Positions 1 through 64,000 of a DNA stretch of 64,000 bases are shown here, in pieces; position 1 is the first letter of the stretch; each line of letters begins with the position of its first letter. This stretch comes from the human T2T-CHM13v2.0 reference genome, Homo sapiens. Both the position numbers and the translations under genes were made by a program. The notes below the pieces were generated by a model that saw only the letters and a program-made list of their open reading frames with translations, ran no database searches and was not told the DNA's origin. The stretch lies in the NCBI RefSeq assembly GCF_009914755.1, contig NC_060947.1, one strand, 5' to 3'.

Positions 1-3000
1 TAATGTAATTTAAATAGTAAAATTATTACAGAAAATATTAGAAATGTAACAGCAACAAGTAAAATGTAAATATATTTTAGTAATCTGTGAGCTTCAGTGT
101 CATTTCTGTGTTATAGGATGAATTACCTGGTGAATATGGGACAAGGGAAAAATAATCATTATGCCATTTTCTTTATGTTCATGTCCCCTTTCCTGTCTCT
201 GGTATTACCCTTTAGTGGATCATCAGAGAAATAGTTTTTCTACTGAGCCCTAGAAATAAATAACAGTAGTAGTCCTGCTTGTTAGAAGACTGAAGATAGA
301 AGATCTAGAATCCATATGCCAGATCCATTACCAATTACTGGACCATGGGTGTGTCTGTCTTTCTCTGAGATTGCCTCATTTCTAAAATACAAAGTACTAT
401 ATAATAGACTGAATAGTAAGAAACTGACATTTTTCTTTGTCAAAATGCTCCAGTTGTGACTATTTTATGCAGTTCATTTTAATATAACAGTGGTTAAGAG
501 TATGAGCTTACTATGATAAGACTTGGGTTTGAAATTAGATTCCACATCAAACCAGTTATGCTTTCTTTACCTGTAGTTTCTTGTCTTTTCAATACAGAAC
601 AGAATAGTATCTGCACCATTATATGTAATTGAAGATTTAATGTGATACTACAAGTAAAGCATTATTGATAGATACATACCAAATGCTCAATAAATGTTAG
701 TTACCTTTATTGTTGTTGTTATTGCTATTCTTGACCTTTTAAGAGCAAATAATGGAAGAAAATGTTATATTTTTAGTTATTAAGATGTTTTATGAAGCAA
801 CGACATTAAAACAAAGTAAGACTGGCAGAAAATCTGAGATATAGTTTAATGGAACAGAATAAAAGCTCAGTCCCCAGGTTTTAAATGTGATAAACTTGAT
901 ATTTCTAATCAGTAAGTAACATGGATTATTCTGGAAATGGTGTTGGGAACAGTTGGCAAACTTTTTCACTTAAAAATATAAATTTTGATCCTTTTCTTCA
1001 TAAACTATGAAGGAAAAAATCCAACATGGCACTGGTATAAAAAATGAATTCACAGTTTATTGGTAAATAACAAAAAGACTAGAAATATAACCAAATTACA
1101 CAATATGCATTTTCAGTATTTACCACTCTAGGTTATTAGTAGTTTCCAATTAAACAACAGTGAAACATCACCTTATTGGCAGGCAAAAATTAAAATGGTA
1201 GATGGTGGATGTCAAGTGTTGTTGGAGTCTATGGAGCCCTCCATGCACTGCTGGTAGAAATACATTCTGGAGAGCAACATAGAAGTGTTTAGTCATATAA
1301 AAGGTACACATTCTCAATGACCCAACATGTCTGCTCCAGGGTGAATACCTCAGAGTCATTTTTATATAGCTAAATAAAAGAATATGTATAAGGGTATATT
1401 TGTGGTGGTGAGAAGTTGAAGGCAACTTGGATATCTATCACAAGGACAAGGAAAAATATTTGTCTATTGTTGAGAATCATTAGATGTGCTATTGTGCATT
1501 TCTGATACCTGGTCCTTTCTTATCCACAAATCAACACTTACCAGCCAGTCAGTGAACCTCTCCCAGCTCCTGTTTCCTCAACCACAAAAATAAGGGAACT
1601 GCATGGACCATCATGGTGACTTTATTCTTTTTTATGTCCTCTGATGTATAGTTCAGTGAACTCTCATATAACTTTATGTTTTTGTCTCTACCTTTTTCAT
1701 ATTAGGATAATGGGCAATGACTTTGAACAGTAGTTTAAACATTAGGTGTTTGACTCTCTTTAAAAGGAATCATTGCTGTTAAGATCTTTAAGTAATAAGG
1801 ATAACCAGGCCATAATTCACTTATCCATATGCTGTAAGTGAAGCTATCTGGAAAAAGAGAAAATGAGAGCATAGAAAATGGCATTTTCTTGAGCACTGAA
1901 ATTTTACCTGAAAAAAGGTTAGAGAAACCTGATATAATATAAAAAGGCTAGAGAGACCTGATCATGGTGCTTTTTCTTCTTATTTTATCTCATGATCATT
2001 TTACAACTTTATTTTAAATTCCAAGCTATAAAAAGTAATATGTGGTAAAGTATAAGAAAATGTTGATCGTCACTGTAAAAAATTTCAATTACTCTAGGAG
2101 TATCTGAAGTAAAACGTGAAAGTCTAGCCCTCAAGACCAAACAGCATTATGTAATGCCTGTGTCTATCTATTGCAAATTCTCATGTAATTTAATGGAACA
2201 AACCTGCTTTTTCAGACCTCTTTCTGTGGCATCTGGATGAGTCATACTGTTTTCAGAGGGACTCTGCTGTGCCAAACTACATCTGCTGAAAAAAAGAAAG
2301 AAGAGCTTACCTTTAAGTGGGAAAATAAATGGCTCTCTCTTTCCAGGGTCTAAGGCAGACAGAATATTTGGAATCATTTAATTGCTTTCTGCATTAGTCA
2401 CCCGACCCTGATATAAAACTTTTACTATTAAGAAGTTTCTCTCAGGGATCAAGCCAGGCCAAAGTCCAGCACCAAAACCAGCAATTTTTGCCTAGTCATT
2501 TGTTTGAACCTTCCTTTCTCTTGGACACCAAAACATGACAGTAACAACTTTAAGGGTTCCAGAGAGGTGCAAAGCATTCAGAACAATGAAGGCATCTGTA
2601 ACATTTTGCAAAGTTGAAATATCTTTCTGTTTATCAAAAAATCCTTGAATGTTCTGGTAATGAGGAGAGTAGAGATCCTTCTTTCAGAAAACACTTGTGA
2701 TCAGTGGACAGAATAGCCGTCTACTCAGGAGATAGGAAAGAGAGAAGTTGGTATCTCTTAGGATAAGATCCGCACATAAGTTAAATTTTGGCTAAATGTG
2801 GTGCTGGTCTGGAGGTACAATTTGTCTCATAATAAAGATTATAGAAGGTTCCTAAAACAATTTTAGATATTCTTCATCCAGGGATACTGACTCCAAGTCC
2901 TATGTGCTTGCCATTAATTGCCCACAAGCTGCTTCACTATGTGCTTATGTTTAATGTTACCATTTACTACTGACCACTCTGAGGTGTATTTACTGTTATT

Positions 3001-3513
3001 GGGGCTTCAAAGCTTCGCTCAGTGGAATCTAAGGCCTGCACTTTTTAACAGGACATCACTACATCCACGCTCCTCACTTCCCTGAGGCTTGTTTCACTTA
3101 ATTCCAGTTTATGGACTTTAAACTGGTACAACTTTTCTTGTTGGCAGGCGGGGAATTAAATTAAGCATGTGTATACCATTTGAGGCAGCAATTCCATGCC
3201 TTGAAATGTACCCTAAGGAAATAGTTAAGGATGTGCACAAGTGTATGGAAACAATAAAATTCATCGACCTAAATTCCTGGCTTTGGTCTTTGCCACAAAC
3301 ATAAATTTATTTAAGGGTAAGAGAACACAAAGAATATCTATCAGGGAATATGGGATATGAAAACAGATAAGTGTTTAAGGACACACAAACACACACACTT
3401 ACAAGCCCTCATGTGCACACATCAAACTGGTCATCAAGGTCTACTTATAAAAGCCTAAAAAGCATGCAAATGTGATTCAGAGACACAAAGAGGACAAACT
3501 ATTATTAAACATT

Positions 3514-3559
3514 ATTAAAAGTAATGGCAAAAACCGCAATTACTTTTGCACCAACTTAA
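3514..3559. mobile_element. MADE1 (Hsmar1-derived MITE), partial
   Basis: AAAAGTAATGGCAAAAACCGCAATTACTTTTGCACCAACTTAA is one arm of the MADE1 palindrome. Confidence 0.85.
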
Positions 3560-4019
3560 TAGTAAATGAATTAAATCTATTTTAAATGCAAACGTGAAAT
3601 ACGTCCTTTAGCAATAAAAAAATGATTCAATGTCATTCATCTCACCACTGTTTATTATAGAAAAATTCTTAGTTCCAAGGTAGGATTACGAAAGTTTTAT
3701 GTCTTTTTTGATCTTTTGTATTAATTTTTTCTTTCACAAATAGGTGTTACTTATGAGATACATAAAATTAAAGAAGAAAGAAGGTCTGTCAATCAAAAAT
3801 TGTAAGGTTATCATCCATATAAGAGTGTAAGTCCCTGTAATTTTAATAGCCTGTGGAAACTCATTTGGTATTACCTAAATCAAGTTAAATGATAATGAAA
3901 TTGTAAAAGGGCAAAGCCACTCTTTAGCATACCAAAAATTATCATTAAGGATTGACACCACTTTTCGACTTCAATAAAAACATAGATGAGAAGTCTTAGA
4001 GGTGTAACACATCACAGTG

Positions 4020-4262
4020 GTAAACAAAACACAGACATGGTCCCTGTCCTTCTGGAGCTTGCAAACTTAAGGGAAAGATAGTGAAGCCAGCAATAATAAA
4101 GTTTCATAGGTGCTATGATAGGAGAACTCAGAGTGCTATGGAGCAAAGCAGATAGCACAAACACCCACCTGGTCTTAGGTGTTTTGGGGAGGCTTCCCAT
4201 AGGAAGTGATGTTTAAACTGAGACCTGAGGGATAAGGAGGCATTACCCAAGTAAAGAGGAGA
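4020..4262 (-). mobile_element. L2 LINE 3' fragment
   Basis: Typical L2 tracts ACAGACATGGTCCCTGTCCT and GGCTTCCC..GGAAGTGATGTTTAAACTGAGACCTGA. Confidence 0.65.
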
Positions 4263-4430
4263 GAGTGGAGCTAACGTGAGAGCCTAGCCAAATATAACAG
4301 GCAGGAAATACTCTATGACCTGGTTCATCCCTGGGGATATCCTGTGTGGAAATCCACTACCCGGTAGTTGGGCATGTCCGGAAACTGCATGAAACATAAC
4401 AGGACAATTGTAGAAAGTGCCTGAACTCTG
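4183..4430 (+). repeat. Ancient repeat module D (paralog of 35557-35802); left half is L2-derived
   Basis: Colinear, roughly 75-80% identical by eye, including non-L2 sequence (TTCATCCCTGG..GGAAATCCACTA..GTTGGGCATGTCC..AGAAAGTG). Confidence 0.85.
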
Positions 4431-4907
4431 TAGTTCATGCCCATGACAGAATCCAAGGTTGAGAGCTCCTAAGAGTTGTCTCATCCTTAACTCTTTCTAT
4501 AGCATCTTGACAGTGAGCTTCAATCAGGAGAAGAAAAAAAATCAATAGTATGTTAAAAAAAAATCAGTGTTTAAGTGATATAGCTGAAATGCTGATACTT
4601 TGCATATCAGGATGTCTCTACTGCACCCCTTTTCCCTTTCCTTTAGAGAGTGGTCCTTCAGGACTCCTATACTCCTCTGGTTTATGTTGGCTGTCTATGA
4701 TGTCTGAGCCTGGTTATGCGTGTACAGGCGAACACTAACACTGGGCATGTCTAGTAGAGCATAAACCATGTAGTTCTAGAACTCACGAAAGAGGAGGCCA
4801 GGTGGCAGTGATAGATTCAGGCTGGCAGTGGCTAACACACAGAAGATACTCAAACACTATATGGTGAATGGAAGGATGAATGGATGAATGAATGAATGAA
4901 TGAATGG

Positions 4908-5216
4908 TATATTAGTTTGTTCTCATGCTGCTAATAAAGACATACTTGAGACTGGGTAATTTATAAAGGAAAGAGGTTTAATTGACTCACAGTTCCACAG
5001 GGCTGGGGAGGTCTCACAATCATGGCAGAAGGTGAATAAGGAGCAAAGTCACGTCTTACATGGCAGAAGGCAAGAGAGCTTGTGCAGGGGAACTCCCATT
5101 TATAAAACCGTCAGATCTTGTGAGACTTATTATCTCCACCTGGCCCCACCCTTGACATGTGGGGATTATTACAATTCAAGGTGAGATTTGGGTGAGGACA
5201 CAGCCAAACCATATCA
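4908..5216 (-). mobile_element. THE1B/C (MaLR) solo LTR with small internal deletion
   Basis: Ends ...CAGCCAAACCATATCA (rc of the THE1 start); 5-bp TSD AATGG at 4903-4907 and 5217-5221. Confidence 0.88.
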
Positions 5217-5328
5217 AATGGAGTGAATGAATGAAAGAATGACAGATTTTTGAAGACAGGAGAAAATAAAACTGAGTATTTACCTCTTCAGGATGTTTCT
5301 ATCCATATTTGTCTTTTGAAAATAATTG

Positions 5329-6360
5329 TCAAAAAATTGACAAATGGGATCTAATTAAACTAAAGAGCTTCTGCACAGGGAAAGAGACTATCAACAGAGT
5401 AAACAGACAACCTACAGAATGGGAGAAAATTTTTGCAAACTATGCATCTGACAAAGATCTAATATCCAGCACCTATAAGGAACCTAAACAAATTTATAAG
5501 AAAAAACCCAAACAACCCCATTAAAAACTGGGCAAAGGACATGAACAGATGTTTCTCAAAAGAAGACATACATGTGGCCAACAATCATATGAAAAAAAGC
5601 TCAACATCACTGATCATTAGAGAAATACAAATCAAAACCACAATGAGATACCATCTAACACCAGTCAGAATGGCTGTTATTTAAAAGTCAAAAAATAACA
5701 GATGCTGGAAAGGTTGTGGAGAAAAGGGAAAGTTTATACCCTGTTGGTGGGAGTGTAAATTAGTTTAGCCATCGTGGAAGACAGTGTGGCGGTTCCTCAA
5801 AGACCTGAAGACAGAAATAGCAGCAATCCCGTTACTTGGTATATACGCAAAGGAATATAAATCATTCTATTATAAAGACACATGCATGCATATGTTCATT
5901 GCAGCACCATTCACAATAATAAAGACATGGAATCAACCTAAATGCCCATCAATGGTAGACTGGATAAAGAAAATGTTGTACCTATACACCATGGAATACT
6001 ATGCAGCCATAAAAAAGAAAAAGGCCATATCTTTTGCAAGGACATGGATGGAGCTGGAGGCTATTATCCTTAGTAAACTAATGCAGGAACAGAAAACCAA
6101 ATACCCCATGTTCTCACTTATAAGTGGGAGCTAAATGATGAGAACACATGGATACACAGAGGGGAACAACACACACTGGGAACTTTTGGCAGGCAGAAGG
6201 TGGGAAGAGGAAGAGGATTAGGAAACAACTAATGGGTACTAGGCTTAATACCTGGGTGATGAAGTAATCTGTACAACAAACCCCCATGACACAAATTTAC
6301 CTGTGTAACAAACCTGCACTTGTACCCCTGAACTTAAAACAAAAGTTAAAAAAAGAAAAT
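5329..6360 (+). mobile_element. 5'-truncated L1 (older L1PA/L1PB), ORF2 C-terminus + 3'UTR
   Basis: ORFs [15 protein letters not shown] and WNQPKCPSMVDWIKK; A-rich tail. Confidence 0.92.
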
Positions 6361-6457
6361 AATTGAGATTGTATTATATGTCTGCTTTCTAAGCTGATTT
6401 TTAAAATATTGTGGATCTTTATCATTAAGTTTTTTTATTTCAATAAAACTTAAAAAA

Positions 6458-6649
6458 TACCCATTGATATTAATGAGAGTTGCAGTTTGAATATTATAGA
6501 GCAGGAAGCTTAGGAATGAGGGAGCTGTTCATGTTCCATCTTGCCAGTCAGCTTTTTGGAGGTCTCCTGGAGCAAAAATATTGCTAGAAAACTCAGCAAC
6601 TGCCTCAGACTTGAGAGAAGAGAAACAGACATCCCTAGCCTGATCAGAG

Positions 6650-6687
<38 letters not shown>

Positions 6688-6690
6688 TTG
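6458..6690 (+). repeat. Ancient repeat module A, copy 1 (most diverged; CTCF core decayed)
   Basis: AGTTGCAGTTTGAATATTATAGAGCAGGAAGCTTAGGAATGAGGGA aligns to copy 5 AACTGCAGCTTGGATATCACTTTAGCAAGAGATCTAGGAAGGAGGGA; ends in (TG)n. Confidence 0.55.
6651..6684. repeat. (TG)n microsatellite
   Basis: About 17 TG units. Confidence 0.95.
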
Positions 6691-7873
6691 TGTGTGAATA
6701 TTTTGGGTTATATATTTTAACATACTTTACACATACATTGATTTATTTTGAAATAATAACTTACCGTATATTTTCTAATCAGATTTTTCTCCATTTAAGA
6801 GTGTAGTTTGAAGACCTTTTCATGTCCATATGTATACATTATTAGTTTTATAATTCAGTTTCAAACCAGCTATTTTCTGTGTTTTGAAGGTATCAGTACA
6901 GTTATTTTTTCTGGCTATAAAATAGATATGTGGTTATTTAAACAAAGTGGAACAATATAGTAGTAGTACATTATTAGAAGGTAAAATTTAACCTCTCTTA
7001 CCTCACAACTCTTTACTCCAATGATATCACTGGTGCTAGTAGGCTATGTGTCCTTCCAGATGTTTTCTCTTGCCAATTAGATATTAACTTAGACATACCA
7101 ACAGACTATACAAATACACATATAATTTTATATTCCTTTGCAGAAATGAGATCATATATTCACAATGTTATGAATTTTTAAACCTAATATTATATCTCTT
7201 TGTTTTATTTTCATTTCTATAATTATTATTTGTTGAAATTTTTTCCACATTTTATTGCCGGGGTATTACTCTGAGATTTCTGCCTTTTAATAAGTATTTA
7301 TAAATCTCCATTTAGATTTTCTGATTTAGAAGACAATACAGAAGATATTTTAAAATGCCACTGGAATGCATTCTCCACTGTCCGGACCATCTCTAGGGAA
7401 ATTCCAGCCTCCCGAATGATTAGATTCAAAGCCCAGGAGGCTGCAGGTCAATTGGGAGAGAGCTAGGACCTTAGAGAGTGCAGGTTTTGAGTCCTCTCTC
7501 TGCCACTTTCGAGCCTTTAGACTTGAGGCAAGTTACTTATGAGTCTTATATTCTTCATCTGTTTAATGGAGATCATACTAGTTACTTTGAATGGTGGTTA
7601 CTAAGAATAAAGGAGGTAAAGTGTAATGTTTACCCTACACAGGATAAATCATACGAATGTTATGTTCATTCTCCCGATCTTACCTTCCCAAACTGCCACA
7701 CCAACGTTTCTGCCTGGACCCTGCACCATCTGAGGTACCAGTCAATCTGTGTCTTAGCATAAGGGGCATATTTCAGTACTACAATTGTTAATACAAACTA
7801 ATGCAATAGGTATCATATGTGCATGATACAGGTGACACACTACGAAAATTATCAAACCCCCTTTATTTCACTT

Positions 7874-8188
<315 letters not shown>

Positions 8189-8511
8189 CCTTTATTTCAC
8201 TTTCTAGGTTAATTCTAGAGAAGTTTCCCATTGAGTCTGAAAAGACAAGATGCCACAAAAGAACACAGCATAACAATGAATCTGTTTGAGGGGATATTTG
8301 CATTGAGATTCAGATGATTCAGGATCCGGCAACTGGGTAATTGTTGAGCTTATCTTAGGTAAGTGACTTCTGTTCTTTCAACCTCATTTCTATAATGGAA
8401 TAATGCTGTCTGTAAGTGTTTAATAACATGGATTTTGGAGACACACAGTCCATTATTACAACTTTGCCAATAACTGTGTGATCTTGCACGTTACTTAATC
8501 TTCTAAGCCTC

Positions 8512-8702
8512 TGTTTTCTTCCTTCCTTTCCTTCTTTCTCCTTCCTTCCCTCCTTCCTTCCTTCCTTCCTTCCTTCCTTCCTTCCTTCCTCTTTCTCTCT
8601 CTTTCTTTCCTTCTTTCTTTCTTTCTTTTCCTTCCTGCCTTCCTGCCTGCCTTCTCTCTCTCTCTTTCCTTTCTTCTCTTTCTTTCCTTCTTTCTTCTTT
8701 TT
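8512..8702. repeat. (TTCC)n/CT-rich polypyrimidine tract inside a MIR
   Basis: About 190 bp of nearly pure pyrimidine tetranucleotide repeats, flanked by MIR-like sequence. Confidence 0.9.
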
Positions 8703-10043
8703 TACATCTAACCAAGGGATAATAATACTACCTATTCTACATGGTGGTAAGGAAGAATCAAAGAGCTAACATATGAAACATTCTTAGCAGGATGACTAGC
8801 ACACAGTGAGGGTTCAGTAAATTTTAGCTATTGTTAGTATTATTAGTCCTCTCAACCAGGGCCAAAACCAGAGTGAAGCGAATAAAGTACATAGAGCAAA
8901 CAGTTTAAGGAGACATTCACTTTTGGGATTATGCAAATGCTAATGCTGCACCTGTACAGTCTTGAGTACCTCCATGAGAGAAAGTGCCTCTTTTACACTT
9001 GCCTCATCTTAGTCTGTAACAGGATTTCAGCTTGGTGTTTTGGTTTTGCTCACTAGAGAACTCAAGGAACTCTGAGCATCTGCAGTGTGCTTGGCACTGT
9101 AATTCCTTTATTATATATTTTACCACATCTATTCATCACTTGTAACTCTGGTGTGGGGAATTGTCACCTCCATTTCATAGATTAGGAGACTAAGGCACAG
9201 AGAGATAAGTATCTTGTTTTGGGCCACACATTCACTAAATGGTTAAGAGGTAGGAAGAAGTGTCCTTTTGACTGCCATGTTTCTTTCAGGATATCACAAA
9301 ACCTCAACTGTAAATCCTGTATTTCTAAACCAGGTAATGTTTTCTTACTGCGTTGATGTGTGAAAAAACTCAAATGCATGCATTTATTTCTAGGAAGATT
9401 CTAGTCTTTCCTCTCTTATTCATTAGCTGTCTGATCTTGAGTAAGTAATCGAACCTCTCTGGACTCCATTTTGTCACCTGTAAAAAAAGTGAGTTGAATG
9501 TCATTGTCAAGAATTCTCTAAATATTTCACATCCTATAATTCATAATTTAATTCTGCCTTTTACTTTTTTGTCTCTTTCCTCTTGTTAAGTGGACAGAAA
9601 TGTGCAAAGATGCCCTTAAATACTTCGAGGTGGAACTCTTTTTGAAAGGAACCTCTAAAAATAAAAGAATTCATAAAAATAAGACGATAAGCCATCTATT
9701 CTATATAACAGAATGTTATATATGGAGATAAAGTAATACAGGGCATATTTATTAAGAAATGTTCAAGAAACAGGAAATATTGTTTAAGATTATGCCTGAC
9801 ACAAAGTTAAGGAGAGAATCAAACAAAACCTGAGTGTATTAGCTGTGACTATAAAATAATAATCTTGGTGTTCTTGTGAGGGTTCATAAACTGGTTGCGA
9901 AGCCAGTTGCTACTATCTTGATCAATAACAATCTCTTTGCACAGGTATGTGACTTTATGGGAATGGGTGTCTCTTTTGAAAAGCAATCCTGGTCTTTGTT
10001 TAAAAGTCTGATGTTGGTGAGGAAGGATATAAATATACCCTAT

Positions 10044-10173
10044 AGCCAGGTGCAGTGGTGGGTGCCTGTTATCCCAGCTACTCAGGAGGCTGTGATGTGA
10101 GGATCACTTGAGCCCAGAGTTTGGGGCCAGCCTGGGCAACATAGCGAGACCCCATCTCTTTTACAAAATAAAG
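10044..10173 (+). mobile_element. FLAM (Alu monomer)
   Basis: Monomeric Alu arm, GGATCACTTGAGCCCAG..CAGCCTGGGCAACATAGCGAGACCCCATCTC. Confidence 0.85.
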
Positions 10174-10532
10174 TAATTCTTATGATTCCATTGTCATTTG
10201 AGTATAGAAAAAATTGTCATTGGAGAGTAGGAGGACATCATAGATAAGATTGGGAGGGCAGCTTGATAGTGTCTCTTAAGGCAATGGACATACTTTGTTT
10301 TCATGGGGACTTGAGTGAACTCTGGTTGAATATGATGCTTCTGTGGGTTTATTTTGTGGCAAAATGATAACTAAAAACTTTAATTCATGGAGCTTTAAAG
10401 CACTTTCACATCTTTCTCATAAAACTGGCACTGGTACCCCGGGGCTTATGAGTCCGTGGCCTGTGCCATTGGCAGTAATTAGCTCCAAGTTGCCTTGTGA
10501 TTTCACCATACATTAATTTCCTACACTCAAAG

Positions 10533-10640
10533 ATAATATAATATAATATATAATTATATTATATTAATTATATAATATATAATATAATTAATATTAATTA
10601 ATATACATTATATATTATTATACCTAATAATAATATAATA
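10533..10640. repeat. AT-rich low-complexity repeat
   Basis: ATAAT/ATATT-type repeats. Confidence 0.85.
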
Positions 10641-11544
10641 CTTGATTTCTCAAACACTCAATTATAATATATAGCTCATTTTTTTCTCTTGCACAATCCT
10701 GGGTGGTTGAGGGGCAGGACAGGTAAAATTTAGGTAGGTGAGATCAGAAAGATGTGAAGGGATTTAACTAAAGTTGTCACGGAATTACTGGGTTAGGTCT
10801 TTTACTGGGAGGCAGACAGACCTCCTGACTTAAGTGGTCTCTCCAGAAACCAAAGTACTGGCATTGTTCCTATGAATACCTTGCTTTTTAAGGGAACAAA
10901 GGAACAAGGATTCTCTGACATTGACATGTAGAAAGTAAAATAAGAGGACAGGAAAGCACATGAAACATAAGAAGTGCATGCATAATATTATTATTTTTAA
11001 AAATCTGCCTCCACCTGCCTAGAAGTTCCTGTGCTCTTAGGAAAACTCTGACTCGAAGCATAAAAATGGTTCCCTTTTCAGAGAGGGCATTGATCATAAA
11101 GGGCCACAGGGATTCTACTGTAAGCTCAAAACTGTCCCAGAAATCTATCACTTTGTTCTGGCAGAAAGGGTTCAATGGAAAGCTTATTTTTTATGAGCAT
11201 TCATTACGTCTGGATCACAATTAGATCTCAATAAATATTGGTTAATTTTATTTGCATTGAACAGAATCTTCAGTAAGGTCTTATGGGTCCTGATCAGCTA
11301 TATCCAATGACAGTTGTTTTGATAAAGTTGACTACAAAGATTAGCAAAACCATGAATCAGAGAACTGAGCTTGGCAAGAGGAGACAGACAAAAAACAGAG
11401 AGAGGAGCTCAACATACAGATGAGCCAGATATTTCACCATGTCACTACTTCATCCCTGAGGAAGTCTTGTAGAAAAAAGTAACACAGCTCAGAGGAAAGT
11501 GTCTGTTCCTCAGAATAATTATTTATTGAACGAATGAATGAACA

Positions 11545-12120
11545 AGGGAGATGCAGACTTGGGAGTCATCACCAGCAAATAAAAGAGAATGTACCCTTTC
11601 TATATTTTTCCAGACATGAACATTTTTCAAATATATTTTGGATCATATTATACATACTGTTTCATAATCTATTAATAAGTCACAATGATTACTAGTGTTT
11701 CTGCTTGTAGAAATAGATACTTTTCTATTGCAGCAAAGATACAATATTGAGATAATTGCCACCTGTTGGTCAAATGCAGAGCTACATCTCTGACTGTCTT
11801 GGAGGAGGCTCCGTAAAGATTTGAGGAGGGAGGGGCCTCTGGCTTGACCCACCAAACAGGGCTTGCTGGAGGCTTGAATGGCACAGGCAGCCCTTCCTGC
11901 AGAATCTATTGCTGCTTGGCTTTCTGAGCTTCTGGCAGGAAGTTTCACCCTTATCTCAGATCAAGAGAAAGCTGCCAGTGTGAGTGTCTCTTGAGGGAGT
12001 GTGTATCAGTTTTGTGTGAGTGCGTTTGTGCGGATATTTTGTATTTTGGGTCATAGCCTTTTAGACACGTTTGCTTTATACTTACACTTACTCATACATA
12101 TAAGAGTATTATCAACGACA
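11545..12120 (+). repeat. Low-copy ancient repeat, head module A, copy 2 (paralogous to 51915-52445)
   Basis: Direct alignment by eye; core 11749-11991 vs 52085-52327 is gap-free with about 28 mismatches in 243 bp. Confidence 0.92.
11757..11786 (-). promoter_or_regulatory. Bipartite CTCF motif (core + M2/upstream motif), ancient repeat copy 2
   Basis: TGCCACCTGTTGGTCA, 5-bp spacer, then AGAGCTACA. Reverse complement resembles the CCASYAGRKGGCA core plus the TGCAG-type upstream motif. Binding is not demonstrated. Confidence 0.6.
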
Positions 12121-12760
12121 AATGGGACAGATTATATTATACATAAAGTATGCAATCTGGTTTTTATGCTTAATAGGGAATACCTTTCGAAGCGAGTGTT
12201 TCTATAACATCAGTTGTGTGAATCAGATCGTAACAAAATTTTTCCTGTGCTTTGAAAATTTTTATTTTGATTACTTTTCTGAATTGCAAAACGAATACAT
12301 ATTTGTCTTTTAATGATATCAAATCATGCAGAAATGTGTAAGTGGAAAATGAAATTGTGCTTTGTTTACCCTCTCAAGATAAACATTTTTAATGGTGTGC
12401 TAATATATTCTACAAATGTTTCTATCCCAATATAATGTACTAGCATATGTAAGTACTTTTATATAAAAGCCCTAAATATGTATATACACGATATAGATGT
12501 ACACCACTCTATACCTATTCTTCAACAAAGACAATGAGACAACATGTTAATCTGTCCCTTTCCTTTTTCCACTTACGAAATCTTAAAATTTTTGTTTGTA
12601 TTTCTTTGTTATTGTGTTTGGGTTGTTTTTCATCGGTTTGTTGGGGATTTATATTGCTTTTTATGAAAATTAGAAGTTACTCTGTATCCATCCTCTAGTA
12701 GTCAAAAAGAATTTTTTATATGAAAGATGACTGTACAATTAATTGTTCAAACTGACACTT

Positions 12761-14147
12761 AAAGAATAATTTCAACTGTTATTTTAGATTCGGGGAGTAT
12801 ATGTGTAAGTTTGTTACCTGAGTATATTGTGTGATGCTGAGGTTTGGGGTGTGATGGATCCTGTCACCCAGGTACTGAGCATAGTACCCAGCAGTTAGTT
12901 TTTCACCCCTTGTGTCCCTCCCTAACTTCCGCCTTTAGTAGTCCCAATTTAGGTTGGTTCCATGTCTTTGGTATTGTGAACAGTGCTGTGATCAACATAT
13001 GAGTGCATGTGTCTTTTTGGCAGAAGGATTTATTTTCCTTTGGATGTATACCCAGTAATGGAATTGCTGGGTTGAATGGCAGCTCTGTTTTAAGTTCATA
13101 GAGAAACCTCCAAACTGCTTTCCACAGTGGCTGAACTAACGTACATTTCCACCAGCAGTGTATAAGCATTCCCCTTTCTTCACAACCTCACCAGCATCTG
13201 CTATTTTGTGACTTTTTAATAATAGCCCCTCTAACTGGTGTGAGATGGTATCTCATTGTGCTTTTGATTTGCATTTCTCTAATAAGTAATGTTGAGCATT
13301 TTTTCATATGCTTGTTGGCCACATGCATATCTTCTTTTTAGAAATGTCTGTTCATGTCCTTTACTTTTTGCTTGTTGATTTAAGTTCTTTATAGATACTG
13401 GATATTAGGCCTTGTTAGATTCATAGTTTGCAAATATTTTCTCCCATTCTGTAGGTTGTCTATTTACTCTGCTGATAGCTTCTTTTGCGGTGCAGAAGCT
13501 CTTTAATTTAATCAGGTCCCATTTGTCAATTTTTGTTTTTGTTGTAATTGCTTTTGAGGACTCAGTCATAAACACTTTCCCAAGGCTGATGTCCAGAATG
13601 GCATTTCCTAGGTTGTCTTCCTAAGATTCTTATATTTGAGGTCTTACTTTTAAATCTTTAATCTATTTTTAGTTAATTTTTGTACTAATATATGTTGAGA
13701 GGTAGGGGGTCCAGTTTCTTCTGCATATGGCTAGCCAGGCATCCCAGCACAATTTATTGAATAGGGAGCCCTCTCCCCATTGCAACTTTGTCAAAGATCA
13801 GATGACTGTGGGTATGTGGTCTTATTTCTGGGTTCTGTATTCCGGTTCATGGTCTATGTGTCTGTTTTTGTAGCAGTACCATGCTATTTTGGTTACTGCA
13901 GCCTTATAGTATAGTTTGAAGTCGGGTAGTGTGATGACTCCAGCATTGTTCCTTTTGCTTAGGATTGCTTTGGCTATTTGGGCACTTTGTTCTATATGAG
14001 TTTTAGAACAGATTTTTTTTTTTTTAGTTCTGTGAAAAATTAAGAATAGTGTTAAATCTGTAGATTGCTTTGGTCAGTATGGCCACTTTAATGATATTAA
14101 TTATTCTTTTCTGTGAACATGGGATATTTTTCCATTTTTTTGTGAAT
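12761..14147 (-). mobile_element. 5'-truncated L1 (L1PA/PB) with an internal deletion, inserted into a hAT-Blackjack MITE (MER94/MER81-like)
   Basis: L1 3'UTR and ORF2 C-terminal homology; TSD TGACACTT on both sides; flanks 12726-12760 and 14148-14226 rejoin into a Blackjack-type MITE. Confidence 0.85.
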
Positions 14148-14319
14148 TGACACTTTTGAGAGTAAAAGGTGGTCTGTGAAACAACAGACATAAATTGAAA
14201 CCACATCAAGCTATATGCTCATCTTCTTATATATTATGAACATTAACTCAATGTCTGTAATACACGTGCATCATTTTTTCCCATTTTATATTTCTTTTTA
14301 TCAGCTTTTGCAATGCAAA

Positions 14320-14935
14320 TGTTTCAAATTTTCATTTTATTATTAAAAGACAATGTGGTTAATTATAAATGTTTGAAGAATACACTAGAGTGGAGTAATT
14401 TGCCAGTCTAATGTGAGATAGACACAGAGAGCATTCAAAGCCCATAAGGCCACAAGATGCAGTGAGAAAAGCTTGGGTTTTAGAAAAATTTCAGGCTTAG
14501 ACTACCTGGTCTGTAATTTAGGATATTAATGACCCAGGTGGTTTGAGCTCTAGGTAAGAATGAAGATAGTAATCTTTACTTTGAATGTTTGTTTTTGGGA
14601 TTAAAGGAGATGAGATATAAAGTTACCACGATGTAGAATGATTTTCTTGTTCATTTCCATCCAGCAGATCACCTCTCCAGTCTTTTAAAGCCTGAGCTTC
14701 TGCCTGAGCCCACTCACCACTTCAGGGATCTGCCAACTCATGTGGCCCTACACCCAGGTCTCTTTGCGCAAAGGGCAGGATTTCAACTCCTCTATCTTCT
14801 TCATCACCCAAAGGGATTGTGGAGTGCAGATTTGTGGGTCCACAATAGCAGGGGAGTGGAATCTGACCATTTCTCAAGCCCTGGAAGCCCATCTTCTAAG
14901 AAGGAGGCTGCTCAGGGTTTTCTAGGGAGGGTGAG
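14320..14935 (+). repeat. Ancient repeat module B (paralogs at about 7300-7750 and 54030-54650), includes a MIR remnant
   Basis: Shared ATTCAAAGCCC at 7425, 14433 and 54150 followed by a MIR; downstream CTTCAGG(G)A(T/A)CTGCCAA and GAAGCCCA..GCTGCT blocks are shared with 54440-54640. Confidence 0.7.
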
Positions 14936-15179
14936 GGATGCAACTGCATTCCTGCCTCTTACCAGATGTGTGACTCTGGAAAATCGATTTATACTCTGTG
15001 AGCCTGAACTTCTCCACTGCAAAATGGGAAACAATTGATACTGTCCCCACAGAATTGTGTAGGGAAAATGAGGGAACTTAAGGAAATGTTTGGTGCATAA
15101 TATAACTTCAGCAAATGTTTGTTCTGCTCACCATGACTCCTCACCACGATAAAAGAGACTTCGACATAAAAGAAAGAGC

Positions 15180-15495
15180 AGAACTGTCAGAGCATTTGGA
15201 AATGTAGCAACAAGAAAGGAAATGTATAGGCATTTACATAATGTATGAATTTGGGTGCCATCTCAGTTGTAGAATGTTATCAGAAGAATTTGGAGAAAGG
15301 GAAGACAATATTGTACTATTTCCTTGTATTCTATTGAATTTCTGTCCCTGTTACTTCACTTTCTACTTGAACATCTGAAGAAATAGTTTTCCAGTAAGTT
15401 CTGGAAAAAGGAGACAGTACAGGGGAACCAAATATAATAAGGACCATTGGATCTTAGATGAGTCACTTCCTCTGTGCTGGCCTCATCTCTAACAC
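15180..15495 (+). repeat. Ancient repeat module C (paralogs at about 20-270, 8190-8250 and 37790-37975)
   Basis: GAAATGTAGCAACAAG..GAAATAGTTTT aligns to the window start; TGAGTCACTTCCTCTGTGCTGG (15459) matches TGAGTCACTTCCCCTGTGCTGG (37939). Confidence 0.7.
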
Positions 15496-17570
15496 CAAGT
15501 CACATGCAATATAACTGGTTAGGGGGTTTGGGCTTTGGGTGCTATTGTTTTCTGGTTGCATGACCTTTAGCAAATTTTTTAACCTCTCTGAGACCCATTT
15601 AAAAATATTTCAAATGGCTGTTATAATGGCAACAACATCATTAGGCTGTACTGAAAATTAAGTGAGAACATGCATGTACAGCATTTAGTAAAGTGTCTGG
15701 CACTAAGTAATCAATAAATGTTATCATCATGTTCCTTTATTATTGGCTTTTTCAAGACCATCAGAAGAATAATAAAGGGTTTGGGGCTGGGAAGAATGTA
15801 GTGTTTCACCTTAGATGACAGGTTCTATTACGCTGCAGCATTAAAAGGGTTCAGTGGTGGTGCAAGAACTGACATACATATTAATGGGACAGAATAGAAA
15901 AATAAGAAGCAGAACCAAGTGTACAGAGACATTGAGAATTTCATAAATGTGGCATTTGCTGTTACTTAATAATTCATAGACGCTAAGAATTGATGTTGGG
16001 TCATTTTAAACTGTTCACTAACAAAAGAATGGGAAATCTTATTCTCATGCCATATGATATAATGTGAAGCATTAGTACACACCACCACCTATCTATCCAG
16101 TATGATTGCAGTTCCATAAAATGGGTATGCAGCTGTACACATATTTGCATGTATGTGTATATTTCTAGTTTCAATGAGATTCAAGAAACTATGAACACTG
16201 TTTATCAATGAGAGTATGATTGGAAGTTACTTGTATCTTTTTATACCTGTCTGTACTTTTGATAATATCCTAAATGGGCATGGATTATTTTTACAAACAG
16301 AAACAAAGCCTGTAAAAGCTTTTAGTAGCTAGGGAACACAAGGGAGTGTGATAGGTTGGAAAGAGAAAATGTTTTGGGGCTATACATACCTTGTGTTCTC
16401 CTCTGGCTTTGCCCATTGCTAGGGGGTGACCAAAAGGTAAGGTACTTAACTCTTCTGATTTCCCATTTTCTTGTTCTAAAGAGGAGGAAAGTAATCCTTT
16501 CATTGCAGAGTTCTTGAAGTAATCTGATGGAATTATCAAAATATAGATAAATATGCTGTGCTTTATATTAAACTGTACTGGAGATTCCATCCCAGCTCTT
16601 ACCCCTACAAGTTTCTTCACCCTCTGAACTTCAGTTTCCTTATCTTGGAATTGGTTATAACATTGATCTTGAAATAGTATGTATATTAGCTGTCCAACAC
16701 AGTGCCATAATAGGCACAACTCCCCCTATTCCAGGTAACTATTTCCAAGAACATTATATATCCTAGTAATATAAAAGAAAGAGGTGATTTTTTTTATGAC
16801 TGGGGGCCTAAGAATTGGTGGTAATTCTTATTTTCTTCAAATAATCTTATTTTTTCCATTTAATTAAGTATTTTATATCCTGAGGAGCCTTGATCCAGCC
16901 ATTCTGTTCTGAGGAATTTATCTTACAACAAAACATGTTTCAAGAATTTCCTATTTGAAACCATGGTACAACCATGGTGATTGTGCATATATTTTTGGAA
17001 CTTTTGTAAGATTTTCCATAGGATAAATTCCTGAAAGTAAAAAATTTTAACCAAAACATATGGCATTGCCAAATGCAGATTTAAAATGTTCAATACCAAT
17101 TTCTAATCCCATGCACAGTGGTGGTATTTCCTTTCCCTGAATTCATCTCATCAGTTAAAAAGGGGCTTAGGCACTTTGACACTGCAATTCCTGTTGCAGA
17201 AATTTGTCCTGCAGGACAGTCTGTACAGAGCTATATATTGCAAGGCTTGGAGTTTACCCTGTGGTTGAAGCACAGGGACCAAGGAAAAAAAGTGTTGAAG
17301 ATCACTGAAGTGAAATAGTTCAAGTGATGAGTCATGCACTCTAGGCTGGATCGGGAAGGAGCGTGCACATTTTAGGGGCCTGATACACTGAAAGGCTCAG
17401 GGGTTGGGTTCCATGGTTCTTTCCTCCCCTGTTCTCGTCTCCTCCCACTGGAACTCTGCGCACTCCTCTGTGTCAGGCCCTGGGATTGCTGCTATACACA
17501 GTTTTACCTCCCTTAATCCTCACAACATTTTCAGCTCCATTCTCTAGATGAGAAAACTGAGGCTCTGACA

Positions 17571-17709
17571 GGTATTCATCGAATCTAAGACGCCACACTA
17601 TTTTAGGGACTACTAGGAAAAGCAAAATTCTGGCTATTATAATGGTAAGACAGCACTAATTTAGGTGTTAAAAGTGAAAAAATATATGCCTCTGAGACAC
17701 GGGGAAATG
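17571..17709. mobile_element. MER104-like TcMar MITE
   Basis: GTATTCATCGAATCTAAGACGCCA terminus and GTTAAAAGTGAAAAAATATATGCCTCT body. Confidence 0.5.
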
Positions 17710-19526
17710 TTATAGCTTGTGTAGCTTGCATCTATTACATGAAAAAATTGAGGTTGGAGTCTATTTCCTTCTGGTATCAGATGTTATGCTGTTGCCATAA
17801 TTTAGGACCACAGTGGTAAATTAGACTTGTACCAATCAGGTAATGCCCTCTTCTCTTATTGTCCTATTGTGTTTTTTATATTTATTGTGTGTTTTATATT
17901 TATTTATATACAAACAAAAATAATGTATACATACAAATATAATGTATATACACAAATATTTATATTCATTTCTGATAGCCAGGTGTTAGTTTTTCCCTCC
18001 TGTGTAGTGGTTGTGTGACCTTGGGCAAGTCACTGCATATCTATGTGCCACATTATCTCCAGCTTTATTAGGATGGACTCCAACATTAGGATCACTTTAA
18101 GCCATTCACATTTTGTAATTTAAAATTTCCACTTGCCTGACATTTAGCCTTCTGTCGCTGTGCGTCCTTCCTGTCGGGGGTTGATTGGGGTCAAGTGGGA
18201 TGGTGGAGGGTGTTCTCTTTGAAAGATGCCTGCAGTAGCATTGCTAAGTAATGGGACATACCCCTTCATTTTTCATCTTAATAGAATCCACATTGCCATA
18301 AGGAATTCTCTTAATGCAGAACGCATACATACCAAAATAAATGGGAAGCGTCCGGATGTTGGAAATAATTCAAACAGCACCTTGTAAAGGGCATGCCTAC
18401 AAAATATATGGAAGGTTTACTAAAAAGTAGAAAATAAATGGTTTTGGTTGGGCTTTAAAATTCTAGTTGCAAAAAAAAAAAAAAATGCTGAAGGAGGATG
18501 CAAGCAAGGCCAAATTCAGAAAGGCTAAAACTTGAATCTCAGAATTTTGATTTTCATACTATTATTTTAATAATAAAAATATTATGTGTCCTGTTAAATG
18601 CCAACAGTACAGACATGTGTAAAGTAAAATGTAAAAGTTTCCCTGTCTGTATGTTCCTAATCTCTCTGGACTGCTAAGTACCACCCTGTGGAATTGACCC
18701 GCATATAATATTGTCATTATTGGTTTTTAAATAAAATCTAAATTTCCTGACGTGCAAGGACATGGAGCACCACGTTTCTCTTCTGAAAATGTGAGTATTG
18801 AGTGGCTAAATGGCTAAAATTAGTTACCTCACAAAATGCAACTTCTTAGAAAGAACGTTATGGGGAAAGACAAATAGGAATGCTTTGAGATACATGTAAG
18901 GCTGTTTCTATGTTTGTATTGTGTTAATTATAGAATAATAACAATGTTTGCTGTATGTGCCTCTAACAATACGTGAAATAAGAGTGTAAAGAAAATCTAG
19001 AAATATCTATTGCTTGTCAAGACCTTGTGAGATGATACATATCTGCTTCTGCAGGCCTACAGGTAAAAGCACTGGGCTGAGTCAGACTGTTTTTACAAGA
19101 ACTCCAAATGCAAAACTATTTCTTGCTTATGAAGGTTAAGTGGTGGATCATATTGCCTCTGATCCATATGAAAGCATTTCTACCACTCATAGCAACCATT
19201 CAGAGAAAGAAGCTTCACATTGCTTTATAGTCCACCCCTCTGTAGTCTAAGGGGCTTCTAGAATTCCATTCCTGACGAGACTTATATAAAGAACACCCCA
19301 ACGTTGGAAACGGTTAAGATATTTGAATCTTCTAGAACCTTCCATAGACTGTGTGATGTTTCTTTCTTATTAATATATTATAGATTAGTTGTGATTTCTG
19401 GAAATTAATCCTTTGTTCACTGTATTTGTTGCAAATATGTTTTTCCAGTTCGAGGTTTGTCTTTCCATGCCTTTTAAATGTAATGTTTGGATACACAAGG
19501 CTTTTTTTGTATATATACATATATAT

Positions 19527-19642
19527 GAAATGGGGTCTCACTATGTTTCCCAGGCTGGCCTCAAGCTCCTGGGTTCAAGTGATCCTCCTGCCTCAGCCTC
19601 CAGACTAGCTTGGACAATAGGCACAAGCCACCATGCCTGGCT
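19527..19642 (-). mobile_element. FLAM (Alu monomer)
   Basis: Antisense monomeric Alu. Confidence 0.85.
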
Positions 19643-20866
19643 CAAAGTTTTATATTTTGTTGTAGTTTAAGTATCAGACATTTTCTTTATGGTTTGTATT
19701 TCTTTGTGTCCTGATTTAAAAAGTTTTCTTATCCTAAAGTCAAAAACTTAATTCTTATATTTACTTCTATTTGAGTTTGTTTTTCACATTTAAATTTTTA
19801 ATCCACCTGGGACCAAATTTTGATAGGTATGAGATACAGATGCAATTTTATTTCATTTTTACATATAATATACATATAAACAATTATCCCAATACCACAT
19901 ATTGAATAACCTGTATTTTTTCCCACTGACCTGATCTGCTACCTCTGTCATATGTTGAGGTTCCACATGTTTATGGTTCTGTTTCTAGGCTCTCTCTTTG
20001 GTTCTATTGGTTTGTTTATTTATAAGATTGCCAAGCTTGGCACATAAAATACATGCCCATTGTTTATCTGAAATTCCAATTTAACTGGGCTGCCTGTATT
20101 TTACCTGGTAAATCTATTCGTCCCTGGGCATATTTCAGACTGTCTTGATTACTATAGCTTTGAATAGGTCTTTATGTCCAATAAAGCAAGTCTCCCTACT
20201 CTGTTTTGGACTTCAGAATTATCTTGGCTATTCTTGGCGTTTTTGCTGTTCCAAATATACTTTAGAATCAACTTGTAAATTTTTTAAGACTTCTTTTATG
20301 GACCAGTACAATGTCAATTTTTATAAATGAGCCATTTATATAGAATGCTTAAGAATAATTTGATTTCTCTAATTTTCTATGTTAAAATTTTTATTTTTAT
20401 TTTTGGTGGGTACATAGTAGGTGTATATATTTATGTGGTACATGAGATGTTTTGACACAGGCATGCAATGTGAAGTAAGCACACCATGGAGAATGGGGTA
20501 ACCATCCCCTCAAGCATTTATCCTTTGTGTTACAAACAATCCAATTAGACGCTTTTAATGATTTTAAAATGCACAATTACGTTATTTACTATAGTCACCC
20601 TGTTGTGCTATCAAATAGTAGGTCTTATTCATGCTTTCTAACTATTTTTTTCTACCTATTAACTATCCCCATTCCCCTCCAGGCCCCCACTACCCTTCCC
20701 AGACTCTGGTAACCATCCTTCTATTCTCTATGTCCATGAGTTCAACTGAATAGATGTTTGTCTTTCTGTGCCTGGCTTACTTCACTTAACATAATGATCT
20801 CCAGTCATGTTGTTGAAAATGACTGACTCGCATTCATTTTATGGCTGAATAGTACTATGTACCACC

Positions 20867-21187
20867 TTTTTTTTTTTTTTTTTTTTGAGACAGAGTCTCG
20901 CTCTGTCGCCCAGGCTGGAGTACAGTGGCATGATCTCAGCTCACTGCAACCTCGGCTTCCCAGGTTCAAGCAATTCTCCCTGCCTCAGCCTCCTGAATAG
21001 CTCGAATTACAGGCGCCTGCCACCATGCCCTGCTAATTTCTTTATTTTTTTATTTTTTATTTTTTTTAGTAGAGTCAGGGTTTCACCATGTTGGCCAGGC
21101 TGGTCTCAAACTCCTGACCTCAGGTGATCCACCCACCTCGGCCTCTTAAAGTGCTGGTATTACAGGCTTGAGCCACTGTGCCCGGCC
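20867..21187 (-). mobile_element. AluS nested in L1MA
   Basis: Full dimer with poly(T) head; CACCTTTT repeated on both flanks. Confidence 0.92.
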
Positions 21188-22418
21188 AACACCTTTTTTT
21201 TTTTTTTTTTAAATCTATTCATCTGTTGATGGACATTAGGTTGCTTCCAAATCTTAGCTATTATAAACAGTGCTGTAACAAACATAAGACCGCAGATATC
21301 TCTTTGATAATACTGATTTCTTTCCTTTTGGATATATACCCAGCAGCGGGATTGCGGGATCATATGGTAGGTCAATTTTTAGTTTTTTGAGGAACCTCCA
21401 GACTGTTTTCCATAGTAGTTTTGCTAATTTACATTCCCAACAACAGTGTACGAGGGTTCCTTTTGCTCCACATCCTCACCAGCATTTGTCACTGCCTGTC
21501 CTTTGGATATAAGCCATTTTAACTGGGGTGAGATGTTATCTCATTCTAGTTTTGATTTGCATTTCTCTGATGATCAATGATGTTGAGCACCTTTTCATAT
21601 GCATGTCTGCCATTTGTATGTCTTCTGTTGAGTACTGTCTATTCAAAGTTTTTGCTTGGTTTTTTATAGGATTATTAGATTTTTTCCTATAGAGTTGTTT
21701 GAGTTCCTTATATATTATGGTAATTAATCCCTTGTCAGATGGGTAACTTGCACGTGTTTTCTCCCATTCTGTGGGTTGTTTCTTCACTTTGTTGATTGGA
21801 TCTGTTGCTGTGCAGAAGCTTTTTAACTTGATGTGATCCCATTTGTCCATTTTTGCTTTAGTTGCCTGTGCTTGAAGGGTATTGCTCAAGAAAGTTTTGC
21901 CCGAACAATGTCCTGAAGATTTTCCCCATTTTTTGCAGTAGTTTGATAGTTTGATTAAAGACTTAGATTTAAGTTTTTAATCCATTTTGGTTTGATTTTT
22001 GTATATGGCAAGAGATAAAGGTCCAGTTTTATTTTTCTGCATGTGGATATCCAGTTTTCCCAGCACTATTTATTGAAGAGATGTTCTTTTCCCCAGCGTA
22101 AGTTCTTGGCACTTTTTGTCGAAAATGAATTCACTGTAGGTGTATGGATTTGTTTCTGGGTTCTCTATTCTGGTTCCTTGGTCTATGTGTCTGTTTTTAT
22201 GCCAGTACTATGCTGTTTTGGTTACTATAGCTCTGTACTATAATTTGAAGTTAGGTAATGTGATTCCCCCAGATTTGTTCTTTTTGCTTAGGATAGCTTT
22301 GGCTATTCTGGTTTTATTGTGATTCTATATAGATTTTGGGATTTTTTTTCAGTGTCTGAGAAGAATGTCATTGGTATTTTGATAGAGATTGCATTGAATC
22401 TATAGATTGCTTGGGTAG

Positions 22419-22828
22419 TGTCATGGTTTGAATATTTGTCCCCACCCAAATATCATGTTAAATTGTGATCCCTAATGTTGGAGGTGGTGCCTGGTGGGAG
22501 GTGATCGGATCATAGGGTGGTGTCTCATGAATGGTTTAGCACTATCCTCTTGGTACTGTTCTTCTGATGTTCTCATGAGATCTGGTCATTTAAAAGTGTT
22601 TGGCACCTCCCCACTCTCTCTCTTTCCCCTGCTTTGGCCAAGTGAAGTGCCTGCTCCCACTTTACCTTCTGCAGTAATGTTTCCTGAGGCCTCACTAGAA
22701 GTTGAGCAGATACCAGCATCATGCTTCCTGTACAGCCTGTGGAACCATGAACCAATTAAGACTCTTTTCTTTATAAATTACCCAGTCTCAGGTATTTCTT
22801 TATAGCAAGGTGAGAACAGACTAATGCA
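22419..22828 (+). mobile_element. MSTA/MSTB (MaLR) solo LTR nested in L1MA ORF2
   Basis: TG...CA ends; 5-bp TSD GGTAG at 22414-22418 and 22829-22833. Confidence 0.88.
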
Positions 22829-25800
22829 GGTAGTATGGACATTTTAACCATATGAATTCTTTCAGTCCATAAATGTGAAATATATTCCCATTTTAGGGGG
22901 TCCTTTTCAATTTCTGTCATTAGTGTTTTAGAGTTAATTATAGAGATCTTTCACTTCTTTGGTTAATTCCTAGGTATTTAATTTTATGGGTGGCTACTGT
23001 AGGTAGGATTACTTTTTAAATTTCTTTTTCAGATTTGTCAATGTTGGTATATAGAAATGCTACTGATTTTTGTATGTTGATTTTGTATCCTGCAACTTTA
23101 GTGAGTTTGTTTATCAGTTTTAATAGTTTCCTTGTGTAATCTTTAGGTTTTTCCAAATATAAGATCATATCAGCGAACAAGCATAATTTGTTTTCTTCCT
23201 TTCCAATTTGGATGCCCTTTATATCTTTCACTTGTCTGATTGCTCTAGCTAGGACTTCCAGCACTATGTTGAATAACAGTGGTGTCAGTGGGCATCCTTG
23301 TCATGTTCCAGATCTTAGAGGAAAGGCTGTCATGTTTTCCCCATTTGGTATGATACCAGCTGTAAGTCTGTCACATATGGCTTTTATTATTTTGGGGTAT
23401 GTTCCTTCTATCCCCAGTTTTTGAGGGTTTTTTTTCTATTATGAAGGGATGTTGAATTTTGTCAAATGCTTTTTCAGCATCAATAGAAATGATCATATGG
23501 CTTTTATCCTTCATTCTCTTAATATGATGTCTCACACTGATTGATTTGTGTATCTTGAACCATCTCTGCATCCCAGGGATAAATCCTACTTGGTCATGAT
23601 GAATGATCTTTCTAATGTATTGTTGAATTCGGTTTGCTAGTATTTTGTTGAGCATTTTTTCACCCATATCCATCAGAGATATTGGCCTGTAGTTTTCTTT
23701 TTTGTGTGTCTTTTTCTGGCTTTGGAATCAGGGTAATACTGGCCTCATAGAATTAATTTCAAAGTATTCCTTCCTCCTCTATTTCTCGGAATAGCTTGAT
23801 TCAGATTGGTATTAGTTGTTCTTTAAATGTTTGTAAAAATTCAGCGGTGAAGCTGTCAGATCCCACACTTTTCTCCACTGGGAGATTTTTTTATTACAGC
23901 TTTGATCTCGTTACTTGCTATTGGTATGTTCAGGGTTTGGATTTCTTCCTGTTTCAATTTTGGTAGATTGTGTATGTCCAGGAATTTGTTCATTTCTTCT
24001 AGATTTTCCAATTTATTGGTATATTTTTGCTCATAGTAGCCACTAATGATCCTTTAAATTTCTGTGGTATCAGTTGTAATGTCTCCTTTTTCATCTCTGA
24101 TTTTATTTATTTGGATCTTCTCTCTCTTTTTGTTAGTTAATCTGGCTAATGGTTTGTCAATTTTAACTTTTCAAAAAACTGACTTTTTGTTTCATTGATG
24201 TTTTGTGTTTTTTTTTCATTTCAAATCCATTTATTTTTGCTCTGATCTTTATTATTTCTTTTTTCTACTAATTTTGGGTTTGGTTTGCTCTTGCTTTTCT
24301 ATTTCTTTAAGATGCATCATTAGATTGTTTATTTGAAGTTTTTTTCTCTTTTTTGATGTAGGCACTTATAGCTATAAATTTCCGTCTTAGTATCACTTTT
24401 GCTTTATCCCATAGGATATGGTATGTTGTATTTCCATTATCATTTGTTTCAAGAAGTTTTTCAATTTCCTTCTTTATTTCTTCCCTGACCCAATTACTGT
24501 CATTCAAGAGAATATTGTTTAATTTCCATGTATTTGTATAGTTTTCCAAATTCCTTGTTTTGAATTTCTAGTTTTATTCTATTGTGGTCAGAGAACATGC
24601 TTGATACAATTTCAGGTTTCTGGAATGTTTTAAGACTTGTGTTGTGACCCAACATATGGTCTATCCTTGAGAATGATCCATGTGCTGAGTAAAAGAATGT
24701 GTATTCTGTAGCCATTGGATGAAATGTTCTTTAAATATCTATTACATCTATTTGGTCTATAGTGCAGATTAAGTTTGATGTTTCTTTGTTGATTGTCTGG
24801 AAGATCTGTCCAATGCTGAAAGTGGGGTGTTGAAGTCTTCAGCTATATTGTATCAGGGCCTTTCTTTTTCTTTAGCTCTAATAATATTTGCTTTATATAT
24901 CTGGGTGATCCAGTGTTGGGTGCATATACATTTAAAACTGTTATATCCTCTTGCTGAATTGAACATTTTATCATTATATAGTAACCTTCTTTGTCTCTTC
25001 TTATAGTTTTTTTTTCTGGAAATCTATTTCGTCTGATGTAAGTATAGTGACTCCTGCTCTTTTTTTCTTTCCATTGGCATAGAATATATTTTTCCATCTC
25101 TTTATTTTCAGTCTATGTGTGTCTTTGTAAGTGAAATGTGTTTCTTATGTGCAACAGATCAATGGGTCTTGCATTTTCATCCTTTCAGCCAGACTATGTC
25201 TTTTGATTGAAGAGTTTAGGCCATTTACATTCAATGTTATTATTGATAAGTAAGGACTTACTCCTGCCATTTTGTTACTGGTTTTCTGGCTTCTTATGGT
25301 CTTCTCTTCCTACACTTTCTTTCCTTCATGTCTTCCTCTAGTGAAGGTAATTTTCTCTGGTGATGTGATTTTGTTTCTTGCTTTTTATTTTTTTCTGTAT
25401 TCATTGTGTGGTTTTTGATTTGAGGTTCCCATGAGGCTTGCAAATACCTTCTTATAGCCCATTGTTTTAACCTGGTAACAACTTAACACTATTTGCATAA
25501 AGAAACAAGCAAAAAGGAAACTAATAAAAATTCCACACTTTAACTTTCTCCTCCTGCTTTTAATCTCTTTGTATCTATTTATATCTTATTTTACTGACTA
25601 TGTGTTGAAAAGTTATTGTAGTTATTATTTTGGATTGGTTCATCATTTACTCTTTCTACTTAGGATAAAAGTAGTTTACACACCACAATTACAGTATTAT
25701 AATATTCTGTGTTTTTCTGTGTACTTACTATTACCAGTGAGTTTTATACCTTCAGGTGATTATTACTCATTAATGTCCGTTTCTTTCTGATTGAAGTACT

Positions 25801-26998
25801 TTCTTTAGCATTTCTTGTAGGACAAGTCTGGTGTTAATGAAACTCTTCAGCTTTAGTTTGTCTGGAAAAGTCTTTATTTCTCTTTCATGTTTAAAGGATA
25901 TTTTTGCTGGACATATTATTCTAGGATAAAAGTTTTTTTCCTTCAGCACTATAAATATGTCATGCCACTCTCCTGTCCTGTAAGGTTTCCACTGAAAAGT
26001 CTGTTGCTAGATGTATTGGACTCCATTGTATGTTATTTGTTTCTTTTCTCTTGGTGCTTTTAGGATCCTTTCTTTATCCTTGATCTTTGGGAGCTTGATT
26101 ATTAAATGCCTTGAGGTAGTCTTCTTTGGGTTAAATCTGCTTGGTGTTCTACAACCTTCTTGTACTTGAATGTTGATATTTTTATCTAGGTTTGTGAAGT
26201 GCTCTGTTATTATTCCTTTTGAATAAATTTTCTACCTCTATCTCTTTCTTTGCCTCCTCTTTAAGGCCACTAACTCTGAGATTTGCCCTTTTGAGTATAT
26301 TTTCTAGATCATGTAGGTGTGCTTTATTGTTTTTTATTCTTTTCTCTTTTGTCTCCTCTGACTTTGTATTTTCAAATAGGTTGTCTTCAAGCCCACTAGT
26401 TCTTACTTCTGTTTGATCCATTCTGCTATTAAAGGATTCTGATGCATTCTTCAGTATGCCAATTGCATTTTTCAGCTTCAGAATTTCTGCTTGATTCCTT
26501 TTAATTATTTCAATCTCTTTGTTAAATTTATCTAATAGAATTTTGATTCAATCTCTGTGTTATCTGGAATTTCTTTAAGTTTCTTCAACATAGCTATTTT
26601 GAATTCTCTGAAAGGTCACATACCTGTGTTTCTCCAGGTTTGGTTCCTGGGCCTCATTTAGTTTGCTTGATGAGGTCATGTTTTCCTGGATGGTGCTGAT
26701 GCTAGTAGGTGTTCTTCAGTGTCTAGGCACTGAAGAGTTAGGCATTCATTGTAGTCTTCACTGTCTGGGCTTATTTTTAGCTGTCTTTCTTGGGAAGCAT
26801 TTCCAGATATTTGAAAAGACTTGAGTGTTGTTAGCTAAGCTATATCTGCTTTAGGGGGCACCCCAAGCCCAGTAACGCTGTGGTTCTTGCAGACTCTTCA
26901 TGGTACCACCGCGATGGTCTTGGACAAGATCCAGGAGAATTCTCTGGATTACCAGGCAGAGAGTCTTGTTTTCTTCCCTTATTTTTCCCAAACCTATA

Positions 26999-27001
<3 letters not shown>

Positions 27002-27032
<31 letters not shown>
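27002..27032. repeat. (CT)n microsatellite in L1 5'UTR
   Basis: About 15 CT units. Confidence 0.9.
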
Positions 27033-27034
<2 letters not shown>

Positions 27035-28759
27035 TTTGAGCCACCTAAAGCTGGGGGTGGAGTGACACAACACCCATGTGACCACCACTGCTATGACTGT
27101 GCTCGGTCAGACCTGAAACCAGCATAGTGCTGAGTTTCACCCAATGCCTACTGTAACCCTTCTCTGACTACTGCTTATGCTCACTCAAGGCCCTGGGGCT
27201 CCACAGTTAGCAGGTGGCAAGGCCAGTCAAGCCAATATTCTTCTCTTCAGGGTAGCAAAGGCCCCCAGGCCCTGGGTGGGTCTGCAGGTGCCATCAGGGA
27301 GTCAGGGAGTAGGATGAAAAACCTTAGAAGTCTATCTGGTGTTCTATTTTATTGTGGCTGAGCTGGCAGTCAAACCACAAGATGCAGTCCTTGTCACTCT
27401 TCTCTTCCTTTTCCAAAGGCAGAGAAACCTCACCCCATAGCCGCTGCTTCTTCTGGTCATGAGGAGTACTGCCAGACTACCAGTGATGTTCCCTTAAGAC
27501 CCCAAAGCTCTTAAGTCCGCTTGTGGAGAATGCTGCCTGGCCTGGGACTCACCCTTCAGGGCAGTGGGCTCCCCTCTCTCCCAGGAAAGGTCCAAAATAC
27601 CTTCCCAGAGTAAATTCTTAGAACTGGGGACACCAAGAGCCCTCTTGGTGCTTCACTCCCCTGTAGTCATGCTGGTACCTAAGGTACAAGACAAAGCTCC
27701 CTTTACTTTTCCCTCTGCTTTTCTCAAGCAGAAAGAGTTTTGCCCCATAGACACCACAGCTGGTAATGTGCTGAGTCTCACCTGAAGCCAGCTAGTCTCA
27801 GAGGCTCACCCAAGGTCCTCAATTTAGTACCTGGGTATTGCTGCTGGTTATTCAGGGCCCAAGGGCTCTTCAGTTAGCAGGTGATGAATGCTGCAAGGAC
27901 TTGGTCCTTTCCTTCAAGGCAGTGGGTTCTCTTCTGGCCCAGTGTGTGTCTAGAAATGTCATCCAGGACCTAGGGCTTGGAATGGGGGCTTTGTAACTCT
28001 GAGCAGTGCCCTATCCTGCTGTGACTGAGCTGGTATCTTAGATGGAAGACAGAGTCCTCACCACTCTTCCTTCTCCTCTTCTAAAGCAGAAGGAAGGAGT
28101 CTCTTTTGAAGCCATGAACTGTGAAGCCTGGGGTTAGGGGAGAGGTGATGCCAGCACTCCCTAGGCTGACCCAGCTGGTTTCTCAGTTGGTTGCATGCCC
28201 CACCCCCCACCCCCACAGTCCACTGTCTCTGGGCCTAGTTCAGCACTAGGACTTGTCTAAGAGTTGTAGTCCTTATAACCTAGACTGACTTTCAAGTTTA
28301 CTTGGAGACAGCGCTGTAGCCCTGGGTGGTGAGGTTTGTGGACTCTCCAGTTCAGACTGCTGCGATGGGTGATTCTCACTCTAGCTAGTGTTGATTTAAA
28401 TGCTCTCTCTGTCAGCTAAGTTTGTCCTGGTTTTCCTTGCTGCTCTAATAGGACAGCACTTATTTGAATGCCTCATAATTGCACACAACTGTATTCTCCC
28501 TCCCCCAGCGCCAAGAGATGCTCTCTGCACCACACCACTACTGACCAGGGTTGCGGAAGGGTGGAGTTGGTGATTTTCTATGTCTTCAGTGCCTCTTTCA
28601 GTGATATGAATTTAAAACTGCATATTATGAGTGCTCATCTGATTTTTGGTTCTTATGAAAGTGTTTTTCTGTGTAGATTTTAACTTGGTTCCTTGCTCTG
28701 GGAATAGTCAGTGGAGCTTTTCTATTCTGCCATCTTGTTCTGCCTCCTTTCTATTGAGT

Positions 28760-29560
28760 TTTTGAATAGTTGGTGCAGAATAATATGTCCATTAGATCAA
28801 GCTTGTTAATTTTGTTTTTCAAGTTTTCCATATCTTTACTTATTTTTTTTTTTGCCTGCTTGATCTATCAATTACTGAGAGAGGAATGTTAAGAACTCTC
28901 AGAAATGGTAGATATGTCAATTTCTCTTTGTAATTCGTTGATTTTTGCTCTGTAGGTTTGAAGCTGTGTTAGTAGGAGGCATAAAAGCATATAACTGTGA
29001 TACTTTCCTGGAGAATTATACCTTTCATCTGTACTGACCTTCATTACCCTTAATAATGCTTTTTGCCTTAAAGACTGTTTTTTTCCTGATAGTAATATAG
29101 CTACGCTAAGTTTCTTTTGTTCAGTATTTTGCTGGTATGTCTTTTGCTGTCCCTTTACTTTCAAAATTTCTATGCTGTCATATTTTAGCTATAAATCTTG
29201 TTAACTCAGTGTATCTAGAATTGTTTTCCCCTTCTGTGTCATTTCATTTTAGTGGTGTCTCTTGTAAATTGCGTATAACTGAACTTAAAAAAATCAATCA
29301 GATATTGTCTTTTTAAAAACTGACTGAGTTAGTTTATACTTAATATGATTTCCTATACATTTGGATTTACTTTTACCATTTTATTTTGTGCTTTCTATTT
29401 TTCTACCTTTTCTATGCCCTACTTTTTTTCTGTTTTTCTGGCAGTTTTCAAATTCTTTCAGGCTTTTTTCTCCTCTCAAATCCTTGGTTTAATTCTACTC
29501 TTCAGCAAATTATACATTAAGTTACTATTCTTTTAGTCATTATCATTAAGATTTTTTTAC
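28760..29560 (-). mobile_element. Ancient L1M fragment (EN region), host of the GK retrocopy
   Basis: Degenerate L1 ORF2 N-terminal similarity (ORF 28889-29164 with VAILLS and ELQREID). Confidence 0.6.
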
Positions 29561-29579
29561 AATATACTTATTTTATTTT

Positions 29580-32500
29580 ATTTTATTTTTTTATTTTTAT
29601 TTATTTATTTTTTAAGAACAAGGGGTCAATTTATTTTAAGTAAATTTGTCATTAAATATCAATGTGTACAATTTCAAACATTTATAAATCTTGCAGTTTA
29701 TAGAAAAATTAATGTAATCTTAAAATTATTTGAACAGTGGCTTTCACAATTATTTACAATGAACTCAACCTACTTTTGTAGAAACATTTATGTTTAAAAG
29801 TACCCCTGCCACAAAGTGATCATTTCACAGTACCTTTCTATAATATTTATGTCACTTAAGTGGTGGCTGCATGAATAAAACCTAGCAGATTCAATAATTC
29901 AGAAACAGCACAATCAGAACAGTCAATAAAGCTACCATTAATTCCAAACAAAACAGAACCTTTTATAGTAAGATATAAATGTTTTCCTATTCAGCACTTG
30001 TTGAAAAAAATAATTAGGAGGCAATCTTTTCTTCACTGTTTACTGCAAAACAAAGTAATTTTAAGATATTTTTAAAAATTGACGTTAAGAAGCAGGATTA
30101 GGTAACTTCTTATAATATGTGACATTAAATATTTTGAGAAATTCTTGGTTTCATTGGAAGGCATTTGTAATGATAAACCTTCTTTCAGTTATAATAAGAC
30201 ACTAAGCAGAGATAATTCTGTCATCCCAGATAGCAATTTCTTATTAACAATTGATAACATTTGAACTGAAAGAGATTCTTGGCTTTATTTCTATATTTTT
30301 TTCTACTTAGGTATTTAACTTTTTTGACATCCTCTTATCCCCTCAATAGGATCCAAAATATGTCTACAATTAATTCAAAAGAAAAATAACTATTTGAATT
30401 ATTGCTTGTGTTTGAAAACAATATTTACTGTAGTATTCCACAGTTTCTTATTTTTTTTAAGCTAAGACAATTAAATAAAAATGTAAGGGATAAGAAATAT
30501 AGTTGAAGTCACAATAAAGTATATTTTCTTTTATTGACATAAAACATAAATTTTAAATGTTGGCTTGTTAAGAAAAAAATTCTCCTGGTAAATATTATGC
30601 ATAACCGTTGCCCAAAAATGTATACAGCTGTTTTCCAACATATTTATATACACAGTGGTTCACTTAAGACCAGCCCTGTTAGAACCTTCTGAATATAATG
30701 TGCTCTTAATTTATAAATGGGCTACCCTCAGTGTATAAAATATATAGGCATGTATGTTATACATACAAAGTAAAAAATATAAAAAGGAAAGATGGAAGAA
30801 AAAAGAAAGTATCCTTTCCTATAAGATCCAGACAGAAAGTCATTATAATTAGTGGGACCATGGAAAACATCTGAAGGATTTCAGTTTTGGCAAATAACTT
30901 TTCAGAAAAATATCCAAGCTGTGAGAACACTAAATGTCTATTTTAATAATTTAGTAGAGGTTTCTATTCAAACATTCAGTGAAGATGTTGCTGTCTTCAA
31001 CTATGTAGAAAAGAAGACTTTTAGGGTGTCTGTTAAAAGCAAAGAGCTGCTGATTTTTAACAGGTTAGTAATAACCTTTTAATCAAGTATATGTCATGCA
31101 GAGACTCAAATCCTGGTCCAATAGTGTTTGAGTATGTTCGATGGAAGATTCCAATGGTAAGGATCCGAATTCTTCCTACATCTTAGAGGGAATGGAGCAG
31201 GATGTTATGGCAATGGAGGGGGTCAGCCCCAAAGGTAGCTGGCCCAACCTTAACTGTGGATGTTTAAAAAAAAAAAAACACCAAATATTTCTATAGCATT
31301 CTTTTTGCTGCATTTTCTTTATTTTAAGCCACAGGTCTACTTGGAGGGTCATGCAGCAAGTGGCTTATAAATAAAATCAAAGTCTATGAATAGTGTCATT
31401 GCATTAAGAGACAGAATTGCTGGGTTCTTTCATTATGTAAAAAGCTCACATCTTGGGAATCCATGATTTGGTAGGTTTTATGGAATACCTGAGATGTACC
31501 TTGCTCCGATTAACATTACCATGCTACTCACTATAAAAAAGCCCAAGGGCAGACTACAGAAGATACTAGGGTCACCACTTTCTGGAGATTGAGTTGTAAC
31601 CCAACCCATTGACTTCATCACAGCTTTCTTCCATGTAGAATAACGAATTTCACTTTCCTCAGCATTAATCTGAGGTTCAAACCGCTCCATCGTGACGGCA
31701 GACAAATCCTCGGGTTCGAGACTCCATACGCCGACTCCTTCTGCAGCCCCTGCCTCCATAGCAGCACCCAGTGCAGTGGTTTCGGGCATTGAGGGCTTCA
31801 CTACTGGTATATACAGAATGTCTGCTTGTAGCTGCATAAGAATTTTGTTGCTGGTCATTCCTCCATCTACCTGCAAATGACTGAGTGGAATTCCACAGTC
31901 TCGATTCATGGCATCCAAAATCTCTCGAGTTTGGAAACAAACAGCTTCTAATGCAGCAAAAGCAATATGGCATTTATTGGTGAACTGAGTGAGTCCACAG
32001 ATTATCCCTCTTGTGCTGGGCTCCCAATAAGGTGCATATAACCCCGAAAATGCTGGGACGAAGTAGCAGCCATAAGAAGTACCTACTTCTTTAGCAAGTT
32101 TTTCAATTTCTTCTGAGGTCTTTATAATTCCAAGATTGTCTCTTAGCCAGCGAATAACAGCACCAGCTATAGCTACAGAACCTTCCAAAGCATAATATAC
32201 TGGTTTGTCTCTGCCAAGTTTGTAAGCCACTGTGGTGAGAAGGCCATGATCAGAAAATACACACTTATGGCCTGTATTACACAGTAAGAAACATCCTGTT
32301 CCATACGTATTTTTGGCTTGTCCAATCTGGAAGCACATTTGTCCCACCAATGCAGCAGACTGGTCCCCTAAACACCCAGATATTGGCACACCTTCCAAGG
32401 CCCCAGCTTTCATTAGGCCATAGATCTCAGAAGAACTCCGGACATTTGGAAGAATTTCCATTGGAATTCCAAAAAATTCGCAGAGTTGTTTATCCCATTC

Positions 32501-33253
32501 CAAAGAATGAATGTTGAAAAGCATAGTCCTACTTGCATTTGTTACATCTGTACAGTGGACACCTCCATTGACTCCTCCTGTCAAATTCCAAATAAGCCAT
32601 GAATCAATAGTCCCAAAAAGAGCTCATTTTTCTTCAACGGCCTTTTGAACTTTTCTCACATTGTCAAGGAGCCAACGAAGTTTCACTGCACTGAAGTAAG
32701 TGCTAAGTGGAAGGCCTGTCTTGGACTTGACAAAGTTATTATTTCCTGGAATTCTTTTACTAAGACTCTCAACGGTAGACTGGGTTCTTAGATCAAGCCA
32801 CACCACAGCATTGTAGAGAGGCTCTCCAGTTATCTTGTCCCAGACTACAGTGGTTTCCCTCTGGTTGCTGACACCAATAGCTTTTATGTTGGAAATATCA
32901 ATATTGAGCTGTCCAAGTTTCTCACATGTTTTCTCTATACACTCATAGACAGAATGTAGAATTTCCTTAGGGTCCTGTTCCACCCATCCTTCTCTTGGGG
33001 ACTCTTGTTTTATTTCTACTTGATGATGACTAAGTAGTTCAGCTGTTTTTGAATTGAAAACCAAAAAGCTCGTCGAACTGGTGCCCTGGTCCACCGCCCC
33101 CACCAATGGCCCCAAAACTGCCTTCTTTGAGGCTGCCACGAAACCAGCTTCAGGTCGGCCGGCGATTGCGGCCGGTTTCCTGGGTGACGGCGGCGGGAGG
33201 GGGAGGGGCAGGTGACGAGTCCAGAGATCGAGGCCGCGCGCGTCCGCTGAACC
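29580..33253 (-). pseudogene. GK: Full-length processed pseudogene (retrocopy) of glycerol kinase GK mRNA; possibly the X-linked GK4P locus (recollection, unverified)
   Basis: Intronless GK coding sequence, GC/CpG-rich 5'UTR (33140-33253), about 1.9-kb 3'UTR, AATAAA at 29630-29635 (minus), degenerate poly(A) at 29580-29613, 15-bp TSD TACTTATTTTATTTT at 29565-29579 and 33254-33268. Confidence 0.96.
31478..33139 (-). pseudogene. GK: Disrupted GK coding region (554 codons, 553-aa isoform), split into ORFs 32624-33139 and 31478-32584
   Basis: Translation [23 protein letters not shown]...GARYISGIP matches human GK (FGGY kinase family). Start codon is GTG (33137-33139). In-frame TGA at 32624-32626 where GK has Arg ([14 protein letters not shown]). 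The two ORFs are in the same frame with no frameshift. Confidence 0.96.
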
Positions 33254-33509
33254 TACTTATTTTATTTTTAAAACCAGAAAGTTTGCACAGAGGGCAAGGG
33301 AAATAGCCAAATGTGAACAGTTGCTCTCTTAGCTATTTTTAAGTGTTTCCTGTTGTTTCTGATGGTATTCTCTCAGTGTTTCAGCAGCCTCTTCAACTCA
33401 GATCTGGTCTTAAATGTGGTCCATTTCTGCCCCCTCAACTTTGGTTACTGGGATATACTTTACCTACTGTCAGTCTGATTGTTTTTAGGTGTTCAGTTCG
33501 ATAACTGAA

Positions 33510-34105
33510 AAATGAATACAATTGGCAACCATGACCATCACAGAGGCATAAACATTTCTATCACTGGTAGAGCCCAGTTGTGCTCTTGTAGTCAATCCCC
33601 TTCTCCCTCCCGCCAGTCTCTGGCAACCTCTAATCTGATTTTTTATCTCTATAGTTTTATATTTTCCACAATGTTATAAAAGTGGAATTACATAGGAAAT
33701 ATTCCTTTGTTTTTTTCTGGTTTCTTTCACTTAGCTTAATATTTTTTAGGTTCATCTGCATTGTATCATACATCAGTCACTTAATTCCTTCTTAAGGCTG
33801 AATAATATTAATATTTCATTGTATGGCTTACAATACCATATATTTATCCATTCATCAATTGATAGACATTTGGGCTTTTTCTACTTTTGTCTATTATGAA
33901 CAATGATACTATGAACATTCATGTACACATTTTTATGCAAACTTATGAAGTCTTCAAATCTCTTAGGTAAAATACCTAGGAGTGGGATTGTGGGTTAAGT
34001 GCTATCTTTATGTTGTTTATAAAAACTGCCAAATTGTTTTCCAAGGTCATTTTGCCATTTGAATCCCTGCCAGGGCAATGTATGACAGTTAAGTTGCTCT
34101 GAGTC
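33510..34105 (-). mobile_element. L1MB/MC 3' fragment
   Basis: TTCTTTCACTTAGC..TTCATC..TATCCATTCATC..ATACCTAGGAGTGG motifs. Confidence 0.7.
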
Positions 34106-34390
34106 TTTGTCAGCCTTTTGTATTGTCTTAAAAAAATGAATGTAGTCTGTTTCCAAATGCACCTTCCATCAAAACAAAACTGGACAAAAATTTATTCTGT
34201 CCCACAATTTCCACTTCAGGGAATTTATCTTATTCCTTTTTTTTTCAGCTATAGTTCCTTTATTAAAAGAACGAGATGAAAAAATAGACTTTGAGAAATT
34301 TTTTTACCTCAATTTTACAAATACTGTATCACAAATGTTTTGCAATACAAATTTAAATATAGCAGCTTTCCACTTTCTTAAAAGATTCTT

Positions 34391-34697
<307 letters not shown>

Positions 34698-34893
34698 GAT
34701 TCTTCACCTCCTAAATAGAAATAGAAGGGAAGCAATGCTATTAAGTATCATATAAACTAGTAGTGGCAGCAGAATAATCTATCAACATTCTCATAACACT
34801 AGTCTAGTGACATTATTATTATTGTGAGAATTTAATAAGAATAGAAGGAAGGGGCCTAGAAGATAGTAGAAACTGATTAAAATATCACTAATT

Positions 34894-35127
<234 letters not shown>

Positions 35128-35556
35128 TTATTTGTATTTTCCCCTACATTTATGAATGTGGTTTCTCTATTGTTTAAATTGAGGGTGAATTCCTGTTACA
35201 TTCAGAAACAAAGCCCATAAAAGTATATACCGTAATCAAGATGTTCTTCAGTGTCTGGGCATTGAAGAGTTAAGTATCCACTGTAGTCTTCACTATCTGG
35301 GCTTATCTGACCTATGTTACTCATCTGACCTATGTCCCAGGCATCCCGCTCAAAAGTGGAATAGGCAAATCCTTGGGCCAATCATTAGATAAGACATTTG
35401 AAAGCTCCAGAGTCATCAGTCCATTGTGTGAAGCCACAGCCATGAGAAATTTTGAGTGCACACTCATTGGACCCTTTTCAAATGAAAAAGTGTATCTGGA
35501 AACGGTGAAGCTGGTGGAGTTACTAGGTGGGTAAAGTTAATAAAACCGTTAGGATG

Positions 35557-35802
35557 TGTTGGGGAAGCTTCCCACAGGAAGTGATGTTTAAACTGAGACC
35601 CGAGGGGAAAAGAGGCATTATCCAGGGAAAGAGTAGAAGGAGGAGATAATCTGAGATTCTAGCCAGATATAAAAGACGGGAAATGCTATATAACCTGATT
35701 CATCCCTGGAGAAATCCATTATGGAAATCCACTATTCAGCGGTTGGGCATGTCCAGAAAACTGTGTGAAACTTAATGAAACAATTATAGAAAGTGGCTGA
35801 AC
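35557..35802 (+). repeat. Ancient repeat module D, second copy
   Basis: Paralog of 4183-4430; lies just upstream of module A copy 3. Confidence 0.85.
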
Positions 35803-36129
35803 CCATTCTCCTCTCTTTGCTCTGACCCCAGCCCTCACAGCAGAGTGTTACCACTATTGCTACATACTGTATGGGATTTAGGGATACTGTCAGGAGAGTG
35901 TGTGAAATGGTGGGTTTTAGAATCAAGTTTGGAAAGTAAAGATGTTTGTGAGAGTAGTAAGAAGAAATATTTATATTTGTGGAACCATAGAAAGGAAAAC
36001 TAAGTAAAGGGATTTGATCATTATTTTGATTTACACACTCTTGCACCACTCGCAAGGCAAAATGACTTTTAGCAGAAGATTGTTTCATTTTCCCAAATTA
36101 TTATTGATTTTCATTGGAAAAATCAGAAA

Positions 36130-36370
36130 TTAGAGATCAGTACCATCTAGTGACCAGTTCCAAAATGGCTACTTGTACATCATTAAGCAGGAAGCCTGGG
36201 AAGGAGAGGCCCCATCAGAAGGAACTTTCTAGAATTTTACATGGCAAATAAAGTGGCCCAGACAGAGCCTACTGTAATTAAATTATATTAAATCATGTGC
36301 CAGGAAGTTTTCTTCAGCCTCCTCCATGATAAAAAGAAAGCTCTCTGTGTATGTGTGTTTGTTTGTGTGT
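36130..36370 (+). repeat. Ancient repeat module A, copy 3 (diverged)
   Basis: CTCF-like head, then AGCAGGAAGCCTGGGAAGGAG, GACAGAGCC, CAGGAAGTTT and a TG run, colinear with 56245-56480. Confidence 0.7.
36141..36156 (-). promoter_or_regulatory. Degenerate CTCF core motif, ancient repeat copy 3
   Basis: TACCATCTAGTGACCA (rc TGGTCACTAGATGGTA), at the position homologous to the other copies. Confidence 0.45.
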
Positions 36371-37403
36371 GTGTGAGACAGATGATTTTTTTATATATAT
36401 ATGTATATATATACACACACACACACACATAAATGCCTGCATACAGATGTATATTGCAAAATGTTTTGTAACTTCTTTTTAAAAATTATGTGCGCATATG
36501 TATGTATATTTGATATATATTTTTTCATGTACAGAACTACATTTTGACAGAATTATTATTGTGGTCACATTTCTAATGAGAAATATATAATATTATAAAA
36601 TTTTATCTCGTTTTAATTTTGCTGACTTCAAAATTAATGTATTTGTTCCAAAAATAAATGCAGTGGAGAAATAAGTATTCATTGGAGAAAAGTTTTAAAT
36701 CTCTTGTCCTGTTATGTAACAAGATGTCCATCCTTGGTAATGTAGTTTCTATTCTCTAGATATATTTCCATGTTCCTAGTACTATATAGGTAGGTTCAGA
36801 TGACATTATATATTGTTTTAGAAAATTTTAATCACTATATGTATAGTATGGTTAATAAATTCTGTTGTTTAATATGTATTTTTGCTTACATACATTATAA
36901 TTTTGTTCTTCCTTAGTCTTTATATGTTTGTAATGCAGAATTATTATTTGAATTATTTCACTGCAGACTTGGAATAAAACTATTTTAGGTATTCAGACTT
37001 ATTTATATATTAAGAATATTAAATATCTGCCTGTAAAATATGCTGGAATTGTTTCCCATAATTCATATTTCTTTAAAATTATTTTTCTGTTTTTGGATAG
37101 GCAAAGTCTTTTTTTAACTTTCCCTTCCTTTTTATAATTAAATTAGTAATATAATTCACTGTAAAGAATTTGGAACCAGTTAATGTGTATTTATGACTTT
37201 ATGATCATTGTTAAAAAGAAAGTTTGTGACCCTACTGATACTCTATGGGATTTGGGGATATTGTCTGGAGAGTGTGTGAAATGGTGGATTTTAGAATCGA
37301 GTTTGGAAAGCAAAAATGTTTGTGAGAGTAGTAAGAAGAAGAAAGAAGTTAATGTGAGAAAAAGCATTTCGTAGTAAGAATGAAATGTTAAAAACTTCTG
37401 AAG

Positions 37404-37768
<365 letters not shown>

Positions 37769-38804
37769 TTATTCTATGTGTTTTTATTTCTTTGTCATTT
37801 CACCTTTTAGTTGAATGTCAAAGAAGCAATTTTCCATTAAGTCTGAGAAAGAGATGACATTCATAAGTCCACTGGAGAAACGGTATCTGATACCTAGGCC
37901 TCAGATACCAGGTCTATCACGGGTCATAGGACTTTTAGTGAGTCACTTCCCCTGTGCTGGCTTCTGCTGTAACACACAATAATCCTTTACATAGAAATAG
38001 GTCTTTGCTCAAGTGTCATTTCCATCAGTGAGAACTTCAATGATTATACTACTTTTAAAAGTTCACATCCCTTCTGCACTCCCCATCTCCTTTCCCTGCA
38101 TTAATTGTTCCACAATAAAAATGACAGCATAAACTTTGGTAGTTCCCTCTCTTAGCCATGCACTGTTTTCAGTGCTTCATATGTACTAACACATTTATTT
38201 CTCACATCAAGTTTAATAGGGAGATACTATTATTATTGTCCCTAAGGTCACACAGTTTTTAAGTGGGCAGAGCTGTGACTGAAATCCACCATCATGGCTC
38301 CTAACTCCCTTCTCTTAACTGTCAATCATGTTGTGCTTGTCCAAATTAGCTAGGCCATATCACATACTCCATATTTTACTTATTTGTTTATTATCTTTTA
38401 CCAACCCCACTAAAACATTAACTTTGAAAGGGTGAGAACTTTGTTCATTTTATTCATGGTTATATCCTGAGGCAGAGGCATAAAATGTCCTGTAGCCACC
38501 AAGTACAAAATCTGATATTAATATCACCACTACAGCTTTCTTATGCTTACTGTTTGTGTGGTAGATCTTTTTCTTTCCCTTTATTTTCAGCCTATTTTGC
38601 TGTTATAGTTAAACTGCATTTCCTTTAGACAACATATATTTAGATCTTGTTTTTGTATATATTCTCATAATCTTTGCCTTTTACTTGGGGGTGTTTAGTC
38701 TATTAGCATTTAAAGTACTATCAATAAAATTTGATTTAATTACAATATTTTGCTATTTTAGTGCATCTCCTTTAAAAAATTCCTCTATCCTTTGTTTGCT
38801 TTCT

Positions 38805-39970
38805 TTTTTGCCTCTTCCAACTTTTGGGTTCAGAGGGTACATATATATGCCAGTTTGTTACATGGATAAATTACATGTCGCTGGGGTTTGTTGTACAAAT
38901 TATTTCATCAACCAGATAGTGTATTAGTCAGGGTTCTCTAGAGGGACAAAATTAATACGATATATGTATATGTGAAAAGGATTTTATTAAGGAGAATTGA
39001 CTCACATGATCACAAGGTGATGTCCCACGATAGGCCATCTGCAAGTTGAGGAGCAAGGAAGACAGTAGTGGCTCAGTCCAAGTCCCAAAACCTCAAAAGT
39101 AGTGAAGCCAACAGTGCAGCCTTCAGTCTGTGGCTGAAGGTCCAAGAGCCCCTGGCAAACCACTGGTGTAAGTCCAAGAGTCCAAAAGCTGAAGAACTTG
39201 GAGTTGATGTTCGGGAGCAGGAAGCATCCAGCATGGGAGAAAGATGAAGGCTGAAAGGCTCAGCAAGTCAGCTTCTTCCACCTTCTTCTGTCTGCTTTTT
39301 CTAGCCACATTGGAAGCTGATTGGATGGTGCCCACCCAGATTGTGGGTGGGTTTTCCTGAGGGTGGGTCTTCCTCTCCCAGTCCACTGACTCCAATGTTA
39401 ATCTCTTCTGGCAACACCCAGAAATACCCAGATACACCCAGAAACAATATTTTGTATCCTTTGATCCAATCAAGTTAACACTTAATATTAACCATCACAA
39501 GCCCACCCCTTGTCAACTTGAACACATACTCATTTCCTGAAATCATACTTAATCTCCAAGTAAAGATAATCATAAGGTCATAATTAAGCCTAACATAATA
39601 CAGCTATCCTTCATTCAATTGGAAGTGCACTAATCCTTAACCGTACTACCTGACAGGTAGATTTTTCAATCCTAAACCGTCTTCCTTGTTCTCCCCTCAA
39701 GTAGGCCCCAGTGTCCATTGTTCCTGTCTTTGTGTACTCAATGTTTAGTTCCCATGTATGAGTGAGAACATGCAGTATTTGGTTTTCTGATTTTGCATTA
39801 TTTTGCTTAGGATTATTGCCTCCAGCTGCATCCATGTTGCTGCAAAGGACATGATTTCATTTTTTTTCTATGGTGGCATAGTACATTTTTTTATTCAATC
39901 CACCTAGATGAGCACCTATGGTTGATTCCATGTCTTTGCTATCATGAATAGTGTTGCGATGAACATACGG
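38805..39970 (-). mobile_element. L1 3' fragment interrupted by an ERVL remnant
   Basis: L1 3'UTR at 38805-38919 resumes at about 39644. Confidence 0.8.
38920..39643 (-). mobile_element. MLT2A LTR (38920-39499) plus adjacent HERV-L internal 3' fragment
   Basis: TGTATTAGTCAGGGTTCTCTAGAGGGACA...AACCATCACA is MLT2A; the adjoining AGCCCACCCCTT is the rc of a polypurine tract. Confidence 0.85.
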
Positions 39971-40841
39971 GTTGGCACCCATTTAAAAGCGGGAAGTTGA
40001 GTGAGGGGCTGACTCGTTTTTAATGGCATCCCAGCAAGCCCAGGACTTCTGAGCTTATGACTTTTCTTTTTCCACAAGAAGAGTTATCCTCAGCACACCC
40101 TAGGATACTCATCTTTCTTTCCATATAAGCCCTCTACTCCTTCGCAATCACCCCCTCTGATTTCCAACTGGGACCGAATAAGGATTACATTTCTGGGGAA
40201 TTTTTGCTCAAAGTCAACAACCCATTATCTGTGAGTGTATAACCCCCTGACTTTTAAACCCACTGTGCAGATCTCCCTTAATCAGTTTATGTATCCAAAA
40301 AATAGGAATAATAGTTCATGCTCGGCATACATTTTAGGATTATTTTGTTAAAACACCTGTGAAATTGCATTTTAAACTGTAAGGCATCATTTAATGTAAG
40401 TTGCTATAGGGTAGTGGATGTATTTCAAGATTGTAGGTATATGGGGTGACTAAAAAGTGTGAACTAAGGAATCTTGCTGCCTCTTGGCACAAAAAGGTGA
40501 CAGGAAAGCAAAGCAATGTGTATATCTAATTTGAGCCCATATTTCTAAATAAAGGAAAGATTGATTTCACCATTAGCATCTCTGAAGCTGTCTGACTCTG
40601 AGAATGGTAAAGAGCCTCCCATATCACCATTCTTTGAACTAAACTCTAAGTCCCTTGAAAGCAGGGGTTATTGTATGTTAGGCTTTTCTTGGCCATCTTT
40701 TACTTTCTTAACAAGCATCTCAGTTGCTTGGCCTGGTGTGCCCCCTGCATTTGAGAAGTGTAATAATCTATCTATTCAGTGGCAATTATCTCCGCATCTG
40801 TTGGCTTTACTATATCTGAATAATGAAAATAAAAACCTACA

Positions 40842-42053
40842 TTTTATTTTACTTTTTATTTTACAATTTCAACTTTTATTTTAGGTTCAGGGGGTACATG
40901 TGCAGGTTTCTTACATGGATATATTATGTGATGCTGAGGTTTGAGGTACAATTGATCCCATCACCCAGAAAGTGAGCATAGTATGTAAGTTTTTCATCCC
41001 TCCCCTCCCAACTACCCTTCCCCCAGTAGCCCCTGATATCTGTTGTTGCAATCATAATGTTCATGTGTACTCAGTGTTTAACTACCACTTATAAGGGAGA
41101 ACGTGAGGTATTTGGTTTTCTGTCTCTGTGCTAGTTTGCTAAGGATAATGGCCTCCAGCTCCATCCACACCCCTGCAAAAGACATAATCTCATTCTTTTT
41201 ATGGTATGTATGTATCACATTTTCTTTATTCAATCCATCATTGGTGGGCATCTAGGTTGACTCCATGTCTTTGCTATTGTGAATAGTGCTTCAGAGAACA
41301 TACACGTGCATGTGTCTTTATGGGAGAACGATTTACATTCCTTTGGGTATGTACCCAGTAATGGGATTGCTGGTTATAATAGTAGTTCTGTTTTAGTTCT
41401 TTAAGAAATTGCCAAACTGCTTTTCACAGTGGCTGAACTAATTTACATTCCCACTAGCAGTGTATAATTGTTAACTTTTCTCCACAACCTTGTCAGCATC
41501 TGTTATTTTTTGACTTTTTAATAATAGCCATTATGACTGGTGTGAGATGCTATCTCTTTGTAGTTTTGATTTGCATTTCTCTAATGATTGGTGATGTTGA
41601 GCATTCTTTCATATGCCTGTTGGCTGCATGTATGTCTTTTTTTGAAAACTATTCATGTCCTTTGCCCATTTTTTAATCAGGCTGTTTGTTTTTGCTTGTT
41701 GATTTGTTTAAGTTTCTTATAGATTCTGGATATTAGACCTTTGTCAGATGCATAGTTTACAAATATTTTCTCCCTTTCTGTATGTTGTCTGTTTATTCTG
41801 TTGATAGTTTCTTTTGCTGTGCAGAAGCTCTTTAGTTTAATTAGGTCCCACTTGTGAATTTTTGTTTTTGCTGCAATTGCTTTTGGAGTTTTCATCATAA
41901 AATCTTTGTCAGCCTGTGTCCATAATGGTATTTCCTAGATTTTCTCCTAGAGTTTTTATAGTTTTAGTTTTTACATTTATGTCTTTAATCAATCTGGGGT
42001 TGATTTTTGTATACAGTGAAAGGAAGGGATCCAATCACAATCTTATGCATATG
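40842..42053 (-). mobile_element. 5'-truncated L1 (L1PA15-16/L1PB type)
   Basis: 3'UTR plus ORF2 C-terminus ([15 protein letters not shown]). Confidence 0.9.
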
Positions 42054-42622
42054 TGTTTGTCTTGTTTTAGGTGAAATAAATATGTTTTAGAACTTCATTC
42101 TGCTTTCTCTATTTACTTTATAGCTATACCTTATTGTATTTTAAAGTGATTGCTTTAGGGATTACAATATAAACCACTAATCTTTCTGTGTTCTCAGAGT
42201 TCATATTGTACCACTTCACATAAAATAAAAGAACATTAGTGTTATGCATTTCCTCTTACCACTGCTCTTTTATACTATAGCTGCCATATGTATTATACCC
42301 GCATACATTAAATCTCATAATACACTATAATTTTTGCTTTAAAGCAACTTATATTTAAAAGAAATTAAAAGGAAAATAAAAGATAGTGGTTTATATTTAC
42401 CCACATATTGGCCATTTTTTATGCTTTTCATTTCTCTATTTAGATTTCATTTTACGTCTGGTATCATTTCTCTTCAGCCTAAAAAAACTTCCTTTAGCAT
42501 ATCTTGTATTGCAGATATACTAACATTGTACTTACTTTTTGTTTATGTATCGCTGTCTTTGTTTATGTAACACTGTCTTTGTGAATGATACCTTGTAGAT
42601 TCCAAATTTAGTTCCTCTACAG

Positions 42623-42966
42623 CAGGGGTCTCCAACCCCCAGGTCATGGACCAGTACTGGTCCCTGGCCTGTTAGGAACCAGGCCTCACAGCAGGAGGTG
42701 AGCCGTGGGCCAGCAAGCATTACCACCTGAGCTCCGCCTCCTGTCAGGTCGGTGGTGACATTAGATTCTCATAGGAGTGTGAACCCTATTGTGAACTGCA
42801 CATGCGAGGGATCTAGGTTGCATGCTCCTTATGAGAATCTAATGCCTGATGATCTGAGGTAGAACAGTTTCATCCTGAAACCTACCCCCACACCCCATCG
42901 GTGGAAAAATTGTCTTCCTGAAAACCGGTCTTGGTCCCCTGGTGCCAAAAAGGTTGGGGACCACTG
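42623..42966 (+). mobile_element. MER1B (hAT-Charlie MITE)
   Basis: TIRs CAGGGGTCTCCAAC / GTTGGGGACCACTG; imperfect 8-bp TSD CTCTACAG/CTGTGCAG. Confidence 0.9.
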
Positions 42967-43664
42967 CTGTGCAGAGAATTAACTTGTTTGTTGGTTGAAG
43001 CAACAAATTAATTCAGTCTCTGTCTCTTCTGCAGTTAGCATCAGATGAAATATTTTAGCTAAGGCTAAAAGAACTGAAGCTCTCTGTTCTCCCCACCATG
43101 TATAGTTCAGGGGTCAGCCAGATGTTTGAGCCAAAGTTATATACAGAATTTGTGGCACTCTGTTTGCGACTTTCACCTTTCAGTGTATTATTTACTTATT
43201 TTTCAGCTGCTGTGGTTGCCCCAAAATGTGGCCATTGATTCCTAAACTAGTAAGACTACATATTTATCTGAGTTTTAGCCACTCCACGTGTAACCAGACA
43301 AAAAGCCATGATAGCCACTCCACATGTAATTGGGCAAAAAGCCATAAAAGCAGGCATCCAGAAACATTTCCTCTTCCAAATTCTACTTCTCTCCGATCTC
43401 TGCTTGCTTTCTGTCTTACTCAAGTGCTTTAAAATAATGAACAATAAATGTTAATTTTTCTGTGACACAGTTTCAAAATATAAGCACTACTAAATCTTAG
43501 CGTGAAGCAACAAGAATGCAGAAATGTCATTATTAAGGTACCGAAATGCATACATCATACAGTACTCTAAGAAAATAAAACCATCATATGAAAATATGTA
43601 CTATGATAATCTCATAAATATTCTAAGGAGACAAATAGGTACTAAAGGGAAAGTTTTTTAAAAG

Positions 43665-44376
43665 ATGTTTTATTGACACATAATGATTATATACATTTAT
43701 GGGGTACATGTGATATTTTGGTACATACGTATAATTTGTAATGATCTAATTGGGGTATTTAAAATATCCATTGCCTTGAAAATTTATAATTTATTTGTGT
43801 TGGGAATATTTCAAATATTCTCTTCTAGCTATTTTGAAATATACAATAAATTGTTAACTATAGTCAGCCTACTGTGCTATCAAAACAGTATGGAGGTTTC
43901 TCAAAAAGCAAAACATAGAACTACCAGATGATCCAGCAATCACACTACTGGGCATTTATCCAAAGGAAAGGAAATCGGTCTATCAAAAGGATACTTACAG
44001 TCCTATATTTATCTCCATGCCATTCACAATAGCCAAGATAAGGAATCAACTTAAGTGCCCATCAACAGATGAATGGAAAAAGAAAATGTGGTATATATAC
44101 ACAATGGAATACCATTCAGCTGTACAAAATAACAAAATCCTGTCATTTTCAGCAACATAGATGGAACTGGAAGTCATTATATTAAGTGAAATAAGCCAGG
44201 CACAGAAAGACGAATACCACATGTTCTCACTTATTTGTGGGAGTTGTAAACTTTGATCTCATGGAGGTAGACAGTAGAATGGTAGTTAGTCAAGGCTGGG
44301 GAGGGCTGGGGGAATGAAGAGAGATGGTTAATGGGTACAAACATACAGTTAGATAGAAGGAATACGTTCTAGTGTC
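43665..44376 (-). mobile_element. L1MA 3' end with 5' inversion (twin-priming structure)
   Basis: Minus-strand terminal segment 43665-43886 is joined head-to-head to plus-strand segment 43882-44376; the two are contiguous in the L1MA consensus. Confidence 0.8.
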
Positions 44377-45171
44377 CTCAAGTGCTTTTAGATAGTTATT
44401 TACGTTGTTTCCCAGGGTTTATAATTGCTAGCTATGGGAAGTTTGGTTCAATATGACTTATTTTGCCATTGCTGAAAGTAAAACATGTACTCTGCCTTTA
44501 ATTATGAAAAGAATGAGCCATTGACTTTCTTGCCTGAAGAGGTTGAATGCAATTTAATTGTGAAAGTGAGGGCTGTCTAGTTCAGTCAACATAGAGAATA
44601 CAAACAGGGATGAATTCTTTAGTTACTATAGGCAAAAAAGGTTTCATATGTAGATCTATATATTTGGAAAAGTGAAACATTAATTTAAATAAATAACATT
44701 CTTACCAGAATGCCTTGATTCGAAATATGTGAGCTCTTATAACAAATTATTGGAATTGACTTTCCTCCATAGCATACAGTGTCTTAAACCATAGCATGTT
44801 CCCTTCAGCTACACTCTCAGCTGAAATAACTTTGTATGTGTGAGGTATGAACATATAATAAATATATAGCGATATATTTTCAAAGGAAAATGTAACCTTA
44901 TCATAACATCTCTTCACAACATGCCTTTTTCATATAACAGCATATTTTCCAAGTAATGGAACACATTTCTAACATGTGATTTTTTTGGTTTACTTCACAA
45001 ACAGGCTTATCCTGTGTTTTCAAAAATATTATTTGGTTTACTTTCCCTGATTGTAAAATTAACATAAATTTTTTGCCAAAAACAAGTAACTGTTTTGTAT
45101 TTTTCTTTTCCTCTATCTATACTATGGTATTAATTCAGTTATATAAATTATAAATGAACATATACTTTTTT

Positions 45172-45199
45172 TGTGTGTGTGTATATATATATATATATA

Positions 45200-45230
<31 letters not shown>
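45172..45230. repeat. Compound (TG)(TA)(TG) microsatellite
   Basis: Direct observation. Confidence 0.9.
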
Positions 45231-45233
<3 letters not shown>

Positions 45234-45274
45234 AGGAAATAAAATGTTTCTAAATTTTAACTTCGTTTATCAGT

Positions 45275-45640
45275 AGGTGTCATCAACCCTAAACAACAGC
45301 TAATCTCCTTTCTGTCTTTATGGCTATGCTTATTCTGGACATGTCATATAAATGGAATCATACAATATGTGACTTTTTGCATCTGACTTATTTCAGTTAG
45401 CATAATGTTTTTAAGGTTCAACCATGTTGTAGCATCCGCCAGTACTTTTTTATGGCTGAATAATATTCCATTGTATAGATGTACCACATTTCACTTGTAC
45501 ATTTACCAATTGGTGGGCATTGGACTGTTTCCATCTTTTGGCTACTATTAATAATGTTGCTGTAAACATTCATGTACAAGTTTTTGCTTGAACACCCGTT
45601 TTCAATTCTCTTATGTATATACCTAAGAGTGGAATTGGAG
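45275..45640 (-). mobile_element. L1MB 3' fragment
   Basis: ATTCTGGACATGTCATATAAATGGAATCATACAATATGTG..; ORF 45418-45693 has WYIYTMEYYSAIKK. Confidence 0.8.
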
Positions 45641-46566
45641 GCCATGTGTTCATTTTTAAACAAAGCTGCTATTACCTGTGCAAAATTGATCAAAACAAAT
45701 AGGCAAATAAATAAACAAACCTGTTTTTATGGTATTACCAAATGGCTGCATATGAGCAAGGACCATCAGAGAATATGGACAAATAAAATACTCGAACCTT
45801 TCAGAGAGGGTATTTACCAGTTAATGGTTTTCTATGGTCACAAATAAATATTACAAATGCAGAAGGCAGCAGGAGTTGCTTCTGTTGCCAGAAATCCAAA
45901 TCCATTAAATTCATTCTCTAGGCTTTTAGGCACTTAGAGTTATGTTGACTATTAGTGATACAACTCTTATAAAGGCATAAAGCATACCATTCTGAAAGTA
46001 GGCAAAGACTATTCAGACAAATATCTACGTCTAATGTGAAACGGTTCAATTGAAATGCTGTCCCCACATCACTTATTGGGTCAGAAGAAAATATCATGGC
46101 CAGAGATAACTTGGCATAGAACTGAATTTATCCAGGATGTATTATCTTTGAATACTCCATTGCGACCTGCCAGCTGGAGGTCACATAAGAAAATATGACA
46201 GCACTAAATATGGCAAATGAAAGTTCATTACATCCTATCAAATGTTTTTCTAATGTGGTATTTAAAAGTTTCTTCAAATTTACATTTCCTTTATTTGTCC
46301 AAAAATGGGAAAATGTACGCATTTATCATATTCACCTCAGAAAGGCTATGTGGCACATCAGTGATGTGACATGGAAAACTTTTAACTCCAGGAAAGCCAA
46401 ATTCATAGGCCTATGGGGCCAAGTTGATAATGTAGATAATATAAGCAGGAGTAAATAAAAATAACAAGAACTTTTGCTACCACAAGTTAATACTGTCCAC
46501 TGTTACTGAAATGAACAGTATTCTTAGTTTCTTTGTTTCACCCACGTTTCACAACTTTTATTTTTT

Positions 46567-46705
46567 AGCCGGGCACGATGGCATGTGCCTATAGTCCCAT
46601 CTTACTTCAGGAGGCTGAAGTGGGAGAATTCCTTGAGCTCAGGAGTTTGAGACTACCCTGGGCAGCATAGCGAGACCCTGTCTCTAAAACAATAAATACA
46701 TAAAA
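46567..46705 (+). mobile_element. FLAM (Alu monomer)
   Basis: Monomer with A-rich tail. Confidence 0.8.
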
Positions 46706-46912
46706 TTTTATTTTTAATAGTGAAGTAATAATTGCATTATTTATGAGGTACAGTGTGATGTTTTGATATATATATATGTATGTGTATATATATGTGTATG
46801 TATATGTATACACACACACACAGATTGTGGAATGATTAAATCAAGTGAGTTAACATATCCATCACTTCACCTATTTATCATTTGTAGTTAGAATGTTTAA
46901 AATCTCTTTTAA
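46706..46912 (-). mobile_element. L1MA 3' terminus
   Basis: TTTATGAGGTACAGTGTGATGTTTTGAT..GGAATGATTAAATCAAG..TAACATATCCATCAC. Confidence 0.7.
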
Positions 46913-49306
46913 CGAGAAATATTTCACTTTTCTCTTTACTGTAAGAAAAGTAACAGCAATAATAGTACAATAAAAAACTAACATTCCGTGTATGTGTGGG
47001 GATAGGAAGTGACAGGAACCACAGTGACTGGGGATAAGGAAACTGCTTCTCAGCTCCAGCCAGTTATTTCCTTAAGGGCATGAAGGAATGTAGGCCCTGT
47101 GTGGCAAAACCTTCTCATTTTTCAAGATAAGCCAAGAAGCTTTATTTATATGTGAAATCTTCCAATTTTTAGATGTCGGCAACTGTTTAAAAATGAAATG
47201 TTATGTGGACAAAATTGTGTTCCCCAAATCATCAATTTTTACCCTCTGTTGTAAATTAATATTTTTTTGCAGTTGCAAGATTTAATAGAGTGAAAGTAAG
47301 TTAATATTAACTGAAGGAATATGACATCTAAAACCAGATAAGCTAAAATCAAAAGATTAAAGACAGACATGATTAATATTTTACAATTATCTTTATATAA
47401 ACAAAAAGTCCAATTAAAGAATTAAAAAAAGAAAGGGAATGAAATTAGGAGCAGACTTACAAAGAAGCTTACATTACGTGCTTTGTCCAGACATAAGGAG
47501 TTGAGAAGAGTTTTTTTTATTGCCGGGGTTATTATGGAGGTTAATGAAAATGTTTACCCAAAAGTTGGAACTATCAAGAATGAATATAATATTCATAAGA
47601 AAAACGAGGACACTATGATCAGTTCCCAAGAGCTTTTCTAAAATAAGAACAGCTTTCATTTTTGGCCTGCCATTCCAATATCACTGCCTTGTTTTTACAG
47701 GGATTTTCGGTTTATATGGACTCTTTTTTGGATGGCCACACTCCCCCTTTTAGCAGAGTAATTATCTGTATTTCATAGATCAGGAAATCAAGGGCATAAA
47801 ACATGTTGCTGAGAAAAGACTAGGAATAAATAATCTTTTATTCGTGCAAATCTCAGTTGTAAGTTCACATAGTGGAGGCAGAAATGTCAACCGGATGTCT
47901 AGAATACAGAAAGAACTAGTCTTTGCTGAGCCTTGAATACTATTTTTAAAATCTTATTAATGTGAAAGACTGAGGACTCCTTGTAACCTCATTTAAAAAG
48001 TTTTATCTGCTAATACATAGACAGTGTTTACAGACAGAAACATATTTGTCATTTGACTCTAAAAAATTCACCTGTGCAAAAATCTCATTGTCAAAAGTAG
48101 GCAGAGAGCATAAAGAAAACACACTTTTCCACTGAATATTTTTTTCTTGAAATTAAACATTTTTATTTGAATGCAATCATCAACATGACTGAATGACAAT
48201 ATATTTGCTTATGAGTAATATAAAGTGAAACCATACAAATTGAGAACAAAATTAAGTTGTCTTGATAGCTATTCAAAAAGTGTTCGACCAAAACAAACCC
48301 CTGGTCCAGTATAAATACTCTCTATTAAATTCTCAAAATAAATATGGCTGAATACAAAGAAATCCTTATGCTGTTGAGATGACCCATTTTTATGCTCTGG
48401 GAAAAGAAATGATTTAGCAGAAGACATGAGAATTGTGTGTTATTTTAAAGTGAAGATGTGAATGTCTGTATGGAAAGGCAAGATGAACTTAAACATTGAA
48501 CAGTAAACTGAGAATTCTGATTTGGTTCCCTTTTAGCACAGTGCTACTGAAGCACTGCCAAGTTCACCATGCACTCAGATGTGCAAATGTTTCTCTGTAT
48601 AACTGGTCTGATCATCCTCATGGCTCCGTCTACACCTGCACTTTCTGTCTGTCCTTTTGAGAATACTCACAATCTCTCAGGTTGGCCTTGCCTTATGCCC
48701 AGCCATTTTCCATCATTAGGTCTTGGGCACATGGGTGGTTGTGGGATGGAGAGGCAAGGGGCAGTGGTAGCTTGCTTGTCCCTATGGCACTAAGTTGTTC
48801 CCTGCACTGGTGACTGTTAAGATGTGATGAAACTTCGCCATGACCTTTTGGCTTTGTTCCCGGCCCTTTCATTAGCACTGTGTTTTTATAGTCAATAAAT
48901 TAGTCTTTATTATCATATATGCATGTATATTATCATACATACAAATAAATGGAAAATAATAAGGAAAGAAATAAATTATTGCGAAGTAGCAAAAACATGC
49001 CTAAAAGGATTTTTAAAAGGAGACTATCAGATGAACTGTAGACAATGTCTGGTGATACTGCCATAGTCTCTGCCCAAAAGCTCCTTGATCTGATATACAA
49101 CTTCAGCAAAGTTTCAGGATACAAAATCAATGCAAAAATCAGTAAGATTTCAATGTACTAATAACATCCAAGCTGAGAGCCAAATCGAGGACACAATCCC
49201 ATTCAGAATAGCCAAAAAAAAAAAAAAAAAAAAAAAAAAACCTAGGGATACAGCTAACCAGAGAGGTGAAAGATCTCTACAATGAGAGATTATAAAACAC
49301 TGCTCC

Positions 49307-49374
49307 ATCGTGCCATTGCACTCCAGCCTGGGCAACAAGAGCGAAACTCCGTCTTAAAAAAAAAAAAAAAAAAA
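49307..49374 (+). mobile_element. Severely 5'-truncated AluS (Sp/Sq-type 3' end)
   Basis: ATCGTGCCATTGCACTCCAGCCTGGGCAACAAGAGCGAAACTCCGTCT + poly(A), inside L1 ORF2. Confidence 0.88.
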
Positions 49375-50919
49375 GAATTCAGAGATGACACAAACAAATG
49401 GAAAAACATTCCATGCTCATGGATAGGAAGATTCAATATTGTTAAAATGTCCATGCTGCCCAAAGCAATTTACAGATTCAATGCTATTCCTTTCAAGCTA
49501 CCAGTGACACCCATCACGGAATTAGAAAAAACTGTTTTAAAATTCATATGGAACCATAAAAGAAGCCAAATAGCCAAGCAATCATAAGCAAAAAGAACAA
49601 AGCTGGAGACATCACATTACCTGACTTCAAACTATACTACGAGGCTACAGTAACCAAAACAGCATGGTGTGCATACAAAAATAGGCACATAGAAAAAGAG
49701 AACAGAATCTAGAGCCCAGAAATAATGCCACACACTTACAACCATCTGATATTCAACAAAATCGACAAAAACAAGCAATGGGGAAACAACTTCCTATTGA
49801 ATAAATGGTGCTGAGATAACTGGCTAGCCATACACAGAAGACTGAAACTGGACCCCCTTCTTACACCATATAGAAAAATCAACTCAAAATGGGTTAAAGA
49901 CTTAAATGTAAAACTTAAAACTGTAAAGATGCTGAAAGATCACCTAGGAAATACCATTATGGACATAGGTCCTGGAAAATATTTCATGATGAAGATGCCG
50001 AAGCAATTTCAACAAAAACAAAAATTGACAAATAGGACCTGATTAAAGAGCTACTGCATAGCAAAAAAACTATCAACAGAGTAAACAGACAACTCACAGA
50101 ATGTGAGAAAATACTTGCAAACTATGCATCTCATAAATATCTAATATCCAGAATCTATAAAGAACTTAAACCAATAATCAAAAACCAACTAATCCCATTC
50201 AAAAATGGGCAAAGGACATATAGTAAAGTGAACAAACACTTTTCGAAAGAAGACATACACACAGCCAACAAGTATATGCAAAAAAGCTCAACATCGTGAA
50301 TCATTAGAAAAATGCAAATCAAAACCACAGTGAGATACCATCTCACACCAGTCAGAATGGCTATTAAAAAGTCGAAAAATGAAAGGTGCTGACAAGGTTG
50401 TAGAGAAAAATGAACTTATACACTTCTAGTGGTAATGTAAATTAATTCAGCCACTGTAGAAATACTGTGGATTTCTCAGAGAACTTAAAACAGAATTAGC
50501 ATTTGACCCAGCAATTCCATTATTGGGTATATACCCAAAAGAATGTAAATCGTTTTACCATAAAGACACATTCACAATAGCAAAGCACTATTCAAAGTAG
50601 CAAAGACATGGAATCAACTTAAATGCCCATCAATGGTAGATTGGATAAAGAAAATGTGGTATATATACACCATGGAATACTACACAATCGTAAAGAAGAA
50701 TGAGATCATGTCCTTTGCAGCAACATGGGTGGAGCTGGAGGTCATTATCCTAAGCAAACTAATGCAGGAATAGAAAACCGGATATCACATGTTCTCACTT
50801 ATAAGTGGGAGCTATACATGGAGTACATATGGATATAAAGAAAGGAACAACAGATACCAGGGCCTACTGGGGGGTGGAGGGTGTGGAGAGGGTGAGGATA
50901 AAAAACTACCTATCGGTTA

Positions 50920-51293
50920 TGATATGGTTTGGCTTTGTGTTCCAACCCAAATCTCATCTTGATTTGTAATCCCCAGGTGTTGAGGGAGGAACTGGTCGGA
51001 GGTGATTGGATCATGGGGGGTGGTTTCCCCCATGCTGTTCTCATGATCGTGAGTGAGTTCTCACGAGATCTGATGATTTTATAAGTGTTTGGAAGTTTCT
51101 CCTTCACACTCTCTCTTTTCCTGCCACCTGGTGAAGAAGGTACTTGCATCTCCTTCATCTTCCACCATGATTTTAAGTTTCCTGAGGCCCCCCTGACCAG
51201 CCATGTGTAACTGTGAGTCAATTAAACGTCATTCCTTTATAAATTATAGTCTCAGGGAAGTTCTTTATAGCAATGTGAAAATGGACTAATAGA
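50920..51293 (+). mobile_element. THE1D/MSTA solo LTR nested in L1 3'UTR
   Basis: Starts TGATATGGTTTGGCT; imperfect 5-bp TSD GGTTA/GGATA. Confidence 0.88.
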
Positions 51294-51914
51294 GGATACA
51301 CTGCTTATTACCTGGATGATGAAATAATCTGTACACCAAACCACAGCGACATGCATGCAATTTTCCTATATAAGAAACCTAAACATGTACCCTGAACTGA
51401 AAATAAAAGGTAAAAACAATAAAAAGAAAGCATCCGAAACATGCCACTTCTTTAAGTGATATTAGAAATGTTAGTTCCAGAATTCTTCATTCCATCAACG
51501 GGGGATTTTGATGTAAAATGAATGGAATAACTATATTAAGGATTATTTGAAAATATACACAGAAAACATGCAATATACACGTATTTATGTAACTTGTGAG
51601 CTTTGGTGTTACTTTTTGTAGCATATGCTTTCCTTTGGAGTTTGGAAGAGGAAAAGTTATTTGTGCCATTTCTTTTTATTATTTAATGAGTTATCCTGCC
51701 TATTCTTTACTCTTCAGTTTAACATTAGAGAAACACACACTCACTCCACACATGTAGAAACAAATTGCAGTCGTCTTTCTCCAAATGAGTATGTCCTGCA
51801 GGCAGTTGAAAATGAGAGTCTGGGCTTCAAAGAAAAGAGTGGGATGGACAAATGGACTTGAGTTGGCAGTGCCCAGCCCCCCCAAAAATACGTACAGAAT
51901 GGAAGAATAATTGT

Positions 51915-52445
51915 GAGAGACCCAGCTTTGGAAGTCATTATCAAAAACTAAAACAGCAATACACATTCAAGTTTTTTCTCTCCACATGAATTTTTCAAAT
52001 ATATTTTGTATTATTCATTTCATATTGTCTTTGTCTCTCTTTGCAAAAATTGTTACTTTTCCATCGCAGCAGATGTGGACTATAGAGATAATTGCCACCT
52101 GCTGGTCAAAGCCAGAACTACATCTCTGAATATCTGGGAGGAGGCTCTGTAAGGATCTGGAGAGGGAGGGGCCTCTGGCCTGACCCGCCAAACAGGGCTT
52201 GCTGGAGGCTTGAATGGCACAGGCAGCCCTTCCTGCTTAATCTATTGCTGCCTGGCTCTCTGAGTTCTTGGCAGGAAGTTCCACCCCTGTCTCAAATAAA
52301 GAGAAAGCCACCAGTGTGAGTGTCTCTGATAAACTATATCAGCGCATGTTTGTGCATGTGTCTGTATTTTGTATTTTGGGTTATATCCTTTTAAACACAG
52401 TTGATTTATAACATGTACTTATGCACACGGCAGTATTATCAACAA
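51915..52445 (+). repeat. Low-copy ancient repeat, head module A, copy 4
   Basis: Paralog of 11545-12120; shares a 49-bp identical run CCAAACAGGGCTTGCTGGAGGCTTGAATGGCACAGGCAGCCCTTCCTGC. Confidence 0.92.
52093..52122 (-). promoter_or_regulatory. Bipartite CTCF motif (core + M2), ancient repeat copy 4
   Basis: TGCCACCTGCTGGTCA (rc TGACCAGCAGGTGGCA, near-consensus core), 5-bp spacer, then AGAACTACA. Confidence 0.7.
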
Positions 52446-52524
52446 TAAGGGGGGGCCAATCATATTGTAAATACAATGTGTAATTTGCTCTTTTAAAAAA
52501 ATCTCACCGTTAACTATGAATTCC

Positions 52525-53003
52525 TTTTTAAAAATTAATTTCATTATAAATTGTAAGATGTACAACATGATGTTATAAGATACATATAGTAAAATGGTTA
52601 CTGTAGTGGAACAGATTAACATATCCATCATCATCTCACGGAGTTTCCTATTTTCCTTCTTTTGGCAAGAACAGCTGTAATCTACTCATTTAGCAAAAAT
52701 CCGAATGCAATACACTATTATTTACTATATTCCTCATATTGGACGTTAGATCTTTTGATTTGTTCATCCTACATGTTTGCGCTTTGTATCTTTGATGTAT
52801 ACATCTCCCCATTTCCTTCTCCCACCCTAACCCTTGTAACCGCTATTTTCTTGTCTCTCTCTATATTTGACCTTTAAAAAACATTTGACACATAAGTGGG
52901 ACTGTGCAATATTTGTCTTTCTGTGTCTGGCTTATTTCATTTAGTATAATGACCTCCAGGTCCATCCTTGTTGTGGCAAATGGCAGGATCTCCTTGTTTT
53001 TTA
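52525..53003 (-). mobile_element. L1MA 3' fragment
   Basis: GATGTACAACATGATGTT..TGTGTCTGGCTTATTTCATTTAG..GGCAGGATCTCCTT. Confidence 0.8.
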
Positions 53004-53366
53004 TACTACATTATTTATATTACTAAGTGCAAATTGCTTTCCAGGTCAGTAGACTTATACAAAATAAATTCCTGAGATTAGATTATAATAAGTTTTTATT
53101 TTTTCACAAATTTATAACAATTACTTTCCTAAATCACAAAACTAATATATGTTTGTAATTGAAAGAAACTGAGCAAAAGACATGCTAATGTGGAAATGAA
53201 ACAATCCTGTATCTACCTCCTTCACTCTGCTGAGGTATCCTTTGTTAATGGTGCAGAGCATATTCAACAGATGATTTTTTTTCTCCATAGAAAGAAAATG
53301 TTCCTGAGAATATATATGGAAATATGTATGTACAAAATACATAAAGATGTACAATGTGTGAACATG

Positions 53367-53757
53367 TGTTATGAGATGAATGTTTCTATCCTCCCAAATT
53401 TACGCATTGAAGCCCTAGCTTCCAAGGTGATAGTATTTGGAGGTGGGGCCTTTGGGGTACAATTAAGTTTAGATTAGACCATGAGAGTGGGACCCTCATG
53501 ATGGGATTGACGCCCTTATAAGCAGAGGAAGAGAGAGAGAGATCTCTTTCTTTCTTCACGAGTATGCACCAAGGGTAATGTGAGCAAACAGCAAGAAAGT
53601 GGCTGTCTACAAGCCATGAAAAGAGCCATCACCAGACGCTGACTCTACTGACACTTGGTCTTGGACTTTCCAGCCTCCAGAACTATCAGAAATAAATGTC
53701 TGTCATTTAAGTCACCCAGACTGTGGCATTTTGTTATAGCAGCCTGAACAGACAGCA
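53367..53757 (+). mobile_element. MLT1A-type (MaLR) LTR
   Basis: GTATTTGGAGGTGGGGCCTTTGG..GGACTTTCCAGCCTCCAGAACT..TTTTGTTATAGCAGCCTGAACAGAC. Confidence 0.82.
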
Positions 53758-55832
53758 TGTATATACACATATTCTTCATGAAAATGGGATGACTGCAAAC
53801 TTTGTCATGCAATTTACCTTCCCTAGCTGAGAATAAGGGTACCTGAATTTTTAGTTGTGTATTCATTGCTATTGGATATCTTCTCATAAGTTTAATTGCA
53901 TTCCTCTAATTTTCTATGAGATTTTAAATTTTCATTTGTTTCTCTTCTGGTTAAAGAGAGTTCCTGGCATGTAAAGTGGTTTCTGAGGTATATGTGGATA
54001 ATTTCCCCTCCAATTTTTAATGCAACTTTAAATGTTAAAATCTCATGGATTTTAATGATGAAGAAATCAATACAGTTCATTGTAAAAGTTTTTAAGATTC
54101 ACAGGAGTGTAAAGATTGCCACTTTATGAGAAGATTTTAGATAGAAACCATTCAAAGCCCAGGAAGACATCATAGTGAGAAAGGCTTGGGTTTTAGAGTC
54201 CCTGGCCTGTGTTTTACAGACTTGGCACTAAGGGTAACTTACTTAGCCTCTTAAGTCTTGGCTTTCCTCATTTCTCGTAAGCGATCCTTATTACCTACCT
54301 TGAATTTATTATCATATTTAGAAGAGATACAATATAAAATTCCTTAGATGTAACTCAAGCTTTGATAAACAAGAATTTCCTTCCTCCATGTCACTTTCCC
54401 AATGTCTAAAACTTGTACTTTCATCTGATTTATTCGCTACTTCAGGAACTGCCAATCAACATGCCTCCTAGCCTAGGACAGGATTTCTTCTCCACAAACA
54501 TCATCACTAAGGGGAGTTGTCTAAGTATTTTCCCATGTGGGCATGCCAAAGTTCAGCACAATACCAGAAAAGTTTACAACTATCATTTCTTACCCACATT
54601 GCATTGTAGAAGCCCACATCTACAATAGAAGCTGCTGGGTATACTCTGGGCATGTTCGGTGGCTGAATTTCATTGTTGCCACTTATCTGGATATGTGGTT
54701 TATCTTTGGCAAGCCTGGAGCTGATCATCAGTAAAATGAAAATAATGATGCTTTCTTTTCAGAGTTGTTTTAGGGAAATGAGAAACCCATGGGAGGCTTT
54801 AGTGCTTACTATCTTAGCCTCACCTTGCCTTCTCTGCAGAAGAGATGTCTGTGATAGAAACTAAATGCATAACTCTAAGAGAGAACAGTTGGGACCCTAA
54901 GTGTACAGAGGGAAATGTGATGTATTAGCCATGGTGACTGTCCAGTATTGCAGGATGAGTTACCTGAGGGGCTTTGGAAGGGAACAGAAAAATCCTCATG
55001 CCATTTCCTACCATCATATGTGCTTTCCTGTCCTTAGTACTTTGTCTTTTATGTTGTAAGGGAAGAAAGACTCTAAGAGGTGCAAGATAAAGAGATTTCC
55101 TTTGAGTCTTGGAATGAAGAAACAGTGCAGAGGAACCAATCCTAATAACAGATCTGCTGTACAGAAGGCTGCAGTCAAAGGAACTGTGTCCTGATAGCAG
55201 TCCTGTCACTTCCCCCCAAACAGATGTCTCTTCTCCAGAAATGCTACTATCTATCTTTGTGGGCATATATTAAAGTAGAGAAAAAATACTATAACAGAAT
55301 ACACCAAGATGTTAATTGTGTTTACCATGAAGGGGCAGGAGTGCTGGATATATTTTCTTGTCTGTATTTGACACTATTTTCCACATGGTCCAAAATGAGT
55401 GTGGATTACCTTAATAATAATAAGCAGAGCCTAAAAAAATGTACTTTAACTAATAAAGAGCACCCGGTCTGGAGATGCAGTGGAAGAAACAGGGCTTGGC
55501 CAGGTGAGATCTGGGCAGTTACTTTAGATCCCTGAGCCTCAGGGAGCCTGGAGCTTAATTCTTCACCCACAGGGCTCCCCTGGGGTGGGAGATGTGATGA
55601 AATCACCACATTGTCCACATACGGGCTCTATGCCGTTGTATTGATTAGTGACTGGTCCCTTCATGCTTTACAGAGAGTGACATTGTGGTATCCACTGCTT
55701 GAGTCTGTGGTCCCACTGCACACTATGACCCCATTTCCTTGATCCCAGCATTCTCAGCACAGTGTGATTCTCCAGGTATTATGTAAAGGATAAGGTGCTA
55801 TTTTGCTTTGTTTGTGTTTGTTTTTATGATCT

Positions 55833-56071
55833 GCATTGGTGGATCTCAATGTTTGGTCCCCAGACCAGCAGTGTCAGTATCACCTGGGAACTTGCTAGAA
55901 AGTGCTAATTCTTAGGCTCCATCCTAGACCTACTGAATCAGAAACTCTTGTGGTTGGTACTAGCAGTCTTTTCTTTCTTTGTTGTTTGTACAAATTTATG
56001 GGGTACCTGTACTCCCCAGTTTGCCACAAGGTCCAAAGTGATTCTGATGCAAGCTGAAGTTTGAGAACCAT
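55833..56071. mobile_element. MER5A (hAT-Charlie MITE) with a small insert
   Basis: GGTCCCCAGACCAGCAG..CACCTGGGAACTTGCTAGAA..CCTACTGAATCAGAAACTC..GTTTGAGAACCA. Confidence 0.8.
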
Positions 56072-56239
56072 ATTCTACAAAATTTAATGTAGTAAATGAA
56101 ATGTGTTAATTGCTGAGTTAAGGAATGAATCTTTATTTTATTTCCATACTTCTTCATAATCTCCATTCAAAGTACAATTTGTTCATTTTGTGAAATGAGT
56201 ATTTTTTTCATTGAAAAATAAAATTGAAATTGAAAGTCA

Positions 56240-56480
56240 ATCAATGCCATCTGTTGACCCAATCTAGAACTGCAGCTTGGATATCACTTTAGCAAGAGAT
56301 CTAGGAAGGAGGGAAAGGAGGGCTGTGTAAGCCCACCAGAATAAACTTTCTGGAAGTTATACGGCAGACAAAGCACTAAGCAGAGATGGCGACAGAGCCC
56401 ATGGGTATTAATTCATGTGACAGGATGTTTCCTTTGACCCCCCTCTCAAATTAAACACAGTTGAGTGAATGTGTATGTGT
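56240..56480 (+). repeat. Ancient repeat module A, copy 5 (diverged)
   Basis: Colinear with copies 1, 3 and 4 (CTCF head, CCCACCAGA..ACTTTCTGGAAG, GACAGAGCC, CAGGATGTTT, TG-rich tail). Confidence 0.7.
56245..56274 (-). promoter_or_regulatory. Bipartite CTCF motif (core + M2), ancient repeat copy 5
   Basis: TGCCATCTGTTGACCC, 5-bp spacer, then AGAACTGCA (close to the M2 consensus GGAACTGCA). Confidence 0.55.
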
Positions 56481-56834
56481 CGTTATAAATATAATGTGGT
56501 GTATAACCTCCTTTTTATGTTATCTGACATTTAATATCTTTTAATGTCCAGAACTATATATTTTTTCAGCATTAGTTTTGTAAATCAAACTACAACTAGG
56601 TTTATTCTATGCTGTCATAATTGTATCTCGGTTATTTTGCGAATTAAAAATCAGTGAGCTGTATGTATTCCCCCAGCTCTTGAAAACACTGGAGAAATAT
56701 ACAATTATAAGAGGCATTATCTTATGTTTCCCCTATTACTATGACCTTTCTCAAGATAATAATTCAATTGATTTGTAAATATTCTCTAGATTTGTTTCTG
56801 TGGGTTCATTTATATTTTAAAATATGACATATGT

Positions 56835-57128
<294 letters not shown>

Positions 57129-58504
57129 TGACCTATGTATATCCTTATGGAAATATATGTCATTCAAAAATCATGCCATGTTGTATGTTATGTTCTGTAA
57201 CTTGCTTATATATTTCTGCATCTCAGTGCTTTTTATTAGATTTCTTTAATTTTTGATGTGTTTAAGCAATTTTACATATGTTGATTGCCATTGCCTTCAT
57301 TTTTTTCTTTAAATTACCTGTTGGTAGACATGTACACAACTCTTTTAGATAGTAGTTTTCCTTATATGTCAGGTATATTAATTATGTCTGTAAATTATAG
57401 TGCAAATGTGTCCAATGCAGAGCCCTTCCTCCAGTGTCCTAATAATGAGCAGACACTTTATGGATGCTCTCCTGGGAAGGGGAGGTCTGGCATCCATGCT
57501 GGACTTACCACTGCCGAACTGAATGGTCTCTTCTGCCTTCAGGGAGGTGACAGTACTGGCACCCACGGTTTATTTGTGAAGTCCTGGTCACTGCCCTAGG
57601 AGCATTACATCTGTGCATATTGTGACCTCTTTTCTCTGACCCTAGGCAGTTTTGTCCATCAGCTCTCTCAGCACAAAGTTTAGCCAGTTAAATAGAGTAA
57701 CTCTTAATATGAATTATATATTTTAAAATAAGAAAGAAGTAAATGGCTATTTCAAGATAAGGGTAATTATTATTTATTGAAAAGAAGGTTTCATAACCAG
57801 CATTGAAAGTAGCATTTTTGAGGTTTATTCATTTTGCCAAATTAATACATCAGTATATTAACTGTCCAGTCTGCACTCCCACCTCAACCAGAAGATATTC
57901 ATTATTAATAATTTGATATATATTCTGTTGACTTTTCTATGTGTCTTAATAAAATGCACAGATATTTTTCCAAATGTAAAAGTGTACTCTTTTACAAACT
58001 GTGATTGTCCTCTGCATACTGTGTTGATATTTATCTGTTTCATGTAGTATGAGAGCTTGTTTCACATTTCATCATTTATATCATTGGGCATATTTTCAAA
58101 TGTTCACTGGGTATTGATGTTACTTTCATGTACATTCTCTATTGTAATCTTCGGCCCGTTTCTCTGTTGGTTAAAGTATCAAGGATATTAACCACATAGC
58201 TGCAATACAGATTGCAACTATTTTCTTCCAGCTTTTTATATACTTTGTACTCTTAAATTTTGCAATACAGATGGTGTTCATTTTATTTTATTTTTTTAAC
58301 TCAAGGATATTATATTATTTATAAAATGGAACAGACTGACCTGAACTCTAGTTGTCTTTGATGGCTCAAAGCAAATCCAGAAGGCCTTACCAGTTTCAAC
58401 CAGTTTGTGCCAGTTAACTTCAAAGAGGAAGCTTGCATAATGATTTTTATAAACATGAAAATAATATATTGTAGGCTGTTACTTGCTTATCCAAGTGATC
58501 CCAT

Positions 58505-64000
<5,496 letters not shown>

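What the first reader, a model, noticed from the sequence alone, without database searches (positions are those of the whole stretch)
20..56480. Hidden, decayed tandem array of a multi-kb ancestral unit underlies the whole window
Seen: after mentally removing TEs, four sequence modules recur in the same orientation and order D-A-B-C. Unit 0: C (about 20-270). Unit 1: D 4183, A 6458, B 7425, C 8190. Unit 2: A 11750, B 14433, C 15340. Unit 3: D 35557, A 36140, C 37790. Unit 4: A 52090, B 54150. Unit 5: A 56245. Shared MIR/L2/L1ME remnants sit at homologous positions, while L1PA/L1MA, Alu and MaLR insertions are copy-specific. Inference: an ancient (probably early-eutherian) tandem amplification of a unit of roughly 4-5 kb, later pulled apart by TE insertions. 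It is too diverged to register as a segmental duplication and I do not recognise it as a named repeat.
Basis: partly seen in the sequence, partly recalled or inferred. Interest (0 to 1): 0.8.

Follow-up and report, generated by a model that had tools for sequence, protein, structure and literature searches.

The report
Decayed tandem duplication array in Xq22
The stretch between ARMCX2 and NXF5 on the human X chromosome does contain the worn-down remains of a few-kilobase non-coding unit copied head-to-tail many times long ago and later split by mobile-element insertions, but it looks like a neutral relic with no sign of a function.

Summary
A control with reversed queries gave only 5 hits, all simple repeats.

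The modules are not dispersed TEs. Genome-wide, A has 3 copies and D has 2. B has about 40 copies, all on chrX 100.2-102.0 Mb. An old LTR-like insert in the same window gave 5,477 first-look candidates on many chromosomes.

Six-frame Pfam and Rfam searches found nothing.

Units are 63-78% identical (K2P 0.3-0.5). Two patches reach 80-81%. After TE removal the period is 3.5-5.3 kb.

- Recognisable modules cover only 17.5% of the window.
- There are more modules than D-A-B-C (pre-A, pre-B, C', X, E, F, G).
- Two unit variants exist: A-B-C, and inverted-B-A-C.
- The array runs from about -38 kb to +100 kb, into an NXF5 intron.
- A better-preserved 2.66-kb A-B tandem lies 1.79 Mb distal, in the cluster placed near RAB40A; further copies flank RAB40AL.
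- Window 50.5-58.3 kb has a 91-92% inverted copy 590 kb distal.

Best reading: a neutral relic of local amplification in the eutherian-specific Xq22 region. It is a new member of a known kind, of moderate interest.

The parts
5..407 (+). Unit 0, module C. Its A start and an inverted B lie just upstream of the window, at -359..-66 and -1275..-826.
   Evidence: nhmmer to 15173-15512 at E 8e-15, and also to 37797, 51513 and 54917; the upstream parts come
603..864 (+). Unit 0, module C'
   Evidence: nhmmer to 15625-15899 at E 3e-7; weak hit at 100420-100584
2165..2284 (+). Unit 0, module G (weak)
   Evidence: nhmmer to 19004-19123 at E 6e-4
4178..4442 (+). Unit 1, module D
   Evidence: 81% identical to 35553-35816. 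This is the only other long copy genome-wide, from 9 of 9 candidates scored.
6452..6957 (+). Unit 1, module A
   Evidence: nhmmer to 11762-12283 at E 4e-10, to 36164-36421 at E 4.5e-7, and to 56239-56480 at E 0.0096
7422..7792 (+). Unit 1, module B (first half only)
   Evidence: nhmmer to 14431-14777 at E 2e-12
8183..8282 (+). Unit 1, module C fragment (weak), directly after a copy-specific Alu at 7891-8190
   Evidence: Iterated C profile; pairwise score 26 against a shuffle maximum of 10-11
9065..9751 (+). Unit 1, modules E (9065-9251) and F (9364-9751)
   Evidence: nhmmer to 17449-17618 at E 9e-6 and to 17946-18329 at E 1.6e-9. E is also an inverted copy of part of B.
10860..10996 (-). Inverted fragment of module C
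   Evidence: Iterated C profile, positions 149-282
11498..12482 (+). Unit 2, pre-A plus module A. The RefSeq silencer at 11754-11923 lies in its core.
   Evidence: 78-80% identical to 52032-52493. Only 3 places genome-wide. nhmmer also matches the A copies at 36031, 56142 and 6460.
14227..15192 (+). Unit 2, pre-B (14227-14297) and module B (14422-15192)
   Evidence: nhmmer to 54139-54881 at E 3e-28, to 7423-7767, and to 76803-77237 at E 1.5e-31. 75-85% identical to 15 places on chrX 101.28-101.99 Mb.
15136..15899 (+). Unit 2, modules C (15136-15512) and C' (15625-15899)
   Evidence: C is 78% identical to chrX:100757464(-) and 100818677(+)
16190..16499 (+). Unit 2, module X
   Evidence: nhmmer to 35126-35374 and 55310-55484 at E 2e-4 to 6e-4
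17449..19123 (+). Unit 2, modules E (17449-17618), F (17946-18329) and G (19004-19123)
35118..35816 (+). Unit 3, modules X (35118-35374) and D (35553-35816)
36022..37067 (+). Unit 3, module A (36022-36687) and pre-B (36947-37067)
   Evidence: nhmmer to 56177-56713 at E 9e-19 and to 11650-12005 at E 8e-8; 14227-14297 matches 37003-37074
37734..37981 (+). Unit 3, module C, after a copy-specific Alu at 37388-37704
   Evidence: nhmmer to 15293-15497 at E 1e-11
44946..45088 (+). Isolated A-tail fragment, possibly the remnant of a further unit
   Evidence: Iterated A profile, positions 575-715; profile hit only
51482..52551 (+). Unit 4, comprising the C of the preceding unit (51482-51783), pre-A, and A (51977-52551)
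53029..53349 (+). Unit 4, A tail, followed by a copy-specific dispersed LTR-like TE at 53363-53764
   Evidence: nhmmer to 12259-12482. The TE gave 5,477 first-look candidates at about 72% identity on many chromosomes.
54139..55484 (+). Unit 4, modules B (54139-54881), C (54841-55210) and X (55310-55484)
56137..57421 (+). Unit 5, module A (56137-56713) and pre-B (57308-57421, weak)
50534..58278 (+). Younger duplicate that carries units 4-5. It is 91-92% identical to chrX:100784885-100792271 in inverted orientation.

Best explanation
This is a fossil array. A non-coding unit of about 3.5-5 kb was duplicated locally and repeatedly, mostly head-to-tail. Its core order is pre-A, A, pre-B, B, C, C', X, and some units also carry E, F, G or D. 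The mechanism, unequal crossing-over or replication-based tandem duplication, is inferred.

The amplification most likely happened on the eutherian stem or early in placental evolution, while the eutherian-specific Xq22.1-q22.2 region was being built. The copies then drifted neutrally to 63-78% identity and lost or inverted parts. They were pushed apart by copy-specific L1, Alu, LTR and GK-retrocopy insertions.

Later events overlaid this:
- Two short patches, A2/A4 and D1/D3, are 80-81% identical. This points to gene conversion or small secondary duplications (inferred).
- A block running from about window 47 kb into NXF5, with units 4-5 on board, has an 89-92% inverted copy. That copy lies in the palindrome placed between the two NXF2 copies.

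Related A-B units form their own decayed tandems around RAB40AL and RAB40A. No coding, RNA-family or BGW-promoter similarity was found. The array as such most likely does nothing today.
For: Real homology:
- 25 collinear plus-strand module pairs were found in the window, against 5 simple-repeat hits for reversed queries.
- Pairwise local scores exceed the shuffle maximum in nearly all pairs.

Local array rather than TE:
- Order and strand are kept in 6 of 6 multi-module units.
- Further plus-strand copies lie at -38273 (A), 76679-77577 (B, C) and 98596-100584 (A, C, C').
- No A, C, D, F or G hit at E<1e-4 was found in the outer 122 kb of flanks. None was found in four 10-kb samples, two inside and two outside the Xq22 region.
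- Genome-wide, A has 3 places from 3 of 3 candidates.
- D has 2 long places.
- For unit 2's 5,356 bases, only the B part matches at length (15 places, all chrX 101.28-101.99 Mb) and C matches 2 places.
- The distal unit gave 38 of 49 matches on chrX 101.04-101.99 Mb plus one in the window.
- As a positive control for old TEs, the LTR-like insert gave 5,477 candidates on many chromosomes and a 2.3-kb TE gave 4,657 candidates.

Non-coding: six-frame Pfam scans of 14145-19501, 51400-56801 and L035 gave 0 families above chance. Rfam gave 0.

Age:
- K2P between units is 0.3-0.5.
- A distal tandem pair at 79% identity shares an Alu-monomer-like insert, so it is younger than that insertion.
- The region is absent from opossum and chicken (PMC1274310, section 5 read).
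- The gene cluster expanded before the eutherian radiation (PMC7586669, passages read).

Insertions.
Against: - Only 17.5% of the window is recognisable module.
- 42.1-43.8 kb is unexplained, and 46.9-49.05 kb has no TE-like or module match apart from its first 190 bases and one weak chr2 hit. The claim that the gaps are all insertions is therefore shown only for most of 19.5-35.1 kb.
- Units differ in content. B occurs in both orientations and has about 40 copies spread over 1.8 Mb. This is TE-like behaviour for that one module.
- A2-A4 is much more similar than the rest of units 2 and 4 (80% against 68% for B2-B4), so a single neutral clock does not fit.
- A regular period can be shown only for units 0-2 and 4-5.
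- No other species was examined.
- No Dfam or RepeatMasker check was possible.
- The genome search misses copies below about 70% identity.
Confidence: 0.75

Rival explanations
1. The copies are a mosaic of separate, non-tandem segmental duplications (duplicative transposition within Xq22) that happen to lie on the same strand. No tandem amplification of one unit took place.
For: Units differ in module content, and two variants exist (A-B-C, and inverted-B-A-C). Copies are also found 0.6-1.8 Mb away in both orientations. A younger inverted duplicate demonstrably moved units 4-5.
Against: C is followed directly by A at 51482-51977, and A4 to A5 is 4.16 kb. A1 to A2 is 5.16 kb, so these copies are adjacent head-to-tail. 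All in-array A and C copies but one C fragment are on the plus strand. A clean 2.66-kb tandem of the same A-B unit exists distally.
Confidence: 0.12
2. The units are relics of, or still serve as, functional elements. They could be a decayed multi-copy gene or pseudogene family, or repeated cis-regulatory modules with the A core as a silencer-like element.
For: The RefSeq silencer at 11754-11923 lies in the A2 core and an enhancer at 10622-11187 lies next to it (hub annotation). The A2/A4 block is better conserved than its surroundings. The A alignment keeps short motifs in all 9 copies, for example a CACCTG-containing stretch. X-linked multi-copy gene arrays are common; this last point is recalled, not tested.
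Against: No Pfam family was found in any of six frames of three units. There is no similarity to ARMCX2 or its 5' region. Only 8-10 invariant columns remain among the 9 A copies. The other A copies are as diverged as neutral DNA. The annotated elements come from high-throughput reporter screens; that is recalled.
Confidence: 0.08
3. Several copies of one long, undescribed or poorly known mobile element inserted independently in this region.
For: Module B behaves in part like a mobile or dispersed element. It occurs on both strands, has about 40 copies, and has internal E-like direct sub-repeats.
Against: All long copies lie within 1.8 Mb of one chromosome. Nine A copies and nine plus-strand C copies (plus one inverted C fragment) sit within 140 kb. 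There are no coding remnants. Copies are not 5'-truncated with a common 3' end, as LINE copies are. Two true old TEs in the same window gave thousands of candidates with the same tool.
Confidence: 0.04

Closest known systems
Ancient tandem or segmental duplications below the 90% identity threshold (the kind seen in whole-genome self-alignments; recalled)
   Same: Local paralogous copies on the same strand and in the same order. They are neutral, non-coding and interrupted by later TEs.
   Different: Nothing in kind. This particular array and its Xq22-wide relatives were not found in four literature searches.
X-linked macrosatellites such as DXZ4 or the CT47 array (recalled)
   Same: A kilobase-size unit repeated head-to-tail on the X chromosome.
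   Different: Macrosatellite units are nearly identical and are kept so by concerted evolution. Here units are 63-81% identical, differ in content and are broken by insertions. Copy-number variation was not examined.
BGW (BEX/TCEAL/ARMCX/GPRASP) gene-cluster expansion of Xq22.1-q22.2 (PMC1274310; PMC7586669)
   Same: Same eutherian-specific region and probably the same era. Both involve repeated local duplication. Non-coding gene conversion is documented there, which would explain the 80-81% patches.
   Different: No similarity to ARMCX2 or its 5' region was found. No coding similarity was found. The published accounts that were read deal with genes and the 60-base BGW motif, not with intergenic units.
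NXF5/NXF2 paralogous block (segmental duplication; gene names placed by coordinate offset to the table in PMC1274310)
   Same: Window 50.5-58.3 kb is 91-92% identical to its distal copy, and the NXF5-intron unit is 89% identical to its distal copies.
   Different: This is a much younger event that merely carried array units along. It does not explain the array.

Membership tests
Tandem (head-to-tail) duplication array | Copies on the same strand | tested here: met
   All A copies (9), all full B copies in A-B-C units (4) and 9 of 10 C copies are on the plus strand.
Tandem (head-to-tail) duplication array | Same internal order of parts in each copy | tested here: met
   A<B<C in 6 of 6 units that have at least two of them. 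A second variant has inverted B before A.
Tandem (head-to-tail) duplication array | Copies adjacent at a regular period | tested here: inconclusive
   After TE removal the period is 3.6-5.3 kb for units 0-2 and 4-5. Units 2-3 and 3-4 are 24 and 16 kb apart, and only part of that is shown to be insertion.
Segmental duplication (at least 1 kb at 90% identity or more) | Identity of at least 90% over at least 1 kb | tested here: not met
   Array units are 63-81% identical. Only the separate block 50534-58278 meets the threshold, at 91-92%.
Interspersed transposable-element family | Many copies on many chromosomes | tested here: not met
   A has 3 places and D has 2 long places. The B and distal-unit copies are all on chrX 100.2-102.0 Mb. 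Control TEs gave 4,657-5,477 candidates. Copies below about 70% identity would be missed.
Interspersed transposable-element family | Coding remnants of transposition proteins, or a match to a curated consensus | tested here: not met
   Six-frame Pfam found nothing above chance. Comparison with Dfam or Repbase consensus sequences was not possible.
Macrosatellite | Near-identical units homogenised by concerted evolution | tested here: not met
   Pairwise identity is 63-81%.
BGW-cluster gene or pseudogene | BGW motif or 5' UTR similarity, or BEX/TCEAL/ARMCX coding similarity | tested here: not met
   ARMCX2 plus 1 kb on each side gave no hit in the window. No Pfam family was found. The BGW motif itself was not available as a query.

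The most novel reading that the evidence does not exclude
The A-B(-C) unit is the seed repeat of a fossil macrosatellite. Repeated amplification, inversion and relocation of this repeat supplied much of the gene-poor DNA of the eutherian-specific Xq22.1-q22.2 region (the ARMCX2-NXF5, NXF2, RAB40AL and RAB40A intervals). That would give a concrete mechanism for how an interval of less than 10 kb between GLA and GLRA4 grew to 2.3 Mb.
Probability: 0.15. Interest if true: 0.65.

Novelty: new member of a known kind. Interest (0 to 1): 0.4.

Why it matters
The 2.3-Mb Xq22.1-q22.2 region is a eutherian innovation. Its genes (BEX, TCEAL, ARMCX, GPRASP, NXF) have been studied, but how the intergenic bulk arose has not been described in the papers I could search. 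This array and its better-preserved relatives near RAB40A and RAB40AL show that at least some gene-poor intervals grew by repeated local duplication of a non-coding unit. They also give datable markers (unit trees, shared inserts) for reconstructing that growth. In practical terms, it explains low-identity self-alignments in this interval. It also shows that a RefSeq 'silencer' sits in one copy of a repeated module.

Tried and rejected
- Plain blastn self-comparison found only the two youngest pairs plus three short ones, so it was too insensitive.
- Global MAFFT identities of about 50% were uninformative.
- Two genome searches were swamped by repeats. One search was swamped by the Alu at 37400-37700 and gave nothing on unit 3. 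One search was partly swamped by an LTR-like insert, which then served as a positive control.
No profile-level genome-wide census was therefore possible.
- Earlier findings were not open.
The controls are therefore only the outer 122 kb of flanks plus four 10-kb samples. No autosomal control was obtained.
- The idea that the units are BGW-type gene relics was rejected. There is no similarity to ARMCX2 or its 5' region and no Pfam signal.
- The idea that D1-D3 and A2-A4 mark one larger secondary duplication was rejected. A1 and A3, which would lie inside it, are only 72% identical over 87 bases.
- The idea that the modules are spread evenly through the Xq22 region gained no support. There were 0 module hits in two 10-kb samples at 100.45 and 101.15 Mb.
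Full report
**The window.** The window is T2T-CHM13 chrX:100192001-100256000, between ARMCX2 and NXF5 (hub annotation). It has no N and no soft-masking.

A blastn self-comparison gave 130 non-self pairs. Most are L1 and Alu. A few are low-copy pairs on the same strand:
- 4175-4426 with 35549-35802 (81%).
- 11696-12165 with 52032-52493 (78%).
- Three short pairs: 14426-14484 with 54143-54197, 14227-14297 with 37003-37074, and 15445-15495 with 37925-37975.

nhmmer was much more sensitive. It was run with 160 overlapping 800-base tiles against the window and gave 871 hits at E<=0.01, of which 711 were non-self. I removed everything overlapping a region that also has minus-strand hits, and collapsed redundant hits. 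That left 39 plus-strand pairs. The other 14 are L1 (23.2-26.4 kb with 60.5-63.0 kb), duplications internal to TEs, or simple repeats.

The same tiles reversed (not complemented) gave 5 hits, all in simple repeats. The homologies are therefore far beyond chance. The weakest is C at 8183-8282, which only an iterated profile picked up. Its pairwise score is 26 against a shuffle maximum of 10-11.

**Anatomy.** In window coordinates:

| Unit | Modules and positions |
|---|---|
| 0 | inverted B -1275..-826; A start -359..-66; C 5-407; C' 603-864; G 2165-2284 |
| 1 | D 4178-4442; A 6452-6957; B 7422-7792; C 8183-8282; E 9065-9251; F 9364-9751 |
| 2 | pre-A and A 11498-12482; pre-B 14227-14297; B 14422-15192; C 15136-15512; C' 15625-15899; X 16190-16499; E 17449-17618; F 17946-18329; G 19004-19123 |
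| 3 | X 35118-35374; D 35553-35816; A 36022-36687; pre-B 36947-37067; C 37734-37981 |
| 4 | C 51482-51783; A 51977-52551; A tail 53029-53349; B 54139-54881; C 54841-55210; X 55310-55484 |
| 5 | A 56137-56713; pre-B 57308-57421 |

- The order A<B<C holds in all 6 units that have at least two of these modules.
- Where copies are adjacent, the A-to-A distance is 5,155 bases for units 1 to 2 (about 4.7 kb without the Alu pieces). It is 4,160 bases for units 4 to 5 (about 3.6 kb without the LTR-like insert and an L1 fragment).
- C is followed directly by the next A at 51783/51977.
- Recognisable modules make up 11,173 bases, or 17.5% of the window. That is 32% of 1-19.2 kb, 54% of 35.1-38.0 kb, 55% of 51.45-57.45 kb, and practically none of the two gaps.

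**The array is not confined to the window.** I fetched 100 kb on each side and found further plus-strand copies:
- A at -38273..-37178.
- B and C at 76679-77577.
- Inverted B, A, C and C' at 97954-100584. This last unit lies inside NXF5 (84716-110189, minus strand).

A second unit variant, with B inverted and upstream of A, occurs at -6.9 kb, at -1.3 kb (this is unit 0) and at 97.9 kb. Between -12.6 and -0.8 kb there is a further local duplication.

**Is it a dispersed TE?** The human genome can be searched with DNA queries.
- A (11696-12165) has 3 places genome-wide, from 3 of 3 candidates: itself, A4, and chrX:100790334 on the minus strand.
- D has one other long copy, from 9 of 9 candidates. 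The rest are matches of 44-93 bases.
- Unit 2's 5,356 bases (14145-19500) gave 50 matches from 40 candidates:
  - itself;
  - 15 places for the B part only, all on chrX 101.28-101.99 Mb at 74-85% identity and on both strands;
  - 2 places for C (chrX:100757464 minus and 100818677 plus);
  - 32 short matches, mostly to a simple repeat at about 17.9 kb.
- By contrast, two genuine old TEs in the same window behaved as TEs should. The LTR-like insert at 53363-53764 gave 5,477 first-look candidates at about 72% identity on many chromosomes. The 2.3-kb element at 26460-28750 gave 4,657 candidates. The tool can therefore see old dispersed families.
- Iterated profiles of A, C, D, F and G found nothing at E<1e-4 in the outer 122 kb of flanks. 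They found nothing in four 10-kb samples, two inside and two outside the Xq22 region.
- No autosomal control could be fetched.
- Six-frame Pfam scans with stops read as X gave no family for 14145-19501 or 51400-56801. For the distal locus L035 they gave only two chance-level rows, at E 0.035-0.046 and below the curated cut-offs.
- Rfam found nothing in the window.
- ARMCX2 with 1 kb on each side has no similarity to the window.

**Relatives elsewhere in Xq22.**

Module B, and with it A, belongs to a family restricted to this part of the X.
- L035 (chrX:101980001-101988000) holds a clean tandem. Positions 759-3397 match 3423-6019 at 79% identity, a period of 2.66 kb, and each copy carries A then B.
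- In both copies an Alu-monomer-like piece of about 130 bases interrupts B at the same point. That duplication is therefore younger than the insertion.
- A 2.3-kb query from the distal unit gave 49 matches:
  - itself;
  - 38 on chrX 101.04-101.99 Mb at 68-90% identity, on both strands;
  - one in the window (14691-15029, 81%);
  - 9 short matches elsewhere.
- In L034 a B-C junction lies about 215 bases upstream of a 278-residue Ras plus SOCS-box ORF. By its position this is RAB40AL.
- Gene names for the distal places rest on a constant offset of about 417.8 kb to the coordinate table in PMC1274310. The offset was checked at ARMCX2 and NXF5, and it places RAB40AL within about 0.4 kb of that ORF.

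**A younger duplicate overlaps the finding.**
- Window 50534-58278 is 91-92% identical to chrX:100784885-100792271 in inverted orientation.
- Window 46904-47089 matches two symmetric places, 100782444 plus and 100793607 minus.
- The NXF5-intron unit matches 100756797 minus and 100816595 plus at 89%.

Together these describe a palindrome centred near 100,788.1 kb. Its left arm and spacer are an inverted paralogue of the stretch from about window 47 kb into NXF5. By the offset this is the NXF2/NXF2B region. Units 4 and 5 were carried along, so the array predates that event.

**Age and history.**
- Local pairwise alignments give 63-78% identity (K2P 0.3-0.5) for most module pairs. A2-A4 is 80% and D1-D3 is 81%, both K2P 0.23. 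Local alignments keep the best-preserved stretches, so these distances are underestimates.
- The two better patches are not part of one larger secondary duplication. A1 and A3, which would lie within it, are no closer than other pairs.
- Gene conversion, documented for non-coding sequence in this region (PMC1274310, passages read), or small secondary duplications are the likely causes. This is inference.
- An upper age bound comes from the literature. GLA and GLRA4 are less than 4 kb apart in chicken and 10 kb apart in opossum, so the whole 2.3 Mb between them is a eutherian innovation (PMC1274310, section 5 read in full).
- The array units are more diverged than the distal pair that postdates an Alu-monomer-like insertion. 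A eutherian-stem to early-placental origin is therefore the best inference. No other species could be examined.

**Insertions.** Copy-specific insertions are shown for:
- L1 at 4896-6362 and 12770-14144;
- Alus at 7891-8190 and 37388-37704;
- the LTR-like element at 53363-53764;
- in the 19.5-35.1 kb gap, L1 at 20.6-26.4 kb, the 2.3-kb TE, a GK retrocopy at 29613-33252, an L1 fragment and two Alus.

Together the elements in that gap account for roughly 12.7 of 15.9 kb. In the 38.0-51.4 kb gap only about half is L1. 46.9-49.05 kb has no TE-like or module match apart from its first 190 bases and one weak chr2 hit, and 42.1-43.8 kb was not tested. 'Pulled apart by TEs' is therefore only partly shown there.

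**Verdict.** It is too simple in its detail.

This is a decayed duplication array, which is a known kind of thing, in a region of evolutionary interest. Four literature searches found no description of it. Those searches cover only the held open-access library, and no Dfam or self-chain resource could be consulted.

I see no evidence of present function. A RefSeq silencer (11754-11923) lies in the A2 core, which keeps the regulatory rival alive at low odds.

The boldest reading is that this unit family supplied much of the gene-poor DNA of the eutherian-specific region. It is not excluded, but it got no support from two 10-kb samples inside the region.

Noticed in passing
window 29613-31060 (and the annotated GK4P at 31065-33252): This stretch is 99% identical to chrX:30323092-30324538 and 95-96% identical to two chr4 places. 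The GK-derived retrocopy therefore seems to extend about 1.45 kb beyond the annotated GK4P span, and it is very young.
   Followed up: partly
window 57222-57968: 82-85% match to chr4:107412868-107413921, with no other copy apart from the 91% distal paralogue. It is a low-copy piece of unknown origin inside unit 5, possibly a retrocopy fragment.
   Followed up: no
window 35852-35966 and 37230-37340: A 103-115-base direct repeat at 92% identity, 1.38 kb apart, brackets A3 and pre-B3. It is much younger than the array and is unexplained.
   Followed up: no
window 26707-26776 and 35239-35308; also 117086-117155(-) and 162878-162948(-) in L019 and L023: A 70-base element at about 88% identity, with 4 copies in 264 kb on both strands. 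It is probably a small interspersed repeat and sits inside module X3. There was no Rfam match.
   Followed up: partly
window 10533-10640: An AT-rich, self-complementary tandem repeat (TRF periods 5, 7 and 28; inverted self-hit at 82%) lies at the edge of the RefSeq enhancer 10622-11187.
   Followed up: no
L004-L005, window coordinates -87640..-87000 and -83732..-83125: The 5' region of ARMCX2 has an inverted copy about 4 kb upstream (nhmmer E 1e-25). It may be a second BGW-type promoter relic.
   Followed up: no
L034 5765-7114 (chrX:101381765-101383114): A B-C junction of the repeat family lies about 215 bases upstream of a 278-residue Ras plus SOCS-box ORF, RAB40AL by position. The retrogene appears to sit inside a unit.
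   Followed up: partly
L012-L013, window coordinates -12600..-800: A further old local duplication lies upstream of the window: -12585..-9806 matches -3499..-1917, and -7507..-6446 matches -1672..-836 (E down to 1.5e-29). It includes the inverted B copies.
   Followed up: partly
window 63626-65669 (continues into L014): An internal tandem duplication of about 1.2 kb sits at the 3' end of the L1 at 58.5-64 kb (64002-64431 matches 65213-65643). L1 3' parts of similar type, all on the plus strand, lie at -34.4, 23.2, 60.5 and 71.1 kb.
   Followed up: no

What the first reader, a model, noticed from the sequence alone, without database searches (positions are those of the whole stretch)
11749..52327. 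243-bp gap-free core shared by two repeat heads 40 kb apart is far more conserved than its flanks
Seen: 11749-11991 vs 52085-52327 align without gaps at about 88% (28 mismatches counted by hand) and include a 49-bp identical run. The homologous flanks (11545-11748 vs 51915-52084, and downstream) are visibly gappy and much more diverged. Inference: either purifying selection on a functional element (insulator, enhancer, promoter or ncRNA exon) or localized gene conversion between the copies.
Basis: partly seen in the sequence, partly recalled or inferred. Interest (0 to 1): 0.72.

Follow-up and report, generated by a model that had tools for sequence, protein, structure and literature searches.

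The report
Gene-converted island in ancient X array
Two far-apart copies of an old, decayed repeat on the human X chromosome share a 243-base patch that was likely copied between them until early primate times and carries a predicted CTCF insulator site, a modest new example of a known process rather than a new kind of element.

Summary
A and B are two units of an ancient, decayed, non-coding tandem array between ARMCX2 and NXF5. Seven core copies, all on the + strand, were found over about 137 kb, plus four younger duplicates near NXF2. These paralogues let me test selection against conversion. The A/B cores share a private stem of 0.32 substitutions per site, absent from a second block of the same units (0.014); 0 of 60 frozen-core simulations reach it. 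B versus its younger duplicate C is no better conserved in the core (6.6%) than around it (7.0%). Best reading: a gene-conversion island, likely last homogenised about 50-65 million years ago, over a CTCF-like motif that RefSeq marks as a silencer in A. It is not a BGW element, not coding and not a structured RNA. Some selection is not excluded, and orthologues could not be tested. A new example of a known process.

The parts
11749..11991 (+). Core copy A (likely conversion island); RefSeq silencer 11754-11923 lies inside it
   Evidence: hub annotation
52085..52327 (+). Core copy B; its younger duplicate C is at chrX:100790494-100790727 (-)
11852..11900 (+). 49-bp run identical in A and B (52188-52236 in B); one change in C
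11757..11769 (-). CTCF-like motif in A, 1 mismatch to a recalled 13-base consensus
52093..52105 (-). CTCF-like motif in B, perfect match; the only one in the window (0.04 expected); also perfect in C
11517..11748 (+). 5' near flank of A, homologous to 51886-52084, about 34% diverged
11992..12165 (+). 3' near flank of A, homologous to 52328-52493, about 31% diverged
14255..15440 (+). Distal part of unit A, collinear with 53983-55148, 41% diverged
12766..14144 (.). Multi-copy (L1-like, name recalled) insertion that interrupts unit A
6430..6668 (+). Diverged core copy G (about 45% identical to A/B)
36084..36347 (+). Diverged core copy D (about 55% to A/B); 2-mismatch CTCF-like relic at 36141-36153 (-)
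56182..56467 (+). Diverged core copy E (about 48% to A/B); 2-mismatch CTCF-like relic at 56245-56257 (-)
15254..15553 (+). Second recurring block of the unit (block 2) in A; used as the control for the stem test
54933..55243 (+). Block 2 in unit B (54% identical to A's, no closer than to other units)
37707..38056 (+). Block 2 in unit D
8187..8477 (+). Block 2 in unit G
96..438 (+). Block 2 of a unit whose core was not detected
10819..10986 (-). Inverted partial block 2, inside the RefSeq enhancer 10622-11187
   Evidence: hub annotation
4175..4426 (+). Second high-identity patch (81% to 35549-35802) upstream of core G
35549..35802 (+). Partner of that patch, upstream of core D, although cores D and G are only about 48% identical

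Best explanation
The 243-bp block is likely a gene-conversion island: two units of an ancient, decayed tandem array that likely exchanged this one stretch until early primate times while the rest of each unit drifted apart, and it carries a predicted CTCF site. Shown: A and B are array units; their cores share a long private history that a second block of the same units does not; the core is not protected between B and its duplicate C; a CTCF-like motif sits at the 5' edge. Inferred: conversion was repeated from early on, because one late event between units 55-60% alike is mechanistically unlikely; the homologous tract shrank (distal 41%, near flanks 33%, core 12% diverged); exchange stopped about 50-65 million years ago, before B and C last separated (about 30 million years). 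Also inferred, untested: A, and perhaps B and C, bind CTCF, and open chromatin or weak selection on that site kept the exchange centred here.
For: (1) Relative-rate test: shared A/B stem 0.32 substitutions per site (bootstrap 0.23-0.43) in the core against 0.014 (-0.08 to 0.10) in block 2. In calibrated simulations 0 of 60 frozen-core runs (largest 0.084) and 50 of 60 converted runs reach 0.32. (2) Outside the core, A and B are little or no closer than other pairs: block 2 A-B 54% vs A-D 58%; middle block A-B 57% vs A-G 54%; upstream flank A-B 64% vs A-H 70%. (3) B vs C: core 16 of 241 vs 498 of 7101 outside, p=1; a constant-constraint model expects 5-8 differences, P=1e-4 to 0.013. (4) A-vs-B/C differences do not avoid columns conserved among D, E, F, G (12 of 120 vs 9 of 109; 14 of 127 vs 7 of 102). 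(5) The D-E pair shows no core excess: core 61%, four flank pieces 60-70%. (6) A second 81% patch joins a different pair (D-G) at a different place in the unit. (7) B/C divergence is patchy (chi2=100, df 29). (8) Conversion of non-coding motifs is documented in this gene cluster (PMC1274310, parts 1-3 of 5 read).
Against: No orthologue was tested. C carries 9 private changes and B 4, which also fits 'A and B constrained, C relaxed', so test (3) alone is not decisive. The 49-bp run (P=0.035) and zero indels (P=0.07) lean slightly towards constraint. The RefSeq silencer falls inside the island, and all three copies keep the motif. The GC excess expected from biased conversion is present in composition (52-54% vs 41-49% in other cores) but the polarised test is not significant (17:11 vs 97:125, p=0.11; p=0.83 against block 2). 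The stem test rests on alignments near 50% identity and on an approximately star-like array; a true stem of 0.2 gave 5 of 60 hits. Test (4) has low power. The first 90 bp of the D-G patch is a dispersed repeat.
Confidence: 0.65

Rival explanations
1. Long-term purifying selection froze the core in A and B (an insulator or silencer), while the other array units lost function and C relaxed after its duplication.
For: RefSeq silencer inside A (hub table); perfect CTCF-like motif in B and C; 49-bp run and no indels; 9 C-private vs 4 B-private changes; a gradient from core to near to distal flank (p=0.003 near vs distal).
Against: Frozen cores should lie closer to all other paralogues (about 60% identity in simulation) but lie at 49%. 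Rescuing the model needs a burst of change in the core followed by a freeze. Differences do not avoid family-conserved columns.
Confidence: 0.15
2. Conversion and selection act together: two functional CTCF-type sites were kept in step because conversion spread useful changes between them.
For: The island starts 8 bp before the motif. The motif is closer to consensus in A/B/C (0-1 mismatch) than in D/E (2 mismatches). Precedent in fly dosage-compensation sites (PMC4384634, whole text read).
Against: No binding data seen. No reduced B-C divergence. Two-mismatch matches are at chance level in the window (13 found, 12.5 expected).
Confidence: 0.12
3. One rearrangement event (templated insertion or double unequal crossover) replaced the old core of one unit with a copy of the other, once, in early primates.
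For: Three short high-identity copies cluster at 35239-35966 (81%, 88%, 92%), showing templated copying in this locus; the 5' and 3' steps are fairly abrupt.
Against: The copy sits in exact register within homologous flanks, and near flanks are less diverged than distal ones, which fits repeated homologous exchange better. In one genome this cannot be fully told from conversion.
Confidence: 0.08

Closest known systems
BGW motif of BEX/TCEAL/ARMCX/GPRASP/HNRNPH2 5' ends (PMC1274310, parts 1-3 of 5 read; PMC7586669, passages and supplement passages)
   Same: Same eutherian-specific Xq22.1 cluster; a short non-coding stretch more alike between paralogues than its surroundings, raised G+C, explained by repeated interlocus conversion.
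   Different: No sequence similarity to the ARMCX2 promoter in either direction; no CACGTG E-box or CRE-like site; 1 CpG; no annotated gene downstream; exchange appears to have stopped long ago.
Non-allelic conversion among dosage-compensation binding sites in Drosophila miranda (PMC4384634 whole text; PMC4384637 listing only)
   Same: Conversion between dispersed regulatory-site copies on an X chromosome.
   Different: There the copies are transposon-derived, young, and the selected changes are shown; here the copies are old array units and function is untested.
Clustered, co-oriented CTCF sites at domain boundaries (PMC6945661, PMC10703910; search listings only)
   Same: CTCF-like motifs or relics in A, D, B and E share one orientation.
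   Different: Only A, B and C are near consensus; spacing is 4-45 kb; no binding or Hi-C data seen.
X-palindrome arm-to-arm conversion (PMC8327919, passages)
   Same: Concerted evolution on the primate X; copy C lies in the 11-kb spacer of a nearby inverted repeat.
   Different: A and B are direct repeats, 243 bp, 88% identical, not >99% arms of many kilobases.

Membership tests
BGW element | Sequence similarity to a known BGW promoter | tested here: not met
   Three family profiles gave no hit better than E=2.6 in 4 kb around the ARMCX2 start; 100 bp around its E-box found only itself in 144 kb, and local scores against A and B were reached by 8% and 39% of shuffles. One BGW promoter was tested.
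BGW element | Internal CACGTG-type E-box in a 5' UTR/promoter of a BEX, TCEAL or ARMCX gene | tested here: not met
   0 CACGTG, 0 TGACGT in A and B; no gene at either copy in the hub table.
Non-allelic gene-conversion tract | Local tree differs from the tree of the flanks | tested here: met
   Stem 0.32 in core vs 0.014 in block 2; the AU test does not reject an A+B+C clade in block 2 (p=0.28), so the contrast is in branch length, not a rejected topology.
Non-allelic gene-conversion tract | High-identity tract in register within older homology, with defined edges | tested here: met
Non-allelic gene-conversion tract | Paralogues cluster within species | not testable with these tools
   No other mammalian genome is held.
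Non-allelic gene-conversion tract | AT-to-GC substitution bias | tested here: inconclusive
   17:11 on the A/B/C stem vs 97:125 in other cores, p=0.11.
CTCF site / insulator | Core motif | tested here: met
   Recalled consensus: B and C 0 mismatches, A 1; a consensus string, not a weight matrix, was used.
CTCF site / insulator | CTCF/cohesin binding and insulation | not testable with these tools
   No ChIP or Hi-C data available; the RefSeq silencer's assay is not named in the table.
Structured ncRNA | Rfam match, stable fold or covariation | tested here: not met
   0 Rfam hits at gathering score, best E=1.8 locally; fold z -0.31 and +0.88; 1 of 69 pairs with a two-sided change, in 3 sequences.
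Protein-coding exon | Shared open frame with synonymous excess or Pfam match | tested here: not met
   All six frames hold stops; best ratio 10 synonymous to 15 non-synonymous codons; no Pfam family over cut-off for the ORF over A.
Dispersed transposable element | Many copies across chromosomes | tested here: inconclusive
   Single-sequence searches with cores A, D, E, F, G found core matches only at Xq22.1, but they miss copies near 55% identity; no genome-wide profile search and no repeat library were available.

The most novel reading that the evidence does not exclude
The ARMCX2-NXF5 interval is the relic of a eutherian tandem array of same-strand CTCF modules, and two surviving sites 40 kb apart were co-evolved by selection-favoured gene conversion that built or refined the CTCF motif, a mammalian counterpart of conversion-tuned binding sites on the fly X.
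Probability: 0.12. Interest if true: 0.65.

Novelty: new member of a known kind. Interest (0 to 1): 0.35.

Why it matters
It shows that a short 'conserved-looking' non-coding block between paralogues can come from copying rather than constraint, and that old paralogues in one genome can tell the two apart. It extends the known concerted evolution of Xq22.1 (BGW 5' UTRs) to a second, unrelated non-coding family, and it exposes a decayed array between ARMCX2 and NXF5 that none of my ten literature searches listed (judged from listings; subscription papers are not in the library). If the CTCF pair is functional, it would be a testable case of conversion shaping chromatin-boundary sites next to a neurodevelopmental candidate region.

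Tried and rejected
BGW membership: rejected. Coding exon: the 28 mismatches fall 11:14:3 over the three codon positions (about p=0.03 by hand), but no frame is open throughout with a synonymous excess, so I treat it as chance; of 18 ORFs sent to Pfam only the GK4P frame passed a cut-off. Splice-like signals (an acceptor-like tract at about 11722-11733, GTGAGT at 11980 and 52316) are not kept in D or E. Structured RNA: rejected. Search for NXF exon relics: the NTF2 family scan gave no match in this region and a translated comparison was swamped by Alu/L1 hits and cut in output; inconclusive. The bacterial promoter scan is irrelevant here. GC-bias test not significant. The first simulation was miscalibrated (outgroup distance 0.60 against 0.53 observed) and was rerun. 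A permissive global aligner gave 69% identity for random pairs, so its flank identities were not used. A literature search by approximate coordinates returned only unrelated papers. The weak partial core near window -4700 (E=0.009) was left out of all counts. Window-equivalent 84001-97004 and the stretch from ARMCX2 to -50000 were not scanned, so copy numbers are lower bounds.

Full report
Observation. The near flanks differ at 118 of 363 sites against 28 of 238 in the core (p=3e-9), and a change-point scan recovers 11750-11992 unaided (LLR 18.3, largest of 25 permutations 7.2). The run (P=0.035) and the lack of indels (P=0.07) are only mildly unusual for 28 scattered mismatches.

A third close copy. 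A search of the whole genome with A gave three matches: A, B and C at chrX:100790494-100790727 on the minus strand. C is part of an 86-91% duplication of window 43312 onward and lies in the 11-kb spacer of an inverted repeat. I take that repeat to be the NXF2/NXF2B palindrome from its position and from PMC3652825 (passages); no annotation of it was seen.

An ancient array. A-B homology continues collinearly to 14255-15440 vs 53983-55148 at 41% divergence, across an L1-like insertion in A. A profile of A, B and C found diverged cores D (36084), E (56182), G (6430) and F. A profile of D, E and F alone found A, B and C at E about 1e-18 and G at 1.5e-11; the D/E/F limits came from the first profile. 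A seven-sequence profile found a further core J, not in its training set, at chrX:100153841 (E=1e-16), and nothing in the reversed decoy. F has copies inside the NXF5 span and in both palindrome arms. In all, seven cores lie on the + strand over about 137 kb on the ARMCX2-NXF5 side, and four younger duplicates near NXF2. A second block recurs downstream of most cores. Old pairs are 43-61% identical. Single-sequence searches found the cores only at Xq22.1, but they cannot see copies this diverged, so an old transposon is not excluded. The region is described as eutherian-specific (PMC1274310).

What it is not. No Rfam family, no unusual fold or covariation, no shared open frame or Pfam match, and no similarity to the BGW promoter of ARMCX2.

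Selection or conversion. If selection had frozen the A and B cores, they would sit near the array's ancestor and be closer to every other core than those are to each other. They are not: p(A,B)=0.12, p(AB,others)=0.51, p(others,others)=0.53, a private stem of 0.32 (0.23-0.43), against 0.014 (-0.08 to 0.10) in block 2. In simulations matched to these distances, 0 of 60 frozen-core runs, 0 of 60 with a 0.1 stem, 5 of 60 with a 0.2 stem and 50 of 60 converted runs reached 0.32 (one search was miscalibrated). Outside the core A and B are little or no closer than other pairs. Between B and C the core differs at 16 of 241 sites and the rest of the duplication at 498 of 7101; constant constraint predicts 5-8 (P=1e-4 to 0.013). 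Differences do not avoid family-conserved columns, D-E shows no core excess, and a second 81% patch links D and G elsewhere in the unit.

Results against this reading. C has 9 private changes and B 4, which also fits relaxation of C alone. The GC-bias test is not significant (p=0.11), although the A/B/C cores are 52-54% G+C against 41-49% for the others. The B/C background is itself patchy (chi2=100, df 29), so it is an imperfect clock. The block-2 tree does not reject an A+B+C clade (AU p=0.28). No orthologue was available.

Function. The only perfect matches to a recalled CTCF consensus in the window and in the 30 loci fetched are B and C (0.04 expected in the window). A has one mismatch and D and E have two at the homologous place, which is chance level. 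The RefSeq silencer at 11754-11923 starts at the motif in A. Distal silent regions in ATAC-STARR-seq are enriched for CTCF motifs (PMC9435738, passages); that this silencer comes from that assay is my recollection of RefSeq practice and was not verified. Binding is untested.

Mechanism. Shown: array membership, a recent common ancestry confined to the core, no extra B-C conservation, the motif. Inferred: repeated homologous exchange from when the units were young kept a shrinking island (41%, 33%, 12% diverged outward-in; near vs distal p=0.003), as argued for BGW 5' UTRs in PMC1274310. Scaling by 5.5% human-macaque X divergence at about 25 million years (PMC8327919, passages), exchange ended roughly 50-65 million years ago and B and C last separated about 30 million years ago; both dates are rough.

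Verdict. A real feature, likely a fossil conversion tract over a probable CTCF site: a new member of a known kind, interest 0.35. My ten literature searches listed no description of this element or array, but subscription papers, figures (including the BGW alignment of PMC1274310) and most supplements were not seen; one of that paper's orphan BGW copies has no stated location in the parts I read.

Noticed in passing
window 43312-64000 and beyond to 84000 vs chrX:100772024-100804202: The NXF5-side and NXF2-side regions are 86-91% identical including old repeats, although mouse synteny suggests the NXF5/NXF2B gene pair predates the human-mouse split (PMC3652825, passages). This points to long-range homogenisation or re-duplication in primates; divergence along it is patchy, 2-13% per 243 bp.
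   Followed up: partly
window 35864-35966 vs 37238-37340; 26707-26774 vs 35239-35306: Short gap-free copies (103 bp at 92%, 68 bp at 88%) cluster with the D-G patch just upstream of core D, like a mosaic of templated insertions.
   Followed up: partly
window 10819-10986 (-): An inverted copy of block 2 lies inside the RefSeq enhancer 10622-11187.
   Followed up: no
L023:1680-1717 (chrX about 100290684-100290721): The F-type core inside the NXF5 span has an exact 19-bp tandem duplication at the place of the CTCF-like relic.
   Followed up: no
chrX:100162373-100163119 vs 100167483-100168205 (L029): A low-copy 72% duplication of about 750 bp upstream of the window, flanking the listed pseudogene LOC100533636.
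   Followed up: no
window 31478-33256 (-): GK4P keeps two long open frames (381 and 210 aa, stop to stop); the first matches the FGGY kinase domains.
   Followed up: partly
window 51122-51134 (-): A further 1-mismatch CTCF-like match about 1 kb upstream of B, inside a multi-copy repeat.
   Followed up: no
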